From positions 522,515 to 586,514 of the forward strand of contig OZ316897.1 of assembly GCA_973895155.1 (NCBI GenBank): a DNA stretch of 64,000 nt, given 5' to 3'. The notes under the pieces were generated by a model. The model did no database searches. It saw only the letters and a program-made list of their open reading frames with translations, and was not told the DNA's origin. The position numbers and the translations under genes are program-made. The DNA comes from Marsupella aquatica. Lineage: Eukaryota; Plantae; Marchantiophyta. Numbering within the stretch: the stretch's first letter is position 1; every line of letters begins with the position of its first letter. This document shows positions 1 to 64,000 of this stretch, piece after piece.

Positions 1-2516
1 TCTACTTAATCAGGCCATGCCTGAGGAGTCCAGGAACAGTCAATTTGATTGAATATCAAAGGAGAAATTGAAAGGCAATTGTTTTTGCTAAACCTTCTAT
101 TGTCCTCTCCAATTCTTTGAGTCCTGAAATACAAGGCCAACAGTAATTCATAACTATAATATCCAATCAGGCTCTTTCTTTCTTGCTTTCTTGCTCAAGG
201 TCTGTGTACAAAATGTCATTATGGCAGGAAGTAGAATCTGGGGAGTATGTGATATTTTTCCTAAAGTTACATGGTTAAGGTCATAGGTTAAGCAGAACAC
301 GTGGACTTTCTAACAATGGGAGGTTAAGACTTGCTTCCACAACTTTCATGGGATTTCCATAATTTCTGGACAGAATGGAGCTTAAGTTGTGTTATCATTT
401 TTGAAGTTACTTGCTATTCCCATAATCTCTTGCAGGAAACTAACATTCAACAATTATATACTATGATGGAGGTCTAGGCAGGGGTTCTAGCCTGAACCCT
501 AAATTTCTTCACTTTCTTTCTGGTCACTCAGTCTCTTTACATTGCTGAGGGTGTTGGGATTGATTGCATGGGCAGTGGTCACCGTGCTGAGTAAACTTTT
601 ACAAGTTACTAACCCGAGACCAGACCCACACCATGCATACCATTATCCTCTACATAAATCTTGAGTTGTAGAAAGGCAGTATCCTAGTATTGCCGAGTTC
701 CGATACACAGTATGCTAGGACTGCAAGGTTTTGCAACTGGGCGCTGCAGACTGTGTACTAGTGTACTTGTTTGTGCCCGAGTGTTGCATGGTCCGTAGCT
801 GGTTGGCGAGCTGTCAACATGACAGGAAAGGAGACGAAGGAATTGTCGATGGGCGTGAGAAATCGTGGCACTTGGCAGGTCAATGCAATGCAGCTGTGAC
901 GTGATTCGCCCAAGCTCGCCACGAAGATGGATCGGAGTCTTTGCGCCAAAAATGACAAAAGGACTGCCCAGAAAATCAGATTACAAAGACAATCAGTGTC
1001 AATCATTAGACGAGGGAGCGATGGGGAATGTGTGAGAGTTCTCGGAGGGGTTGCCGGAGCTGGATTTCATCGAAGTGTGGAAGATAAGGTTCGCTGGGTA
1101 GCTTGCCATTTCCGCATTGACGATTACGGAATCGCTGGCTCGTCAAAGCTCACGTTGGCTCGTCAAATCTCACGTGTGTGAGAGGTTGGCAGCTGACAGA
1201 GGAGGAGAATCTGAATTAGGGCTTTAGTTCGAATGTGAGCCCAATTGCGTCCTGAGAGAAGTGTTCGTTGCCAGACTGAGGCCAATTGTGTCCACACTGA
1301 CAAGCTTGGAAGCCGTCATTGAAGAGAGTCACAGAAAGAATGAGAAATGATGGAGATGTAGAGACATATTTCGCATCATAGAAAAAGAAGAGCGCAGTTG
1401 GCCATCAAAGAGAAGGAGAGAAATTGGACGAGGTGTTGAATGCTGTCGAAGAGAGGGAAGAGAGTGCAGCTCATTCTAGACAGGGAGAAAAACTGGCAGA
1501 GGCTAGCATCAGAGGATTAGGTGCACGGGTAGTCTTTGCGGATTAAGTGCACGGGTTGTCCATTAAAGACAACGAGAGTAATTGGACGTGTTTGCTCTGT
1601 CTACAGTCAAGCAAGAGCCGGCGAGGAATTGGAAAGTTCTATTAACTCCTCGCGCCCCTAAGGTCGGACTTACGCATTTGTGCCGTTCTATGAACGAAGA
1701 GACGGCAACTTGCTGGAAGGATCATGATCCTGCTCGCCTGATTCTGAGTTGTCGCATTTGCATTATAAAACTTTCGCTGTGCGCGAGCTGGAAGGGAAAT
1801 TAGCGATTCGTTCTGCCGTATTCGAGGAATCGAAGCCAAGAACAACTAGTTTCGTACCAGAAATGGCGCGGTAGGGAAAGCAAGATTGAGGTCGGGAAGG
1901 AAGAAACATTTAGAGCACAGTCTCGTTTCCTCCTTCAGTGATCTTTTTCTGGTAGAGGCGGTCAGTCGAGCTGAATTGTGCGAGAAGTAGGAAGATTCTT
2001 TAAGAACGCTCGAGCTGCTCAAATTGCGAGGGGATTCTGTCAGTACGGCGACTGCGTCTCAAACCTAGCAAGCTTACATTATTTTAAGAGCAACGGACAT
2101 CTTCTCCGCATGTTTCTACAGTGCTTGTGTCCAAATCTGAGCGGCCAGTCAGTCAGTACGAGAGTAAATTGAGCTTCAAAGAGGGGGACCAGTGAATCGC
2201 TAACCACAAATGACCGTAGGACAAAATCTGGGCATTTGATTTTCCCCGAGAGACGTCTGTGCTACCGAGGCGGAGAGGAGTGGATTACTATCCAGAAATG
2301 GTCGTAAGGAAAGTTCGAAATCTGTCATTGCACTGCTAGACCTACCTGCCTGCGAGCTGCGGAGAGGAGAGGACGAGAGGGGGTTTACTACCTAGTAACA
2401 GGAAGTGGCCATACGGAGAGAGGGGAGGAGGAACAGATAGGCGGTGTCGGGAAAGGAGGTCGCGGTTTGTTCGTACGGACGTGGAAGTAAACGGAGAAAG
2501 CAAACAAATAGCAAAG

Positions 2517-5500
2517 ATGAAGAAACAGGTTGTGCGCGCGGGGAAGTACTTTTCAGTTGGCATCCTTTTCATCGCCTGTCTGCCGGTCTTGCTGCCATTG
2601 CTCTTCCTTCTATCGATTTTCGGATTCACCTTCGTGTTACCCCTGGGATGCGCGCTGGCGGGATTTCTCTACCTTCGCAAGTATGTGGGGATGCTGTATC
2701 GGAAGCTCCCCAGCACGCTGGTTGGTTGTTCGTCATGGGGACGAAGACGACCTTTACCCGGGCCTCACACCGCTCCTCCGTTGTCCATAGATTTGCCTCT
2801 TAGGGACCAGCAGGAGATTGAAACCTCCGAATCCGTAGATCCTGAGTTTGATGCCGTTGTCATCAGCACTTCTCAGGAGAAGGAACGAGGGTCTGTTGGC
2901 GGTGCTGACGGTACGGGTATCGAGTCAGAGCCGGAAGCTCTTTCTTCCGCTGATGTATCTGCTGGTGATGGCACTGGAAGAGAGGGTGTCGATGCCGACA
3001 ATTTCGATCAGGATGGCATCACAGTTCGGGAAAAAGATTATGAGACAATTGTTGACAATTGGACAAACAGGGAGGGAACAGATGATGAAACTGCGGAGAA
3101 AGATACCAGAAGAGAGGGAGGTGATGATGAGTCCGATGCCGTTGTCATCAGCACTCCTCCACGGGAAGAGGAACGATGGTCTGTTGGCGGTGCTGGCGGT
3201 ACGGGTATTGAATCAGAACCGGAAGCTGTTTCTTCCGCTGACGTATCTGCTGAGGACGGGACTGAAAGAGAGGGTGTAGATGCCGACAAATTCGATCAGG
3301 ATGGCAGCACAGTTCTGGAAAAGGGTGATGAGACAATTGTTGACAATGCCACGAACAGGGAGGGAACAGATGATGATGATACTGCGGAAAAAGATACTAG
3401 AGAAGAGGGAAGTGATGATGTGTTTACCGAGAATGGGACCAGACCAGAGGAAGCAGGTGAGGTGATATCTGCTGAGAACTGGACCATGAAAGAGGGAGTA
3501 CATGTTCCTACTTTTGCAGAGAACGGGACCACAAGAGAGGAAACACATGATGACACGTCTCCTGAGACGGTGACTGGAAGGGAGATCGGAGAATATGACG
3601 TATCTACTAAAGACGGGACCAAGAAAGAAGGAATTGCGGGAGACACACCTGACGATGATATTAACAGAAGCCCGGTAATTGCTGACGACACATCTCTTGA
3701 TGAGACGAGAGGACATGTAACAGAACTTGACATATTTGGTAAGGATGGGACTGGATCAAAGTGGCAAGATAGCACATCTATCGAGGATGGGACCAAAAAA
3801 GAGGAAGGTTACAACGACGGAGAAACACAGGAAGAAGTGGAGGCCGAGCAGGAAAATGAAATTGAGAATCTAAATGAAGAAAAGATGGAGAACACCATGC
3901 TGAGTCCCGCCAATAACGAGAAGTCTTTTGAATCCCCAGAGGACTTTGGGAGGACTTCAGGTATTGAACAAATAGGAGAAAGGAGTGAGCAGGATGAAGT
4001 CCACGCCAAACCAGATGGTGGGACTCACCCTGAAGTGAATGACGAGGACGAAGGTAGCGAAGGAGTCGAAACACCGTCAGAGGAGACCAAGGAACAGAAA
4101 TTTGAAGCTGTGCCGGATGAACGCATCCTTGGTGGATTGGGAGATGATAGAAACGGGAAATCAGCTACTGCAGTAATTCCTCCTCATAGCTTTCATGAGG
4201 CTTCCGAAAATGAATCCCCCACGAAGCCAGAGGGGGTTCGACAGCTTCTCCCAAATCAAGCTCATGAGGACGACATTTGGATCTGCAAGGAATGCGGATG
4301 GAAGTACCCAAATGCCAAACCTAGCGCCAAGATACGACGGAACCACAAGAAGCACTGTCTGGGATCGTCTCCCGGAGCTCCAGCTCCTGAAGGTGAAATT
4401 GATGCAGATGTGACTGGTCCGGGGAATGAGCATCACTCACAGGAGAACTTAGGCACCGGTGGAACTGCAATCTCTTCTGCAGACTCTGGTGAGCATGATG
4501 AACAGTTAGGAGTCGCGAACGAACTCCCCTCCGTGACCTCGGAGTCATTTCGCTCTGTCCCGGAAGAATTCCCTCACGACATGTGGTCTTCGTTTGATTC
4601 TGTGGACAGTAACTACGATGATGAGCAGGATCAACTGACACAGGTACCTAACGGCAGCTCCTGCGTTTGAGATGGGCTCGTTCTCTCCAATTCTGAATGC
4701 CTCTTTTCTGTCATGTGTTTGAATTCCTTATGGGCATTTTTGTTGTTGAATAAGCTGCCTTCCTTCTCGATAGTTGGCCTCAGGCAGAAAGTGAATTGGT
4801 GATGAGATCGGGTGCATTTTTTCCATCTCTAAATGCGGTGGTTTTTGTACGATGTCGAACTTTTCTCCTTGCGGTTTAGTACATCTTTTCTTCACATAAT
4901 CTTTCTTTGTAGTTCTGGTGGGCACCCACCTGCTTGTAGTTGGTCTAAGGCAGATACGTTATCAGGTTAGCCTCGATTCACCATTCATGATGGTCTAGAC
5001 CTTTGCGTACCGCGAAGCATTGTCTGTGGATAACAATTGCCGAGGTCCTGTTCTGAAGGAAAGCAATTGCCGAGGTTTCTTTGTTTCCTAGCATTTCGGT
5101 CTGCGTCTCATATGAATCCGGCGGGAATACGACAGGTTTAATTTGCGATTACTGGCAGTATTTCGTCGAGTCGAGACAAGGCCTAACCTTCACCAGTCCA
5201 CCACCCATCTTAGAAGGTTTAGGATGCTGGTTTTCCTGGTGTTTTGGTCGAGCTATAGCAATCACGTCCTGTCTGTAAGCCGAAATGGTTCTTCCTTGCA
5301 CCCACGTGTGAGCTCCCCACTTACCTTTATACTTGTCAACCTGTGTCATGGATGGATGAATGAAAGATTGGGCGATGATTTTTCTCTATGCAAACCCGAA
5401 CAGGGGCATAGACAGTCCATGTTTGACATCCTTACCTCTACCGGTGCATAGGTGTGAGGAGTCTGACATCTAGCACAGTTTGCCCAGTTATTGCAGTTCT

Positions 5501-6212
5501 GGCGAGATGTGGAGGCTAATTCGATTGGAGACCCCAAACCAGCACAGGAAGCCTTCCTTCGGAAGAGGAGAGGCAAACCTAGTGAGGGGACCTGAGCAAA
5601 CATTCTCCACCTGCCCTCCTGTCCCTCAATGAACCTTTACTCCAGCCAAAAGCAATCACCTGCAGACCGGAGAGCATTTTTCATCCAAAAGCCAGAGGTG
5701 GTCGGTGATGGTAGAAAATCCAGTTGAAACGAACTTCGTTCAGATCTCCTTGTTTGACTTCTCTGCTGTAACCAACATGTTTTTCAGTTGTTTGAGACTT
5801 TCAGGCTGAAAATGGTAGGTGTCAGATTTATTCTCTGCTAACGCGCTCTAAATGATCTGTTCCTATGACAAATTAAGATTTTAGAAATCTGGTTCTCTTC
5901 CAGCTTTGCACACGATTGTCATCTATCTTTACGATTGCGTCTGAAGCTGTGAATGCTGACCACTTGCTTACGGGTGACTCGTATTCTGTGACGTCACAGG
6001 TTCAACAAGAGCTGCGACTCACTGATGATTTGAATGCAGTGAAAGGAGTTGTTGGGGATAAGCATGTCTCAACGGGCCCCCTCCTTACTGACATAGAAGA
6101 GCTCAGTCAATTTTTGGGCATTGACTTGCCTGTTAGGAGTGCAGATCTGCCTGATATAGAATGGGCAAAGTTGTCTATAGAAGTAATGAAGGTGGTTGTG
6201 GGAATAGATTGA
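2517..6212 (+). CDS. SLDP/PTLD-like lipid-droplet-associated protein with a long acidic repeat region and an internal C2HC-type zinc finger; exons ~2517-4643 and 6000-6212
   Basis: N-terminal hydrophobic proline-containing segment (GKYFSVGILFIACLPVLLPLLFLLSIFGFTFVLPLG). Donor CAG|GT at 4643/4644 and acceptor CAG|GTT at 5999/6000 join in phase 0 to a C-terminal block (IEELSQFLGIDLP...LSIEVMKVVVGID*) resembling the C-terminus of this plant family. The start codon is uncertain (first in-frame ATG 2517; frame open from 2340). Confidence 0.65.
2850..3420 (+). repeat. Coding tandem duplication (~285 bp, 2 copies) followed by degenerate ~19-20 aa units to ~3800
   Basis: gatgccgttgtcatcagcact at 2850 and 3135; the peptide DAVVIST...GTGIESEPEA..SSADVSA.DGT.REGVDAD.FDQDG occurs twice. 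Confidence 0.9.
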
Positions 6213-6784
6213 CATTCTGATCTTCTTTGTCAGCTGATCTGCAATTCATGTACATTTGTAGATTTAAATCAGGAAATTGGATCACAGATTAGCACAAGGT
6301 GTACTAGTGCAGAAAGCTTGAACCCTCTACCAATAGAGCCCAGCTGTATAGCACGAAAACTTAGCAAGCTATCAAGCTAGATGAGAGGCAGTATTTCTTC
6401 TCCGTGTATTTGTACATGTGAGTTTTTTCGCAGCAGCAAGTGAGGACACCCAATGCCTCGATCAGCACGCCCTGCACAACTTGAGCTGTGTCCCAATGTG
6501 GTTAGTCTGGTTTAGAGGCAATGTGCTGCATATATTGGCTTTTATACAAACTCTGATATGTGAATATCATGAAAAATCGACAAGTCGTTTTTGCAGGACG
6601 AGCCACGCGTGTCCTTTTGATGCTCTTGTTTGTGTACGAAATTTTGCGAGCTATCTGTGTAGCCCTTTGTTTTGTCTCATTTCTATCTTCAAGAAGAACA
6701 AAGACTAGTCCACAAGCGCTAAGAATGGCAGATGGTGTTTGATGAAATTGTCATTCCGAGAATGTATCAAAGAACGGCAGAATG

Positions 6785-7092
6785 AACCAACTGGCTTTGG
6801 TCAGTTGGCCAGAGGATGAGCCTAGAACCGAGAGGTCCCAGGTTCAATCCTCCCGGGTGTGGAGGGTATGTGTGTGTGTGGGTGGGGTGTAGTGGTGGGA
6901 GTATTGATTATCTCCTCAGCCCTGGTTGCCCACTTTGGGTTCTGGTTTAATCCTCTCTCCTTCCTGGTCTGGGTCCCTGTCGGATCCTTGGGTATTGTCC
7001 CCTTGTGGCTGCCCTACATAGAACTGCATGCTCCAAAGCAGGACGTCTATCCTCTATTGGATGGGCCTGCTTTCGGTTTTCAAGGCAAAAAA
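6785..7092 (+). mobile_element. tRNA-derived SINE (~308 bp) with 16-bp TSD
   Basis: A-box-like tggtcagttgg, B-box ggttcaatcc (6841-6850), A-rich tail; TSD aaagaacggcagaatg at 6769-6784 and 7093-7108. Confidence 0.9.
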
Positions 7093-8645
7093 AAAGAACG
7101 GCAGAATGTCTTTCTGAAATTTTCTAGTTTACTCATGTTCATGAAAATTATCGTAGATCAGTTTTTGATTCCCTTTTTAAGCTAAATGTAAAACCCCCTG
7201 AGAAAAATAAAATTGTAGTGGTCCAAAGACAATAACCAGATACGCAACAGGTACGCCGTAATCTAAAAACTATGAAAATAGAGTTTGTCACTGGCTTGTT
7301 TCTCTCTTCTTGCTCCATAACAAAGAAGCATTTTTGTATAAGGTGAAGGTCTACTAGGAGCTAGAGCGAGGCGAAGGCCTGACGTCAAAATATGTGGTGG
7401 TTTGCATTTTCTCTCATTTTACATATTTATGATACCCTCCAACTGGACCAAAGTTTAACCACGGACTCAGTTTCAGAATTCTGAAGGACAAGAAGCTGTT
7501 GTCAAGAGAGCTTGATCCAAAGGTTGCCCATAGCCATGCCGAGTTGGAGCTCTCATGGGGAGCAGTTCGCTTCCAGTAGTTTCAGTTTGTGTACTCTAGA
7601 TTCTTAGGTTTAATATCCAATCCAGAGGTGGCTGACTTCGATCCATTCCCAGCCCAAGGTTCTCCTGTGGTGACAAGGGACAGTGTACCTAGATTCATAG
7701 GCTTAGTACCCAATTAATATTTGGCCAACTTTCATGCATTTCCTGCCCAATGTTCTCCTGTGGTGATTTAGGGGTCGTTCTTGAGCTGGCTGGCACTGCT
7801 ATGTTCTTGCTGGTTGCTCTTGCAGCCAAATGAGAATTGTGCCCTGGTGGTTTCTATTGCAGGTGACTTGGAATTCTTCTGGTATCATCGTCACTGTTTC
7901 CTTCATAAAATAAAAAAATAACCTGCAAAAGAGGAACAATCCAATCCAAGCTGCGAGTCAGGCCAGACCTCAACCAATCTGGAAAACGAACCCAATGTCC
8001 ATGTGTTGCACCATTACTCAGGGTGAGGCACAGAGGTGATGATGAGGCAAGGATGGCGAGGTCGAGACCAGGGGGGGTGTCTTTTGCCCATCAAACATTT
8101 TTTCAAATACTGACCATGAGTTCTTTACGCCCAGACTTTTGGGCTATTTGGCTCTCTTGCCTATGTCTCGCAATTGGGTGCCTTCTGATATAGTGGAGGG
8201 TGATAGAAATGACATTTCGGATACAGACACTCGTTCAGAATAGATGACATCTGACAAACCGACAATCGTCCAGAGTACACTATTGTACACCGACAAGAGT
8301 CCAGAATAGACTGGATCTGGCGTTTGGTAATAAATGCTGCAGTACTACAAATCAGAAAAAGTGGACATACGTCCGGTAGTGTATAACTATACACTGGACA
8401 AAGCGGATGAAGAGAACTACCGTAACCTCTTACAGTAATTCCTCTTTCGCAAACGAAGCTTCCTGTTTTTCTTTGTTCTCCATGGAATCTTCAGGAAAGC
8501 TAGCACAGAGTGCCAAGTGCTCTGTTGGGGATAAGTCAAGGCAAAGACTCTAGCATAAAAGAGACGGCAATCGGTCGGCCAGTCGACCCGCACACCAGGG
8601 ATGGGTCTCGGCATTCACAGAGTAGGACCGGTGATGGAATTGGCC

Positions 8646-9153
8646 GCAGGTGGAGAAGCCGAATTTGCCGCAAGGGCGGACGAGTGTGACGCGGGATTGG
8701 GAGTAGTTCCGGTTTTGATCTTACTTTGATTTCGTCTTTTGCCACTTTCACAGCTGTGAAATCAATTTCGAGGGAGTGGAGTGCATACCAAGAACGGGGA
8801 TTAACAGGAGTTGACACAGGTGGAGAAGCGAGCTTTGAGAATTTGCGGCAAGGGCGGACGAGAGAGATTTGGAATTGGGAGTTTCCCGTTTCGATCTTAC
8901 TTTGATTTCGTTTTTTGCCAGTCTCACAGCTGCGAAATCAATTTCGAGGGAGTGGAGTGTATACCAAGAACGGGGATTTTAACAGGAATTGACGCAGGTG
9001 GAGAAGCGAACTTAGAGAATTTGAAGCAAGGGCGGACGAGAGAGATTCGGGATTGGGAGTTGTTCCAGTTTCGATCTTACTTTGATTTCGTCTTTTGCGA
9101 CTCTCACAGCTGCGAAATCAATTTCGAGGGAGTGGAGTGCATACCAAGAACGA
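8646..9153 (+). repeat. Three tandem ~170-178 bp units upstream of ERGIC3
   Basis: caggtggagaagc...tcttactttgatttcg...tcacagctg.gaaatcaatttcgagggagtggagtg.ataccaagaacg in units starting at 8646, 8816, 8994. Confidence 0.9.
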
Positions 9154-9354
9154 GAGCTTGAACATGCTGTTACAGATTTCTGTAGAGTATTTTGGAGTGA
9201 GGTTTAAAGATCCGAGCATACTGCTGTAGAGGCGTCAAGGCAACAGAGCAAGCGGGGTGTATATCAAGAACGGGGAATTCGTAAGGGTGCCGAATTCTTC
9301 AGTTGTGGGTCGACGTGAGGAACGGCGAAGAGTAGTCGTTACGGAGAGGCAAAC

Positions 9355-10515
9355 ATGCAGGGACTTCATAAGCTGCGGCAGCTGGATGCTTTCCCGAAGG
9401 TGAATGAAGACTTCTACAGCCGGACGCTCTCAGGCGGCATCATCACCGTCGTTTCCACTGTCCTCATTTTGGCACTCTTCGTTACGGAACTCCATTACTA
9501 TGTACATCCTGCGCAAGAAACTCAGCTGTTGGTCGACACGTCCAGAGGGGAGACCTTGAATATCAACTTCAGCATCACATTTCCGAAGCTGCCCTGCTCT
9601 GTCGTCAGCCTTGATGCAATGGATGTGAGTGGAGAGGCGCACCTGAATGTGATACATGGGATTTACAAGATGAGGCTGAATTCAGCAGGAGGCGTCTATA
9701 GACCGCCGGAGCTGGCTGGCGTCAATCAGGTCAGGATCGAAAAGCCTCTTCAGAGCCATGGAGGCCGCCTTGGTTCGAATGAGGTCTATTGTGGGTCCTG
9801 CTTTGGTGCGGAAGCGTCACGCGATGAATGCTGCAATAATTGTGAAGCGGTCCGAAAGGCATACCGGCGGAAGGGATGGGCGTTGACAGACCTGGACTTG
9901 GTTGATCAGTGTAAACGAGAGGATTTCCTGAAGAAGGTCAAGGAGGAGGAGGGAGAAGGATGCCAAATGTATGGATTCCTGGAAGTGAACAAGGTTGCTG
10001 GGAACTTTCATTTCGTTCCTGGGAAACCCTTCGAAGAGGCCAATTTGCATGCTCATGATAATCTGCAAGTTTACAAGACGGATTCTTTCAATGTGAGCCA
10101 CAAAATTCACAGCCTCAGCTTTGGACACCACTTTCCAGGAAAAGTGAACCCTCTTGATGGATTTCAACGCATCCAATACAGCACCAACAGCATGTACCAG
10201 TACTTCATGAAGGTGGTTCCAACAATATACTCGGATTTGAGTGATAAAATCTTCACCAACCAGTTTTCAGTCACAGAGCATGTCAAGGAAATCGACCCAG
10301 GGGCTGATCGCTCCAAGTCTGGGGTATATTTCTTCTATGATCTCTCACCAATCAAGGTGAATGTCACCCATGAAAGAACTTCGTTTCTGCACTTTTTGAC
10401 AAACCTTTGCGCTATCATCGGAGGCATCTTTACTGTATCAGGAATAATTGATTCTGTTGTGTACCACGGACAAAGGGCACTCAAGAAGAAGATGGACATT
10501 GGTAAGCTCGGCTGA
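9355..10515 (+). CDS. ERGIC3: ER-Golgi intermediate compartment protein 3 (Erv46/ERGIC3 family), intronless CDS
   Basis: LDAFPKVNEDFYSRTLSGG, LDAMDVSGE, YCGSCFGAE...CCNNCE.VR.AYR.KGW, EGCQMYGFLEVNKVAGNFHF, GVYFFYDLSPIKV, C-terminal TM and KKKMDIGKLG. Confidence 0.97.
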   Translation: MQGLHKLRQLDAFPKVNEDFYSRTLSGGIITVVSTVLILALFVTELHYYVHPAQETQLLVDTSRGETLNINFSITFPKLPCSVVSLDAMDVSGEAHLNVIHGIYKMRLNSAGGVYRPPELAGVNQVRIEKPLQSHGGRLGSNEVYCGSCFGAEASRDECCNNCEAVRKAYRRKGWALTDLDLVDQCKREDFLKKVKEEEGEGCQMYGFLEVNKVAGNFHFVPGKPFEEANLHAHDNLQVYKTDSFNVSHKIHSLSFGHHFPGKVNPLDGFQRIQYSTNSMYQYFMKVVPTIYSDLSDKIFTNQFSVTEHVKEIDPGADRSKSGVYFFYDLSPIKVNVTHERTSFLHFLTNLCAIIGGIFTVSGIIDSVVYHGQRALKKKMDIGKLG

Positions 10516-13507
10516 CTTCCCAACTTTCTTGAGTCTTCCTCCTGTAGAGGGGCTAACTTTCATTCTGTTTATAAAGAAATGGACAAATGGCTTTCCTGCT
10601 GTACAATTGGAGGGCAGCTTCGTCATCTCGCGCAATCGTATCAAATAGAGATAGTTTACGGTTATGCTGTAGAAACACAACTTTTCTTCCCAAAACTCAG
10701 TAAGCAAGCTTTAAAATGAGGGGGAAGATGTAATCACATTTTTGTATACAAGGGTGTGTAAGAGATGGTCTTGGAATGACGCTTGGTTTTCCTAAGCTGA
10801 AGGCTGAATTCCAATGTCAGTCTCATAACACTAGTGGTCTGTATTGTTTGCTACCCTCTTGGATCACAACCAATCATTGCATCCATATGGACAAGTTTGT
10901 CCATGGCTACAGAGAGGGGACCTTTTAACTGAGAACTATAGGGTTCAATATTATTTAAGGAAGATTCTGATCATCTTCCTCTTGATGGACTCTTCTGCCC
11001 ACTCAACTGGTATCTGGATGGAAGTTACATGGATGTCTCTAAATCTAAGGCACCCGCGATACTTCAGTCCAATGCTTAATGTCAAGTAAGGTGACACATA
11101 CTGTAGGTGACGATTAGGTGGTAAGGGTTGGCAAATCTCGAGAATCTCTGTACAGCCGATGATAAGATCATATGAGCGAATTTCCTTTTACGGGATGAAA
11201 TAGCCTGTCTGTGTAGATTTATCTGTCAGGCCTGGGAAATCACATTTACTAACAACGACCGGCTCAATATCATTGACAGTAGTAGACAGTACTATAGATA
11301 CTTTGTAAGGGAAATTTTCAGAAAAGGCTCTCGTCTTGTAGTTAGAAATGAAGACTGAGGAATTCCAATCAGCAGGTAGAGCAATTGCATCGATAAAATC
11401 AGAGGGTCCACCGTTGGGAAGACATTACCTGGAATTCTTATCGGGTTGTTGTGCCTGCATGCGACTTTCCTCTTTCAAATCACAGATAAGATGTGAAGAC
11501 GATGCTCACATTTCAAATTAATACTCAATGGGCGCATTTGCTCAACGTACTTTGCAATTTCTGGTTGCTACACTCTTGGTTCCTCAACATGGCGAAGCTG
11601 CTCACTATCACACTTATCTTGGAGCCTCACACTATCTCACAACTCAATAAGGACGGCATGGATTTTCGAAGCTGTCCTCTATCACGCTTTGCTGGAGCCT
11701 CACAGTATCTTGCAACTCAATAAGGACAGACACCACCTACTAAAGAGACTCGTTACGAAGACGGGGCATCCAGGTTGAACTCCCACACATCGCTCTCGAT
11801 TTGCACTTTGGAGACTGAACTTGTACTGTAGATTGCACTGCCGAATTGCTTTTCTCAAAGCTCAGAATTTGATGGACCTTAACTCCGAAGTTACTGGTTA
11901 TGGACACAAAAAGTTATGACTACTGAATTCATAGTTCACGACTTTTTTCCATAACTTTTTCCCATTAAGATTGATTGCATGCCATTACCACTAGACTGAA
12001 GAGGCTAGTGAGAAAAAAATAGCCATTAAGATTGATTGCTTGCCAATACCACTAGTCACTATAGAGGCTACTTAGTGAAATAAATAATGAATGTGACCTC
12101 TACACAGGCACCTGACCGTTTGCAGCCGGTTTCCATTAGTTTACTCTGGGGTAAAGCGCTCCTCATGCACAAATTACTCATGGCATCTGTCTTTAAAAGT
12201 GAAGTGTACTTCCCCAAAGTGGCAGTCCATGCTCATGCCCAAACTACTCAGGGCATCCTTCACAAAAGGGAAGCATCTGTATGCTGACAGTGACTTATAA
12301 TATTTGACCATTTTCACTCATCAGCAAGGAAAAAATGATCTTAGCTAAATTATCTCAAACTTTTTCAAGTGATAGATTGGACATCAGAAAACATGCTAGA
12401 AAAAGTTGAATAAATAATTATACGAGTCTTCCTAAAACTAGTTGCAGAAGTCTGCCAAAACCCAGCATTTTACACTTGGCCAAGGGGCCTGGAAAAACTA
12501 CTTTGGACATCCCTTTAAAAAGTGGAGTGTGGCTGCAAAAGCAACCAGTCACTGTGAATTTTGGGGTAAAGTGATGCAGCGTGTCTCACAGTCCATGTGG
12601 ATGGGCAAAATGAACTCCTCATTTTATTTTGTGGAACATGTTTGGATATGTTGCTCCAATCCAATCCAGAAAATTCCATGTACATACCCTGCTGGACATT
12701 GCGCAATTATCCTCCAGAGCATATTAAGACTGTCTAGTCCAAATAGCCTTGTATAAGCACAAGAAGGGCTCTAGGTGCCCTGAGTCCCCACAACCATCTC
12801 TATACACAAGCATGGTCTATATGTAAAAAAATCTCTATTACAAGAGAATTTAGAGCCTGTCATTGTATGGAGGAGGTTATGAACTATTATAGCATTATAG
12901 GAGCCTCAGTGTTTCTTTGAACTTAAATAGAGGTGGGGACATTGAAGCCCATTGGGCCACTCTGACAGACTCACCATGGCCCCAATTCCCGGTTTCAGCT
13001 TGCACCCCGAACTTCAGTTATGCCCATAGAGTCATGGCCTAGAGGTTTCAATCTAGACTGAAGGCCTTGAAGAGTGGCTTTCCACTTCGGTTATAAACTA
13101 GTTAGAATTAATTGCTCATAATAGTATAATAGATAATTTATTTTTTAGTATAGATGGATGTCACCAAGGACTGAGGTATGAATAAGAATTCTGCTCCCCC
13201 TCCCTTGTCCATGTGTATCTCAAAAGGCAAGTATATGCTTGATGGACCCCCAATATAGAAAGTCTCTTACTTGATTGGACCCCGGAGTGATCCAGACCAT
13301 TGATAGACCTTAAATCAAGGCACCCAAAACCTCATGGGGTTGTTCGGGGTGCGAAGTTTGGTTTGGGGGTCGATCAAGCAAATACCTCACTCAAAAGCTG
13401 GTCTACTTGCTGAAGAGGCATACACTTGATGATGCCCCAAAATGAAAAGTGTTGTTTGATGGGAGCCCCTAGTAATCCGGACTGTTTACACACATTGATA
13501 AATATTA

Positions 13508-13672
13508 GGGCGTCTCAATCCTTGAAGTCGCGGGAAAAAAAGGAGGCCCGGAACTAGCAGTTTCGGTCATGGTTCAGCACTGTGTGGACATGGATTTTCG
13601 TGTCCGCCACTTTTTCCCGAGATTCCGTCTCAGATCACAACCGGAAGCAGCAAAGTGAAGTTTGAGACGCCC
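13508..13672. mobile_element. MITE (~165 bp), 11-bp TIRs, probable TA TSD
   Basis: gggcgtctcaa (13508-13518) and ttgagacgccc (13662-13672), each flanked by TA. It interrupts a sequence whose uninterrupted relative lies at ~13270-13390. Confidence 0.7.
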
Positions 13673-14056
13673 TATTAAATCAACATACCCAGAACCACAT
13701 GGGTTGATTGGGGAGAAAAGTTTGGTTTGGGGGTACTCAAGCAAATAATACCCCCTTGCTGAACTGCAGTATATTTTGCATGTATAATCTCTGCGGTACA
13801 CTCGTGAATTAAACTACGGTGTATTCCTCTACATTTGAGGAAACTCGACCGACCATCGCTCTCGCTCACCAAGCTCTGTCGATTGGAAAACTATGTCCCT
13901 ACCCATTTGGTACGCGACATCGATTCACAGCTCGACACAGCTCTGTAATGTTTGAAACCCATTTCCCGTCAGTCTTCAGAGCTCTCATCATCGCCTCGAG
14001 CTTTTCTGAAAGCGATCAAGGCATACTCCTGATGTATCGGAAGGATTAAATGTCCC

Positions 14057-15505
14057 ATGGCGATGCAGCGCAGCTTGAGAGGTCCTCCCGGCGGTGGATC
14101 CGGCCTTGGATGCGGCCGCGATGGAGGAATTGCGAAGGCTTCGATTCTGGCGAGGGATGGACTTGGAGCGCCGAGTGGTTGTTGTGTGTGCACTCGGGAA
14201 TCGACAAGGAGTAATTGTTGCAGCTCATCGATTTCGTTCCGTTCTCATCAACGAGAGTCTCGGAACCCTAATTTGAATTCAGTCCGGGCCATCCGGAAAT
14301 TCGGAAGCTCTAGACATTCCTCCGAATTGTTAGGGGTAGGAATCAGCGGTCCGAGCTCCTCGTCTGGACGATGCGCAACACAGGTTGGAAGCAGAGGCAG
14401 AAATGGAGACTTCGTTTGCAAGGTGTTGGATGATTTTAGTCCACAGTCGATAACAGAACAGAAGGTTGGGAACGTCCACGACAATGTGCTCTCCTTGATT
14501 GGAGACACGCCGATGGTGTACCTGAACAAGGTGGGATCACGATGCTGCGCGAGAATTGCGTGTAAATTGGAAGCTCTGCAGCCCTGTCGAAGCGTGAAGG
14601 ACCGCATTGCGCTGGCGATGGTGGAGGATGCAGAGAAAAAGGGGCTTATCAAGCCTGGAGTGAACACTCTGGTAGAAGCCACGAGTGGCAACACGGGCAT
14701 TGGTTTGGCTTTCGTATGTGCTACCAAGGGGTACAAGCTGATATTGACAATGCCGGAAGACCAGAGCATGGAAAGGAGGATCCTCGTCTCTGCCTTTGGG
14801 GCCAAGGTCGTGCTTACTCCAGCAAGGATGGCCATGACCGGGTCGATCAGGAAGGCCGAGGAACTCCTGACAAAGATTCCTGGGTCATTCTCTCTCCAGC
14901 AATTTAACAATCCTGCCAACCCTATGGTTCATTTTGAGACGACCGGGCCGGAAATCTGGAGGGATACGAAGGGGAAGATTGATTTTTTCGTGGCTGGGGT
15001 GGGCACAGGTGGAACCATAACTGGGTGTGGAGAGTATTTGAAAAAGATGAACAGGTACGTGCAAATTGTGGCTGTGGAGCCGGATGAGAGTGCTGTACTG
15101 TCAGGTGGGAAGGCAGGGTACCACCAGATACAGGGAATTGGGCCTGGTTTCATCCCTAGAGTGCTCAACGTCAACGTTGTGGACGAGGTGATCAGGGTTC
15201 ATAGTAGGGATGCATTTGAGACAGCTCGCAGGCTCCATTTGGAGGAGGGATTGATGGTTGGGATTTCCTCGGGGGCTGCAGTTAATGCTGCTGTACAAAT
15301 TGGCCAGCGGCCAGAGAATAAGGGCAAACTCATTGTATGTGTGCTGCCCAGCTTTGGCGAGCGCTATTTATCCACTCCTTTGTTTTCGAAATTGTGGAAA
15401 CTGAACATCGAGGAGGACAGAAAGGTGCCCATCACCTGGTCTTATCAGGAAGACCTTGACGAGGAGGAAGATGGGCCTGGCGGAGGGGCTATCACTTCCC
15501 CTTGA
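14057..15505 (+). CDS. OASTL: O-acetylserine(thiol)lyase / cysteine synthase family protein with N-terminal transit peptide, intronless CDS
   Basis: [20 protein letters not shown] (PLP Lys), [53 protein letters not shown]; Ser/Arg/Gly-rich ~125-aa N-terminal extension. Confidence 0.96.
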
Positions 15506-17186
15506 GTTGTGAACCCGTTATTCATCTGCTCTATCTGCGAGCCCACAGGGCGGATTTGTTCAGCTGGGAAAGAAGTCATTTAGTTGCTCAGAGTGTATGT
15601 AATTGGTAACTTATTGGACCGCCTAGTTCAGAGGAGACAAAACTCGTGGGGTAGTTTCAATACTATCTTTGCAATCGTTTAGATTTTCATCACCTGCTAT
15701 ACTTGGTGACCTATCTACTCACTGCCTAGTTCAGTAAAGATGAACATAGGGGTGGCAGTTCGACATCTCTGTGAAATCATGTAGAATATCATACAGAAAC
15801 ACAAGAAATCTCAACTGATTTCAGGTACGCTCTTATCAAGGTTTTATGTGCCTAATCCAGTGCCTTTGATCACCTTTTGCTAACACCCACTTGAGGCCTG
15901 TGTACCAATTCTAATGGGAGATCGTGAATCCCTTTTCAATATTACTTTGAGAGTTGTGATTTGGTATGCTCGATTAAAGGCTTCGTTTGACGTTGAGTTT
16001 TGTCCACCTGCTCCTCCTTGCACTTCAGGAAACAAGCATATTTTGTCGAAATACATTCAGCAACCCCAAAAATACATCTTAAATGGATATCCTGGGTTGG
16101 TCAAATTGGTCACTTAGTTCTCTGTGACTCTTCCCGCTTGATTTTGCAACTTAAATATACTATGCTTCAGAATGCCTCCTGGTTGATTTCACAGAAGGAT
16201 ATGGAACCCGGAGGTCCAAAGTTGTACAGCAAGACACTGCGACTCTGCTGCTTGATTTGCAACATAATATGCCATGCTTCAGAATGCTTCGTGGTTGATT
16301 TCACAGAGGACGTAGAATGCCAAGATCCGAAATTGTACAGTAAGAAATACGGAGAACTCAGAGTGGGACTTTCAGTAAGGACGGTAGGCTAACTACAGAT
16401 GTATGAATGCTCGAGTTCAATATCCCCGCATACATATAGCGTTTTCCTAGGCCCAAGTTCAAAAGGAAGTTAAATTAGGATACTACACGGGAACTGTTGG
16501 CATAATTCGATGATCAATCAGTGGTCCTCATCGTCCTGTGTAATTATTCCAAGTGCTCTGAATGTTGAACTCCGCAGTATATTTCAGCTACAGTGAGGCT
16601 TCCAATTCTTGAGACGAGAGCATCACCGAGTATCGCATCTCCTTCGTCAGTATATGGTCACAAGATTTCAGTCAATCTACAGCAACACTAAACAATAAAA
16701 TTTAACATTAAGCATACATTTGTGCGCCACATTCAACGAAGACCCATTTACTGAACCAGAGCAAATGGAGGAGCAGCCTAAAAGAGTACAATCATGATGT
16801 CCAGAAATTGGAACGCACCTCACCAGCTTGCTCAGTACTCCATTATTGGTTCTCTCTAGGTAAGCGAGTCCCGAAATAGGATGTGTGAAACGAGCCTCAA
16901 CGCAAGAGAAATTAACAAAACATTCATATTATAGGTGGAGGCAATATAGATAGCAAAGACAAAGGTCCAGGCTGAGCTAATGACTGTCTTACATGTACTC
17001 CAACTTATTATATATGGTTACTGCATAGCAAGAAGGTTTTCTTACCAGCAAACTAAAGGTCGGGATGTTGGGGTCGAAAGATCGTTAGACCTTAGACTTT
17101 CAAGGCAGGTGAATTTTGAAGTCTGTACGCACGTCTATACCTATCCATCCTAGCTAGCCTCGATCCCGATGTTGAATCATTCACGT

Positions 17187-18080
17187 TCAAAACGCACCGT
17201 GCTGTATCGTCCAAGTCTCATGGAAGGTCAACGTCTGCTGAGTTGGTAAGCACGCCATTTATGCCTAAATGAATGTCGTCGACTCCTAGCCGGCCCTATT
17301 GCCTCGACTGCATATTTTGGTCGTGAACCCGTCCATCCAGCAAGAGTCACTCTAAGTTCCTTGGCGGTCGCCCATTTCACCTCGATACCTTGGTATCTAA
17401 CTGGAGAAGGGCTTCTCCATCGCCGATCGTACTGTTTGATCGAGTGAGCCCGCAAGCCCGCTCATGACAGGCCATGATAGAAGGGGCTTTCAGCCCCCCG
17501 GACGGTGGGTGATCAGGTGAACTCCCAAATTTTTAGTGTCGTGCTTATTATAGGACACTGCATAGTAGTATTTGTGCGTGCTAGGGTCGCGCTTGGTGAG
17601 ATCCACGGTAAGTTACGAAGTTTGTGACCGCGGTGGTGATCATCGTTCCCGTCTTCTGGCTTATCTGGTACCACAACGTCGCTTGCTCGAGCGGTTGATA
17701 GTGAGCTGAGGACTGTAGGGCAAGAGTGTAGTGGAGTCAACGAAGATAGAGCTTCGTAATTGAGCCCCGTCGCTGTTTTAGACGCCTACAATGACATGGA
17801 TGCCGTCGACTCCTGGCTACTTGTAGTGTACTTTGTGGACATGCAAGCAGTCTGGAACTGTAGTTGCCGAGCGGATCCAGCCACCAGTAACGTCGAGATC
17901 GAAGCTTCGCCTATGTTACACGCCACGCCCTAAGTTGGAAGTTTGACAGTCCAGTTCAAGGCCTAATTGGCTTCCATTTGATGGTAGTCAAGGGCGCGAT
18001 TCCCTTCGAATGCCAGACTGTATTGAAGGTTGTGCTTCCATCAGGCTCCATGGTGACGCTTTTGGCGATATGCAAGAGGA
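17187..18080 (-). pseudogene. Degenerate tandem paralogue of the 19760-20806 gene
   Basis: Colinear similarity (HIAKSV, FNTVWHS, LNWTV, IHVIVGV, VKWAT.KEL..TLAG, AIGP, HETWTI) broken by stops and frameshifts; 5' and 3' flanks are also homologous (e.g. gcaaagacaaaggtc.aggctgagct at ~16953 and ~19301). Confidence 0.85.
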
Positions 18081-19759
18081 CAAGCCGCAGTGCAGATCGA
18101 TAGTAAACTATAGACCTATCTATTGCTAGCTGATCACGGATACAGACTGGGAAAGTAATGAAAGTGTAGTTGCGATGAAGGAGAAGTAGTAGCGATATCG
18201 TATGAAGCGGATGAGTGCTGGCGGCTACCCTTAGTGTCGTTTCTTATATAGCTGCTCGCTAGTTGTGAGACTCACCTATTTTAATTTATTAGCAAAGAAC
18301 AGGCCCGTGACCGAAGGTTTGTGGTCACAATAGGCTGAACACTACCCATACTTGTTTTGAAAGTACTCTCTACAATACTTTTGACAATACTATCGGACAA
18401 TACGGTCTGGACCATTTTGCTGTGCGAAGCTGGACATGGAGAGAACTAGTCGGGGGTCGGGTGATGAAGCAGATGTGGTACTGGGTAATTGCAGCCCGAG
18501 ACCTGGAGTTGGAACTGAGGACACAACGTTGACTTCGGCTGTTTCCAATGAGGTGAGTTTAGGGTTTACATGATTCCAACAATTTGTAAAATTAGAATCT
18601 CTGCTATGATATGTATTCTTTGTTTTGGCCCACCAGGAATGAACTCGCATCCCGAGCTAATCCATACCAGAATGGAGGTTCGGTCGTTCCCGCAGCTCAA
18701 CTTGCTGTGCCAATCTTGTAAAACAAGGGTCGTTCCCGCAGCTCAACTTGCTGTGCCAATCTTGTACAACAAGGAGCGCCCGGACAGGCTGAAACAACGG
18801 TCCTGATTGATTCAATCCTGAAAAAGTTGCACTGTTTTGCTGCGCCCGTCTTGTAAAGTGGCCCTTGGTACTGATTGATTCAATCCTCAAAAAAGTTGCA
18901 CTGTCTTGCTGCGCCCGTCTTGTAAAGTGGCCCTTATAGCACTGAAGTTTAACAACAAAGAAACATCTGTGAGCACAAAACAAAGAAACATTTATTAAAC
19001 AGGAGGAAAACACTACAACCAATACCTCATTGTGGAGGAATTGAAGCACACTTAAAATACGTGGGGGTCCACAGCGCACAGCCCATACGGTGTTCAAAAT
19101 TCCGGTGGTGCTGAGTCCATCCAAGAACTCCAAAACTACAACCTGGATGAACAGCAGAAACGGGCCCACCCGCTCAGACCCAACGATCCTCGCGCAATGC
19201 CATCCTTTGGTGGGCCACCGAAACCGAAACAGGAGCCGGCAGGAAACGAACCCCAAGGCAAGACAATCACAACACTACTGCCGAGAGGGCAATACGTGGA
19301 GCAAAGACAAAGGTCGAGGCTGAGCTCACGACTTGCATCTTCGATCTCCTACTTTTCATAATTACTACACACAAGAAGTTTCATAACAAGGCTTAAACTC
19401 AAGGTCTGGATATTGGGGCAAATAGATCATGGAGATCGGTAGGGCAGACCGACATAGACAATTGCACGGAATGAGGTAACAAATTGATAGATCCCGGGGA
19501 TCATTCGCCAAGAGAGCTACAGCCAATGTAAACTGGAAGTAATTGCATACTCGAGAAGCCAGGATCGATCGATGCCAATGCACATGCCCGTGCACATGAT
19601 CATACGCCAAAAGAGTGCCCGAAAGAGTGTTCATCGATTACATTGTTGTTGTCGCAGCACTTCGCCAAGCTGCTGACTTAGACTGTCAAGGCAGGTGATT
19701 CATACGGACGTCTGTGCGTAGCCCTCCCAGCTAGCCTCCCAACGTTGAATCATTAACGT

Positions 19760-20806
19760 TCAGTACTGAAGGACGTCCTCTATCGTCCATGTCTCGTGGA
19801 TCGGAAGGGCGTCTGCTGACTTTTCCAGCACGTTGTTTATCTCTGCATCAATGTCGTCGTTCGGCGGCCCAATTGCCTGGACAGAATCCTTCGATCCAGT
19901 AAGAGTCATTCCAAGTTCACAGACGGACGCCCATTTCACCTCGACATCTTTGTATTTGATGGAGAATGACTTTTCCATTCTGCCTTTGATGGTAGCTTGG
20001 CTCTCTGGAGATTCAACGGGGGCGCCGAAAAGGATCTTTCTCACAACGGTCCACCCATCCATTGTGATCGGAGCCTTGCCGATGCTTGCATTGGCAGTGA
20101 GCGCGGGAACATCCTCGGACGCAAGACCAGCTGTCGCCTGCCTATTCGGTCGAGTAACTTGGGTCAACCAATTTCCAGTGTGGGGCTTAAAGGTCGTTGC
20201 GTAGAAGTATTCCTGCATGGAAGTGGGCGTGGTAAGATCCTGGCATTCGCTTGGTGTTTTATCGGCATGGAACATCTCTCCGGTCTTCACGCCTACCTCG
20301 TACCACCAATACGCGTTCTCTACCGGTTGGTATCGAGCTGTGGAACCTGGGGGAAGAGCAGTTTCGTCAACAAAAATTTTGTCGTAACCCCCGTCGCTGT
20401 TCTGGACGCCCACAACGACATGGATGCCGCGGATTTCGTCGGACTGGTAGTCGACCTTGCCGACACGCATGAAGCCCGGCATGGGTCGTGTTTCGGAGGT
20501 GACCCAGCAACCGGTATAATCGAGATCGAAAACTTGGCCTTGGTTACATTGCTGCCAGTTGCCTCCAAGATGGACTGAGACTCCCTGATGTGGAACTTGA
20601 GCCGTCCAGTTCAAGGCGTAAACTGCGTTCCATTGGATGGAAATATTGGGGGCGGCTCGCTTCGATTGCCAGACTGTGTTGAAGGTTGGAAATCCATCAC
20701 CCTTGGCTACGGATTTGGCGATGTGGAAGTTCCACGTATTCGCATAGATATATTGAAGTTCTTCTCCATTCTGAAAGACTAATATTTCGCGTACCGGGTC
20801 TCCCAT
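19760..20806 (-). CDS. 348-aa beta-rich uncharacterised protein of a fungal/bacterial-type family (candidate horizontally acquired gene)
   Basis: Intact intronless ORF; motif string HIAKSV...FNTVWQS...ISIQW..VYALNW...GQVFDLD..G...IFVD...P.E...WW...KTGEMF recalls a family I know from ascomycetes and bacteria; TATA-like tataagaa at ~20976-20983 (-). Confidence 0.75.
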   Translation of the reverse strand: MGDPVREILVFQNGEELQYIYANTWNFHIAKSVAKGDGFPTFNTVWQSKRAAPNISIQWNAVYALNWTAQVPHQGVSVHLGGNWQQCNQGQVFDLDYTGCWVTSETRPMPGFMRVGKVDYQSDEIRGIHVVVGVQNSDGGYDKIFVDETALPPGSTARYQPVENAYWWYEVGVKTGEMFHADKTPSECQDLTTPTSMQEYFYATTFKPHTGNWLTQVTRPNRQATAGLASEDVPALTANASIGKAPITMDGWTVVRKILFGAPVESPESQATIKGRMEKSFSIKYKDVEVKWASVCELGMTLTGSKDSVQAIGPPNDDIDAEINNVLEKSADALPIHETWTIEDVLQY

Positions 20807-20989
20807 ATCTAGTGACTGGCCGGAATGAGGACAAGCTGCAGAGAGTGAAGTATAAACTTATCGATCGATTGCCAAATTACTGGTAACGGAAGGAAAGAGT
20901 TGCGATCGAGTAGCTAACTAGTAGCGATGTGGACTGAAGCGGATGGGTGTGCTGGACATTGCACTTCGCGCGCCCTTCTTATACTTTTT

Positions 20990-22122
20990 GACCCTGCTTT
21001 TCCTCCCAAAAACCAAAGCCAACAGAAAACAAGGGTTCCAAACAACCAATTGACTTTCATTCAAAAAGCCAGCAGACAACAAGGGTGGCCCATAAGAGGG
21101 GGTAGGCAACCAGGGGGGACCAGAAATCCAAAAGCCTAAAGCACCCGGGAAGCCAGGAGAAGTAGGCCCCAAAAAAGGAAGCCAAACCCCAAATTCAACC
21201 ATATGGTCCAAAAGCCTAAAGGAACGGGGAAGCCCAGACCAGGAGAGAAGCCGGCCCCAAGAAAAGGAGCCAACCCAGAAATTCAACCATCTGGTCCAAA
21301 AGCCTAAAGGACCTGGGAAGCAGGAGAGAAGCAGGCCCCAAGAAAGGAAGCCAAACTAAAAATTCAACCACAACAAAAGGGGCGGCACAAACCCTGAAAG
21401 ACCGGCCAGTGGACAGGTGCCGGCGGGGCACCCAATAGTGGGTCCATGATAGACAAAACTATCAATCTAGCCTGCAGTACAACTTTTACCCCTGCAAAGC
21501 AAAAACCTTCATGGGGGTCTACTAGGGGGAACAGGTGGGATCTGTAAGATGTCCTCATGGATTTCCCATATTGTAGCCCAAGATCCATAGTTGAAGGTCA
21601 TGTCATTGAGGGCAGCCCCATATGTGGATTTGCCCATTTAAATTTTGAACTTATGTCTGGCCCAATCTTTACTTATGTAAATTCCCGTGTAAATTGCCAG
21701 TCTGTGCCAGGATTTTTGAATGATTGCTGGAGCATTAGATCTGGTGTGCTCAATGAAATATGAGCTCCTGTCCTTCCACAGATTCCAGCAGACAGTACCT
21801 CTCAATGTGTGCCAAAGTTTACCTAGTGTGTCCCAAACATCCGGGAGTGCATCCCCCACCAAAATGTGAGCCAGCTGAAGTAATATTATGCCGTTCCCTG
21901 TGGAGTTTGCACGCTGCAAGACAAATTGAACCCAACTCCAGATCGATGCCGAGATTGGGCAGCCCCACATGCAATGCATATATGAGGTCCTCATGTTGGT
22001 CAAGATCACATCGTGTACACCAAGTAAGGGGGTTGGATGGTGGTATTTCCAATGCTGGGTAGCTGGGATCCGATAGATCTTGGCTTCCATACAGGGCAGC
22101 ATCAGAAAACTGTTATCCATTG
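20990..22122 (-). mobile_element. 5'-truncated LINE (L1/Tx1-like ORF2 C-terminus + 3' UTR) with 8-bp TSD
   Basis: WCTRCD..HED zinc-knuckle remnant and CPISASIWSWV...WHTLRGTVCWNLWKDR; ~85-bp tandem repeats in the 3' UTR (21130-21370); tacttttt at 20982-20989 and 22123-22130. Confidence 0.8.
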
Positions 22123-23092
22123 TACTTTTTTATATAACGTGATCAGACTTAGTTTGCTTGGATAGGGGGAACTTAGTCTCATTGTTATGGAGCCAGTTGA
22201 GAGATAGGAAAATCTTGTATTGTGAAGACTCGGTATGGCCGACAGGCCTAGAGTGCCATAAAGCTCTCGTGTCTTCCCGTGGAAGTAGTTACTTTAAGCT
22301 ACGTGTCAACTATTTGTGCATTGGATGTTCATGGGCTTGCCATTGTGAATGTCGTCTTTGCTCAACACACAAAGAATATAGCAAGAGATGAGAGCTTGAA
22401 GAAGAAGAGTTATGGTGATACACATAACCGCTAATAAAGTTGTCATTCCTGTGGCCATAGCCGAGCTTGAGGTGAACCACGTAGCAAATGAGTTTTCGAC
22501 TGGCAGGAGTGTTTTCCTGATCAGATTTCTCCCCACAAGTGTGGACGGAGCAATGTACTACTGTACATTCCAAGCCATAACATTCCAAGCCATATTGAGT
22601 TAGAAGAGCAGTAGGAATATAATGTTTGGTTCAAAAAACACGGTTCAAAACTTCTTTCCAATTTTAGCAATTTTGCAAAAGAAGTATTGATTCTAGTTAC
22701 TCATTCATCGATTCAGTAATTCAAAGCTAAGTTTGGAACATACAGCCCGGGTGTACATTTACCTTGTGTTCTCATGAGGTCAGGTCTCACCACATTTGAC
22801 TTTGGGCTCAGACAATCTCATTGATGCAGCTTGTATAGTACTTAGATTCGAAGAAAGTACTTCGCACTTTTGATCACACAGTCTTAGTGATTACATTCTA
22901 CTGTCAGGAGTGTAAGGTCTACCATGGACGTGAGGTTCAATTGCTCGGTCCATGCAGGCTTCAAGTTCCATGCCGGGCTAATTAAGCCTGAATTAAATAC
23001 ATATACCCATCTAAAGTACTGCAGGTATCCTCTACAAGTACTTGTTTCAAATATAGTATAATTCTGTACATGAAGGAGCATAATGTATATGG

Positions 23093-26000
23093 TATTAGAC
23101 TCTACCTGGTGACCGGACGACTGGACCAGCCAGTCACCGGACCGGCACCACTACATGTACCAAACACCACAAACTATACATTATTCATTCCATTCTCACA
23201 CGTTATCAGCACGAGGACTCAACCAGCGGAGCGAAGGAGAGAGAAATAAGAAACTACGAAAGATAGAGCAATCGGAAGCGGCAGATGGTGTAGAACCTAA
23301 ATTGAAAGGGATCAACAAAGAAAAACAAAGAATCCATAAGGACACCGATCCGGACTCATTGGATGAGAATTGAGAATCATAAGAAAAATTGATAAGGCAG
23401 AAGAAGTAGAAACTGGAAAACTAAGAAGGATCGAAAGGAACACATCAATCGAGAGAAGAACGACAGCATCGAAAGGGAAGCACACAAAGGCGGCCCGAGA
23501 GCGCCCATTGAATCACGAAGAATTCACACAAAGGAGGCCTGTAGCATCAAACGAGAGATGTGTGCTCACGAATAACTCAGATGAAGCATCGAAGTCTACA
23601 AACAGAAATGAATGCAAAGGAATAGCCTCCCGTGATCGGACCTAGTAGCGCCCCATCCCCATCGCAAAAGGCGCAATTCAGATTACCACAAAGATTGAAG
23701 GAAATGACAGAGAGCCCTGGATGAAGAAACGATAGTCCTCGACCCTGGATGAAGCGAAAGTGTCCGATGCCTTGCTGGCTGAATTTTAGACTGCCAGTGA
23801 CGGGATGGTGGAAATTGCGCAAACAAAGGAGCAAGGTGAGAACAAATTAACTTAGACAACAAGGATCGATGATGCAAAAGGGAAAAAGAGAAGGAAACAT
23901 GGGCGCATGGTAGAGCCAAATGTTTTTGCTGAGGTTACGAGAAGCGAGCGATTCCGAACGTCGCTGATACAGACACGAGCCCTTTCGAAGATCAAAGTAA
24001 GAGGGCCGCTAGCAGCAGGAAATAAAGACAAGCACGGATCATAAGAAGAAGGTCATACATCGGCGCAGAGACGAAGCCTCCTAAAGATGCAGAAAAGCGA
24101 AAGAGCGACCGAGAAGGGGGCACTGCGAAGAACGATTCTTCCAGAAGATCATCGCGAGGGGACTTAGAAAGAAAAATCTTGATTGCCATAGAGAAATTTT
24201 AAGAAGGAGACGATCGAAGACAATGAAGGAAGCAGCCCAAGAGTAGAGGTCGTGAGCGGACACAAGAAAAAAGCGCAACAATGGCTCAAAAACATCGAGA
24301 GAACGCCGAATCGAGCCAAACCCGCTAAGTGCACGCTCCATAACCGCACATAACCGCAAAACCCTCTTTAATTGCAAAATCTGTCAAAGAGATTTCATTT
24401 ACAAAGCAGAAAGTGCACTTAACCATGTCACAAGTAAATTACCACCTATAACTGCACAAACTGCAAAACCTCATTACTGCACAGCTTAACAAAGGAAAAA
24501 GATAATACAAGGGAAACCTTGCAGTTATACATTCACAAAGAAAACCAACTTCATAAGTGCAAACTCTAAATTCTGCAAAAACCTGCTTTACTCACCAATG
24601 ACCTAGATTGCTCTCATCAACCCTTTCTCCACCATTGCATGCGGCAAATGTGCATTGTCTTTTGACTATATATATTATATATAAACACGCACACCACCGC
24701 TGCACGCCAGGACCTTAGAGATGACCAACCTTGAGAAACTCACCTTCCCCGCCCTAGAAATAGATGGCGGCAACTACCTAGAATGGTCCATGAACCTAAA
24801 AGAAAACCTAACCTCGCTAACCCTACTCCCCGCGATAGGGTCACTCAACCCACCCTTGCCGGCGAACCACAACCAGACCCATTAACTAAAGCCAACGAAT
24901 CAAAAGCCCTAGTATTCCTGAGACGCCATATCCATAGATTCCTCCAGAGACAATACATGCACCTATCGACCCCTCGGGAAGTATGGACAGCCCTACAGAC
25001 CCGATTCGACCACCAGAAACTGGTCGAATTACCTAAAGCCAGGCAAGACTGGCTAAACCTGCGAGTCCAGGACTTTACCTCTATTTCAGCCTACAATAGC
25101 GAACTCTTTAGAATAACCTCAACCCTTGCACTATGTGGCGAGCCGGTCACAGACAAGGATCTGCTAGAGAAGACCTTGTCGACATTTCATTCATCGAATG
25201 TGTTGCTATCAACACAGTATAGAAACATGAAGTTTGGGCAATACTCCGAGCTCATAGCCCACCTCCTAGTCACTGAAAGAAACCAAGAACTTCTTTTAGT
25301 AAACTCAAGAAAATGCCCTGCAGGCACACTGCCCTCAGGACAAGGGAATGAAACCCATAACATAGAAAATGCTGAACCCTCCACATCGAGGCAAGGCATT
25401 AAACGCACTAAGAATAGCAACCGGAGAAACACCCACAACAGGAGGAGTTTCTATAACCAACGTCCACAATATAACTCCCAATGAACCTTTCGAGGACGTG
25501 GAGGACGTGGTGGACGAGAAGGACGAGGAGGACGAGGAGGACGAGACGGATGTGGCGGACGTGGAGGACGTGGCGGTGGTAGAACATATAATAACAACCG
25601 TAGAAACGACTGGTCACAATCCCGACAACAACGGGAACGACCGAAATGCCATGAATGTGGCATGACAAACCACCTAGCGAGAAACTATAGAATCCCGCAA
25701 CACCTTAGAGAACTATATAAACGGTCCATCCAGGATGGACAAACCTCAAGGGCACCACCCTATGAAACCCACAGGGCGTTTATGGAGTCTAGTGATCCAT
25801 TCCAAGACTTCTCAGACCTACCCGCCCAACCTGAGGCACACTTAGTGGCAAGTAGCTCCACTACACCAGATTTAAATAGCCCAAGCACATGTATTATTGA
25901 CAGTGCGACCACGCATACTATCCTCCGGGATAGGCACCTTTTCCACATGATTACACCCTCACGTAGGCCCCTGACCACTATCAATGGTCCTAGCCAAATA

Positions 26001-29000
26001 GAAGAGGGCTTCGGCCTAGCTTCTATTACACTCCCACAGGGTACCGAAATACACATAGAATCTGCTATTTTCGCCCCGAACGCGACTCATAATCTCCTCA
26101 GTTTTAGAGATATACGAGCAAATGGACTACATGTCCAAACAGGCGATACCAGAGACCAAGAGGTCATTCACTTGGTTGACAATACCCCTACGGGGAAAAT
26201 CATTAAAGAAACCCTTTTCTCGTATCCTTGCGGGTTTTATGTAACTCATATTGAATGCCTGCATAATAATGCCAACACAAGCGAATTGCACGCGCTCTGG
26301 CATGCACGCCTCGGCCACCCCGGCCAATCAATGCTAACCAAAATCATTAAGAATTCAAGAGGCATTCCAATCAATACACGCCACATTCCAGCGAGCACTC
26401 CATGCACTACATGCTCACGCGGAAAATTAATAACAAGGCCCACGGCATCAAAATTGCCAACTAAAATACCCCAATTCTTGGAAATAATCCATGCAGATAT
26501 TTGCGGGCCAATCAATCCACCAAGCGGACCTTTCCGCTACTTTATGGTATTAATCGACGCATCAACTAAATGGTCAAATGTGACCCTGCTTTCAACGAGG
26601 AACATGGTTATGCCTTGCATTTTGGCACAAATCTTGCGCGTGAAAGCACAATTCCCAGATCACCCCATTAAGACACTCGGGGTGGACAATGCAGGGGAAT
26701 TCACATCCAAAACATTTGACAACTTTTGCACATCACTTGGCATTGACGTACAATATCCTGTACCTCACGTGCATTTTCAGAACGGATTAGCTGAAGCGGT
26801 CATTAAACACCTTCAGTTAATTGCACGCCCATTACTAATGCAGTCAAAACTCCCTGTCTCAGCATGGGGACATGCCATATTACAGGCTAATGCATTAATC
26901 CAATACCGCCCATCGGCTTTTAATATCTATAGCCCATACCAAATTGCTAATGGTATTAAACCTGACCTATCATATCTTCGTTCATTTGGATGTCAAGTAA
27001 TGGTCCCCATTACTCCACCCAAACGAACCAAGATGGGACCCCAACGGCAGTTGGGGATATACATCGGATTCGACTCACCGTCCATAATTCGATATATAGA
27101 GCCTACAACTGGTGATGTTTTTAAATCTAGATTCCTAGATTGCCATTTTGATGAAAATGTTTATCCACCGTTAGTAACCACTAAACACCCACAACCACCT
27201 TTGGAGTGGGAAAGACATTCGCCATTTTGGCAAGACCTTTGAACCAATCAAGGGGAGAAAGAAGTTTAAAGAATTTTACAACTCCACAAGATTGTGGAAG
27301 AACTTCCCGACGCTTTCGTCGATACATCACAAGTTAGCCGCTCACATATTCCAACTGCGAGAGTACCTGCTCGCATTGAATTATCAAATGAGCCAGCAAG
27401 TACATCCCAACCTCGTGCCAAACGTGGCAGACCTTTGGGATCAAAAGATAAACAACCACGAAGGTGTGGTTCATCTATACCACCTTCACCTGATGTCGAT
27501 CATACCGAATCTACATCCCATGAAGAGATCTCTATCCACTACGCACACACAGGTGCGATGTGGGATAGAAATACTACTTCAATAGATGATGCTTTTGCAT
27601 TAATGGTGGCAACACATATCACTGACAATACACCCAAACCAATATCTATCTTAGAATGCCAAAACAGACCAGATTGGCCTGAATGGCAAAAAGCTATAAA
27701 TGGAGATTTAGATTCCCTACTCAGCAGACACACTTTTGGCCCAGTCGAGCCAACATCGCAAGACGTACACCTAATTGGCTACAAGTGGACATTTGTCCGC
27801 AAAAGAAATGATAAAGGCCAAGTTGTACGCTATAAAGCGCGTCTGGTAGGGAAAGGATTTACACAACAACCGGGAATCCATTATGATGAAACCTATTCAC
27901 CGGTTATGGATAGCACAACATTCCGATATCTTATCGAATTTGCCATTTTCCATCAACTACAGATGCGACAACTGGATGTTGCAACTGCATATCTATATGG
28001 CACTTTAGACACTTGTCTATACATGCGATCACCTCCTGAGTTGGAGCAACGACGCCGAGCTTTAGCTCAAGGCGCTAAATCGCATATTCCATATTTATAT
28101 AAGATTATAACACAATTATCTCAAGTTACACCTGATGTGTCATCTACACATGTAACTCATAATAACGACACCGCTGTGTCAACCGTACGGAATACTCACC
28201 GCGGACTAGCTATCTACGTGTTGAAGGCATTATATGGCCTAAAACAAAGTGGCAGAGTATGGTATCAAAGATTTACTGATGAAATGATTGCCATGGATTT
28301 TTCCCATGATGCCATTACACCATGTTTATTTATTAAACATGTGGATGACGAATATGTCATCGTTTCTATTTATGTTGATGACTTAAATATATTTGGGACA
28401 CCCCAACTTACAGAAGATACTATTACCAGTCTTAAATCAACATTTGAGATGAAAGTCTTTGGACATACAAACTTTTGCTTAGGCTTACAACTAGAGATCC
28501 TACCCACTGGCATGATGCTCCATCAGACAACACAAACTGAAAAGATCCTAAAACAGTTCAATATGAACCTAGCACACCCATTGACGTCACCAATGGTTGT
28601 ACGTTCATTAGAAAACAATACTGATGTTTTCGCAAGCGCGAAGAGCATGAACCACTATTAGGACCAGAAACCCCATACCTTTCCATGATAGGAGCATTAA
28701 TGTACCTAGCAAATCAGACTAGACTAGACATTGCATTTGCAGTTAACTTACTAGCCAGACATAGTGCAACTCCCACAGCCAGACACTGGAACGGAGTTAA
28801 GCACGTATTTAGGTATCTGCGTGGCACTACCGATACAGGGTTATTTTACCCATTCGGTGCAAACCACGAGCTCATAGGATATGCCGATGCCGGATATCTC
28901 TCCGACACTGATACCGCAAAATCCCAAACTCGATATGTTTTTACTATAGGGGGTACCGCTTTTTCTTGGAAAAGCGTGAAACAGACCCTAACAGCAACCT

Positions 29001-29829
29001 CATCAAATCACTCAGAAATCTTAGCTCTACATGAGGCTAGTCGTGAAGCCGTTTGGTTACAATCCTTTATAAACCACATCAACACCAAATGCGGCTTACC
29101 ACCACTAACGAAGCCTACTAACATTTTTGAGGATAACGTAGCATGTATACAGCAGATCACAAAAGGATTCATCAAAGGCGATCGCGTGAAGCATATAGCT
29201 CCGAAGTTTTTCTACACCCATGAGTTAAATGGAAAAGAGATCAACATTTTGCAGATTTCAAGTGCAGACAACTGTGCGGATCTCTTCACCAAATCACTAT
29301 CGCCATCAGTTCACCACAGACACTGCCAGGCGATTGGACTACAGAGCGTGCGACGCATGATGACCGTGGAGGCTGCTACTCCACATGATACTTGATGATG
29401 CTGACGACATGATGCTGATGATATGCTACTGACGACCCACTATTTAGACAAATGTTTTAACTAGATTTACTATAGCATCTAACTTTATCCAATATTGACA
29501 TTTATTACGACGAGGAATGTTAGGCTGCACTCTTTTTCCTTTAGCACTCATATTTTTCTCTGCTACACTGGTAGAGTTTTTTACTAAGCTAGAGTTGATA
29601 AAGGTTTTTTAACGAGACAGTCTACCTCGCTTGTACTTATATCATGTATTTTCTATGAACATGATATAATAGGTATAGTCTATGTTGTCTATATAGTTGT
29701 CACTATATATCCAAAGGGGAGTATTAGACTCTACCTGGTGACCGGACGACCGGACCAGCCAGTCACCGGACCGGCACCACTACATGTACCAAACATCACA
29801 AACTATACATTATTCATTCCATTCTCACA
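23093..29829 (+). mobile_element. Full-length Ty1/Copia LTR retrotransposon, Bianca-like lineage
   Basis: 108-bp LTRs 23093-23200 and 29722-29829 (2 mismatches, TA...CA ends), TSD tatgg (23088-92, 29830-34), PBS cgttatcagcacg at 23201, PPT ccaaaggggag 29711-29721, domain order gag-PR-INT-RT-RH. Confidence 0.97.
24721..29395 (+). pseudogene. Copia gag-pol, disrupted (frameshift near 24790, stops at 25482, 27240 and ~27267, frameshift near 28640)
   Basis: MTNLEKLTFPALEIDGGNYLEW gag start, RGG tract, decayed zinc knuckle, IIDSATTH protease, WHARLGHP and HADICGP integrase, YKARLV/LYGLKQSG/YVDDL RT, YADA/SEILAL/EDN/ADLFTK RNase H. Confidence 0.93.
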
Positions 29830-30059
29830 TATGGGAGATTTTACATCATTAGTCTAATTAGTTCACAACTGGGGCTATCTAGAGTACAGGTACCTAAAGT
29901 GAGAACTGTGTTCCATAAATGACCAAAAAATATTTTTAGTGTACAACTAGGGGACTTTCAGAAGTGAGTTGGAGAGTCACCAGCAGCGTTTTCATAGTGG
30001 CCAATATTGGCTAGATTCCACCTCACTGAATAGTATTCACCACTCTTGGCAAAAACTTG

Positions 30060-30700
30060 CTCTAGAGGGGTTTTCTTTTTCTTCCATTAGCCAGTTCTCA
30101 CCTAACCATGAACCTTACCAGCCAAAATCTGACCGGTATCCTTACTTCAAGGTGATCTAATAGTCAGAAATTAATCTAAGAAAGTTACAAAAGGAATGCC
30201 CAATATACTCTCCTTTACAATAAGATGATATTAAAAAGAAAAAATTCATTAAAAATTAAGCAGGTCTCTAGGGTTCTACTGTTCACCTAAAAGCAAATGA
30301 ACTGTTCACCTAAAGCAAATGAGAAAGGAACTGTTCACCTAAAAGAGCCATGTTCCATCAGCCGCCCTCTAGTGTCTTTGAGGACTTGGCAAAAAATTGT
30401 TAGCCTGGGTTTTCTTCTTCTTCCATTAGCCAGTTTTCACCTAACCATGAACCTTACCAGCCAAGTAATCTAAGAGTCAGAAATTAGTCTAAGAAAATTA
30501 GATAAGGAATGCCCAATATCCTCTCCTCTACACAAGGTGACATTAATTAAAAAGAAAAAAATCATAAAAACTTAAGCAGGTCTCTAGGGTTCTACTGTTC
30601 ACCTAGGACCATTCCCTAAGTACCTGTTCACCTAAAGCAAATGAGAAAGTGAACCGTTCACCTAAGAACCATGTTCCATCAGCCCTTATATGGGTCCTCT
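30060..30700. repeat. ~340-bp tandem duplication with multiple ctgttcacctaa motifs
   Basis: ttccattagccagtt.tcacctaaccatgaaccttaccagccaa at ~30082 and ~30421; ttaagcaggtctctagggttctactgttcaccta at ~30256 and ~30572. Confidence 0.75.
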
Positions 30701-31633
30701 AGTGCCCACATCACTTTCGGGCCACCGCCAGAGTTGGCCCAAGGGGCACGAGACTCGAGGGACAGGGGCAAAGCCCTGGGTCCCAAGGGAACAAAGGAGA
30801 CTTCTTTGGCTTTGTGGGCCCCCTTCAGAGCCCTTTCCCAAGCAGCAGCACCTCTGGTGCATGGGCTCCACCACTGGCAAATTGGAACAATGGTCATGCA
30901 TGAGTACTGTCTGTCCATTAATTTTTATTGTTCTCCTCACAAGGCTGAGCCAGGGCTGAGCGGCGTTAACCTCTCATAGTCTTGCTGTTGTGCTTGGTCA
31001 TTGCCCTGTCATCCAATTTGAATTTCTGCTGCCGATGAGGTTTCAATATCTACGGCAATTTGCATCGACTCAATTTTTTTTGCCAAACTTTCCAGTTGTG
31101 CTTCATTTTAATTCAATTTGTTGAAATGATTTTTGAAAATGAGATTTTGCTTGATTCATTGGCGGTCTCGAGAGAGGGCTCCAAGATGAAGCAGGCCAGG
31201 CAAAGAGTTGGAATCAAATGATGTTTCTCATTTCCCAGTATGCACACTGTCATGCTTTTGCCTAGAAGAGTGCATATGGCAATGTAAAAGGAATTACATT
31301 CCAAGAAACAGAACATATACTAACTAATAGCAATGCCTAGTCAAAGATGTTGGGGGCCAAAAGCAAGCTAGAGGGGGTATTATTTGATGTCACAAATGTC
31401 ACATTTCAAATACCATAGAGGATGGTACTTGAAATGTTGAGGGACCAAAAAGGACCATGGAAGGGCTCAGATGTATTTGAATGGACAGCCAAGATTAGAC
31501 AATAATTAGTGTGTAGCCCAAGAAATAAAGGTGATGATTTCCTTGGTGTTGCCCTTCACTACCCATAGCCAACATTGTCACTTTTAAGGTACTAAGCTTA
31601 GTACTTCTTGGAATTCAAATACGTCGTAACTCA

Positions 31634-34543
31634 TGTTGACCCTGGTTTGAACTCTATGCAAGAGCCCAAGTCCACCGTACATGGCGCGTTAGGTCATGAA
31701 TCCTTCAATAAACATCTTTACGTGTCATCTACTTGTGGATGCACTACACGGTCTGTAAGTTTTTCTTAAGTCAGAGTAAGTTTTTCTTGAGAGAAACAAG
31801 CTGCAGGCCTGGACATTGCGTTGCAGAAATGCGGTGATACTCACGGACGCACGCAGGGATGCACGTTAGTACTTGTAAGTTTTTCTGTCGAAACAAGCCC
31901 AGACATTCAGAGAAACAAGCCCCGAACATCGCGCTGCTTAATTTGGTGTTACCTTGTTTTTTCATGTTCGATATTCAGCTTGTCGTGCGCATACACATCG
32001 CTACACAACATACATCACTTATCACATACATCCAGACATAGTCACACTGCCACATCACAAACATAAGAGAATGGAATACAAGTGGAACTCATGTCCACAC
32101 ATGTCCAAAACCCATAATAATCTCAATACAATCGGCACAACGATCCCGGTCCACAATACCCCATCGATCCCGCACCGATCTGATCACACATGTATGTCAA
32201 GCCAACACACCTTGCACTACTCAAGGAATCCACGTTACACAAGCGGAGCTCACAACCACCATAGCCACACTCAAGCTCCTCTCTCTCCAAGGCTTAACAT
32301 TGAAAGATGACCTTTCAATGCCTCACAAATGAGAAGTACCCTCTCACACAAACCTGACGGAACCTTATCGGCTCATATAGCACACATACCAAACATACGG
32401 ATCTAGATAGTATGATACACTCTAACACTACCTAGAATGGTGTGACAACTGTCGTGCGCATACACATCGCTTGTCACATATATCCAAACATAGTCACACT
32501 GCCAAATCACAAACACAAGAGAATGGAATACAAGTGGAACTCATGTCCACACATGTCCAAAACTCACAATCGCCCCCCTAGCTGGGAGTAAGGTCCCCTA
32601 ACTCTAGCTAGCCATGAGTTCTATAAGGTTGATATACACCTTTTTAAGTGTGAAGATCAGGAGGCCGGGTGCAAGTGAGCCCCATCGATCATCTACTTGC
32701 AATCCATATCTGCCAAGAGAACACAAATGATAACTAGTCGGCTTCACCGACACTGAGGACACAACCATGATCCACTAGGAATCACCTACAATGGTGGTGT
32801 CAAACATGACATGTGCCATCCTCTAGAACACTTATCACAAATCAACATAGTAGCTGCTCCTTGAGCAGATCAACACAACATACATTTCAAGCCAGCACGA
32901 ACATGTGCCAAGCTTGGATCTACTGTACCATCAATGTTGGGAAGGTGACATGGTGCACAGTTGCGCACATGATCCTTCCAAACCATACCATCGCGTCCCT
33001 CCAACATCAGGACACCAGAAGGCAACACTTCACGCACACGTAAGATTGTTCGGCCTGCGGTCACATCAAGTGTTGTGGGTGCTGTCTGCTGCAAATAAAT
33101 ATAATCACCAGGATGAAATCGTCAAATGTTTGCATGGTAACCTCCTCCACGAATAGTGGCATACCTCAAAGTATCATGATGTTGGGCAATGGCAAGGTTG
33201 TCAAAAGCCATGGGCATCACTCTCTGAAATACCCGTGCTCTCTCTGAACACACCTTGACCCAAACTTAAATAGGATCATCCAAGTTCACAACTGGTGCAA
33301 CATCACGACGAATAGCTGCTGGCAAATCTGGCTCTCTACCATAGAGCAAAAAGTAAGGTGAGAAGGATGCAAGTAATGTTTGCCAACTGAAATGGTAGCC
33401 CATAGCTAACCAAGGTAGCTGGAGATCCCAATCTCCCAGATGACCAACCTGCAAGCCATACTTATGCAATCCTCTCTTCACAGTTTGCACAACTCTCTCA
33501 GCTAATCCATCTGCCTCAGGATGATCACGAGAGGTAGTACGATGATCAATCAGAGCTTGTTCACACAAACTCTCAAACTCTCCACGGAACTCAGTTCCCT
33601 GATCAGTCAACACCTCAGCTGATGCTCCAAAATGACTGAGTACACGATCCAAAAATGTAGCAGCAACTCCTCCACTGGCTTTATCTAGCAACGCCACTAG
33701 TTCAATTGGAGAAGTGCTCCACCATGACCAAAACATACCGATTATGACGTTGGGTAAGAGGTAATGGACCAGCAAAATCCAAACTCCAACGATATCCCAA
33801 ACCCATGATCGGCAACGGGTGCAACTAGGGAGTGGGAGCATTAAATGATGCTCTCACTCTATCACATACCACACACTTAGCTATCAACTACTGGACATGA
33901 GTGTGCATAGTTACCACGCCACCAATACTGTGTTTGCAGCAAGCTGTAAGTGCACTTCACACCAAAGTGACCCAACTCCTCGTGTACATGTCGCACCAAA
34001 TGTACTCGTTGTGATGGTTTTGGTACCACCAATACCCTACCATCATGCAGTACTCTCAAAAGATGGTTTCCCTCCCATCAAAACCTCTTGGCTCTCTGTA
34101 GAACCCTGTCACGTTCTTTGGCATCAACATTGCCAACAATAGAACCACTACGCAGATATTCGAACACTCTCACATCATTATGAATATCTTGTTGTTAAGA
34201 AGTTACCTCACCAACATCCACATCTGAAGACTCATCATCCACTCCATCCAATGAGATAGAGTCCACAGATCCACTGTATGCTGGCACCCAACAAAGAAAG
34301 GCAGATGCATGCCATCCTAGCACCATCTCCTTATCTGACTCATCATGCCATCTGGCTCTAGTCTCATCCTGCTAACTGGTACATGGGTTGCGGCTCAACC
34401 CATCTGCATCCAAGTTCACCTTTCCAGGTCTATGTACAACCTGGAAATCATATTCCTACAACAACAATGCCCATCTTGCAAGCTTCCCAATGAGCTTGTC
34501 AGACTCCATTGACCACTTGAGAGGATGATGATTAGTGATCAAA
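31634..34543 (-). mobile_element. 3' half of a Ty3/Gypsy element: RNase H C-terminus, integrase, C-terminal PHD finger, PPT and ~935-bp 3' LTR (~31634-32568)
   Basis: LITNHHPLKW...GKLARWALLL...NLDADGLSR, HEELGHFG...YWW, VLTDQGTEF, DGLAERVVQTVK, FSPYFLLYGREP; PPT aggggggcgat then TGTGAG at 32568; probable LTR end ...GGGTCAACA at 31634 (less certain). Confidence 0.9.
32744..32884 (-). other. PHD finger (C4HC3) at the Gypsy integrase C-terminus
   Basis: CMLC*SAQGAATMLICDKCSRGWHMSCLTPPL*VIPSGSWLCPQCR*, continuing the frame of ORF 32870-33094. Confidence 0.9.
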
Positions 34544-35299
34544 CACTACTACATATTGGCCCCTTTTGCGAAGCTTTTTTTTTTACGCCGGGATGGTCTT
34601 GCGATGTCATCGACTTCAGATATTTTGTGATCAAACACGCATCACAATAAACCATGCTCAAAGGTTCGCAACATGGTGTTGCGAAGCTAAATACCTCGCA
34701 ATTTTTTTGAGATTGGATTGAATTCGCAACTCTTTCAGATACTATTCGTCTCGCAAAGTGTTTGTGGATCCGCAACCATCGCGACTGCATTTGGATCTCT
34801 TTTGTTTCATAATTTAGCGATAATAATGTACTCAAATATATCTTGTGAACCTATTAGCTTCGCACAATATTGTGAAGTATAAATAGTCGCAAGTTACCGA
34901 AGCCAGTTGATTCGCAAAGTTGAGAACCCATTGGCATCACAATTACCGATGGTGTGTTATTCACAAAGTGTTTAGAAGTTGCTTCTTGACAAGCTTGAAA
35001 ATGTTTTGCAAAGAGAGTTGTTTGAAAATTTTGTAGAATGGAAATGTTTGAGAGAGTTTCTTTACAAGATGGAGAATGCATGTGTTTAGGTTACAGCTAG
35101 GGTTTTCAAAAAGGTGGCATGCATGAGGATAGCTTTGGAAACGGCTAGGGTTGCCTATATAACAGTGAGATGAAATTTTAAAGTCCAATTAAGTGTTTGT
35201 AAAACAAAAGAAGAAAATTAATATGTTAATATAAATAAAACCATGATAGTTAGTTTAGGGTCAAATTCTGGGCCCACAACAAGTTTTACTACTAGTGCA

Positions 35300-38200
35300 T
35301 CAAACCTGGTCCTCATCCTCTCCTCCATTTGACACAATAATAACGTCAGGTTTTTCCGAGATAATGGAACGGGACCGTGGCACATACGGTATAACAACTG
35401 ACCACTCTAGGTCTGGTGGGTACGGAATATAGAAACACTGCTCAAGGTGACTTGGGAATGTAAATGGTTCAAATGTTTGCCAATGAGATGGTTGAAAGCT
35501 AGTTGCTGATGTCTTCCGAGTAAACCCACACTCATCAAGAAGTACCGTGCGATTATCACCAACCAGGTGAATTTTGAACCACTTACACTTGAAGACATAC
35601 TCTTCAAATTTGGAATCGGCATCATAGGATATGATCAAGATCTCCTCAATCTTCCCATAGTGAGGCACCACATCTCTGATCACATTAGTGTCATGACGGC
35701 TACTTTGTGAATCTTGCATGAACTGCCCTTGAACTCCACAATCAAAAGTTCTTCCCCTCTTCTCATCAAGGTCAGAAATCCTGAAATGCCTCCCTTGTGT
35801 CCACATTGCTGTTCTGGTCTGAACAAGTCTTAAAGGACCATGAACAATTGTTCGAACCTCAGGAGTCATATCTGGAAAATGTGATACATTCTCACCTTGG
35901 GCCACCATAGCATCCAACTGAAGTACTTTCTCCTTCATATACTCAAGGAACTTTGGAAAGATCCTTGGGCGACGACTCTCCCTCTTTGCATCCTCATAAA
36001 ACTCTCTCCAATCTTCCATCACATTGCTGTTACTCAACATGAAAGTACTAACCTGTGTCAACTCCACTGCGGTTAGTAAGCGTGTTTTTTTTGCACCTGT
36101 TAAACGGTCCTCCTCCACTTCCCTCTCTTCCATCCAAGTGCGTGGACAACTAGGATCAATGGTAGCTAAGATGTTACTACAATAAAACATACTCTTAGCT
36201 GCCAAGTATCCAGTTGCCATGCTCCCCTCCACTCGTGCATGGTTCCGTACATAAGCCTTTAACACGGCCATATACCTTTCCAGCCAATACATCCACCTAC
36301 AATGCACCGGACCGGCAATGGCAACCTCCCTCACAAGATGAACGAGAAGATGCACCTGACAATCAAAGAAGGAAGGAGGGAAGGCCTTCTCCAACTTGCA
36401 TACCACCTTTGCTGCCAATACCTCCATCCGTGGTATCTCAGATTCTTCATATATTTCCTTTGAGCATATCCATCTCAACAAAGTGCCCAATGACCAAAGG
36501 GCGTCTTGCACTTCTTCACTCCCCAAACCTATGATTGCCACAGGAAGTATATGTTGTAGTAAACGATGATAGTCATGTGTCTTGAGATACATTGGCCATT
36601 TATGACTGTCCTCCATCCCAAAAGCCTTACGTAGATTGGCACCATAGCCTGTAGGAAACCGCATCTGCCCTATGCGTTGTCGAAACTCTCTTCTTTCACC
36701 AACACTCAAAACCCATGGAGCTGAAGGACGATGTTCCATCCCTGTGGATTCATCAACTGTTATCCATACATCTGGATGTCGTTCTAGATCCTGGCATGCC
36801 TCCCTAAAATTAATGTTCTTTTCCCCATAAAAGTGCTTGATCAAAGCCTTCCCAACATTTCCCTCTATATGCATGGGGTCTAACAAGTGATGAATCTTCA
36901 ACTCAGGCCAATAGGGCAAAGTGGCCAGTATACCCCACCTTGTCAATCCACTACCATAAAATCCCATGGCATCTTCAGGGTCTGCCACCCTATCAGCTAC
37001 GGATTTCCAATACAAAAATGTTGTGCGGTCAGGTATCTCACGCTCATCACCATTGATCATGTCAAAGTTTGAAAACAAAAGGGGGTCAGACCTCATGTGA
37101 TGCCCAAGTGGAAGAAACTTGGTATGACCAAGGTAGATTATCTTGTGCAGCCATTTTGAGTACTTGGCCATATCGTGAAGGCTTGGACCACAAGTGGAGC
37201 ATGCCTTGTACCCTTGAGTTTGGAACCCAGAAACAAACCCAAACCCTGCTCACAAAATAACATTCTCAATTAGCGTCAAAGGAATTGAAAAGTTCATGTA
37301 CATAGAATTAAAGAGGGACTTCCTTCCAAACAAACTTGATCTCCAATACATGAAAAAAATACAAATCCATACCACTCACTTGGATAGTCATGCATGGTCC
37401 ACATAATGATTCCCTTCAATTGGAAGACACGTGGTAACCCTCCTGTAGTTGTCCGACCATCATATGCCCATACACCCCCCCATAATTTATGGAGTTCCCC
37501 AACCAAGAGCGCCAAGTAGGTGTCCATGTCTTTTACCTTAGATGGACCTGGGATAATCAATGATAGCAATAAGAATCCCTTTTTCATGGACAACCATGGG
37601 GGAAGGTTGTAATTCATAACAACCACCGGCCAAACCGAAGTAGGGCGCCCTTTCCCTCCAAGGGAGTGTGGGCTTACCCCATCTGATGCCAACCCCAACC
37701 TCACATGACGAGGGTCACGTGCAAATTCTGGCCATTGTGACTCCACATGCTTGTGAGCAGGGGAATCAACTGGCAACCGCATGACACCAGCCTCTGATCG
37801 ATGTGTCTTATGCCATACCATCAATTCTGCCAAGTCAGAACATCGGTACATGTGCAACAATCGAGGAATAATAGGAAACCAACGAACAGCTTTTCTAGGC
37901 ACCTTTGAGGTCAACATGTTGGTTTCATATCGAGGCTCTTGACAAATTGGACACTCAGTTGCGCTGGCATTGGTCTCATGATAGAGAATGCAATCATTCA
38001 CACAAGCATGAATGATATGGTATTCCATGCCAATGGATGATAGAACCCTCTTTGCCTCCTTCCAAGTTCCTGGCAACACATTTTCACTAGGTAACAAGAG
38101 ATCATGGCAAATTGCAAACAAATCCGATAGTAGCGCATTGCTTGCCTTGTGTTTTGCCTGAAGATTCATCAATGCCAAGATGGCAGATAGTCTATTCAAA

Positions 38201-39726
38201 CGAGCACCCCCATAAATAGGTGTTCTAGCATGTGCCTCAGCTTCTTCCCATTGTTTTTGTCCTTCAGGTGTACGTTGAGGCCTTGGATCATGTGCAACAT
38301 TTGGTGGAGGGTCTCCTTCATTGGGTGGGACACCTCCTTCACCACCAATGTCTACACCAAACCAATCTGTCATGAAGTCATCCATGGCTGACTCTTGGTC
38401 TTGCATGACCTCATAATCTGTCCGAGGTGCCCCTTCATCTGGACTGTCATTATCATTGTCACTTGATGAGGAATCTGCTGATGATGTTTCCCCATCTTGT
38501 GGCAAGCCCATTTCTTGATATGTAGCTCTCAACCTCCTTGGCAACATATCTTGACTAGGCCGCACATTCTATAGAAAATACAATAAAGTATTCACAATGA
38601 AATTAACGCCAAATATAGTAGTGCTCGAAACATATTATTAACAATATAAAAAGAACATGTCATTACAAAACATACGTTCACATACGATGAACGTATAATA
38701 CATGTCCCTAAAGTAATCCTAATCCCATTCATAATGTGTAAACAACTCCTCTCCAACCAGAATGGTCCTATTAGCTACAACTAGACAATGGTCATGATGA
38801 TATCTCTGCCCATAAGGGGCTGGAGGGGGACCATCAACAAAAACCCATTCACAGTTTTTCCTACGCTTAGGCCGGGTCCCCACAGTACTGTTGATGAAAC
38901 CGGCAATATTCCCACTACGGATGGGATCACCATCAATTATACGCTGGTCACAATACTTTCTGGTGCAACCATCAAAAGTATCCATGTCCAATGCATAAGT
39001 CTTCCACTCAGGGTGTCGAACTCTTGACAACCCAACGTCTTCCCCAAACTTCTATCTCCTCACCATAGGTTATATCACATGGCAAACCAAGGCACTCCGG
39101 GTTCCAATCCTTTATGATAGGAACACACTTCCCTGTGAAGGTACAAGGGCCCCATCTACCATCAACCCTACAAGTGTACTGATCCACTTCCCCTCTAGGC
39201 TGTCTTTTTGACCTTTTTTTTCCCTCTTGTAACAATACCGTCACCCTGAATTGTCCCAACACTACCTTGCCCTGCTGCCACTAAACAAAAAGCTTGTGAA
39301 AGTGCCGAGCCTATAGCATCTAGAACTCCTTGTGAGGGAACATAGGGTGTTGGTGTAGTGGGTGTAGGCCTACTAGATACCTATAGGAAGAAATGGAACC
39401 AAGTGAGTGTGATGAACCTCCCAAATTTTATTTTATGCTACCTAGCAAGATTTACAAAATAAAATGGAAATCACAGTAAGTTTACAACTCACCATACGAG
39501 ATGAAGAAGCTCCCGGTGTAAGACCTCGATGTTGGCCATATCGAGCAATGTGCTCCGCACATACATATGACTTTTGGACAACCATCCCCACACATTTTTT
39601 ACAACCACAAAGTTGGCGTGGTGGACCACTAGGTCGACGTACGGTTGGTTCAGGTTGAGGAGGAGGATGACTTTCTTCATCGGAAGAGGAATCTGATGTG
39701 GTGGAAGTTGTAGAGGATGAAGACAT
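35300..39726 (-). CDS. CACTA TnpD-like transposase (Transposase_21 + DUF4218 + DUF4216 type); exons 39726-39493, 38568-37380, 37245-35300 (~1122 aa)
   Basis: IHACVNDCILY, ECPICQEPRY, RHVRLGLASDG, NYNLPPW, MHDYP, GYKACSTC, LDPMHIEGNV, LKTHDYH, HLLVHL, RWMYWLERYM, FKCKWF; GT-AG junctions restore one continuous frame. Confidence 0.9.
38719..39280 (-). pseudogene. SET-domain exon of CACTA copy A (155-bp internal deletion)
   Basis: IDGDPIRSGNIAGFINS...KNCEWV...LVVANRTILVGEELFTHY; deletion relative to copy B positions 62985-63139, bounded by gttcgac/gttcaac. Confidence 0.8.
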
Positions 39727-40159
39727 CTGACAAGTATAGCAATTGGAAGGCGATTAGTAAAAACTTCACCAAAACCATCATTGATAATCCCTACCTAAAC
39801 ATATTAAAAAGAATTGACAGAAAAATACCTTTATGAGACCCGGGCTTAGCAATGCCTTGACGGATCTTGTGGCTCAAATTTCATGAACCAAATTTGGAAG
39901 GAGGGGAAAATCTGCCAATATACAATGAATTAAGCCATGCCTTATGGTGAACCAGAAAAAAAGGATGATAGATTGTAACCCTCCATATTTACAGCAATGA
40001 CTAGAAATGCATGAGAAAATGTTATACCTTTCAGATGCCCGGGCTCTCGCAAGGCATTATCATGCATTAGCCAAAACTTTAAAAAATATGGGGAAGTGCC
40101 CTACAACGCCAAAGAGTTTTCCTCTCCATGTTAATGAGATAGACAAAGAAATATAAGTA

Positions 40160-41100
40160 ACCCAAACCCTACCCTAAACCCAAACCATGAAATGAAACCC
40201 TTCATTAAAACCTAACCCAAATCCCTCAATCACCCTAAACCCTTACCCTTATCCTAACCAATACCCAAATCCCTCATTAAAAATTCAAACCTTTACCCTA
40301 AACCCAAACCCCTACCCTAAACCCAAACCATGAAATGAAACCCTTCATTAAAACCTAACCCAAATCCCTCAAGCACCCTAAACCCTTACCCTTATCCTAA
40401 CCAATACCCAAATCCCTCATTAAAATTTCAAACCTTTACCCTAAACCCAACCCAAATCCCCCAATTACATATAAAACTCTTACCCTATCTACACCTTACT
40501 TTACCTATATAGGCCAACCCCCACCCCTATAGTTATTCTAAACTTCACCCTAACCCCTAAATTGAGGCCCTTTTTTAAAACTTAAGCAAAAATTGTACCC
40601 CCTCAATTAGAACCAAATCCAACCCTATATCATGTTACACCCCAACCCAAACACTTACATTAGAAACCCAACCCCTTTAAAAAAACCACAATTAAACCCC
40701 CCAACTAAAAACCAAACCCAATCCCTTTAAAAAACAACCACAATTCAACCCCTCAACTAAAACCAAACCCAACCCCTGTAATTACTCACAACCTAATGCA
40801 AACCTCTACCTTGAACCCTAAGCCAAACCCATTAATTTAAACCCAACCCTTTTATTCCAACCTAACCCAAGTTTTAACCCCCTTAATTAAACCAAATACT
40901 CCTAGATTAAAACCAAATATAAACCTAACCTTTAATTAAACCCAAACCTTTGTTAACTTATATTCTAGTTATCCTTACAACCCAAACATCCATTGACACC
41001 CCTTCCATGTTAACTTATGGGCACTTAACATACCTTAAATGTCGTTTGACAAACCTTAATAGCCGTTTGACACCCCAAAGTGTTTTCCAACCCTAAACCG
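40160..41100 (+). repeat. C-rich degenerate telomere-like (CCCTAAA/AAACCC) tract between the divergent CACTA genes, with a ~143-bp duplication
   Basis: Dense aaaccct/ccctaaa/aaacccaa motifs; mirrored in copy B at ~60900-61840. Confidence 0.8.
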
Positions 41101-41443
41101 ATAAGACCTGCCTCGCAAATTATTTCACAAGTTAGAGAATATTTTTGCGAACCTACGACCTTCGCACTTGCTTCGCAATAACAGAGGCCGAGAACAATTT
41201 TTTGGGTCTTCTGCGGGTTGCGATGGCTTTGCGAAGGGAATAGATTCGGAAGTGCCTCGCAAGTTGCGAGACTATTTGCGAGGGCACGGGCTTCGTAGTT
41301 TCCCATGCGTATGTCATTGCAAACCCGTTTTTGAACGGCGTAAACATCGGCGGGAGCTCGCATTCGGGCTCATTTCAGTTTTTGAGCGAGACGAGAAGGG
41401 CCGGGGCGCAACAGTACGAGGGAGACTGTGAGAGAGGGGAGCT

Positions 41444-43489
41444 ATGGCTACCGGTGAGGGGAGTGGAGGGCAAGGTGGTAGTGGTAGTGGTAGTGGCAAT
41501 GGGGGAAATCCAGAGAATGAGAAGAATGCCTGGGCAGACTTAGTGGCCCAACATCTCAGTGCTGCACAATTGGGAGAAGTGAATCTCAATTCTCCAGCAG
41601 GGCTTGCCTCTTTGAGTGCCATTCTTGGACAGGTTTTGCAAACTGGGATTGTAGCAGGACAAGCTACTAGAGAGGGGGAGGAGAGGGCCGCAGCTGAAGA
41701 GAAGGCTAGAGAGAAAAAAAGGAAGAGAGAGGAAAGAACTAAGTCGGGAGTTGCCTCTCCTCAAGCCCTAGAGAAGCAGAAGAGAAGAGAGGAGAGAGAT
41801 TCAATTCGAAAACAGAGGGAGGAGCAACGTCAGAAAGAGGAAGCAAGAAAAAAACTTCCATTCATTGCCTTGGAGACGAGTGGGACTCCAACTGAGCTAG
41901 CATATGCAGGGGCTAAGAGCACAATCAAGCAGATTATCACAAGCAATTTCTCACGAGGCATGCAGTGGGGGAAGATTGAGAAGGCAGAGCGAAAGAGGGT
42001 CATCAACCAAATCAAGGATGCATTTTGCAATGGGCCTGACATAGATGAGCAATGGTTGGCAGATAAGATTTCAAATTCTATGTCTCAAATGCGATACCAT
42101 GACAGGATGAAGATTAGAGCCCACCTGAAAGACTTGAGATCATACAGGAACTTGCGCAGACCCCTCCACTTCACCGAGGACATCTGGAATTTGTTTTACA
42201 AGATTGAGGTGCAAATTAAGGCAGCTCACGAGTTGGAAGAGTGGAAGGGCAATCTAGATCGAGCCTTGAAAGCAAAGGAGGCCGGGAAGCTCCCCCCTAA
42301 CCACGACCTGAAGCCACTTGAGCAGAAGGTAGCTGAGATGCAGAAGGTGGCCGACCAGGAGGGAAAGCCACCCAAGCGTTTCACAGATGCAGCCAAACGA
42401 GTGAAATCCACCCCCAATCCAGTCCACAAGTTGGGTCAAGGCGGGCTCCCCGGCCTCAAGACACACTTTGTGAGTGCCTCTTGCTCCTCCCTAACCTCTC
42501 TATTCCTTTCAGAGTTGTGCAATGCAAGTGAATGACATCCCCGAAGGTTCTTGCTGTTGTGCATGCTTGCTTGGTTACTAGTTTAGGGCAACTCTGACAC
42601 TTAGAATTTCTGGCAAATTTTTAAAAACTCTCGGGAACACATTTTGCGAAGGTGTTGCGATGCGTATTTGTTCGCAAACCCCTCGCAAAGTCTATCATAG
42701 ACTTTTTCCATTTCAATTTTCCGATGCCTTTGCGAACAAATATGCATCGCAAACTCCATCGCAACGCCTTCGCAAAAAAAGGTGGTTCGCAAGTTGCTAT
42801 GCTTATAGGTTCGCAAATTTGAATTTTAAATTTTTTTTGGGTCATGTTTAGTAGTTGAGGATTTAGGCGTCACTTGTGGCTATAGGGTATGCTTAAGGGC
42901 AAATTTAACCAATTTTAATTGGTTTTATGCATGGCAGTATCGGAGGTACAAAAGGAAGATATCAAAAAAGCATATTGAGGTGGCGATAGAGCATGGACGA
43001 AAGTACCTCTTTGCGATGGTAGATGCCGAGTTGGCTACTGTAAGTGTCTAAGTGTGAACCATATGATTAGCATGCGAACATTGTGAGTGACCCTTTATGT
43101 CTTGCGGAAACTAATGATATGTAATGGATGCAGGATTCGGATGAGCCTGAGGGGTCGGGTGCTGATGTGACCAGTAGTGATGACGATGAGGGGGCTACTC
43201 CTGGTACTAGTGGTGCTCGGGGGGGAGTAGTCGTGAGGTAGGTTCTTCCCACCGTGGTAGTGGTGGTAGTCGTGTGTCATCAGCACACGTTGATGACCAG
43301 GGGGAGGAGGAGGACCCTGAGGATGAGGAGGAGGAGCAGGAGGGGCAGGAGGAGCCAGAGGAGCAGCAGGAGCAGGAGCAGGAGCGCCGACGGCCATCAC
43401 GCACCCGTCACCAACAGGATCCCCGGAAGGATAAGGGCAAGAAGCCAGCCAAGAAGCCAACCAAGAGGAGCCGCAAGAGCCCATTCTAG
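41444..43489 (+). CDS. CACTA accessory (TnpA/ORF2-like) protein; exons 41444-42469, 42938-43039, 43134-~43489 (frame break at a G7 run ~43219-43225)
   Basis: Coiled-coil N-terminus, W..I...ER....I helical region, HKLGQGG motif typical of En/Spm accessory proteins, GT-AG junctions, acidic/basic tail. Confidence 0.7.
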
Positions 43490-45233
43490 TTATTTTGTAG
43501 AGATACATGCATGAGAGTGACTTGTCATGCCGGAGCTTAGGGTAGGAAGAGGCAGCATAGGTTTAGAAGGGCGGACCTAGCATCAGATATTTCCCCCCTC
43601 TTGTCCATGTATAGGGTTCTTTGAAGCCCTATCATTTTGTTCATGCTTTTCCATTTTATAAAACAACAATTTTGCCTTCCACATTGGGTTCCAAGGAAAA
43701 CCCCTCGCAAATAATGTATTGAATCCTGTGTGATCATAATTTTGCGAACCCTTTAAGAACTCATTCCCATCGCACAATATTAACCCCAAGGCGTCGTACT
43801 TTTTGAGTCAATTAACTTCAGAACTTCAGATCCAAATATGTTGGGTTTTTGTGATACTTCTAGGATCGCACTTTCCTAATCGCAACCGTTCACAAACTTC
43901 TGAAATCACCGGTATCGCTCTTTGTCATACAATCCCCATCAAAACAATTGAACCAGTATCAATCGCAAATATGATGCGATGGTAAATCCGTCTCAAATAT
44001 TGACGCCCACGCGGGACGTGTGCGTGTATGTTTGCGAACCTTATGCGACGTATAATGGATCGCAGAAGTATTGAATATTGCGAACCTCTCAGCTTCTCAG
44101 TTTGCCATGATGTTGCGATGCCGTTGCGATGGTCCGCGTGCGAAGTTATTAGGTTCGCAAAGTGCGAAGGGGGTGCGATGCGCGTATGTTCGCAATAGCC
44201 AGAATTATGAAAATCAGGGGCTTGTTAGTTGTGATGAGATTGTCTTCGCAAAACGGGCCGATAGTGTTGTAGTGGATAACAATTTTTGGGCACTGTATTT
44301 TCAATGAGAACTGGGGAAATATCCCAGCACATACTTTAGATTAACAAAAGCACTGGGGAGGAACCTCTGGCCGTAGACAACTGATGGTCCTGTGTGTCTA
44401 CAAAGCATTGTAACAAAATGAGGTGGCTACTTGAACACTACTGCCAAAGATTGGGTCCAGCAGGAAGACACTATCGTGGTGTCGCTTCAATCCTCCCACC
44501 AGCTCGGCTTGTATGCGTCGGAGTTGTTGTTGGAGTCGCTAGAACCAACGCCCCAGCGAAACCCACCCCAGTTGCCAGACGAGTCATCGGTCGACCCCGA
44601 GTGGTCGCTCTGCTCCTCCTCCTCACCCAAAGAACTTTTGGCCGGGCCATGTGACAGATGGGAGGTCAAAACCTTTGCCATTGATCTAAGGAGAATGTGC
44701 GCTGAGGGTGGCACCTCCACTTTACACTGAAAAGGAGTATTTGCAGTCAAAGGAGTCGGTCGGGTCTTGACGATTGCTTTCCCCTTGGCCGTGATCGGGA
44801 CTGCCATTACTCGAGTTGAAGGCATCGCAATGGCCTTCTCCAAAGCGCCTTTGCTAGCAATCTTGCTAGCAAAGGTCACCTTTCCCTTCCCCTTCGCTCA
44901 TGGCGGAGCCATCAGAGTAATCAAAAGTTCACCCTAAACTCCTCAATTGAAAGCGGAGCGGTGAGCGGAAATGTGAGCAGAGTGCTTTGTGCAAACAATT
45001 GTGACAGAGAGAATGAGAAATGAAGGGCGGAAGAGACGGCCAACTGGTTTTGGAGGCAAAGCTCAGGCGTTCCGAAGTGCATATGGATGTCTGAGATGCA
45101 CCGGGAAAGACGACTCATATGCATCGGCCGATATTTGATATCTATTGTGCGTGACAAATTTATTGTACACGTGCGAATTGGGACTGAGTCATGAGTTCCG
45201 TATGCACAGCCAGCCAGGACATATTCCGTACAC

Positions 45234-45541
45234 GAAAGTAGCGCCAGGCGCTATTATGTTCGACCCACATTCGTGCTTCTATTATTGTTGTGTTGGTCGT
45301 CCACAAAAGTAGCGCCAGGCGCTATTATTTTTGACCCACATTCATGCTTACTTTGTTGATGTGTCCTCCGTCCATGAAAGTAGCGCCAGGCGCTATTATT
45401 TTTGACCCACATTCGTGCTTACTTTGTTGATGTGTCCTCCATCCATGAAAGTAGCGCCAGGCGCTATTATTTTTGACCCACATGCGTGCTTACTTTGTTG
45501 ATATGTCCTCCGTCCATGAAAGTAGCGCCAGGCGCTATTAA
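45234..45541. repeat. 71-bp tandem array (4+ units) built on the palindrome TAGCGCC-A-GGCGCTA
   Basis: Palindrome at 45239, 45310, 45381, 45452, 45523 (exact 71-bp period). Confidence 0.95.
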
Positions 45542-45737
45542 TCTATGGACCTGTCAGTTTGTTAAATACATCCATTAAAAAATGACACAAAAAATTGATT
45601 TACGTTGTCCAAACGCTTAACGTATCTTTCTTTGTCATTATCCAATATTCATCTTTATTGACGTTATTAACCTCGTATATCAAACGAACCTGAAACCGAA
45701 AGGCTAAGTGAGGCATCCATTATTGTCTTCCGCTGAA

Positions 45738-48700
45738 ATGGGACGATCCATCATAGTTACACGCAAGGACACGCGGGATGTCATCACAATTGTCCTTCCC
45801 CCTGAATCTCAGTCCAGAAGAGTTTCCGATGAATACCTAGGGATCAAATTTGATGTTTCCAAAGAGTGTATTCTCTCTGTCTCCCTTATCACTAAGCATT
45901 CAAAAGGAAGTACCATCTTCTACATTGTTGTTGATGGTCTTTGTTTCTGGACGATGTACCCAGATAAAGAATACGAGGTCTTTGTTTTGGAAGACTCACA
46001 AGCATTGGCAGATCCATGTCTTGTGTCCGGTGGTGTCGATATTGTCAATATCTCAGACACTTTGGAGGACGAGGGAAAACAATCGCCCCTTTCATTTGAT
46101 GTCCCAAAAAGGGTCCCAATGGATCCCTTGGTTGTGAAGATGGAGGTCCGCGAAGTCCTAGTTGTCTATCGGCAAAGTGCGATGGATACTCTTCTCAAAT
46201 CAAAGGGGCATAGCGAGTTATCCATTTCATTAGGGAGAAGGAATGCACGCATCAGATAGTTCCTAGTCTCTCGATGACGTACAACGGGAATGTAGTTTTT
46301 GAGTTGCCTCCAGTCGATTGCGTCAATTCAAAAGGGAAGCGGCTGAAGGACATGGACCGGGGGAAGGATTGCTATTACTGGACGCGCATCGTGAAAACAT
46401 CTGCAAATGTTTTACCAAAGAAGATGTGGGATTTTGGAAAGGTTCAGTGTACCGGTTCACTTGAATGTCGGAACAACTCTTGTCAACTCTGGAGAGACAA
46501 AAAGACTCGGAACAACCAGGTTTGGGCAAGAACACCGAAACTCTCAGGACCCTTCCGAGTTGGGGAACTGATTCCCAAAGGTGGTATTGTTTGTCACCAC
46601 TGCTTTGAACCTCCGATGTGTACCACGTCGTGTCCGGCAATGATGTTCTACATGTATCCTTCAGCGAAAGTGGATTCAACACATTTGGCGTTTATGTCCC
46701 GGCTGGCTGTGCACATGGGATTCCACAACCATCCTAGTGGTCGGGTGTGGTTGAGAGAGACTGAAAAGGTTGCTAAGACTCATCTTACAAAGGAGTTCCA
46801 GGCGAATCTACGAGCTACGCCTGCTGGGATAAAGAATGCGGCGACAGACTCTTTAACCAATGCCCTATGTGAAGATTCCATCAAAGAAATGTCATTGGAA
46901 GAGGAGAAGGAGATATGGGAGTCCCTAATGGTTGTTGCTACCCCACAAAAATTTGCCTCTGTTCTGCGAAGTGTGAGACAGGACCAGAAAGGTAAAGGAG
47001 AGCTGGAATATTTGGTGCGGATGCAAAAGTGTGTGAGACTTCCATTTCTGCATAGGTATTTGCTTCCAGGCCAAGGTTGTCGAGATGAAAGTGCTCACAT
47101 CTTCAAGATGACCGTGAAAGGGGAAGGATCTGGGATCGACCTTCTCCGGAAAATGAAGCCTGGTGGTTCCCTGGAGGGGTCATGGGTGAGTTTCAACGTC
47201 ATGCACAGAATTACATCAGACTGGCTAACCTTTAGTGTTCATGTATATGATCATCATTATCGGGCACTTTGTACAATTTTCACTTGTGAGTTGAAAGCTG
47301 AAGACACCAAGTCCTTAGAGAGAGCTTGGCGACTGATGATAGAAGTTGCGAGTGAAAATGGTCTGGATAACATTCAAATTCGAGGATTCATGGCTGTCAA
47401 TGCCCAGGCGGGTTGGAATGCGGTGAGAAATGTTTTCTTTCATGGGATACCAGATCCTGACCGAGAACGATCGGACGCATTTCATTTTTATCAATCATTT
47501 CATAGGCATTCATGCGAAGGCATTCCAGATGGAAAACTCGAAGAACACAAGAAGTTGTGGGACGGTCTTCGTAATGCAAAGACTTTTTTGGAGACATATC
47601 GGATATCAAGAGAGATTGATGACTGGTGGCGAGCTGGAAATTGCCATCAAGGGAAGCTTTGAATGTTGCAAGGGTGGCTCTCATGGTGGGTGGTCCGTTG
47701 GAGATAGTGGGGAAACTTCATAAGACTGGTAAGTCAATTCCTCGATTCAGGATAGTATTTTGAGGATGCCAATAATAGCGCCTGGCACTAGTATGCCGGA
47801 GGGTCATTCCAAGTCCGATGGCCTCGTCTGGTATACTAGCGCCAAGCGCTACTATGTCGGAGGGTCATTCCAAGTCTGATGGCGTCGTCCGTTATAGTAG
47901 CGCCAAGCGCTAGTGTGAACAACACAATTTTTAGACTTCAAACATGACATTCATGCAAGAAATTTAATAGCGCCAGGCGCTACCAACAATTAGAGTATAT
48001 ATAGCTTACAAACACTCACAGTTGACGCAAATTACTGTCTATGTGCTAAGTAGATTTATTCATTTCCGGTGACAGAGCAAGAGTGCTGAGGAGGCAGGTA
48101 TGATTCCAAATTGTACAGGTTTGGAATCAGTGCATGCAGGCATGAAGGCGTGGCAAATGAAGAAACGGGTTGGCCTCATGGAGGGATGCAAAACCGACCA
48201 AAACCGAGCCGTATGTCAGATTGCAGCTTACATTGCATACGGTCAAGGACTACATCGGGGAACTGGACCCACTATCTTTGAGCTGGCTTTCAGATCTGCG
48301 GACATGACTGGGTCTCCACGTCTATTTGAAGAAGCTACCAATCTCCTTCTTTCCAACACAGTTGAATTTGATTTGGAAAGAACTGTTCCATTGAATGGAG
48401 ACGTCATAACTTGATCGGTGAAACGAAAAGGTAATGCGAGTGGAAATGTCTTGGCACAAGACTCTCACAGGCATGACACTATCCTTGTGACTTCACCAAA
48501 TACCAGGGGTTTGAAGAGGAGAAACCTCCATTCCACAGACTTTGAGAAGATGTCTTCCACACCTTCTGGTGGTGGAAGTGCAGTCGTGAATTTGTCTCAA
48601 ATTGAGAGTGAAGATTTTGAAGAGGTCATCATCCTTGAAACACCCTCACGTCGAACGACAAGATCTACTGTTCCTCCCATTATACATGAAGCTGAGGCCG

Positions 48701-48960
48701 CGCCTGAAGAATGTCTTCTCCCGTTGAAAAGTGACGTAGCTCCAGGTCTTTGGCAGCTCCGACGCACTTCAAAACGCAGTGCTGGTCCAGCTTGCAATGG
48801 GACGCTCGGTTGGAGAGGGAGCTGCGATGAATGTCAAAATTGAGTAAAGAAGACTGGGTTTCCAAACCCAGAAGGAGTTGTTGCAATATCTGTAAGAGGA
48901 TGTAGACTTTTTAGAGGAGAACCTCATCCTGACCAGATATGGTTTTGCCCAAACAACAAA
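45738..48960 (+). pseudogene. Mutator-like (MULE) transposase with GCM-type zinc DNA-binding domain, disrupted; intron ~47728-48075
   Basis: YNGNVVFELPP, CTGSLECRNNSC, CHHC..P..C...CPA, HMGFHNHP; core SF(N)VMHR, GFMA(V)NAQAGWNAVR, AFHFYQS, WLSWW, LESVHA; frameshift ~46250 and stops at 47660, ~47703 and 48412. Confidence 0.75.
47776..47982. repeat. Four intronic copies of the TAGCGCCNGGCGCTA-type palindrome (three at 61-bp period)
   Basis: tagcgcctggcacta 47776, tagcgccaagcgcta 47837 and 47898, tagcgccaggcgcta 47968. Confidence 0.85.
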
Positions 48961-49459
48961 TGAACCCCATTTAAGGAAAACCAAACTTTGGAAATTCCGA
49001 AAATCACTAAATATTATTATTTTAATAAAAAGGGGGCAACATGACGCGTGGCTACGCGTGAAACCCTAAAAATGACTGCAATGTCACATTTTAACCAATT
49101 CAACTTGATGGGACCAAGAGACATGCTCACGCGAATAATAACAATAGAGAAATAAATCTCTGAGATCCTTTATATATGATAACCAGTATATAAGGAGTTT
49201 ACAAATGGTTTCTAGAACGACAATACAAATTAATCTGATCTCATGCCGACTATTATTTTGGAAGCGTCCTAAATTGGGCGTCTGTTAAATTGCTCTACTA
49301 GATATCTATCTCCATGCCTCTGAATCACAGGGTCTTCCCATAGAGTATGATTATAATCATAATCTCTAAAAATAGATTTAACTGACCAATCAGGATAATC
49401 TCTTCCATTAGCAATGACAAGCGGCTCACAAGAGTTTGCTAGCTTGCTAAGATACGGAA

Positions 49460-49930
49460 TCAGAAGTTAATCAGGAAACTGTCGTCGACCGACCCAAAAT
49501 ATTTGGGCGGAAATAATGATCCAACAACAGGATCTAAACAAGCATGAAATGCATCGGATTCGATAAGCATTATATTTTGCTGTAGATACACCTTCGTATA
49601 AATTCCAACCTTCTCAAAACACTTCAAAAATATCCGCTTATTTGATGTCACCCCATCGCATAAGTAACAATGAGACTGATCCCAAATATACTTAAATGAG
49701 GCCATTTCCATCGCAGTAAAAATAGATGCTAAAATTTGATCTAAAATGTTCTTCCCAAGAGAGGACCAGATCCCTACATCAAAATTCTCAAAACAGAATC
49801 TCAAGAATTCATGAAGATGAGGCCTTGGAAAAACGTATATATTCCCAATTTGAATTCCAGTTGAGACCGCCATCAGTCGGGAATGCGGTGCAGTGTAATA
49901 GAGTAGATGCTCCACGTCTAAAACTATGAG
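49460..49930 (-). CDS. NIF/FCP1-like (HAD) phosphatase-domain exon or fragment, probable TE cargo
   Basis: LDVEHLL...RPHLHEFLRFCFENFDVGIWSS...YIWDQSHC...FLK...NIMLI; the canonical DxDx(T/V) motif is degenerate. Confidence 0.7.
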   Translation of the reverse strand, partial: LIVLDVEHLLYYTAPHSRLMAVSTGIQIGNIYVFPRPHLHEFLRFCFENFDVGIWSSLGKNILDQILASIFTAMEMASFKYIWDQSHCYLCDGVTSNKRIFLKCFEKVGIYTKVYLQQNIMLIESDAFHACLDPVVGSLFPPKYFGSVDDSFLINF

Positions 49931-50199
49931 TCCTCAATCTCAAAACTCTGTGAAAAGGCACTTTGTGACATTCTTGTACATTGATTCATGTCTTTGACCA
50001 ATCTAGTTTATTGTGTGCAGGTGTTCAATTTGATGACTGCGCAATGCACATGGCCCATGATTCTCAGTGGCAAGTAAACTTGCAACTCCTCCTTACCGAA
50101 TACTAGTTCTTCTTTGTAATACCTATTGCTAATACTTGTAATATTTATTTGCTAATACTTAATGCCTTTTCTAGTACCTACTTGATAATAAATACTCAT

Positions 50200-50630
50200 A
50201 GTACCTAGTACATAATACTTAGTCAAGTATTAAATACCTTAAGTACCAGTACTAGTTACGTATGTACCAAGTACTCAGTACCATAAGTACGCAGTACCAA
50301 CTTAAGTACCTTAAGTACCAAATACTCAGTACTTTGAGTACCTAGTACTCAATACATAATACCAAGTACCTAAGTAAGTACCTAGTACTCAGTACCTTAA
50401 GTACATAGTACCTTGAGTACATAGTACCAAGTACCAATAAGTACCCAGTACTCAGTACCTTAAGTACCCAGTACTCAGTACCTTAAGTACCCAGTACTCA
50501 GTACCTTAAGTACCTAGTACTCAGTACCCTGAGTATCAAGTACTTATACCTTGAGTACCTAGTACTTAATACCGAGCTCAATACGTTGAGTATTTGGTAC
50601 TCAAGACCTGGCTTTAGTACTCAGTACTTG
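50200..50630. repeat. AGTAC-rich minisatellite (23-bp unit tacccagtactcagtaccttaag)
   Basis: Near-perfect units at ~50442-50520 within a longer degenerate tract. Confidence 0.85.
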
Positions 50631-52123
50631 CAGTCCGACCCAATACTCAATACTATAGCCTAGGCTAATAGTTTTATACTGAGTGTTTGATGTAGTGGGT
50701 GTTGTGAGACTAGTAGCTATATTGCAAAAGCAAGCCACTGATACATTTTAACTGCTGGACCTATCTCTTTTTTCATGCAGGTGATATAATGAGTCTCTCT
50801 TTGTTGCCTAGAGGCACGACAACCACTACCCTTGTTTGGCTAGATATAGATATAAATTATCATAAATTTTAGTCATGTGAGTTGTGGCTAGCGAATTAGC
50901 TAGTTGAGTAGTGGCCACAGGACCATTGTGTCTTTGTTCAAGAGCATTTTGTGATCATGCTTCCGTTTCAGAATTAGCTTGAAATGCAAATTGAACCTTG
51001 TCTATCAAATCTATAAAAGTTCTCATCAAATGCCAATGGATGTCCATATTCTTCTTTGTTGCCTTCCTGGACCTCTGGTGCAACTTTAATTATCTCAATT
51101 CGGTGATCACCTTAGTCTGTTCCTCCTGTTCGGTTTAGTGCCTTAGTTCCCAGAACTTTGCAAAGGGAAGCAAATTTTAGCTCTCAACCTCCATCCAGAT
51201 CTTATTACCCCCATGCATGTTATAGCATACTGTAACTACTTTTCCTAAATTAAGCACTCGTCCATTCATGGACCCAGGTTATTCACAGTTCATGTTGTCT
51301 TTTGAGATCTGCCTTAGTTTGATTTATTTATTTCAATCATCAAAGGAGGAGCATGATTGTTTCACAGTACCAGTATGTACACTCATTCAGTTTTTTCCTA
51401 AGTGAGTGTACATACTGAGATCACTATGAGCATCAATGGCATTTTCTATTCCAAGGCAAATGATTGCTATGAAGGGTTCACTTTCTAAGGTTTCTCACAA
51501 TAACTAATTGCGCTAACATCTACATTATGATCCAAACAACAACCTGGATATAGGTTGAAAGCTTGGCATTGTTGAAGGCCAACATTTTGGACTATAAACA
51601 AAAATTAAACTCATTCATTGTTTCTTCATAAACACGAGTCACAAACACTCGCTCAGTTTATTTATAGTGCAAGTCCTGTTGCTTTCAATAGTAAATGCAA
51701 TACCATGCAGACTACAAAATTGACTGTAACAAATCCATGTAATCCATTGAACTGTTTGGCCTGTAGAATTCAGTTCACTTTTCCGCGATTAAAAAAACTA
51801 CTCTAGCAATTGTCAAGTAGGCAACTCTATTTCTCTATAGTTTCCAATATATCAAGATTTGTACAAAATGAGACATCTTGTAGTCACTCAATTTATTTAT
51901 GCAAGCTAGACTTTAGCTTTGTACAGTAAATCAAGTACTCACAGGATACAAAATTGATTGATTGTAACTAATCCAAGCAGAGATAGAAAGAACCACACTA
52001 AACTGTTGGGGCCTGTAGAAAAATCGGGCCACAAAATCCGTATGCAAAAACACTACTGCAAAAATTGCAGCTCTATATATGTCTCTACAATTCCCAAAAC
52101 ATTCTCCTCAGATCACCTCATTC

Positions 52124-52770
52124 CTAATCTAAACCTTGATGGCGAAGTGCAACTAAAATACCCTCCAATTGGTCCAAAAGGATAGATCCTCTTGGTACAA
52201 GGGATCTTTCCACATTGGTGGACCTTGGGTGGGATCTAGAAACTGTCACAGTGAGAGGCCAGGGGACCCAACTATGGGTAGGAACCCCAAGGAGAGACAA
52301 AATTTCCACTGATAGTACCCCATCTTTTGCAGCCAAGGCCACTGAGCACCTTCGTCACTGCAAGGCAACAGCCCGGACGTAGTCCATCTGCTCCTGTTCG
52401 GTGCAAGCTCGTAGGTCTGAAGCTCCTAGCCCCAACCAGACTGAAGCGCTATCCCGAATCTCAGCACGAATGGGGGTTGCCTGCTTAAACACCACATCAA
52501 CAATCACAACTTCAAAACCATATGTATCAACACCCTCCCCTGCATGGCCACACACCTGCCGGCCGAGCTCCTTTGATGTGCCACAAATGCCTCCATGTCC
52601 TAGCCGATGTGAGCATGCTTTATAAATAAAGCGCCGAGGATGGGGGAAGGTTGAATGAAAGTTCACAATATGAACCACGACATCTTGAAATGAAGCAGAC
52701 TGCCCTGCTTCCACGACCTGCTCAACTTCTGTTACAGGAGTCCCCATTCTTCTGCGTCAACAAGATCCTG
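52124..52770 (-). pseudogene. RPA1 C-terminal-like OB-fold/zinc-ribbon fragment
   Basis: FIYKACSH...CG......C...YGFEVVIVD....AEIRDSA..WLGLGASDL resembles the RPA70 DBD-C pattern; stop at 52355. Confidence 0.55.
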
Positions 52771-52879
52771 CAAAACTACAAGTCCAATACTCAAATCAAT
52801 ACTCAAGGATTCCCGATGGATATTCAATGACAAAACCTTGCTTGCACTAGTACCACAACATGACACACAATCCTCAAGG

Positions 52880-53150
52880 GATTACACTACTACTCACAGG
52901 TATTGAACTAATACTCGCAGGAATTTGAAACAATACTCAAACGCGTTTACATAATACTCAAAGGTATTTACATAATACTCAAAGGTATTTGCATAATACT
53001 ACAAGGTATTTACATAATATACTACACGGTATTGTGACAATACTACAAGGTATTATGATAATAATACACTGTATTGTGATAATACTCAACGGTATTGAGA
53101 TAAAACTCAACGGTATTGAGATAATAGTACTTGAGGTATTATGAAAATAC
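52880..53150. repeat. 22-bp minisatellite (ataatactcaaaggtatttac-type)
   Basis: Successive 22-bp units at 52930-53140. Confidence 0.85.
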
Positions 53151-53566
53151 CAGGGGAAATTGACTAACACCTGAAACTCTTATAGTAATACCTTATTGTA
53201 TTAGACTAATACCCGAAGGTACTAAACTAATACTTGGTATTAGAGTAACAGTTACAGGTACCAGGTAAATACTCTGTGACATGAAAGCACAGCCAGAGAA
53301 ATTACTTGAGTCTGGTAGTGCATGTAAAGTGAGTATTCAAATCTACATAATATGCATGTATGAAGTGAGTGAACCCTAAACCACATAAACCTGTGACAAT
53401 ACATAGAAATTGACTGGTACAAAGGATGAGCAATAGGAGAGTAAGAAAATTTACCATCGATGCATCCACATTGGGTATCTAGACAGACATCTAGGGTTCA
53501 TGAATGCTCATAGGCAGACGACAATGTCAACATAGTAGTCCTATTTAAATTACTCAGTCTCACCTA

Positions 53567-54892
53567 TTACAATTTCCTAGCTGATCCACGACCTCTTCCT
53601 CGTCCTTTGACAGGTGGTTTAACCTTTTCAACTGACTTTAAGGCAACATTACCACCCTTGTCATGAGCAAGATCCAATCCTAGACTGATAGCAACACCCC
53701 TTAACTTCCCCTTAGCTTGAGAGGAGCTTGTGCCATTCTTCTCCTCGGCCTTTCGCTTTTTGCTACTCCCCTTACAAGACTCAGAGCCAGGCTCCTCGCC
53801 AGGCTCAGAGTCAGAGACATTCTCCACCTGAGTGACCAAACAAGGTTCTGGAGCAGCACCCTTTTCGACCTTCACAATTGAGAGATTCACCTCGCCCTTG
53901 GACTCCGGGGCTGATGTCTGCGTTTGAACTAGAGTAGGAACTGACTTGATGTCAACTTTTGAGACCCTCAACAACTCATGGTGTACATGTGCAGCTTCAC
54001 CAACAGCCTCATGATATTTGATAGACTTCTTCACACTTTCCTACAGCGCAAAACAATATCCCACAATTAGCAATTGACCAATATCCCCGCTAATACCAAT
54101 GTACGACAAAGCTAGATCACTAAGGCTCTTTTGAAAAGAGATAGATTGTTCTTCCAAACCCCAATCATCTGCTAGCTTCACTACATCTGGATGGTCCACT
54201 CGGGATGAGCCCCAGCACTTCAGCCAGGCTAGATGAAACACTTCAGCACAGGCTAAACACTTAGGAGGTTTACTGTCACCGTTTCGAAGCAACGGGAACA
54301 AACAACTTGGATGATAGCAATGTCCACACGATGTGGGAATCCAATTGTTACAAAAGAAGCCAAGAGAGCAAACACGGCAACCTCCACCTTTGGCAACCTC
54401 CACAGTGTATGGTTGAAACTTTCCGATTCCGTCCAGCGCATAGGTAAGCATGGCGATGTCGTCGGCAGGAATCCCCTTAACACCATCCTTCTTGTAGCCG
54501 TTCTTCCCAGACTTGTTCCCAAAATACTCCTCCAACACCTCAGCGGACACGTCTTCACTTGTGAGCTCCTTCGGAATGCTTCCCACATTGGGCAAGCCAA
54601 GGACATTGTGGAAATGATCGATGTCCTTCACAAACTCATCAATTGTCCACTCTTCTGATGAGGGGACCTTTACAAGACTCTCACCGTGTGATTTCGGTGG
54701 TAGCTTGTGACTCGTGGACTTTCCAGGCATTTCAGAAGACATACCTACTGTGTAGCTTGAGTTCTCCCAGCTGCTCACTCCAAGCGTTGGCAACAAACTA
54801 TTTGGGCACAAACCTGCGCTATGCGACTCCGCCTGAGTCCCTTGAAAGCACGTTACTCCAGAGTCTGACTCGTCCCTTCCAGTGCCTTGCGC
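53567..54892 (-). CDS. RING-finger protein with basic low-complexity C-terminus (multi-exon or pseudogene, probable TE cargo)
   Basis: CRVC...TSCGHCYHPSCL...KCLAC; acceptor taattcag|gc at 54893/54892; the second ORF 53567-54034 is in the same frame. Confidence 0.65.
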
Positions 54893-55678
54893 CTGAATTA
54901 CAACACAAGAATGTGAGTTCAATGTCGAGTCTCATTTGAAAAGATTGAATGTGTGCCTAATGCGTGGCCTAGATCATAGAAGACATTCAATATTAAACAA
55001 GTGGGGAAGAAAACAATCAGAGCAACTTTCTGAGTGTCCTCAACTTTCAAAATTGTAGCTCAGGTCCTGTAACTCTTCAATCTCCACAACACAAACGAGA
55101 ATGCAACAAGTTCCAGAGATTCAAATGCTTGCAGCCCTCGACCAAAAGCAACTTCCTGCGCCAAAATGCAATGTCATTCCCTCCCGCGTTCCCTCCCTTG
55201 CTACCTAATCAAGGATCACAATGTTGCGGTCTTCTCCAACTGGCACATTGCGCAACATTCAAACTGGAGTATGCATCGTGAAAGTTGATTCAACGCGACA
55301 AAAAGGAAATAGAAAGGAAGTGCGCACTTTGCGCCCAGGTCTCCCTTGATTGCAGGCAATGCTACGGTTTGGATCATCCTTCTAGCAGGAAGGGTCAAGA
55401 TCCAACAATGCTACTCCCTCAACCACCACCACTGATCTTCATTGCCACCACGGCACGGTTCGGATTTGCTGACCTTTCTAATTTTGAAATGATAGGAGGT
55501 TACGGTAGTAATGTCTTTTCGGCCCTTCCTCCCTCCAACGTGATTGTACTTGCAACAACCTCCTCCCTCATCATTACATGACTTGTAGTACTAACTGTAC
55601 TATGAGCTCTGTGGTAGGGGTGGTATTAGGAGGGGTATTATTTTGCTCAAATTAGACCCCCTCTAGCTTGCTTTTGCC

Positions 55679-56210
55679 TTGTTAGGTGATGATCATCATC
55701 GGATTGTTGCCAATGTTCACCAGGTGAGGTCTTGGATTGGACCTGCTATGTTATTGGATGCTGCACGTGTGGGTTCTCATGCACATTGTCCACGCTTGTG
55801 GTGGACTAATCTGATCCCATGTGAGGTGCTGAAGCGCGCATTTGACAACATTCCACGCTCACCAGCCTTAGTGGTGGATAATATTTTGGATCCAGGACGT
55901 CGTGCACAAGGTGTGATCCAACCTGATAGACCTCCATTGGCAATGGTCAATGCAGTTGGGCACCCACGTTGTGCATTACTCACTCTTGTAAGCCACTTTG
56001 CTTCATATGCATTCAGAGCAGGTGGCCCTGGACTTGTGTGGGACACAGCTCTCCAGCAGTTAGTGGAACCTACTGCTGATGAGAGAGAGCATGCTATGGG
56101 ATTTTTGACTGGCACCACTATAGTTGCCTTTGTGCTAGAGGGTTTGCAGCGCCAGGTTCTTGGTCAAGCAATGGATCTGAATTGTTTGACTTGGATTATC
56201 AGCTTGGGAG
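55679..56210 (+). other. DNMT3/DRM-like C5-cytosine methyltransferase domain (motifs VIII-X) in the Gypsy pol frame
   Basis: LDAARVGSHAHCPRLWWTNL (motif VIII), EPTADEREHAMGF..GTT (IX), QRQVLGQAMDLNCL (X); same frame as RT ORFs 56441 and 56642. Confidence 0.82.
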
Positions 56211-57730
56211 TAGCTGAACAGTTGCGGATGCGCTCTACTGGAATTACTGATTGTCCCTTGGTGAGCTTGCGGTCCACTAAGACAGTACTGACCACAGCTG
56301 GGGGCAAGCAGACAGTCCATGGACCTATGGCAGGATTGGCCAAGGCTGGACAGATTGTTGAGCAGGAAGGGACTGCTCAATCTACTACTAAATAGCAATC
56401 ATCGGCTATCTCTTCTACCCTACAAAGAGATATTAGGGATTTGGTGGAGAGTTGGGAACCACAGCTTGGCCCTAAGTTGACAGGGGAGGAGAGACGTCGC
56501 ATGCATCGATTCCTGAAGAGTTATTGGAATTGTTTTGCATTTAGCATGAAAGATATGGGGACATTAAAGGGTCCTGGTATTCAGATTGAATTGGCTAGTG
56601 ATGCGCCAATCTTTCATATCTGACCATACCGTTATAGTGACATGGAGAGAGCTCTGATTCAAAGCAGAACTCAAGATTTGTTGGAGGCTGGATTGGTGGA
56701 GATTTCATATGGGGAGTATGCATCTGCCATAGTGATGCCAGCCAAGAAGGATGTGCATGGCAATTACACAGATAGGCGCATGTGTGGTGATTATAGACCC
56801 ATTAATCGCCAGACAAAATTTGATAGATATGCCATGCCCACACCTGAGGAGATCTTTGATGTTGTGGGGCATGCAAAGGTTTTCAGTTCATTGGATCTGA
56901 GGGCAGGGTACCATCAGCTTCCAATTAGGCATGCTGATAGGTCCAAGACAGCATTCTGGGGGAGTGATTCTTATGGCAAAGATCGTTTGTATCAGTGGTT
57001 ATTCTTACCATTTGGGTTGAAGAATGCACCAGCTGAGTTCTAGAGAGTCATGGATCGAATCCTTGCAGGTTTGGATTTTGTCAGATGTTATATTGATGAT
57101 ATTTTGGTCTATTCTTCTACTATGGAAGAACATTAGCAGCACTTGCAGATTGTGTTGGAGAGATTGAGAGCACATGGGTTGGAAACTCCATCCTAGCAAG
57201 TGTAAGTTCTTCCAAGACCAGATTGAGTATTTGGGCCACACTATATACCCAGGGGGATTGGGTGTACAACAAACTAAAGTGGAGGCCATTACACAGATTC
57301 CTTGTCCTACTGATGTGAGCAGAGTTCATGCATTCTTGGGATTGGCGAGCTACTACAGGAGGTATGTTAAAGGATTTAGCCAGCTTGCTAAACCTTTAAC
57401 CATACTCACTAAGTTGGATCAGGAATGGACTTGGGGTGATGACCAGGAGCATGCCTTTCAGGAGTTGAAGCAAAGGTTGGCATCATCCCCTATTTTGAGA
57501 AGACCCATTTCAGGCAGACCATTTAAGCTACACACTGATTGGAGTGGAGTAGGACTTGGAGCAGTGCTGACTCAGAAAGATGATGAAGGGCATGAGTTTG
57601 TTGTGGCATATGCCAGTAGATCAAACAATTCAGCAGAAGCTAAGTATAGCTCTTATGAGGGAGAGTGTTTGGCAGCAGTGTGGGCTGTGGCACACTTTCG
57701 CTGTTACTTGTTTGGTAATCCTTTCACTTT
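55679..57730 (+). mobile_element. 5'-truncated 5' half of the same Ty3/Gypsy element: C5-DNA-methyltransferase C-terminal part, RT, RNase H N-terminus
   Basis: RMCGDYRPIN, LDLRAGYHQ, PFGLKNAP, YIDDILVYS, FLGLASYYRRYV, LHTDWS, VAYASR, YSSYEGECLA; ends at FGNPFT|CACTA. Confidence 0.93.
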
Positions 57731-58514
57731 CACTACAACACTATCGGCCGGTTTTGCGAAGACAATCTCATCACAACTAACAAGCCCCTGATTTTCATAA
57801 TTCTGGCCATTGCGAACATACGCGCATCGCACCACCTTTGCACTTTGCGAACCTAATAACTTTGCACGCGGACCATCGCAACGGCATTGCAACACCATGG
57901 CAAACTGCGAAGCTGAGAGGTTCGCAAGATTCAATACTTGTGCGATCCATTATACGTCGCATAAGGTTCGCAAACATACACGCACACGTCCCGCACGGGC
58001 GTCGATATTTGAGAAGGATTTACCATCGCATCATATTTGCGAAATATATTGGTTCAATTGTTTTGATGGGGATTGTATGACAAAGAGCGATACCGGTGAT
58101 TTCAGAAGTTTGTGAACGGTTTTGATTAGAAAAGTGCGATCCTAGAAGTATCACAAAAACCCGACATATTTGGATCTGAAGTTCTGAAGTTAATTGACTC
58201 AAAAAGTGCGATGCCTTGGGGTTTATATTGTGCGATGGGAATGAGTTCTTAAAGGGTTTGCAAAATTATGATCACAGAGGATTCAATACATTATTTGCGA
58301 GGGGTTTTCCTTGGGACCCAATGTGGAAGGCAAAATTGTTGTTTTATAAAATGGAAAAGCATGAACAAAATGATAGGGCTTCAAAGAACCCTATACATGG
58401 ACAAGAGGGGGAAATATCTGATGCTAGGTCCGCCCTTCTAAACCTATGCTGCCTCTTCCTACCCTAAGCTCCGGCATGACAAGTCACTCTCATGCATGTA
58501 TCTCTACAAAATAA

Positions 58515-60549
58515 CTAGAATGGGCTCTTGCGGCTCCTCTTGGTTGGCTTCTTGGTTGGCTTCTTGCCCTTATCCTTCCAGGGATCCTGTTGGTGACGGG
58601 TGCATGATGGCCGTCGGCGCTCCTGCTCCTGCTGCTCCTCTGGCTCCTCCTGCCCCTCCTGCTCCTCCTCCTCATCCTCAGGGTCCTCCTCCTCCCCCTG
58701 GTCATCAACGTGTGCTGATGACACACGACTACCACCACTACCACGGTGGGAAGAACCTACCTCACGACTACTCCCCCCCGAGCACCACTAGTACCAGGAG
58801 TAGCCCCCTCATCTTCATCACTATTGCTCACATCAGCACCCGACCCCTCAGGCTCATCCAAATCCTGCATCCATTACATATCATTAGTTTCCGCAAGACA
58901 TAAAGGGTCACTCACAATGTTTGCATGCTAATCATATGGTTCACACTTAGACACTTACAGTAGCCAACTCGACATCTACCATCGCAAAGAGGTACTTTCG
59001 TCCATGCTCTATCGCCACCTCAATATGCTTTTTTGATATCTTCCTTTTGTACCTCTGATACTGCCATGGATAAAACCATTAAAATTGGTTAAATTTTCCC
59101 TTAAGCATACCCTATAGCCACAAGTGACGCCTAAATCCTCAACTACTAAACACAACCCAAAAAAATTTTAAAATTCAAATTTGCGAACCTATAAGCATGG
59201 CAACTTGCGAACCACATTTTTTGCAAAGGCGTTGCGATGGAGTTTGCGATGCGCATTTGTTCGCAAAGGCATTGGAAAATTGAAATGGAAAAAGTCCATG
59301 ATAGACTTTGCGAGGGGTTTGTGAACAAATGCGCATCGCAACACCTTCGCAAACTGTGTTCCCGAGAGTTTTTAAAAATTTGCCAAAAATTCTAAGTGTC
59401 AGAGTTGCCCTAAACTAGTAACCAAGGAAGCATGCACAACAGCAAGAACATTCGGGGATGTCATTCACTTGCATTGCACAACTCTGAAAGGAATAGAGAG
59501 GTTAGGGAGGAGCAAAAGGCACTCACAAAGTGTGACTTGAGGCCGGGGAGCCTGCCTTGACCCAACTTGTGGACTGGATTGGGGGTGGATTTCACTCGTT
59601 TGGCTGCATCTGTGAAATGCTTGGGTGGCTTTCCCTCCTGGTCGGCCACCTTCTACATCTCAGCTACCTTCTGCTCAAGTGGCTTCAGGTCGTGGTCAGG
59701 GGGGAGCTTCCCAGCCTCCTTTGCTTTCAAGGCTCAATCTAGATTGCCCTTCCACTCTTCCAACTCGTGAGCTGCCTTAATTTGCACCTCAATCTTGTAA
59801 AACAAATTCCAGATGTCCTCGGTGAAGTGGAGGGGTCTGCGCAAGTTCTTGTATGATCTCAAGTCTTTCAGGTGGGCTCTAATCTTCATCCTATCATGGT
59901 ATCGCATTTGAGACATAGAATTTGAAATCTTATCTGCCAACCATTGCTCATCTATGTCAGGCCCATTGCGAAATGCCCTTGATTTGGTTGATGACCCTCT
60001 TTCGCTCTGCCTTCTCAATCTTCCCCCACTGCATGCATCGTGAGAAATTGCTTGTGATAATCTGCTTGATTGTGCTCTTAGCCCCTGCATACGCTAGCTC
60101 AGTTGGAGTCCCACTCGTCTCCAAGGCAATGAATGGAAGTTTTTTTCTTGCTTCCTCTTTCTGACATTGCTCCCCCTCTATTTTCGAATTGAATCTCTCT
60201 CCTCTCTTCTCTTCTGCTTCTCTAGGGCTTGAGGAGAGGTAACTCCTGACTTAGTTCTTTCCTCTCTCTTCCTTTTTTTCTCTCTAGCCTTCTCTTCAGC
60301 TGCGGCCCTCTCCTCCCCCTCTCTAGTAGCTTGTCCTGCTACAATCCCAGTTTGCAAAACCTGTCCAAGAATGGCACTCAAAGAGGCAAGCCCTGCTGGA
60401 GAATTGAGATTCACTTCTCCCAATTGTGCAGCACTGAGATGTTGGGCCACTAAGTCTGCCCAGGCATTCTTCTCTTTCTATGGATTTCCCCCATTGCCAC
60501 TACCACTACCACTACCACCTTGCCCTCCACTCCCCTCACCGGTAGCCAT
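58515..60549 (-). pseudogene. CACTA accessory gene of copy B, disrupted
   Basis: Homologous to 41444-43489 but with in-frame stops (ORFs end at 60178 and 59734) and a frameshift near 59975. Confidence 0.8.
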
Positions 60550-62272
60550 AGCTCCCCTCTCTCATAGTCTCCCTCGTACTGTTGCGCGCGCCCCGGCCCT
60601 TCTCGTCTCGCTCAAAAACTGAAATGAGCCCGAATGCGAGCTCCCGCCGATGTTTACGCCGTTCAAAAACGGGTTTGCGATGACATACGCATGGGAAACT
60701 GCAAAGCCCGCGCCCTCACAAATAGTCTCGCAACTTGCGAGGCACTTCCGAATCTATTCCCTTCGCAAGGCCATCGCAACCCGTAGAAGACCCAAAAAAT
60801 CGTTCTCGGCCTCTGTTTTTGCGAAGTAATTGCGAAGGCCGTAGGTTCGCCAAAAGATTCTCCAACTTGTGAAATAATTTGCGAGGCAGGTCTTATCGGT
60901 TTAGGGTTGGAAAACACTTTGGGGTGTCAAACGGCTATTAAGGTTTGTCAAACGACATTTAAGGTATGTTAAGTGCCCATAAGTTAACATGGAAGGGGTG
61001 TCAATGGATGTTTGGGTTGTAAGGATAACTAGAATATAAGTTAACAAAGGTTTGGGTTTAATTAAAGGTTAGGTTTATATTTGGTGTTAATCTAGGAGTA
61101 TTTGGTTTAATTAAGGGGGTTAAAACTTGGGTTAGGTTGGAATAAAAGGGTTGGGTTTAAATTAATGGGTTTGGCTTAGGGTTCAAGGTAGAGGTTTGCA
61201 TTAGGTTGTGAGTAATTATAGGGGTTGGGTTTGGTTTTAGTTGAGGGGTTGAATTGTGGTTGTTTTTTAAAGGGATTGGGTTTGGTTTTTAGTTGGGGGG
61301 TTTAATTGTGGTTTTTTTAAAGGGGTTGGGTTTCTAATGTAAGTGTTTGGGTTGGGGTGTAACATGATATAGGGTTGGATTTGGTTCTAATTGAGGGGGT
61401 ACAATTTTTGCTTAAGTTTTAAAAAAGGGCCTCAATTTAGGGGTTAGGGTGAAGTTTAGAATAACTATAGGGGTGGGGGTTGGCCTATATAGGTAAAGTA
61501 AGGTGTAGATAGGGTAAGGGTTTTATATGTAATTGGGGGATTTGGGTTGGGTTTAGGGTAAAGGTTTGAATTTTTAATGAGGGATTTGGGTATTGGTTAG
61601 GATAAGGGTAAGGGTTTAGGGTGCTTGAGGGATTTGGGTTAGGTTTTAATGAAGGGTTTCATTTCATGGTTTGGGTTTAGGGTAGGGGTTTGGGTTTAGG
61701 GTAAAGGTTTGAATTTTTAATGAGGGATTTGGGTATTGGTTAGGGTGAGGGTAAGGGTTTAGGGTGATTGAGGGATTTGGGTTAGGTTTTAATGAAGGTT
61801 TCATTTCATGGTTTGGGTTTAGGGTAGGGTTTGGGTTACTTATATTTCTTTCTCTATCTCATTAACATGGAGTGGAAAACTCTTTGGCGTTGTAGGGCAC
61901 TTCCCCATGTTTTTAAAAGTTTTGGCTAATGCATGATAATGCCTTGCGAGAGCCCGGGCATCTGAAAGGTATAACGTTTTCTCATGCATTTCTAGTCATT
62001 GCTGTAAATATGGAGGGTTACAATCTATCATCCTTTTTTTCTGGTTCACCATAAGGCATGGCTTAATTCATTGTATATTGGCAGATTTTTCCCTCCTTCT
62101 TCCAGATTTGGTTCATGAAATTTGAGCCACAAGATCCATCAAGGCATTGCTAAGCCCGGGTCTCATAAAGGTATTTTTCTGTCAATTCTTTTTAATATGT
62201 TTAGGTAGGGATTATCAATGATGGTTTTGGTGAAGTTTTTACTAATCGCCTTCCAATTGCTATACTTGTCAG

Positions 62273-64000
62273 ATGTCTTCATCCTCTACAACTTCCACCA
62301 CATCAGATTCCTCTTCCGATGAAGAAAGTCGTCCTCCTCCTCAGCCTGAACCAACCGTACGTCGACCTAGTGGTCCACCACGCCAACTTTGTGGTTGTAA
62401 AAAATGTGTGGGGATGGTTGTCCAAAAGTCATATGTATGTGCGGAGCACATTGCTCGATATGGCCAACATCAAGGTCTTACACCGGGAGCTTCTTCATCT
62501 CGTATGGTGAGTTGTAAACTTACTGTGATTTCCATTTTATTTTGTAAATCTTGCTAGGTAGCATAAAATAAAATTTGGGAGGTTCATCACACTCACTTGG
62601 TTCCATTTCTTCCTATAGGTATCTAGTAGGCCTACACCCACTACACCAACACCCTATGTTCCCTCACAAGGAGTTCTAGATGCTATAGGCTCGGCACTTT
62701 CACAAGCTTTTTGTTTAGTGGCAGCAGGGCAAGGTAGTGTTGGGACAATTCAGGGTGACGGTATTGTTACAAGAGGGAAAAAAAAGGTCAAAAAGACAGC
62801 CTAGAGGGGAAGTGGATCAGTACACTTGTAGGGTTGATGGTAGATGGGGCCCTTGTACCTTCACAGGGAAGTGTGTTCCTATCATAAAGGATTGGAACCC
62901 GGAGTGCCTTGGTTTGCCATGTGATATAACCTATGGTGAGGAGATAGAAGTTTGGGGAAGACGTTGGGTTGTCAAGAGTTCGACCCTAGGGGAGAGGCAT
63001 GGGTATGGGATTTTCTCTTGTCAGGACATTATTGTGGATGATATGGGTGGAAAAGGGCGCTCTTCGGATGGACCAACGTTATTCCCGTATGGTGGACCCA
63101 TTTACAAGAGGAGACATTGGAACATGATCCTTGTTCAACACCCTGAGTGGAAGACTTATGCATTGGACATGGATACTTTTGATGGTTGCACCAGAAAGTA
63201 TTGTGACCAGCGTATAATAATGGTGATCCCATCCGTAGTGGGAATATTGCCGGTTTCATCAACAGTACTGTGGGGACCCGGCCTAAGCGTAGGAAAAATT
63301 GTGAATGGGTTTTTGTTGATGGTCCCCCTCCAGCCCTTTATGGGCAGAGATATCATCATGACCATTGTCTAGTTGTAGCTAATAGGACCATTCTGGCTGG
63401 AGAGGAGTTGTTTACACATTATGAATGGGATTAGGATTACTTTAGGGACATGTATTATACGTTCATTGTATGTGAACGTATGTTTTGTAATGACATGTTC
63501 TTTTTATATTGTTAATAATATGTTTTGAGCACTACTATATTTGGAGTTAATTTCATTGTGAATGCTTTATTGTATTGTCTATAGAATGTGCGGCCTAGTC
63601 AAGATATGTTGCCAAGGAGGTTGAGAGCTACATATCAAGAAATGGGCTTGCCACAAGACGGGGAAACATCATCAGCAGATTCCTCATCAAGTGACAATGA
63701 TAATGACAGTCCAGATGAAGGGGCACCTCGGACAGATTATGAGGTCATGCAAGACCAAGAGTCAGCCATGGATGACTTCATGACAAATTGGTTTGGTGTA
63801 GACATTGGTGGTGAAGGAGGTGTCCCACCCAATGAAGCAGACCCTCCACCAAATGTTGCACATGATCCAAGGCCTCAACGTACACCTGAAGGACAAAAAC
63901 AATGGGAAGAAGCTGAGGCACATGCTAGAACACCTATTTATGGGGGTGCTCGTTTGAATAGACTATCTGCCATCTTGGCATTGATGAATCTTCAGGCAAA
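62273..64000 (+). CDS. CACTA transposase of copy B, partial (exon 62273-62506, next exon from 63585)
   Basis: MSSSSTT...CGCKKC...CAEHIARYG...RM|gtgag; tatag|AAT GTG CGG (NVRPSQDM...) in phase 0. Confidence 0.85.
62719..63434 (+). pseudogene. SET-domain exon of CACTA copy B (1-bp frameshift at ~63218)
   Basis: VVKSSTLGERHGYGIFSCQDI...LFPYGG...YAL; after the frameshift GNIAGFINS...GEELFTHYEWD*; acceptor tttttgtttag|TGG at 62718/62719. Confidence 0.85.

Follow-up and report, generated by a model that had tools for sequence, protein, structure and literature searches.

A DNMT3-type Gypsy element in two opposite-facing pieces beside inverted CACTA copies in Marsupella aquatica: a probable inversion by ectopic recombination

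How did two pieces of what appears to be one Gypsy retrotransposon come to lie on opposite strands, each abutting a different copy of the same CACTA transposon? The locus that raises this question lies in a 64,000-nucleotide stretch of contig OZ316897.1 of the liverwort Marsupella aquatica, referred to here as the window. An earlier note had read it as one Gypsy element split by a CACTA insertion and flipped by ectopic recombination, or by aberrant transposition, between inverted CACTA copies. The coordinates of the features are collected in Table 1.

Two Gypsy pieces that meet at a three-base duplication

The Gypsy boundaries given in that note could be located in the sequence, with the + strand piece ending at TTT|CACTA (57728-30) and the - strand piece beginning at TAGTG|TTT (34543-41). 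The Gypsy shows the order RT-RNase H-integrase, and its RNase H breaks off at 57730 (+) and continues from 34543 (-), matching positions 4-77 of the Pfam RT_RNaseH profile on the + piece and positions 76-105 on the - piece. We assessed this continuity against a comparison set of 80 related metagenome loci. Both RNase H pieces are found downstream of the DNMT domain in 44 of the 80 loci and abut directly, with zero gap, in 43 of these 44, and all ten single-ORF relatives tested switch from 57.7 kb (+) to 34.5 kb (-) at the identical residue. Because of this agreement, exactly three bases are duplicated and chance is excluded; joined with one TTT, the two pieces read as a continuous RNase H, as had been claimed.

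Copy A is flanked by AAA at 34541-43, followed by CACTAC from 34544, and its other edge reads GTAGTG up to 44274, followed by GAT, confirming the non-matching flanks described before. Copy B, which starts with CACTAC at 57731 directly after the TTT at 57728-30, is the reverse complement of A counted from the 44274 end of A, with 98.0% identity (120 substitutions in 6108 aligned columns) and several indels. The features of a CACTA transposon were found as CACTA...TAGTG termini at both ends of A and at the near end of B, a Tnp2 transposase (Transposase_21, DUF4218, DUF4216) in A, and the 3-bp TTT target duplication on both Gypsy pieces, whose two copies adjoin different CACTA copies. The frame change in the transposase of copy A near 37250-37295, spanned gap-free by one CACTA family contig, is likely an intron.

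Table 1. Positions of transposon pieces, repeats and junctions within the window
Feature	Position	Strand	Remarks
Gypsy 3' piece	31981..34543	-	RNase H end, integrase, PHD finger, then repeats B1-A2-B2; decayed, 7 stops in first frame read
Repeat B2, 3' terminus of the element	31981..32118	-	Ends CA; terminal word matches ends of loci L046 and L049
Putative repeat A2	32119..32447	-	Starts TG; placed by position between B1 and B2
Repeat B1	32450..32570	-	After polypurine run, 177 bp past PHD; 3' edge read by eye
PHD finger after integrase	32747..32896	-	Pfam PF00628, E 6.7e-12; two in-frame stops
TTT target duplication, one copy	34541..34543	-	AAA on + strand
CACTA copy A	34544-44274	-	9731 bp, both termini within copy; flanks AAA / GAT, unmatched
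Tnp2/TnpD transposase of copy A	35300..38568	-	Two frames; PF02992, PF13960, PF13952
Identical tract	A 38935..39526 = B 62473-63218	.	591 columns, about 510 bp unbroken; shared non-family letters
Putative inverted interval	44275..57730	.	Length 13,456 bp; made up of repeats and transposon fragments
Mutator (MULE)-like transposase ORFs	45708..47723	+	ESM Atlas 0.95 to cluster with 61% MULE members
ORFs with RING-like finger	53567..54931	-	Low-copy repeat (repeat contigs) adjoining Gypsy break; Atlas best 0.84, lead only
Gypsy middle piece	55679..57730	+	C-terminal half of DNMT3-like domain, RT, most of RNase H; 4 stops, 1 frameshift
TTT target duplication, second copy	57728..57730	+	End of Gypsy middle piece
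CACTA copy B	57731..64000	+	Inverted relative to A; continues past window edge; predicted end about 67,610

The inverted copies flank an interval of 13,456 bp, in agreement with the length of about 13.5 kb noted before. No host genes were recognised within 44275..57730; the MULE-like ORFs at 45708..47723 had no Pfam match, and a search for a terminal partner of the repeat edge at 49931 found none. An inversion of these 13,456 bp would most simply explain the three junctions in the window, a predicted fourth near 67,610 lying outside it. One Gypsy element, split by a CACTA and flipped, therefore stands as the simplest account of the visible junctions, but turning the interval back would not restore a whole element. 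The Gypsy has another break at 55678/55679, within the DNMT domain, and searches of the window by blastn, tblastn and tblastx found no match to its first 4.5 kb, a stretch that takes in half of the methylase, and no 5' LTR. The absence of the 5' half implies deletions or further rearrangements here, or a remainder outside the window. Two similar 30-bp words, at 31356 and 55678, were considered as bounds of one element inserted into the DNMT domain; with no Gypsy 5' half to the left of 31356, this idea was rejected.

Unequal divergence of the CACTA copies and the origin of the probable inversion

We propose, at roughly two chances in three, that this decayed DNMT3-carrying Gypsy lies in two opposite-facing pieces because ectopic recombination between separately inserted, inverted CACTA copies flipped the 13.5 kb between them. 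A Gypsy insertion would have decayed and then received an older CACTA, at the TTT site, along with other elements. A younger CACTA of the same family would have entered an ATC/GAT site 13.5 kb from the older copy, facing the other way. Fold-back pairing of the two copies may have produced a conversion tract some 0.5 kb long. A crossover between them, whose probable place is the CACTA's 3' third, would have flipped the interval and exchanged the flanks. The visible part of B would then derive from the older copy and the 5' part of A from the younger one; the missing 5' half of the Gypsy probably lies beyond B or was lost by deletion.

The two copies were compared with their family using 40 of 90 rows and selected contigs, whose source runs may differ from the individual or species of the window; at least 12 sequencing runs were listed, with no RNA run among them, and the four best were compared as contigs. 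The joints and pieces listed for these runs included none of the three junctions, which, in listings cut short, speaks neither for nor against the inversion. Over 3033 bp, six family contigs of one run, X4, show 14 differences from A and at least 47 from B (binomial p 3e-5), and ahead of the identical tract B has lost 37 CG/CHG cytosines and A 16 (p 0.005). All eight of the listed differences between the family and B at 57995-60718 are private to B. Because the mutation loads against the family are unequal and these differences are private to B, the copies were probably non-identical when the rearrangement arose. Unequal methylation, and hence unequal decay, of two once-identical copies could also account for the loads. 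The earlier interpretation finds support here, and of the two causes it named we prefer ectopic recombination to aberrant transposition, given the uneven distances of A and B from the family; judged from these contigs, the roughly threefold greater distance of B would favour two separate insertions.

The identical tract, within which A carries a deletion of 155 bp near 39016, contains the longest unbroken identity between A and B (about 510 bp). Its 591 columns gave a permutation p of 0.00075 over the full overlap and 0.043 for the distal part alone, in a test chosen post hoc. Three of the five shared variants among those listed fall inside it, together with one shared 1-bp insertion. Such a tract with shared variants suggests gene conversion; the letters common to A and B could instead be a subfamily signal. 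Variant patterns in A and B, in which the earlier note had advised looking for the crossover, thus yielded an identical tract with shared variants but no switch: after the tract no change of polarity was found, with four CG/CHG cytosines lost there in B and two in A. A candidate switch near 60.75 kb, based on C-to-T direction, was dropped, as the X4 contig at 60712-61302 shows 9 differences from B and 4 from A. The unpaired 3' part of A differs by 1.1% from one family contig and the 5' part by 0.46% (Fisher p 0.057), which runs in the direction expected of a chimera.

A one-step origin by hybrid element insertion, in which the CACTA inside the Gypsy supplies ends from two sister chromatids that co-insert 13.5 kb away, so that inversion and second copy arise together, would leave the same flanks as recombination, as described in the available part of a study of Drosophila (PMC2775673). 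The lack of a crossover switch in A and B and the non-family letters that they have in common (5 of 20 rows among those listed) are consistent with such an event. Copies made in this way should, however, begin identical and share all older mutations, yet 15 of the 20 listed variants of A are absent from B, the common letters are concentrated in one tract, and B stands about three times further from the family contigs than A. We regard this origin as unlikely.

It seems quite improbable that the interval was merely joined the wrong way round during assembly, with matching flanks on both copies in the true chromosome. Assemblers flip at breakpoints within long inverted repeats, where the present breakpoints sit, and the comparison data are contigs, none of the listed pieces spanning a copy. 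Against a misjoin, A and B are 2% apart with several indels, their longest unbroken identity is about 510 bp, and the window has zero N and passes through entire high-copy repeats, which would imply long reads able to separate the copies. An inverted duplication of a composite of Gypsy and CACTA, followed by a transposase-driven deletion at the 5' end of A, would draw the Gypsy pieces from two copies and accommodate the absent 5' half. We consider this very improbable, as no Gypsy sequence is present twice within the window, the deletion would have to stop exactly at the CACTA terminus, and older mutations should be common to the duplicates.

Inversion by recombination between transposon copies is an already known kind of event, of which the locus would be a clean example. 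At the Galileo inversions of Drosophila buzzatii (2z3), chimerism was used to distinguish recombination from hybrid element insertion, and opposite-orientation copies of one TIR transposon lie at the breakpoints, with exchanged target duplications, according to the portion available (PMC2775673). At the present locus the two copies also lie in opposite orientation and the TTT pair is exchanged; the ATC partner of the GAT flank would lie near 67,610, at the one junction of four outside the window. As to chimerism of both copies, we find an unequal load and the identical tract, with no switch after it. Unlike Galileo, the present copies belong to a CACTA family, in a liverwort, and enclose only 13.5 kb within nested transposons. 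The hk4S inversion of Arabidopsis, induced by Vandal5, likewise combines a plant DNA transposon with an inversion that cuts a coding sequence into opposite-facing halves; its authors infer, in the part available, that a single end inserted and the other remained in place, without target duplication (PMC5113708), whereas two copies and a 3-bp duplication are present here. Among the CACTA papers listed, no comparable inversion in this lineage or transposon family was found by title or abstract. By itself, the proposed inversion matters little, as it covers just 13.5 kb of transposon remains without affecting any recognised gene.

A DNMT3-type Gypsy with split repeats and its relatives

More interesting than the inversion is the lineage of Gypsy elements with DNMT3 and PHD domains. 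The earlier note had made the connection of these two domains depend on the inversion; that dependence falls away because intact relatives (27 of the 80 loci) carry both. The closest relative, P0001 (75% identical), finds DNMT3A as its best PDB match (E 3.6e-11), and the motifs LFGG, WPC and ENV are kept in the relatives; the C-terminal DNMT half of the window alone gave no Pfam match. Going by these resemblances, we class the domain in the Gypsy polyprotein of the window as DNMT3-type.

KnitGypsy-Dnmt3 from Klebsormidium nitens combines a Gypsy pol that includes a DNMT3-type methyltransferase with repeats resembling those of DIRS elements; the available text of that report gives the DIRS layout as A-coding-B-A-B, states the Klebsormidium layout to be identical, and leaves the methyltransferase activity inconclusive (PMC5890265). 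In our window, a canonical two-LTR layout was not found, the 3' non-coding region having no partner elsewhere in it. B1 and B2 are 92.5% identical over 107 bp. The B-B pair occurs in the window copy and in 7 of the 23 loci with room past the PHD finger, at an offset of 177-182 and a spacing of 453-477 in six of the seven. An A-A pair occurs in 3 of the 13 loci with room upstream; A1/A2 pairs were seen in L046, L049 and L057, and also in L004, whose contig ends within A2. Just the A part recurs at the 5' end of the three most complete relatives. The element is accordingly one with split repeats, A-coding-B-A-B, and not an ordinary LTR pair, although no A1 partner of the putative A2 is present in the window. 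Neither an A-A nor a B-B pair is present in most loci, through decay or a different layout.

A kind of element described from an alga is now met in a liverwort, with split repeats and a PHD finger. It resembles KnitGypsy-Dnmt3 in the DNMT3-type domain in the Gypsy pol and the split repeats, and differs in its land-plant hosts. The PHD finger follows the integrase here; the word PHD is absent from the text and three supplements of PMC5890265, whose Fig. 4c could show one. A description of DNMT3-Gypsy elements in bryophytes was not found in the literature searched by title and abstract, with figures and most subscription papers outside the search, nor in the available parts of PMC11244446, PMC12885004 and 10.1101/363937. 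A 2026 preprint (10.64898/2026.05.21.726589) reports, in the part available, Gypsy-DNMT3 in 'streptophytes', perhaps including land plants, perhaps not.

We tentatively suggest, at somewhat less than even odds, that these elements form an abundant split-repeat Gypsy lineage across liverworts and mosses, undescribed in land plants, with a DNMT3 writer and a PHD reader behind the integrase; in relatives the DNMT domain either precedes RT or sits between RNase H and the integrase. Such an element would select chromatin via its PHD finger and methylate its own new copy, and some Marchantia "cytosine methyltransferases" would be its fragments. Since Marchantia is genetically tractable and DNMT-domain relatives are annotated there, the role of retrotransposon methyltransferases would be testable in a land plant. 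Klebsormidium-named sequences appeared neither among 20 and 47 matches nor in a quick tree. The named DNMT-domain relatives come from Marchantia, Calypogeia and Sphagnum, and many of the related loci group with a Sphagnum protein in that tree.

The Gypsy element and its split at RNase H

The Pfam RT_RNaseH profile is covered at positions 4-77 by the plus-strand Gypsy piece and at positions 76-105 by the minus-strand piece. When the two pieces were translated separately and searched in 80 related metagenome loci, both RNase H parts were found downstream of the DNMT in 44 loci, abutting exactly in 43 of these. The strand change falls at the identical residue in all ten single-ORF relatives, bearing out the continuous RNase H that the earlier note had read across both pieces, and at a loose end in sequencing run X3 a family member runs on as uninterrupted RNase H. 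Therefore, exactly three bases were duplicated; self-comparison of the window revealed no duplicated Gypsy coding sequence.

Table: Features in the window (window positions)
Feature	Position	Strand	Remarks
Gypsy piece	31981-34543	-	
Gypsy piece	55679-57730	+	
CACTA copy A	34544-44274	- (Tnp2 domains)	9731 bp; CACTA/TAGTG termini; flanks AAA and GAT
CACTA copy B	from 57731		directly after TTT; extends past window edge
Inferred inverted interval	44275-57730		13,456 bp
MULE-like transposase			inside interval
NIF phosphatase fragment	49460-49933	-	inside interval
RING-like frame			inside interval; lead only
Tandem repeats and Gypsy middle piece			inside interval
ERGIC3-like gene	9319-10515	+	intronless, single open frame
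PALP-family gene	14033-15505	+	intronless, single open frame

The DNMT is also broken. Of 20 relatives, the 19 that cover its start begin to match at 55676-55700, the remaining one beginning further in, and loose ends at 55679 (runs X2 and X4) lead on towards the ENV motif. The 5' half of ten relatives had no match in the window except two short tblastx matches (3' non-coding part). The absent part of Gypsy, approximately 4.55 kb, either lies beyond copy B, if B inserted into the DNMT-interrupting sequence, or was deleted. A 30-bp word, 93% alike at its two sites, lies at the DNMT break (55647-55678, minus strand) and about 600 bp past the Gypsy 3' end (31356-31387, plus strand), and could mark the end of each of two related DNA transposons; of the eight bases outside each word six agree, probably by chance.

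At the 3' end, terminal repeat B lies 177 bp past the PHD, with a second B 452 bp further. Among loci extending far enough to show it, the B-B pair recurs in 7 of 23, and in six of these at the window's offset and spacing; for an A-A pair the count is 3 of 13. The A-coding-B-A-B layout, reported for DIRS elements and stated to be common to KnitGypsy-Dnmt3 in the consulted part of PMC5890265, is that of the window Gypsy, a likeness by layout. A matching 4-bp CATA flanks L046 and L049, two metagenome loci that may be one, and suggests integrase-type insertion. In X1, X3 and X4, contig depth summed over the Gypsy piece exceeds that of the low-copy flank roughly 100- to 500-fold; this is not a copy number but hints at an abundant family. 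The window copy itself is dead, with stops, a frameshift and a CpG ratio of 0.24-0.35.

Relatives of the Gypsy-DNMT3 element

The significance of the locus rests mostly on this element family and less on the inversion. DNMT3A and DNMT3B are the best solved-structure matches of the closest relative (P0001), and relatives retain the catalytic motifs. Named DNMT-domain matches come from Marchantia polymorpha, Calypogeia fissa, Sphagnum fallax and S. troendelagicum, with one further match on a short contig with a bacterial label. A quick tree placed the window sequence in a 62-row group (SH-aLRT 96) that also includes proteins of Marchantia, Calypogeia and S. fallax; P0019 and P0020, as well as locus matches that were short or identical, did not enter the tree. 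P0011, which carries the label Obscuribacterales bacterium (2.4-kb contig) and is annotated as a DNA cytosine methyltransferase, falls among retrotransposon DNMTs and is likely mis-binned plant or algal DNA. The annotated Marchantia proteins P0004-P0007, P0009, P0154 and P0156, one of them named cytosine methyltransferase, match the Gypsy DNMT and may be retrotransposon frames.

In 27 of the 80 loci, many of the remainder being too short, the DNMT is followed within 8 kb by a PHD in the same orientation; a PHD also occurs in 13 of 47 proteins recovered with a DNMT query. The two domains thus belong to the same element, as had been claimed by way of the inversion, and this link holds without it. 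In nine of ten polyproteins examined, the DNMT does not precede RT but lies between RNase H and integrase: the order RT-RNase H-DNMT-integrase-PHD is found in P0160, P0163, P0167, P0168, P0171, P0173, P0176, P0177 and P0179, and DNMT-RT-RNase H-integrase in P0159 and bryophyte loci. The existence of two orders suggests that the DNMT was shuffled or captured repeatedly. Gypsy-DNMT3 is known from Klebsormidium (PMC5890265, in part) and attributed to 'streptophytes' in the consulted part of a 2026 preprint (10.64898/2026.05.21.726589); in the literature covered, text without figures and mostly outside subscription papers, we found no description from bryophytes or with a PHD.

CACTA copies and the probable inversion

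In the window self-alignment, copy B is the reverse complement of copy A read from the 44274 end of A; the 6108 aligned columns hold 120 substitutions, of which 83 are transitions. The distal end of B is predicted near 67,610 from A's length. Both ends of copy A and the near end of copy B lie where the earlier note had placed them, and the flanks of A do not match. Mis-assembly in place of a true inversion is unlikely, as the copies are 2% divergent and their longest unbroken identity is about 510 bp. We estimate a probability of roughly 80% that the inversion is real.

The same flanks result whether two resident copies recombine or a hybrid element inserts in one step; chimeric as opposed to identical copies tell the two routes apart (PMC2775673, in part). 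We polarised the A/B differences with CACTA family contigs (40 of 90 matches listed, plus selected contigs). Six X4 contigs spanning 3033 bp show 14 sites at which A departs from the family and at least 47 for B. Among the differences listed, all 8 between the family and B as far as 60718 occur in B alone, and 15 of 20 between the family and A in the overlap are not in B; before 62473, B has lost 37 CG/CHG cytosines and A 16. These sequence patterns favour two insertions of different age. The copies are identical over a 591-column tract (B 62473-63218), with a permutation p of 0.00075 for the whole overlap and 0.043 for the distal part. The tract contains three of the five listed shared variants and one shared 1-bp insertion, which suggests gene conversion between A and B; a 155-bp deletion within it is specific to A. 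No switch in mutation load was seen past the tract, where B has still lost more CG/CHG cytosines (4 vs 2), and the unpaired 3' part of A is marginally further from the family (8/735 against 14/3033, p 0.057). Of the two routes proposed earlier, ectopic recombination or aberrant transposition, the former is thus probable given the uneven load, although the expected crossover did not appear in the A/B variants. Inversion with exchanged target duplications is already known from Galileo (PMC2775673, in part), with Vandal5 as a comparison case for TE-linked inversion (PMC5113708, in part), and the window probably holds a fresh instance of this type. In both copies a tract of telomere-like TTTAGGG/TTGGG words shows strong skew (40100-41000 and 61100-61900).

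The probably inverted interval and its surroundings

Most of the interval is multi-copy in runs X1-X4, which zero-difference contigs (X4 over 44540-45264, X1 over 44776-45107) suggest to be from the same species or a closely related one. The NIF fragment stops at 49932, a repeat boundary beyond which family contigs carry different sequence. Upstream of the MULE-like frames lie 71-bp tandem repeats (45225-45579), sharing with downstream inverted copies (47772-47983) a 20-bp word that resembles subterminal binding sites.

Outside the interval, the ERGIC3 frame shares 88% identity with a Calypogeia fissa protein, 73% with Marchantia and 60-66% with mosses and vascular plants, which makes a liverwort the likely host; because Calypogeia has two ERGIC3 proteins (88% and 75%), the window gene may be an old retrocopy. 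The LTRs of a Copia element (23093-29829, plus strand) are very short, at about 108 bp, and 98% alike, and they start with TA rather than TG; the element has a 5-bp duplication, TATGG. A 776-codon open frame (2340-4670, plus strand) has no Pfam match above cut-off and contains an internal 288-bp repeat.

Follow-up and report, generated by a model that had tools for sequence, protein, structure and literature searches.

Among the various retrotransposons described with chromatin-related domains, REM1 of Chlamydomonas reinhardtii carries a PHD finger and a chromodomain in a separate antisense ORF. In the same alga, Gypsy-7a_cRei holds a PHD finger within its Gag-Pol and is inserted intergenically 2.6 times more often than chance; the passage that describes it proposes a role of the finger in avoiding harmful insertions and adds that the intergenic bias may be selection (PMC9940879). 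KnitGypsy-Dnmt3 of Klebsormidium nitens contains a Dnmt3 inside the Gypsy Pol together with DIRS-like split repeats, and the available text calls it an acquisition of the K. nitens lineage (PMC5890265). The repeats are written as A1...B A2 B in the available portion of the review file of that paper, and the element is named 'Gypsy-DNMT3' in the accessible part of a preprint, which treats the capture seen in EpiLTRs as distinct from it (10.64898/2026.05.21.726589). Retrotransposon PHD fingers have been called widespread and linked to targeting (PMC6673714, available passages), and fusions between PHD fingers and transposons are catalogued in the available parts of PMC8557442 and bioRxiv 2021.11.30.470311. 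As the accessible passages stand, guidance of retrotransposon insertion by PHD fingers has already been proposed in print (PMC6673714, PMC9940879).

In the present study, we analysed a stretch of 64,000 nucleotides from the liverwort Marsupella aquatica (contig OZ316897.1, positions 522,515 to 586,514), which is called the window here. A first-pass annotation had described a complete C4HC3 PHD finger directly after the C-terminal region of a Gypsy integrase, and our results confirmed it. When positions 33853-32744 of the minus strand were translated with stops read as X, all eight ligands were found at 32884-32750 in the pattern CMLCX...CDKC...GWH..C...WLCPQC. The search of this read-through translation that the annotation had proposed gave a Pfam PHD (PF00628) match of 39.4 bits (cut-off 24; E 6.3e-10), over profile positions 1-47 of 47. 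A chance origin was ruled out, as the window contains the strict pattern a single time and 200 triplet-shuffled windows do not contain it at all. The finger and the fragment of the integrase core (rve, E 4e-4, below the cut-off) are read in one frame, and the finger lies past the SH3-like tail, at the integrase C-terminus as annotated. Its frame closes at the stop 32744-32746, about 165 nt ahead of the polypurine tract (32570-32579); the order relative to this tract was therefore annotated correctly, but the supposed LTR behind it is a split B-A-B repeat. Just ahead of the finger, at about 32950-32965 (minus), a nearly invariant NCAPCHLP motif was noticed, which could add metal ligands.

The finger had been said to be hidden by two stops. 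Two do lie within it (32870-72 and 32786-88), but two further stops separate it from the core (33266-68 and 33122-24), giving four internal stops in all, and the integrase is frameshifted near 33705 and 33910. In the part of the tables available for sister-contig run X1, the three point stops are read otherwise by 99.5%, 98.6% and 87.5% of the depth, and at the fourth stop place 88% of the depth lacks three letters; at all four places most sister sequence of runs X1 and X2 carries another reading, where listed. Since sister sequence is mostly free of stops at these places, the stops represent decay of the window copy. With four stops, upstream frameshifts and a CACTA insertion and inversion, this copy is a dead element.

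Table 1. Parts of the Gypsy element and of the inserted transposon in the window
Feature	Position	Strand	Basis
Terminal repeat B2; 3' end of the element at 31981	31981..32118	-	Sister contigs with diverse loose ends at 31981
Terminal repeat A2, starting with TG; B1/A2 junction a CA-NN-TG palindrome	32119..32447	-	Repeat comparison
Terminal repeat B1, ending in CA	32450..32569	-	Repeat comparison with related loci
Polypurine tract	32570..32579	-	Motif shared by most related loci, 3' of their PHD
PHD finger C4HC3, two internal stops, frame end 32744-32746	32750..32884	-	Read-through translation and Pfam
SH3-like integrase C-terminal beta domain (approximate limits), stop 33122-33124	32968..33154	-	Mapping of intact relative P0152; strands in model
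Integrase catalytic core (approximate limits), frameshift near 33705	33370..33908	-	Pfam and P0152 mapping
RNase H 3' end, linker and integrase H2C2 zinc-binding region	33913..34542	-	tblastn with P0152 residues 431-643, 61%
CACTA/EnSpm transposon, inserted in RNase H	34544..44274		Second copy, inverted, from 57731
DNMT3-like domain, C-terminal half, motifs I-VI absent	55679..56314	+	63% to L027 ORF residues 192-403; 42% to Klebsormidium P0180
RT and 5' part of the RNase H of this element, in opposite orientation to the INT-PHD half	56447..57730	+	Pfam and mapping of relatives

The element is broken into two halves. The 3' half (end of RNase H, integrase, PHD, polypurine tract and repeats) runs at 34542-31981 on the minus strand, and the 5' half (DNMT piece, RT and start of RNase H) at 55679-57730 on the plus strand. 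A matching 3-bp duplication is present on both Gypsy sides (57728-30 and 34541-43), and two CACTA/EnSpm copies (34544-44274 and 57731-64000), inverted and 95-99% identical, flank a 13.5-kb segment. In the unbroken sister contig X11, compared by eye, position 34543 is followed by sequence that matches the 57.7-kb end. The split Gypsy halves indicate that the 13.5-kb segment between the CACTA copies was inverted, and we infer that CACTA first inserted into RNase H and that an inversion between its two copies followed. No gag, protease or 5' repeat (A1) was found in the window. The annotation had also suggested that the element encodes a reader and a writer together. This is borne out by the relatives, as 33 of the 120 best of 277 integrase matches hold both domains, but not by the window, where the DNMT piece, of which the C-terminal half alone is present, is separated from the finger by 23 kb and is encoded on the opposite strand. 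The window copy has no functional reader and no functional writer.

Several other features were observed in the window. The first CACTA copy contains a SET-domain fragment (38719-39051, minus; Pfam E 1.7e-5), which is another chromatin-related domain in a transposon, and the matching region of the second copy (about 62700-63400, plus) has no Pfam match. The inverted segment carries a Cys/His-rich transposase-like frame without Pfam match (46214-47662, plus), a NIF phosphatase fragment (49460-49933, minus) and a RING-like frame (54041-54931, minus). Elsewhere there are a Ty1/Copia element (24735-29395, plus) with 109-bp repeats at 23092 and 29721, and intron-free frames for an ERGIC-type protein (9319-10515) and a cysteine-synthase-like PALP enzyme (14033-15505), both on the plus strand. 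The region 16940-20857 holds a frame of 365 residues (19760-20857, minus) without Pfam match and a diverged tandem copy of it about 2.5 kb upstream.

For the family analysis, residues 470-900 of P0152 were used as a PHD-free query in order to avoid selecting PHD fingers, and the best 120 of 277 matches were analysed; an earlier search with the window tail had given 104 relatives. Among these 120, a PHD lies 137-164 residues (about 152) past the core in 103. Of the 17 without it, 14 stop within 190 residues of the core and three are longer with no detected PHD. In none of the 120 was a PHD found ahead of the core, and the chromodomain (PF00385), which is the hallmark of chromoviruses, is listed for none. 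A DNMT match is present in 37 of them. Intact copies had been named beforehand as the place where the fusion could fail, and in P0126, P0150, P0152 and P0153 RT, RNase H, integrase and PHD are read in a single intact ORF; P0178, P0199, P0249 and P0261 hold DNMT, RT, RNase H, integrase and PHD in one ORF by Pfam. The spacing from core to PHD is nearly constant, the PCH motif just ahead of the finger is almost invariant, and the proteins of the window subclade end 0-14 residues past the PHD. The fusion of integrase and PHD is the rule of the family.

This arrangement was also seen in 80 metagenome loci, which include repeats of the same insertion and were collected with a query that contained the PHD. 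The order PR-DNMT-RT-RH-INT-PHD was constant wherever sequence was present. Relative to the SH3 part, the PHD is in frame in 66 loci (19 of them stop-free), frameshifted in 4 and absent in 10, of which six are contig ends, three have room for it and one lacks the SH3 part. As the stops in 47 loci are scattered, no stop shared by the whole family separates integrase from PHD, and a host PHD gene adjoining the element was ruled out by the relatives with integrase and PHD in one ORF and by the fixed position of the PHD among relatives. The order PR-RT-RH-INT and the best solved match, Ty3 Gag-Pol (E 2.6e-98), place the family in Ty3/Gypsy, and the best solved matches of its methylase are DNMT3A/B. 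The nearest named matches are from Marchantia, Calypogeia, Riccia and Sphagnum, and relatives were found in liverworts, Sphagnum, Klebsormidium and volvocine algae. Several Marchantia gene models named 'PHD-type domain protein' (Mp_2g13720, Mp_1g18210, Mp_5g07880, Mp_8g07960 and others) are integrase-tail fragments of this element.

A quick integrase tree was built from 123 rows, six of them added and 117 taken from the 120 after three short sequences had been omitted, with midpoint root and SH-aLRT as the only support value. The window falls in a clade of 17 rows (SH-aLRT 99). A second clade of 61 rows (SH-aLRT 99), with Volvox, Tetrabaena and Enallax, has the chlorophyte-type order RT-RH-DNMT-INT-PHD, in which RNase H and integrase are separated by the DNMT3-like domain (P0199, P0210, P0219, P0246 and others) and a tail follows the PHD. 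In the part of the tree with bryophytes, Klebsormidium and Closterium, the DNMT stands ahead of RT and the PHD is terminal; the window and the Klebsormidium members, among them P0180 (DNMT-RT-RH-INT, streptophyte-type), share this half of 51 rows, although its fork is weak (SH-aLRT 76). In P0238 and in P0224, whose single ORF spans protease to PHD, the PHD is retained and no DNMT could be detected at the position their clade uses for it; this indicates that reader and writer need not work together. Descent of the family from the green-plant ancestor would be vertical, as we infer. In chlorophyte-type tails (P0072, P0234 and others) a conserved beta-rich domain was noticed 3' of the PHD; one such tail matches the PTM/DIR17 Tudor family below the cut-off (E 1.3e-5), which suggests a PHD-Tudor pair, and the ESM Atlas gave no usable match for the chlorophyte-type tail.

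Purifying selection on the PHD is shown by codon-based estimates, obtained as pooled Nei-Gojobori dN/dS from 56 deduplicated copies of 71; the pairs depend on one another and dS is almost saturated. With these limits, the ratio for the PHD was 0.30 between the window and the main group (45 pairs) and 0.15 between the far and the main group (360 pairs), with the core at 0.09-0.10. Inside the main group it was 0.64, the highest of the domains tested, and decay dominates there.

The solved sequences closest to the finger are CHD4, KMT2C/D, DPF3, PHF12, ATXR5, PHF21A, MOZ, KDM5 PHD1, UHRF1 and BAZ2, and several of the best matches are reported as K4me0 readers (PMC5415848, PMC6979384). In the AlphaFold model of Marchantia P0004 (mean pLDDT 71.5, above 80 in the PHD part, pTM 0.41), the PHD overlays those of BHC80, DPF2/3 and ATXR5 at 0.5-1.2 A, and the PHD is not confidently packed against the SH3 part. 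Residues were counted in 90 strict-pattern fingers among the 122 proteins examined. The tryptophan of the H3K4me3 cage is placed two residues ahead of the histidine, and at this position Gly is found in 86 of the 90 fingers and Trp in none. Because the cage tryptophan serves in the reading of H3K4me3 (PMC5415848) and none of the 90 fingers has it, the finger is not an H3K4me3 reader. Its resemblance is to fingers that read the H3 tail in unmodified form. An Asp follows C3 in 84 of the 90 fingers, and the Met located three residues ahead of C3 is retained throughout. At the acidic-wall position (Asp/Glu just before the first strand, aligned via DPF3), the window PHD has Ala, and Asp/Glu are found in 0/15 fingers of the window subclade, 7/24 of a second group and 15/51 of the chlorophyte type. 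The window subclade likewise has no acidic residue two positions ahead of C1, and its median net charge is +2, versus -5 in the chlorophyte type. BAZ2, UHRF1 and DPF3 use the acidic wall that is missing from the window subclade. In one screen, H3 binding was seen for only 31 of 123 human PHD constructs (PMC6979384). Judged by sequence, the chances that a window-type finger binds H3 appear about even.

The ends of the relatives have the order A1...PPT-B1-A2-B2, in which the element runs from TG to CA and B1/A2 form a CA-NN-TG palindrome. The arrangement is complete in L003/L080, L028 and L063; the window has B-A-B and lacks A1. An exact 4-bp target duplication was found in 8 of 10 distinct insertions with both ends, three of the A...BAB form (L003/L080, L028 and L063) and five of a repeat-less A...B form (L014, L015, L024, L048 and L069); in the other two, the duplication matches at 3 of 4 positions (L042) or not at all (L062). 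DIRS/Ngaro elements have a tyrosine recombinase and no target duplication, and such an identity was ruled out by the DDE integrase and by the exact 4-bp duplications in 8 of the 10 testable insertions. B was found upstream of the 5' A in none of 20 loci, and no tRNA-type primer site was apparent downstream of A1. The 11 nt past A1 are complementary to a segment of A in each of the 15 loci tested, with 9-11 of 11 positions paired, and in 8 of the 15 this segment lies 23-31 nt behind a TATA-like motif. The pairing score, which as the best of five offsets favours the observed value over shuffles, was reached by at most 2 of 200 shuffles in 9 loci and by 11-23 in the weak L003, L048 and L073. Such complementarity just past A1 is present in L003, L014, L028, L042 and L062 among others, and L062 belongs to a subfamily of quite different sequence in which the pairing is kept. 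The A2/B2 join consists of the end of A and the start of the post-PPT sequence, as expected of a circle junction; one- and two-LTR circles would thus have been integrated through the B/A junction. The A...B forms could instead result from recombination between B1 and B2. At the 3' ends of L009, L019 and L022, an inverted part of A was seen after B-A, in place of B2.

A role of the finger may be proposed from what is established here: its fusion to the integrase at a fixed position, conserved between green algae and bryophytes, the purifying selection on it, the PHD fold and the lack of the K4me3 tryptophan. The finger would stay on the mature integrase after cleavage of the polyprotein and would bind chromatin, probably the unmodified H3 N-terminus; in this way it would tether the integration complex to nucleosomes and shift site choice away from H3K4me3-marked promoters, and the DNMT would be a separate cargo, likely methylating the cDNA or the new copy. 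We hold the case for such a tether to be evenly balanced, since the acidic wall is missing in the window subclade and so few human PHD constructs bind H3. A lesser but serious possibility is that the finger works with the integrase and not as a reader of the H3 tail, by binding DNA, either nucleosomal or of the donor, or a protein of the host, or by supporting the unusual complex that cuts at the internal B/A junction. The basic charge of the window subclade without the acidic K4 determinants, the near-constant spacing from the core, the almost invariant PCH motif and the unusual ends of the family would fit it, but algal members keep an acidic KDM5/UHRF1-like face, the Asp and Met residues near C3 are retained, and the P0004 model has no confident PHD-SH3 packing.

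It seems improbable that the finger serves the element's own DNMT3 in place of the ADD domain, which has this role in animal DNMT3, and directs methylation rather than integration. The joint presence of both domains in the 33 relatives and the position of the chlorophyte-type DNMT directly ahead of the integrase speak for such a partnership; RT and RNase H intervene in streptophyte-type members, however, and P0224 and P0238 do without a detectable DNMT. The view that the finger was captured from a host and contributes nothing to transposition is largely refuted and very improbable. Although the window copy is broken and three of the best 120 of 277 relatives pass the slot with no detected PHD, the position is fixed across about 45% integrase identity, the ligands are conserved, dN/dS is below 1, and the stops at four places are decay of the window copy. 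Returning to the tether, a wider picture can be drawn, in which a Gypsy clade as old as green plants joins a promoter-avoiding PHD integrase that reads unmodified H3, a DNMT3 writer whose position shifted between chlorophytes and streptophytes, Tf1-like self-priming and circle integration via B/A; as a whole we consider it rather unlikely. If it is true, integration of circles at B/A yields both A...B-A-B and repeat-less A...B copies, which are missed by LTR finders.

Each ingredient of the element has a published precedent. The term 'PHD' is absent from the available text and three supplements of PMC5890265, where Fig. 4c may show a PHD, and it was not found in the available passages of REXdb, Novikov 2012 and Craig 2021; the available parts of PMC6317226, PMC3350952, PMC8226300 and bioRxiv 2022.05.23.493040 do not mention a fusion of integrase and PHD in Gypsy-DNMT3. 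No paper on a bryophyte clade of this kind was found among the openly accessible papers and preprints listed. Split repeats of this type would fail the paired-LTR filter that, in the available text, underlies REXdb (PMC6317226). The Dnmt3 inside the Gypsy Pol and the split repeats are common to KnitGypsy-Dnmt3 and the element here; whereas the former is presented in the available text as an acquisition of one algal lineage (PMC5890265), we found relatives also in bryophytes and in chlorophytes, where the DNMT has moved, and the clade extends Gypsy-DNMT3 from one alga to these groups. Gypsy-7a_cRei is alike by description in its PHD within Gag-Pol and differs in that no DNMT is named in the passage on it (PMC9940879). 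EpiLTRs and CopiaMBD also carry an epigenetic reader and/or writer in an LTR element; in the parts available, the former are described with a chromodomain, DAM and a DNMT4-sister enzyme (10.64898/2026.05.21.726589) and the latter with an MBD (PMC6673714), unlike the PHD and DNMT3 found here. The complementarity past A1 resembles the self-priming of Tf1/Sushi and Tcn1, as given in the available part of PMC6317226. Like the element here, chromoviruses (MAGGY, Tf1/Sushi, Tcn1, Chlamyvir) carry a chromatin-reader fold at the integrase C-terminus; compared with them, it has a PHD for the chromodomain, split repeats for two full LTRs and a DNMT cargo, and targeting is demonstrated for chromodomains whereas that by the PHD is putative. 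If the finger does guide insertion, it would provide a second reader-based route of targeting besides chromodomains, which is testable in Chlamydomonas or Marchantia.

Follow-up and report, generated by a model that had tools for sequence, protein, structure and literature searches.

Do the retrotransposons of land plants carry DNA methyltransferases of their own? The question is raised by a locus in the liverwort Marsupella aquatica, where the end of a cytosine methyltransferase and the reverse transcriptase (RT) of a Ty3/Gypsy element follow each other in one reading frame. It had been predicted from these letters that a land-plant Gypsy family has the methyltransferase as a standing part, with a one-off chimera as the opposing case. 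We find that the element in the window (by which we mean the whole 64-kb stretch of DNA that we analyzed) is a broken copy of a Gypsy family that has its own DNMT3-type methyltransferase and occurs in liverworts, peat mosses, and green algae.

A broken copy and its surroundings

The original prediction placed motifs VIII, IX, and X of a C5-methyltransferase in the frame of the RT, and they are there: an open frame of 238 codons begins at 55679, it holds motif VIII (55757-55810), motif IX (56066-56104), and motif X (56150-56179), and the RT continues in the same frame (Table 1). The first arginine of the RxR in motif VIII has been lost in this copy. The expected truncation near motif VI is also borne out, as the copy starts just past the position of the ENV of its relatives (residue 489 of the protein P0002). 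Searches of the 64-kb window with tblastn and blastn did not find the rest of the 5' half, with gag, the protease, motifs I-VI, and repeat A1, anywhere else, which agrees with what had been said of the missing parts. The methyltransferase in the window is a fragment and not a whole PF00145 enzyme.

Table 1. Features of the broken element and of the transposons that interrupt it
Feature	Position in window	Strand	Remarks
3' split repeats	31981..32570	-	B1 32570-32450; 2-bp spacer; A2 32447-32119, starts TGTCA; B2 32118-31981, ends CGACA
Purine run, polypurine tract-like	32571..32580	-	
Displaced 3' half: RNase H end, integrase (H2C2, rve), C-terminal PHD finger	32744..34543	-	Several stops and frameshifts
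CACTA/EnSpm copy 1 (Transposase_21, DUF4218)	34544..44274	-	Flanks disagree: ATC at 5' end, TTT at 3' end
21-bp terminal-repeat-like motif at exact 5' break of methyltransferase	55658..55678	-	Second copy 31356-31376 (+)
C-terminal half of DNMT3-type C5-cytosine methyltransferase, motifs VIII/IX/X and target-recognition region	55679..56242	+	5'-truncated, motifs I-VI absent
Linker, end of ORF1	56243..56392	+	Motif X to stop 77 residues, same length in P0002
Conserved stop TAG, then CAA TCA	56393..56401	+	Between ORF1 and ORF2; predicted read-through site of type I (tobamovirus-like)
Reverse transcriptase	56396..57250	+	YIDD 57089-57100; stops 56621, 57041, 57134; frameshift near 57181
Connection and RNase H	57251..57730	+	Cut at 57730 by CACTA insertion, flank TTT
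CACTA/EnSpm copy 2	57731..64000	+	Inverted, 97-98% identical to copy 1; runs off window

When the translated fragment was checked against PF00145, as had been suggested, there was no Pfam match, because the Pfam model scores the N-terminal half of the domain, which is missing here. The fragment alone had no sequence match in PDB either. On a profile of 36 relatives, with the window's own row left out, the fragment scores 267 bits, and the best of 200 shuffles scores 0.8. When longer proteins were searched with the fragment, 44 of 1499 candidates passed E<=0.001, and most of the 44 have PF00145. The closest is P0002 (79% identity), which carries a protease and the whole methyltransferase domain; identity to Marchantia proteins is 63%. 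With a structure model of the fragment (pLDDT 75.5), DNMT3A/B came first, weakly, in both Foldseek (E 0.017) and VIA (Z 6.6, rmsd 5.7, 143 aligned), and the next rows in VIA were other C5-methyltransferases.

The element had been given a span of 55679..57043. The start holds and the end does not: the element continues past 57043. Its integrase-PHD half and 3' repeats lie inverted at 34543-31981, and this displaced half opens with TTT directly after the 3' end of CACTA copy 1 and goes on with the next codons of the RNase H. The pieces in the window are collinear with three relatives (L051, L056, and L075), and only the 3' end of the element is present. Between RNase H and integrase (33900-34543, minus strand) there is only a short acidic linker, at the place where another architecture, discussed below, has its methyltransferase. 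The simplest reading of the swapped CACTA flanks is that one CACTA inserted into the RNase H and that the 13.5-kb block between the opposed copies was then inverted, or that the assembly was joined across them. Recombination between inverted CACTA copies (or the join) would then have flipped the middle block.

The 21-bp motif at the 5' break has two matches in the window and none in 100 shuffles. It is likely the end of a MULE-like element with its transposase at 46214-47662, which would have inserted into the methyltransferase of this copy. We also considered one intact MULE that spans both motifs and is flanked by a target duplication; the flanks agree at best in 6 of 8 letters. The MULE-like DNA transposon block (44275-55678, about 11 kb) also contains a NIF/FCP1-like phosphatase ORF (49460-49933), a RING-like Cys/His ORF (54041-54931), and tandem arrays of 71, 61, 23, and 21 bases; its transposase-like ORF has no Pfam match and falls in Atlas MULE clusters (0.95). 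Two degenerate 320-bp tandem units at 30045-30684 have ends like the 21-bp motif and are possibly MITEs.

The observed/expected ratio of CpG is 0.19-0.35 in the element versus 0.68-0.74 in two host genes. Such strong depletion indicates that the element was methylated for a long time and is now dead, and it does not tell which enzyme was responsible. Elsewhere in the window there is a young Ty1/Copia element (23092-29829) with a small number of stops and frameshifts, 109-bp LTRs that are 98% identical, and a CpG ratio of 0.80. An ERGIC-3-like gene (9319-10515) and a cysteine-synthase-like gene (PALP; 14033-15505) are both intronless; these families have introns in most plants, so these are possibly retrocopies, or the host may be intron-poor. 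Finally, 16940-20857 (minus strand) holds, twice in tandem, a 365-aa ORF that has no Pfam match and is beta-rich in look; the two copies have diverged and are 66-81% alike over parts of their length.

A family with its own methyltransferase

Named carriers of the family are Marchantia polymorpha, M. paleacea, Calypogeia fissa, Riccia sorocarpa, four Sphagnum species, Closterium, Cymbomonas, and Haematococcus, and one Marchantia protein (P0016) has PF00145 together with RT/RNase H. Of 600 pattern matches on metagenome contigs, 452 also encode a relative, and we kept the best 80 loci, near-copies included. Where they are long enough, most of these 80 have the domain order Gag-CCHC-protease-methyltransferase-RT-RNase H-integrase-PHD, which contains the Ty3/Gypsy order protease-RT-RNase H-integrase with a DDE integrase. 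Because the loci were collected by way of the methyltransferase, relatives that lack it would be missed.

Summed contig depth over the methyltransferase part is about the same as over the RT in all four runs that hold the element. For example, in run X1 it is 203-303 thousand over the methyltransferase, 158-416 thousand over the RT, and 0.4-1.2 thousand over the flank; these depths are not copy numbers, and the best run may be the source of the window. Also, in four runs, the codons of motif VI follow where loose contig ends extend past the 5' break. Two decayed copies (L062 and L066) have the protease and the N-terminal half of the methyltransferase on the opposite strand.

Could this copy still be a chance motif match, or a one-off chimera of a host DNMT3 or DRM gene fragment and a Gypsy RT? 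The lack of a Pfam match for the fragment might be taken that way, as might the abrupt beginning of the copy beside unrelated DNA. However, a transposon end sits at that break, the same fusion occurs in hundreds of relatives across many hosts, contig depth is equal over the methyltransferase and the RT, and the trees of the two domains indicate that they are inherited together. We give chimera and chance almost no credence, and a land-plant Gypsy family with the methyltransferase as a standing part is what remains of the original prediction.

The domain had been called DNMT3/DRM-like. The first half of this label agrees with motif order, profile, and fold; the second half fails. In full-length relatives, FxG, (P/E)C, EN, RxR, and motif X follow one another in the canonical order I-IV-VI-VIII-X, whereas DRM has VI-X before I-V, so DRM is excluded; nor does a motif I follow motif X in the window. 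PF00145 scores above its cut-off in P0002, P0004, P0010, P0016, and L060. On the family profile, DNMT3A scores 102 bits, ahead of DRM (tobacco-type, 66), a phage methyltransferase (63), and HhaI (40). A model of the full domain of L002 (pLDDT 93.6) matches DNMT3B/3A in Foldseek with E 3e-19 and TM 0.72/0.84. The domain is of the DNMT3 type by motif order, and DNMT3 is its nearest solved enzyme in both profile and fold; the ranking against other methyltransferase classes is read from profile scores. A viral origin of the domain found no support: the one IMG/VR match in four candidate stretches is the phage methyltransferase, which scores below DNMT3A. That phage C5-methyltransferase (L081:8034-8882) has a DNMT3-like motif VIII and is a useful root for DNMT3 trees.

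In an alignment of 59 rows, the catalytic cysteine is kept by 22 of the 23 upstream-type rows (methyltransferase ahead of the RT) that are ungapped there, and by all 31 of the downstream type (methyltransferase behind the RNase H). The glutamate of ENV is kept in 23/23 and 31/31 of these rows, and RxR is kept across both architectures. In motif IV, EC takes the place of PC in 7/23 upstream-type and 22/31 downstream-type rows. A divergent subfamily (L069-L080, about 40% identity) has WEC in motif IV.

Full-length relatives are about 9.1-9.7 kb long. At the 5' end they have a repeat A (TGTCA), and at the 3' end a purine run, B, two bases, A, and B (ending CGACA). We did not find two complete identical LTRs in them: the 5' end has A only and the 3' end has B-A-B. 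The 3' repeats of the window share their layout with L009, L010, L051, L056, L068, L072, L075, L076, and L080. The ends are TG/CA, and 4-bp duplications flank L051/L056, L072, L075, and L080, with none matched at L076. Behind A1, no TGG-type tRNA primer site was seen in four of four loci inspected. In DIRS/PAT elements, split repeats are replicated with an internal junction as the template for the ends. By analogy, the internal B-A junction would likely template both ends in reverse transcription here. We also considered Troyka and rejected it: as defined in the available text of PMC12440569, Troyka needs CG...CG ends and a 3-bp duplication and occurs in animals only, as opposed to TG/CA and 4 bp here.

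A conserved stop between two reading frames

Two stop codons in the frame, TAG at 56393 and TGA at 56621, had been put down to C>T decay. Neither is simple C>T decay, as the first is conserved in the family and the second coincides with a small indel that is private to this copy. For the first stop we compared 61 rows, that is, those of the 80 loci that have both the end of the methyltransferase and the start of the RT, with one deletion locus dropped and the window added. TAG or TAA followed by CAR occurs in the RT frame in 45 of the 61, 111-144 bases ahead of the start of the RT probe; because the loci include near-copies, these are not 45 independent cases, and on trees they amount to about five lineages. 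Nine of the 45 (the window and eight others, spread over several lineages) have strict CAR-YYA, while 36 (the main peat-moss-like subfamily) have CAA-CCC/CTC, mostly followed by ATG. Of the 16 rows without the stop signal, nine belong to the divergent subfamily, and in five of these (L070, L072, and L076-L078) the linker contains no stop at all; the other rows are mostly decayed. At positions 56393-56401, no other letter reaches a 3% share in any of four runs, and six sites within twelve bases vary.

In L060, a 1369-codon frame and a 1047-codon frame are separated only by TAG CAG TTA; the first frame holds the methyltransferase and the second RT-RNase H-integrase-PHD. Also, P0002 and ORF1 of the window share their last residue position. 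The letters around the stop in the window, AAA-TAG-CAA-TCA-TCG, match the pattern xxA-UAG-CAR-YYA-xxG in the available text of Firth et al. 2011 (PMC3159437), which defines the type I read-through motif of tobamoviruses. The likeness extends to the upstream adenines. We predict that the junction of ORF1 and ORF2 is likely a site of programmed read-through. As in tobamoviruses and MuLV, the stop would separate an abundant product from a rare one, but in MuLV it comes directly after gag, and here the protease and the methyltransferase precede it.

Instead of read-through, ORF2 might depend on re-initiation, on splicing, or on a promoter inside the element, which would still leave the methyltransferase at the level of Gag. 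In the main peat-moss-like subfamily, the ATG lies two codons past the stop, which would allow re-initiation, and the gag-pol stop context of Candida Tca2 alone gave no read-through in yeast (PMC2194720). On the other hand, there is no such ATG in the window or in L043, L058, L060, L064, or L065, where CAR-YYA is kept; the reading frame is preserved across the stop; and some relatives have one continuous frame. We think that these other routes are very unlikely, and we continue with read-through.

The methyltransferase had been described as part of the pol frame. Instead, the domain ends ORF1, together with Gag and the protease, and lies ahead of the conserved stop. Given this placement, and if read-through occurs as we predict, the methyltransferase would be a Gag-level product and not a minor domain of Pol. 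The position of the stop is a first clue to stoichiometry.

Evolution and possible role of the methyltransferase

The element most like ours by description is KnitGypsy-Dnmt3 of Klebsormidium nitens (de Mendoza et al. 2018, PMC5890265). According to the available text of that paper, it has Gypsy domains, an unpermuted and intronless DNMT3-type domain under purifying selection, and DIRS-like split repeats (A1...B1-A2-B2), all as in the family described here. It differs in that its methyltransferase shares one ORF with the RT, while in the lineage of the window the methyltransferase ends ORF1 before the stop; one ORF for both is found here only in other subfamilies (the L072 group, P0076, and P0203). 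Also, a PHD-integrase, read-through, and a second position of the methyltransferase are not among the features described in the available text. No Klebsormidium-named protein is among the matches listed in our searches.

The same text describes SymbioDIRS-Dnmt3, which also has a DNMT3-type domain in a split-repeat retroelement and which methylates CG de novo in yeast; however, it is a dinoflagellate tyrosine-recombinase element, whereas a DDE integrase, TG/CA ends, and 4-bp duplications mark the Gypsy family. The fold, the motif order, and the catalytic residues are shared with animal DNMT3A/3B and with bryophyte DNMT3 (Yaari et al. 2019, PMC6453930, in its available text). But identity over the structural alignment is about 20%, and the domain in the element lacks PWWP/ADD or the plant DUF, has a longer target-recognition region, and is part of a polyprotein.

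KnitGypsy-Dnmt3 was presented as a lineage-specific acquisition of one charophyte, and the land plants in that survey, as far as the available text goes, were five angiosperms, Selaginella, and Physcomitrella, with no liverwort and no peat moss (PMC5890265). The available text of PMC6338049 states that such elements are absent from land plants "such as tracheophytes", and that of PMC12344493 repeats the earlier report. Such elements are not mentioned in the available text of PMC6317226, PMC6453930, PMC11982613, or PMC8616336. In open-access text, with Repbase and most subscription journals outside our scope, we found no publication on these methyltransferase-carrying elements in land plants. 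The published picture is of a single Klebsormidium acquisition, and what is new here is the extension into land plants, with a genetic model among them. The named relatives, in two liverwort orders, peat mosses, Closterium, Cymbomonas, and Haematococcus, indicate a much older and wider family.

Has the methyltransferase been maintained by selection? In two bins of dS, the median dN/dS was 0.54 and 0.39 for its C-terminal half versus 0.54 and 0.37 for the RT, and judging from these ratios the C-terminal half is constrained like the RT. Values for the N-terminal half were higher and noisy (0.64 and 0.82). Between the window and the peat-moss-like loci, dN is 0.27-0.39 and dN/dS is about 0.1-0.2, with dS near saturation (1.7-3.2). 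In young pairs, dN/dS nears 1, as expected of dead copies.

The methyltransferase occupies two positions. It lies ahead of the RT or behind the protease in 49 proteins (one of them the window's) and behind the RNase H in 40. Most of the 24 long distant matches that we scanned have the order RT-RNase H-methyltransferase-integrase-PHD, and these distant relatives are probably chlorophyte. One branch separates the two positions in both trees, with SH-aLRT support of 97 for the methyltransferase (59 rows) and 100 for the RT (45 rows); the trees are quick and unrooted, without outgroups. RT and methyltransferase path lengths correlate with rho 0.76 in 16 upstream-type rows and with rho 0.23 in 29 downstream-type rows, where the trees have little resolution. 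Judged from very few names, streptophytes fall on one side and chlorophytes on the other (Cymbomonas and, presumably, Haematococcus). The simpler reading is that the methyltransferase was acquired once and later moved; the alternative is that related elements acquired it in two separate events.

What might the enzyme do? We lean slightly toward the view, built from the domain order and the predicted read-through, that the methyltransferase is likely produced in the same amounts as Gag, enters the particles with it, and would methylate new cDNA of the element. ORF1 would give Gag, protease, and methyltransferase, and occasional read-through of the stop would add RT, RNase H, integrase, and the PHD finger. 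The element's protease would release the methyltransferase, so that each particle would contain many molecules of it and few of RT or integrase. De novo methylation of unintegrated cDNA, presumably of CG type, would then let new copies arrive already marked, and so either quiet or resembling host heterochromatin. The PHD-integrase would read the chromatin at the target and insert the methylated cDNA.

Alternatively, the methyltransferase may act in the nucleus in trans, on integrated copies (as self-restraint), on competing elements, or on host loci. If the enzyme is made in bulk with Gag, much of it would remain free, the copies are heavily CpG-depleted, and de Mendoza et al. name self-limitation that benefits the host as an option (available text of PMC5890265). 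Still, fusion to Gag and protease puts the enzyme at the site of particle assembly, and the second architecture has it between RNase H and integrase, that is, alongside the pre-integration complex. So action in trans seems unlikely to us. It seems more doubtful yet that the domain is kept for nucleic-acid binding or RNA methylation and not for DNA methylation. The replacement of PC by EC in many rows would fit such a role, as would the lack of methylation by KnitGypsy-Dnmt3 in yeast, a result called inconclusive in the available text (PMC5890265). But the catalytic cysteine, the glutamate, and RxR are retained in both architectures, and the fold and the profile are nearest to DNMT3, which acts on DNA, and far from DNMT2. 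We therefore return to methylation of new cDNA.

A broader reading is tentative, and we consider it possible rather than probable: an ancient clade of green-plant Gypsy elements, with split repeats, a PHD-integrase, and an active DNMT3, would extend from chlorophytes to bryophytes. In streptophytes, its methyltransferase would have left Pol and settled at the end of the Gag frame, ahead of a leaky stop, and so become a high-copy particle enzyme that pre-methylates cDNA.

In Marchantia, many copies are annotated as hypothetical proteins (for example, Mp_4g09160, Mp_8g17980, Mp_6g11220, and Mp_2g26090), so it becomes testable in a genetic model why retrotransposons keep a methyltransferase. Also, counts of bryophyte methyltransferases and work with dnmt3 and drm mutants may have an enzyme that is unaccounted for. 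If the broader reading is true, then methylation written by the element itself would be a standing strategy of transposition in land plants, and Marchantia and mosses would have a hidden source of de novo methylation.
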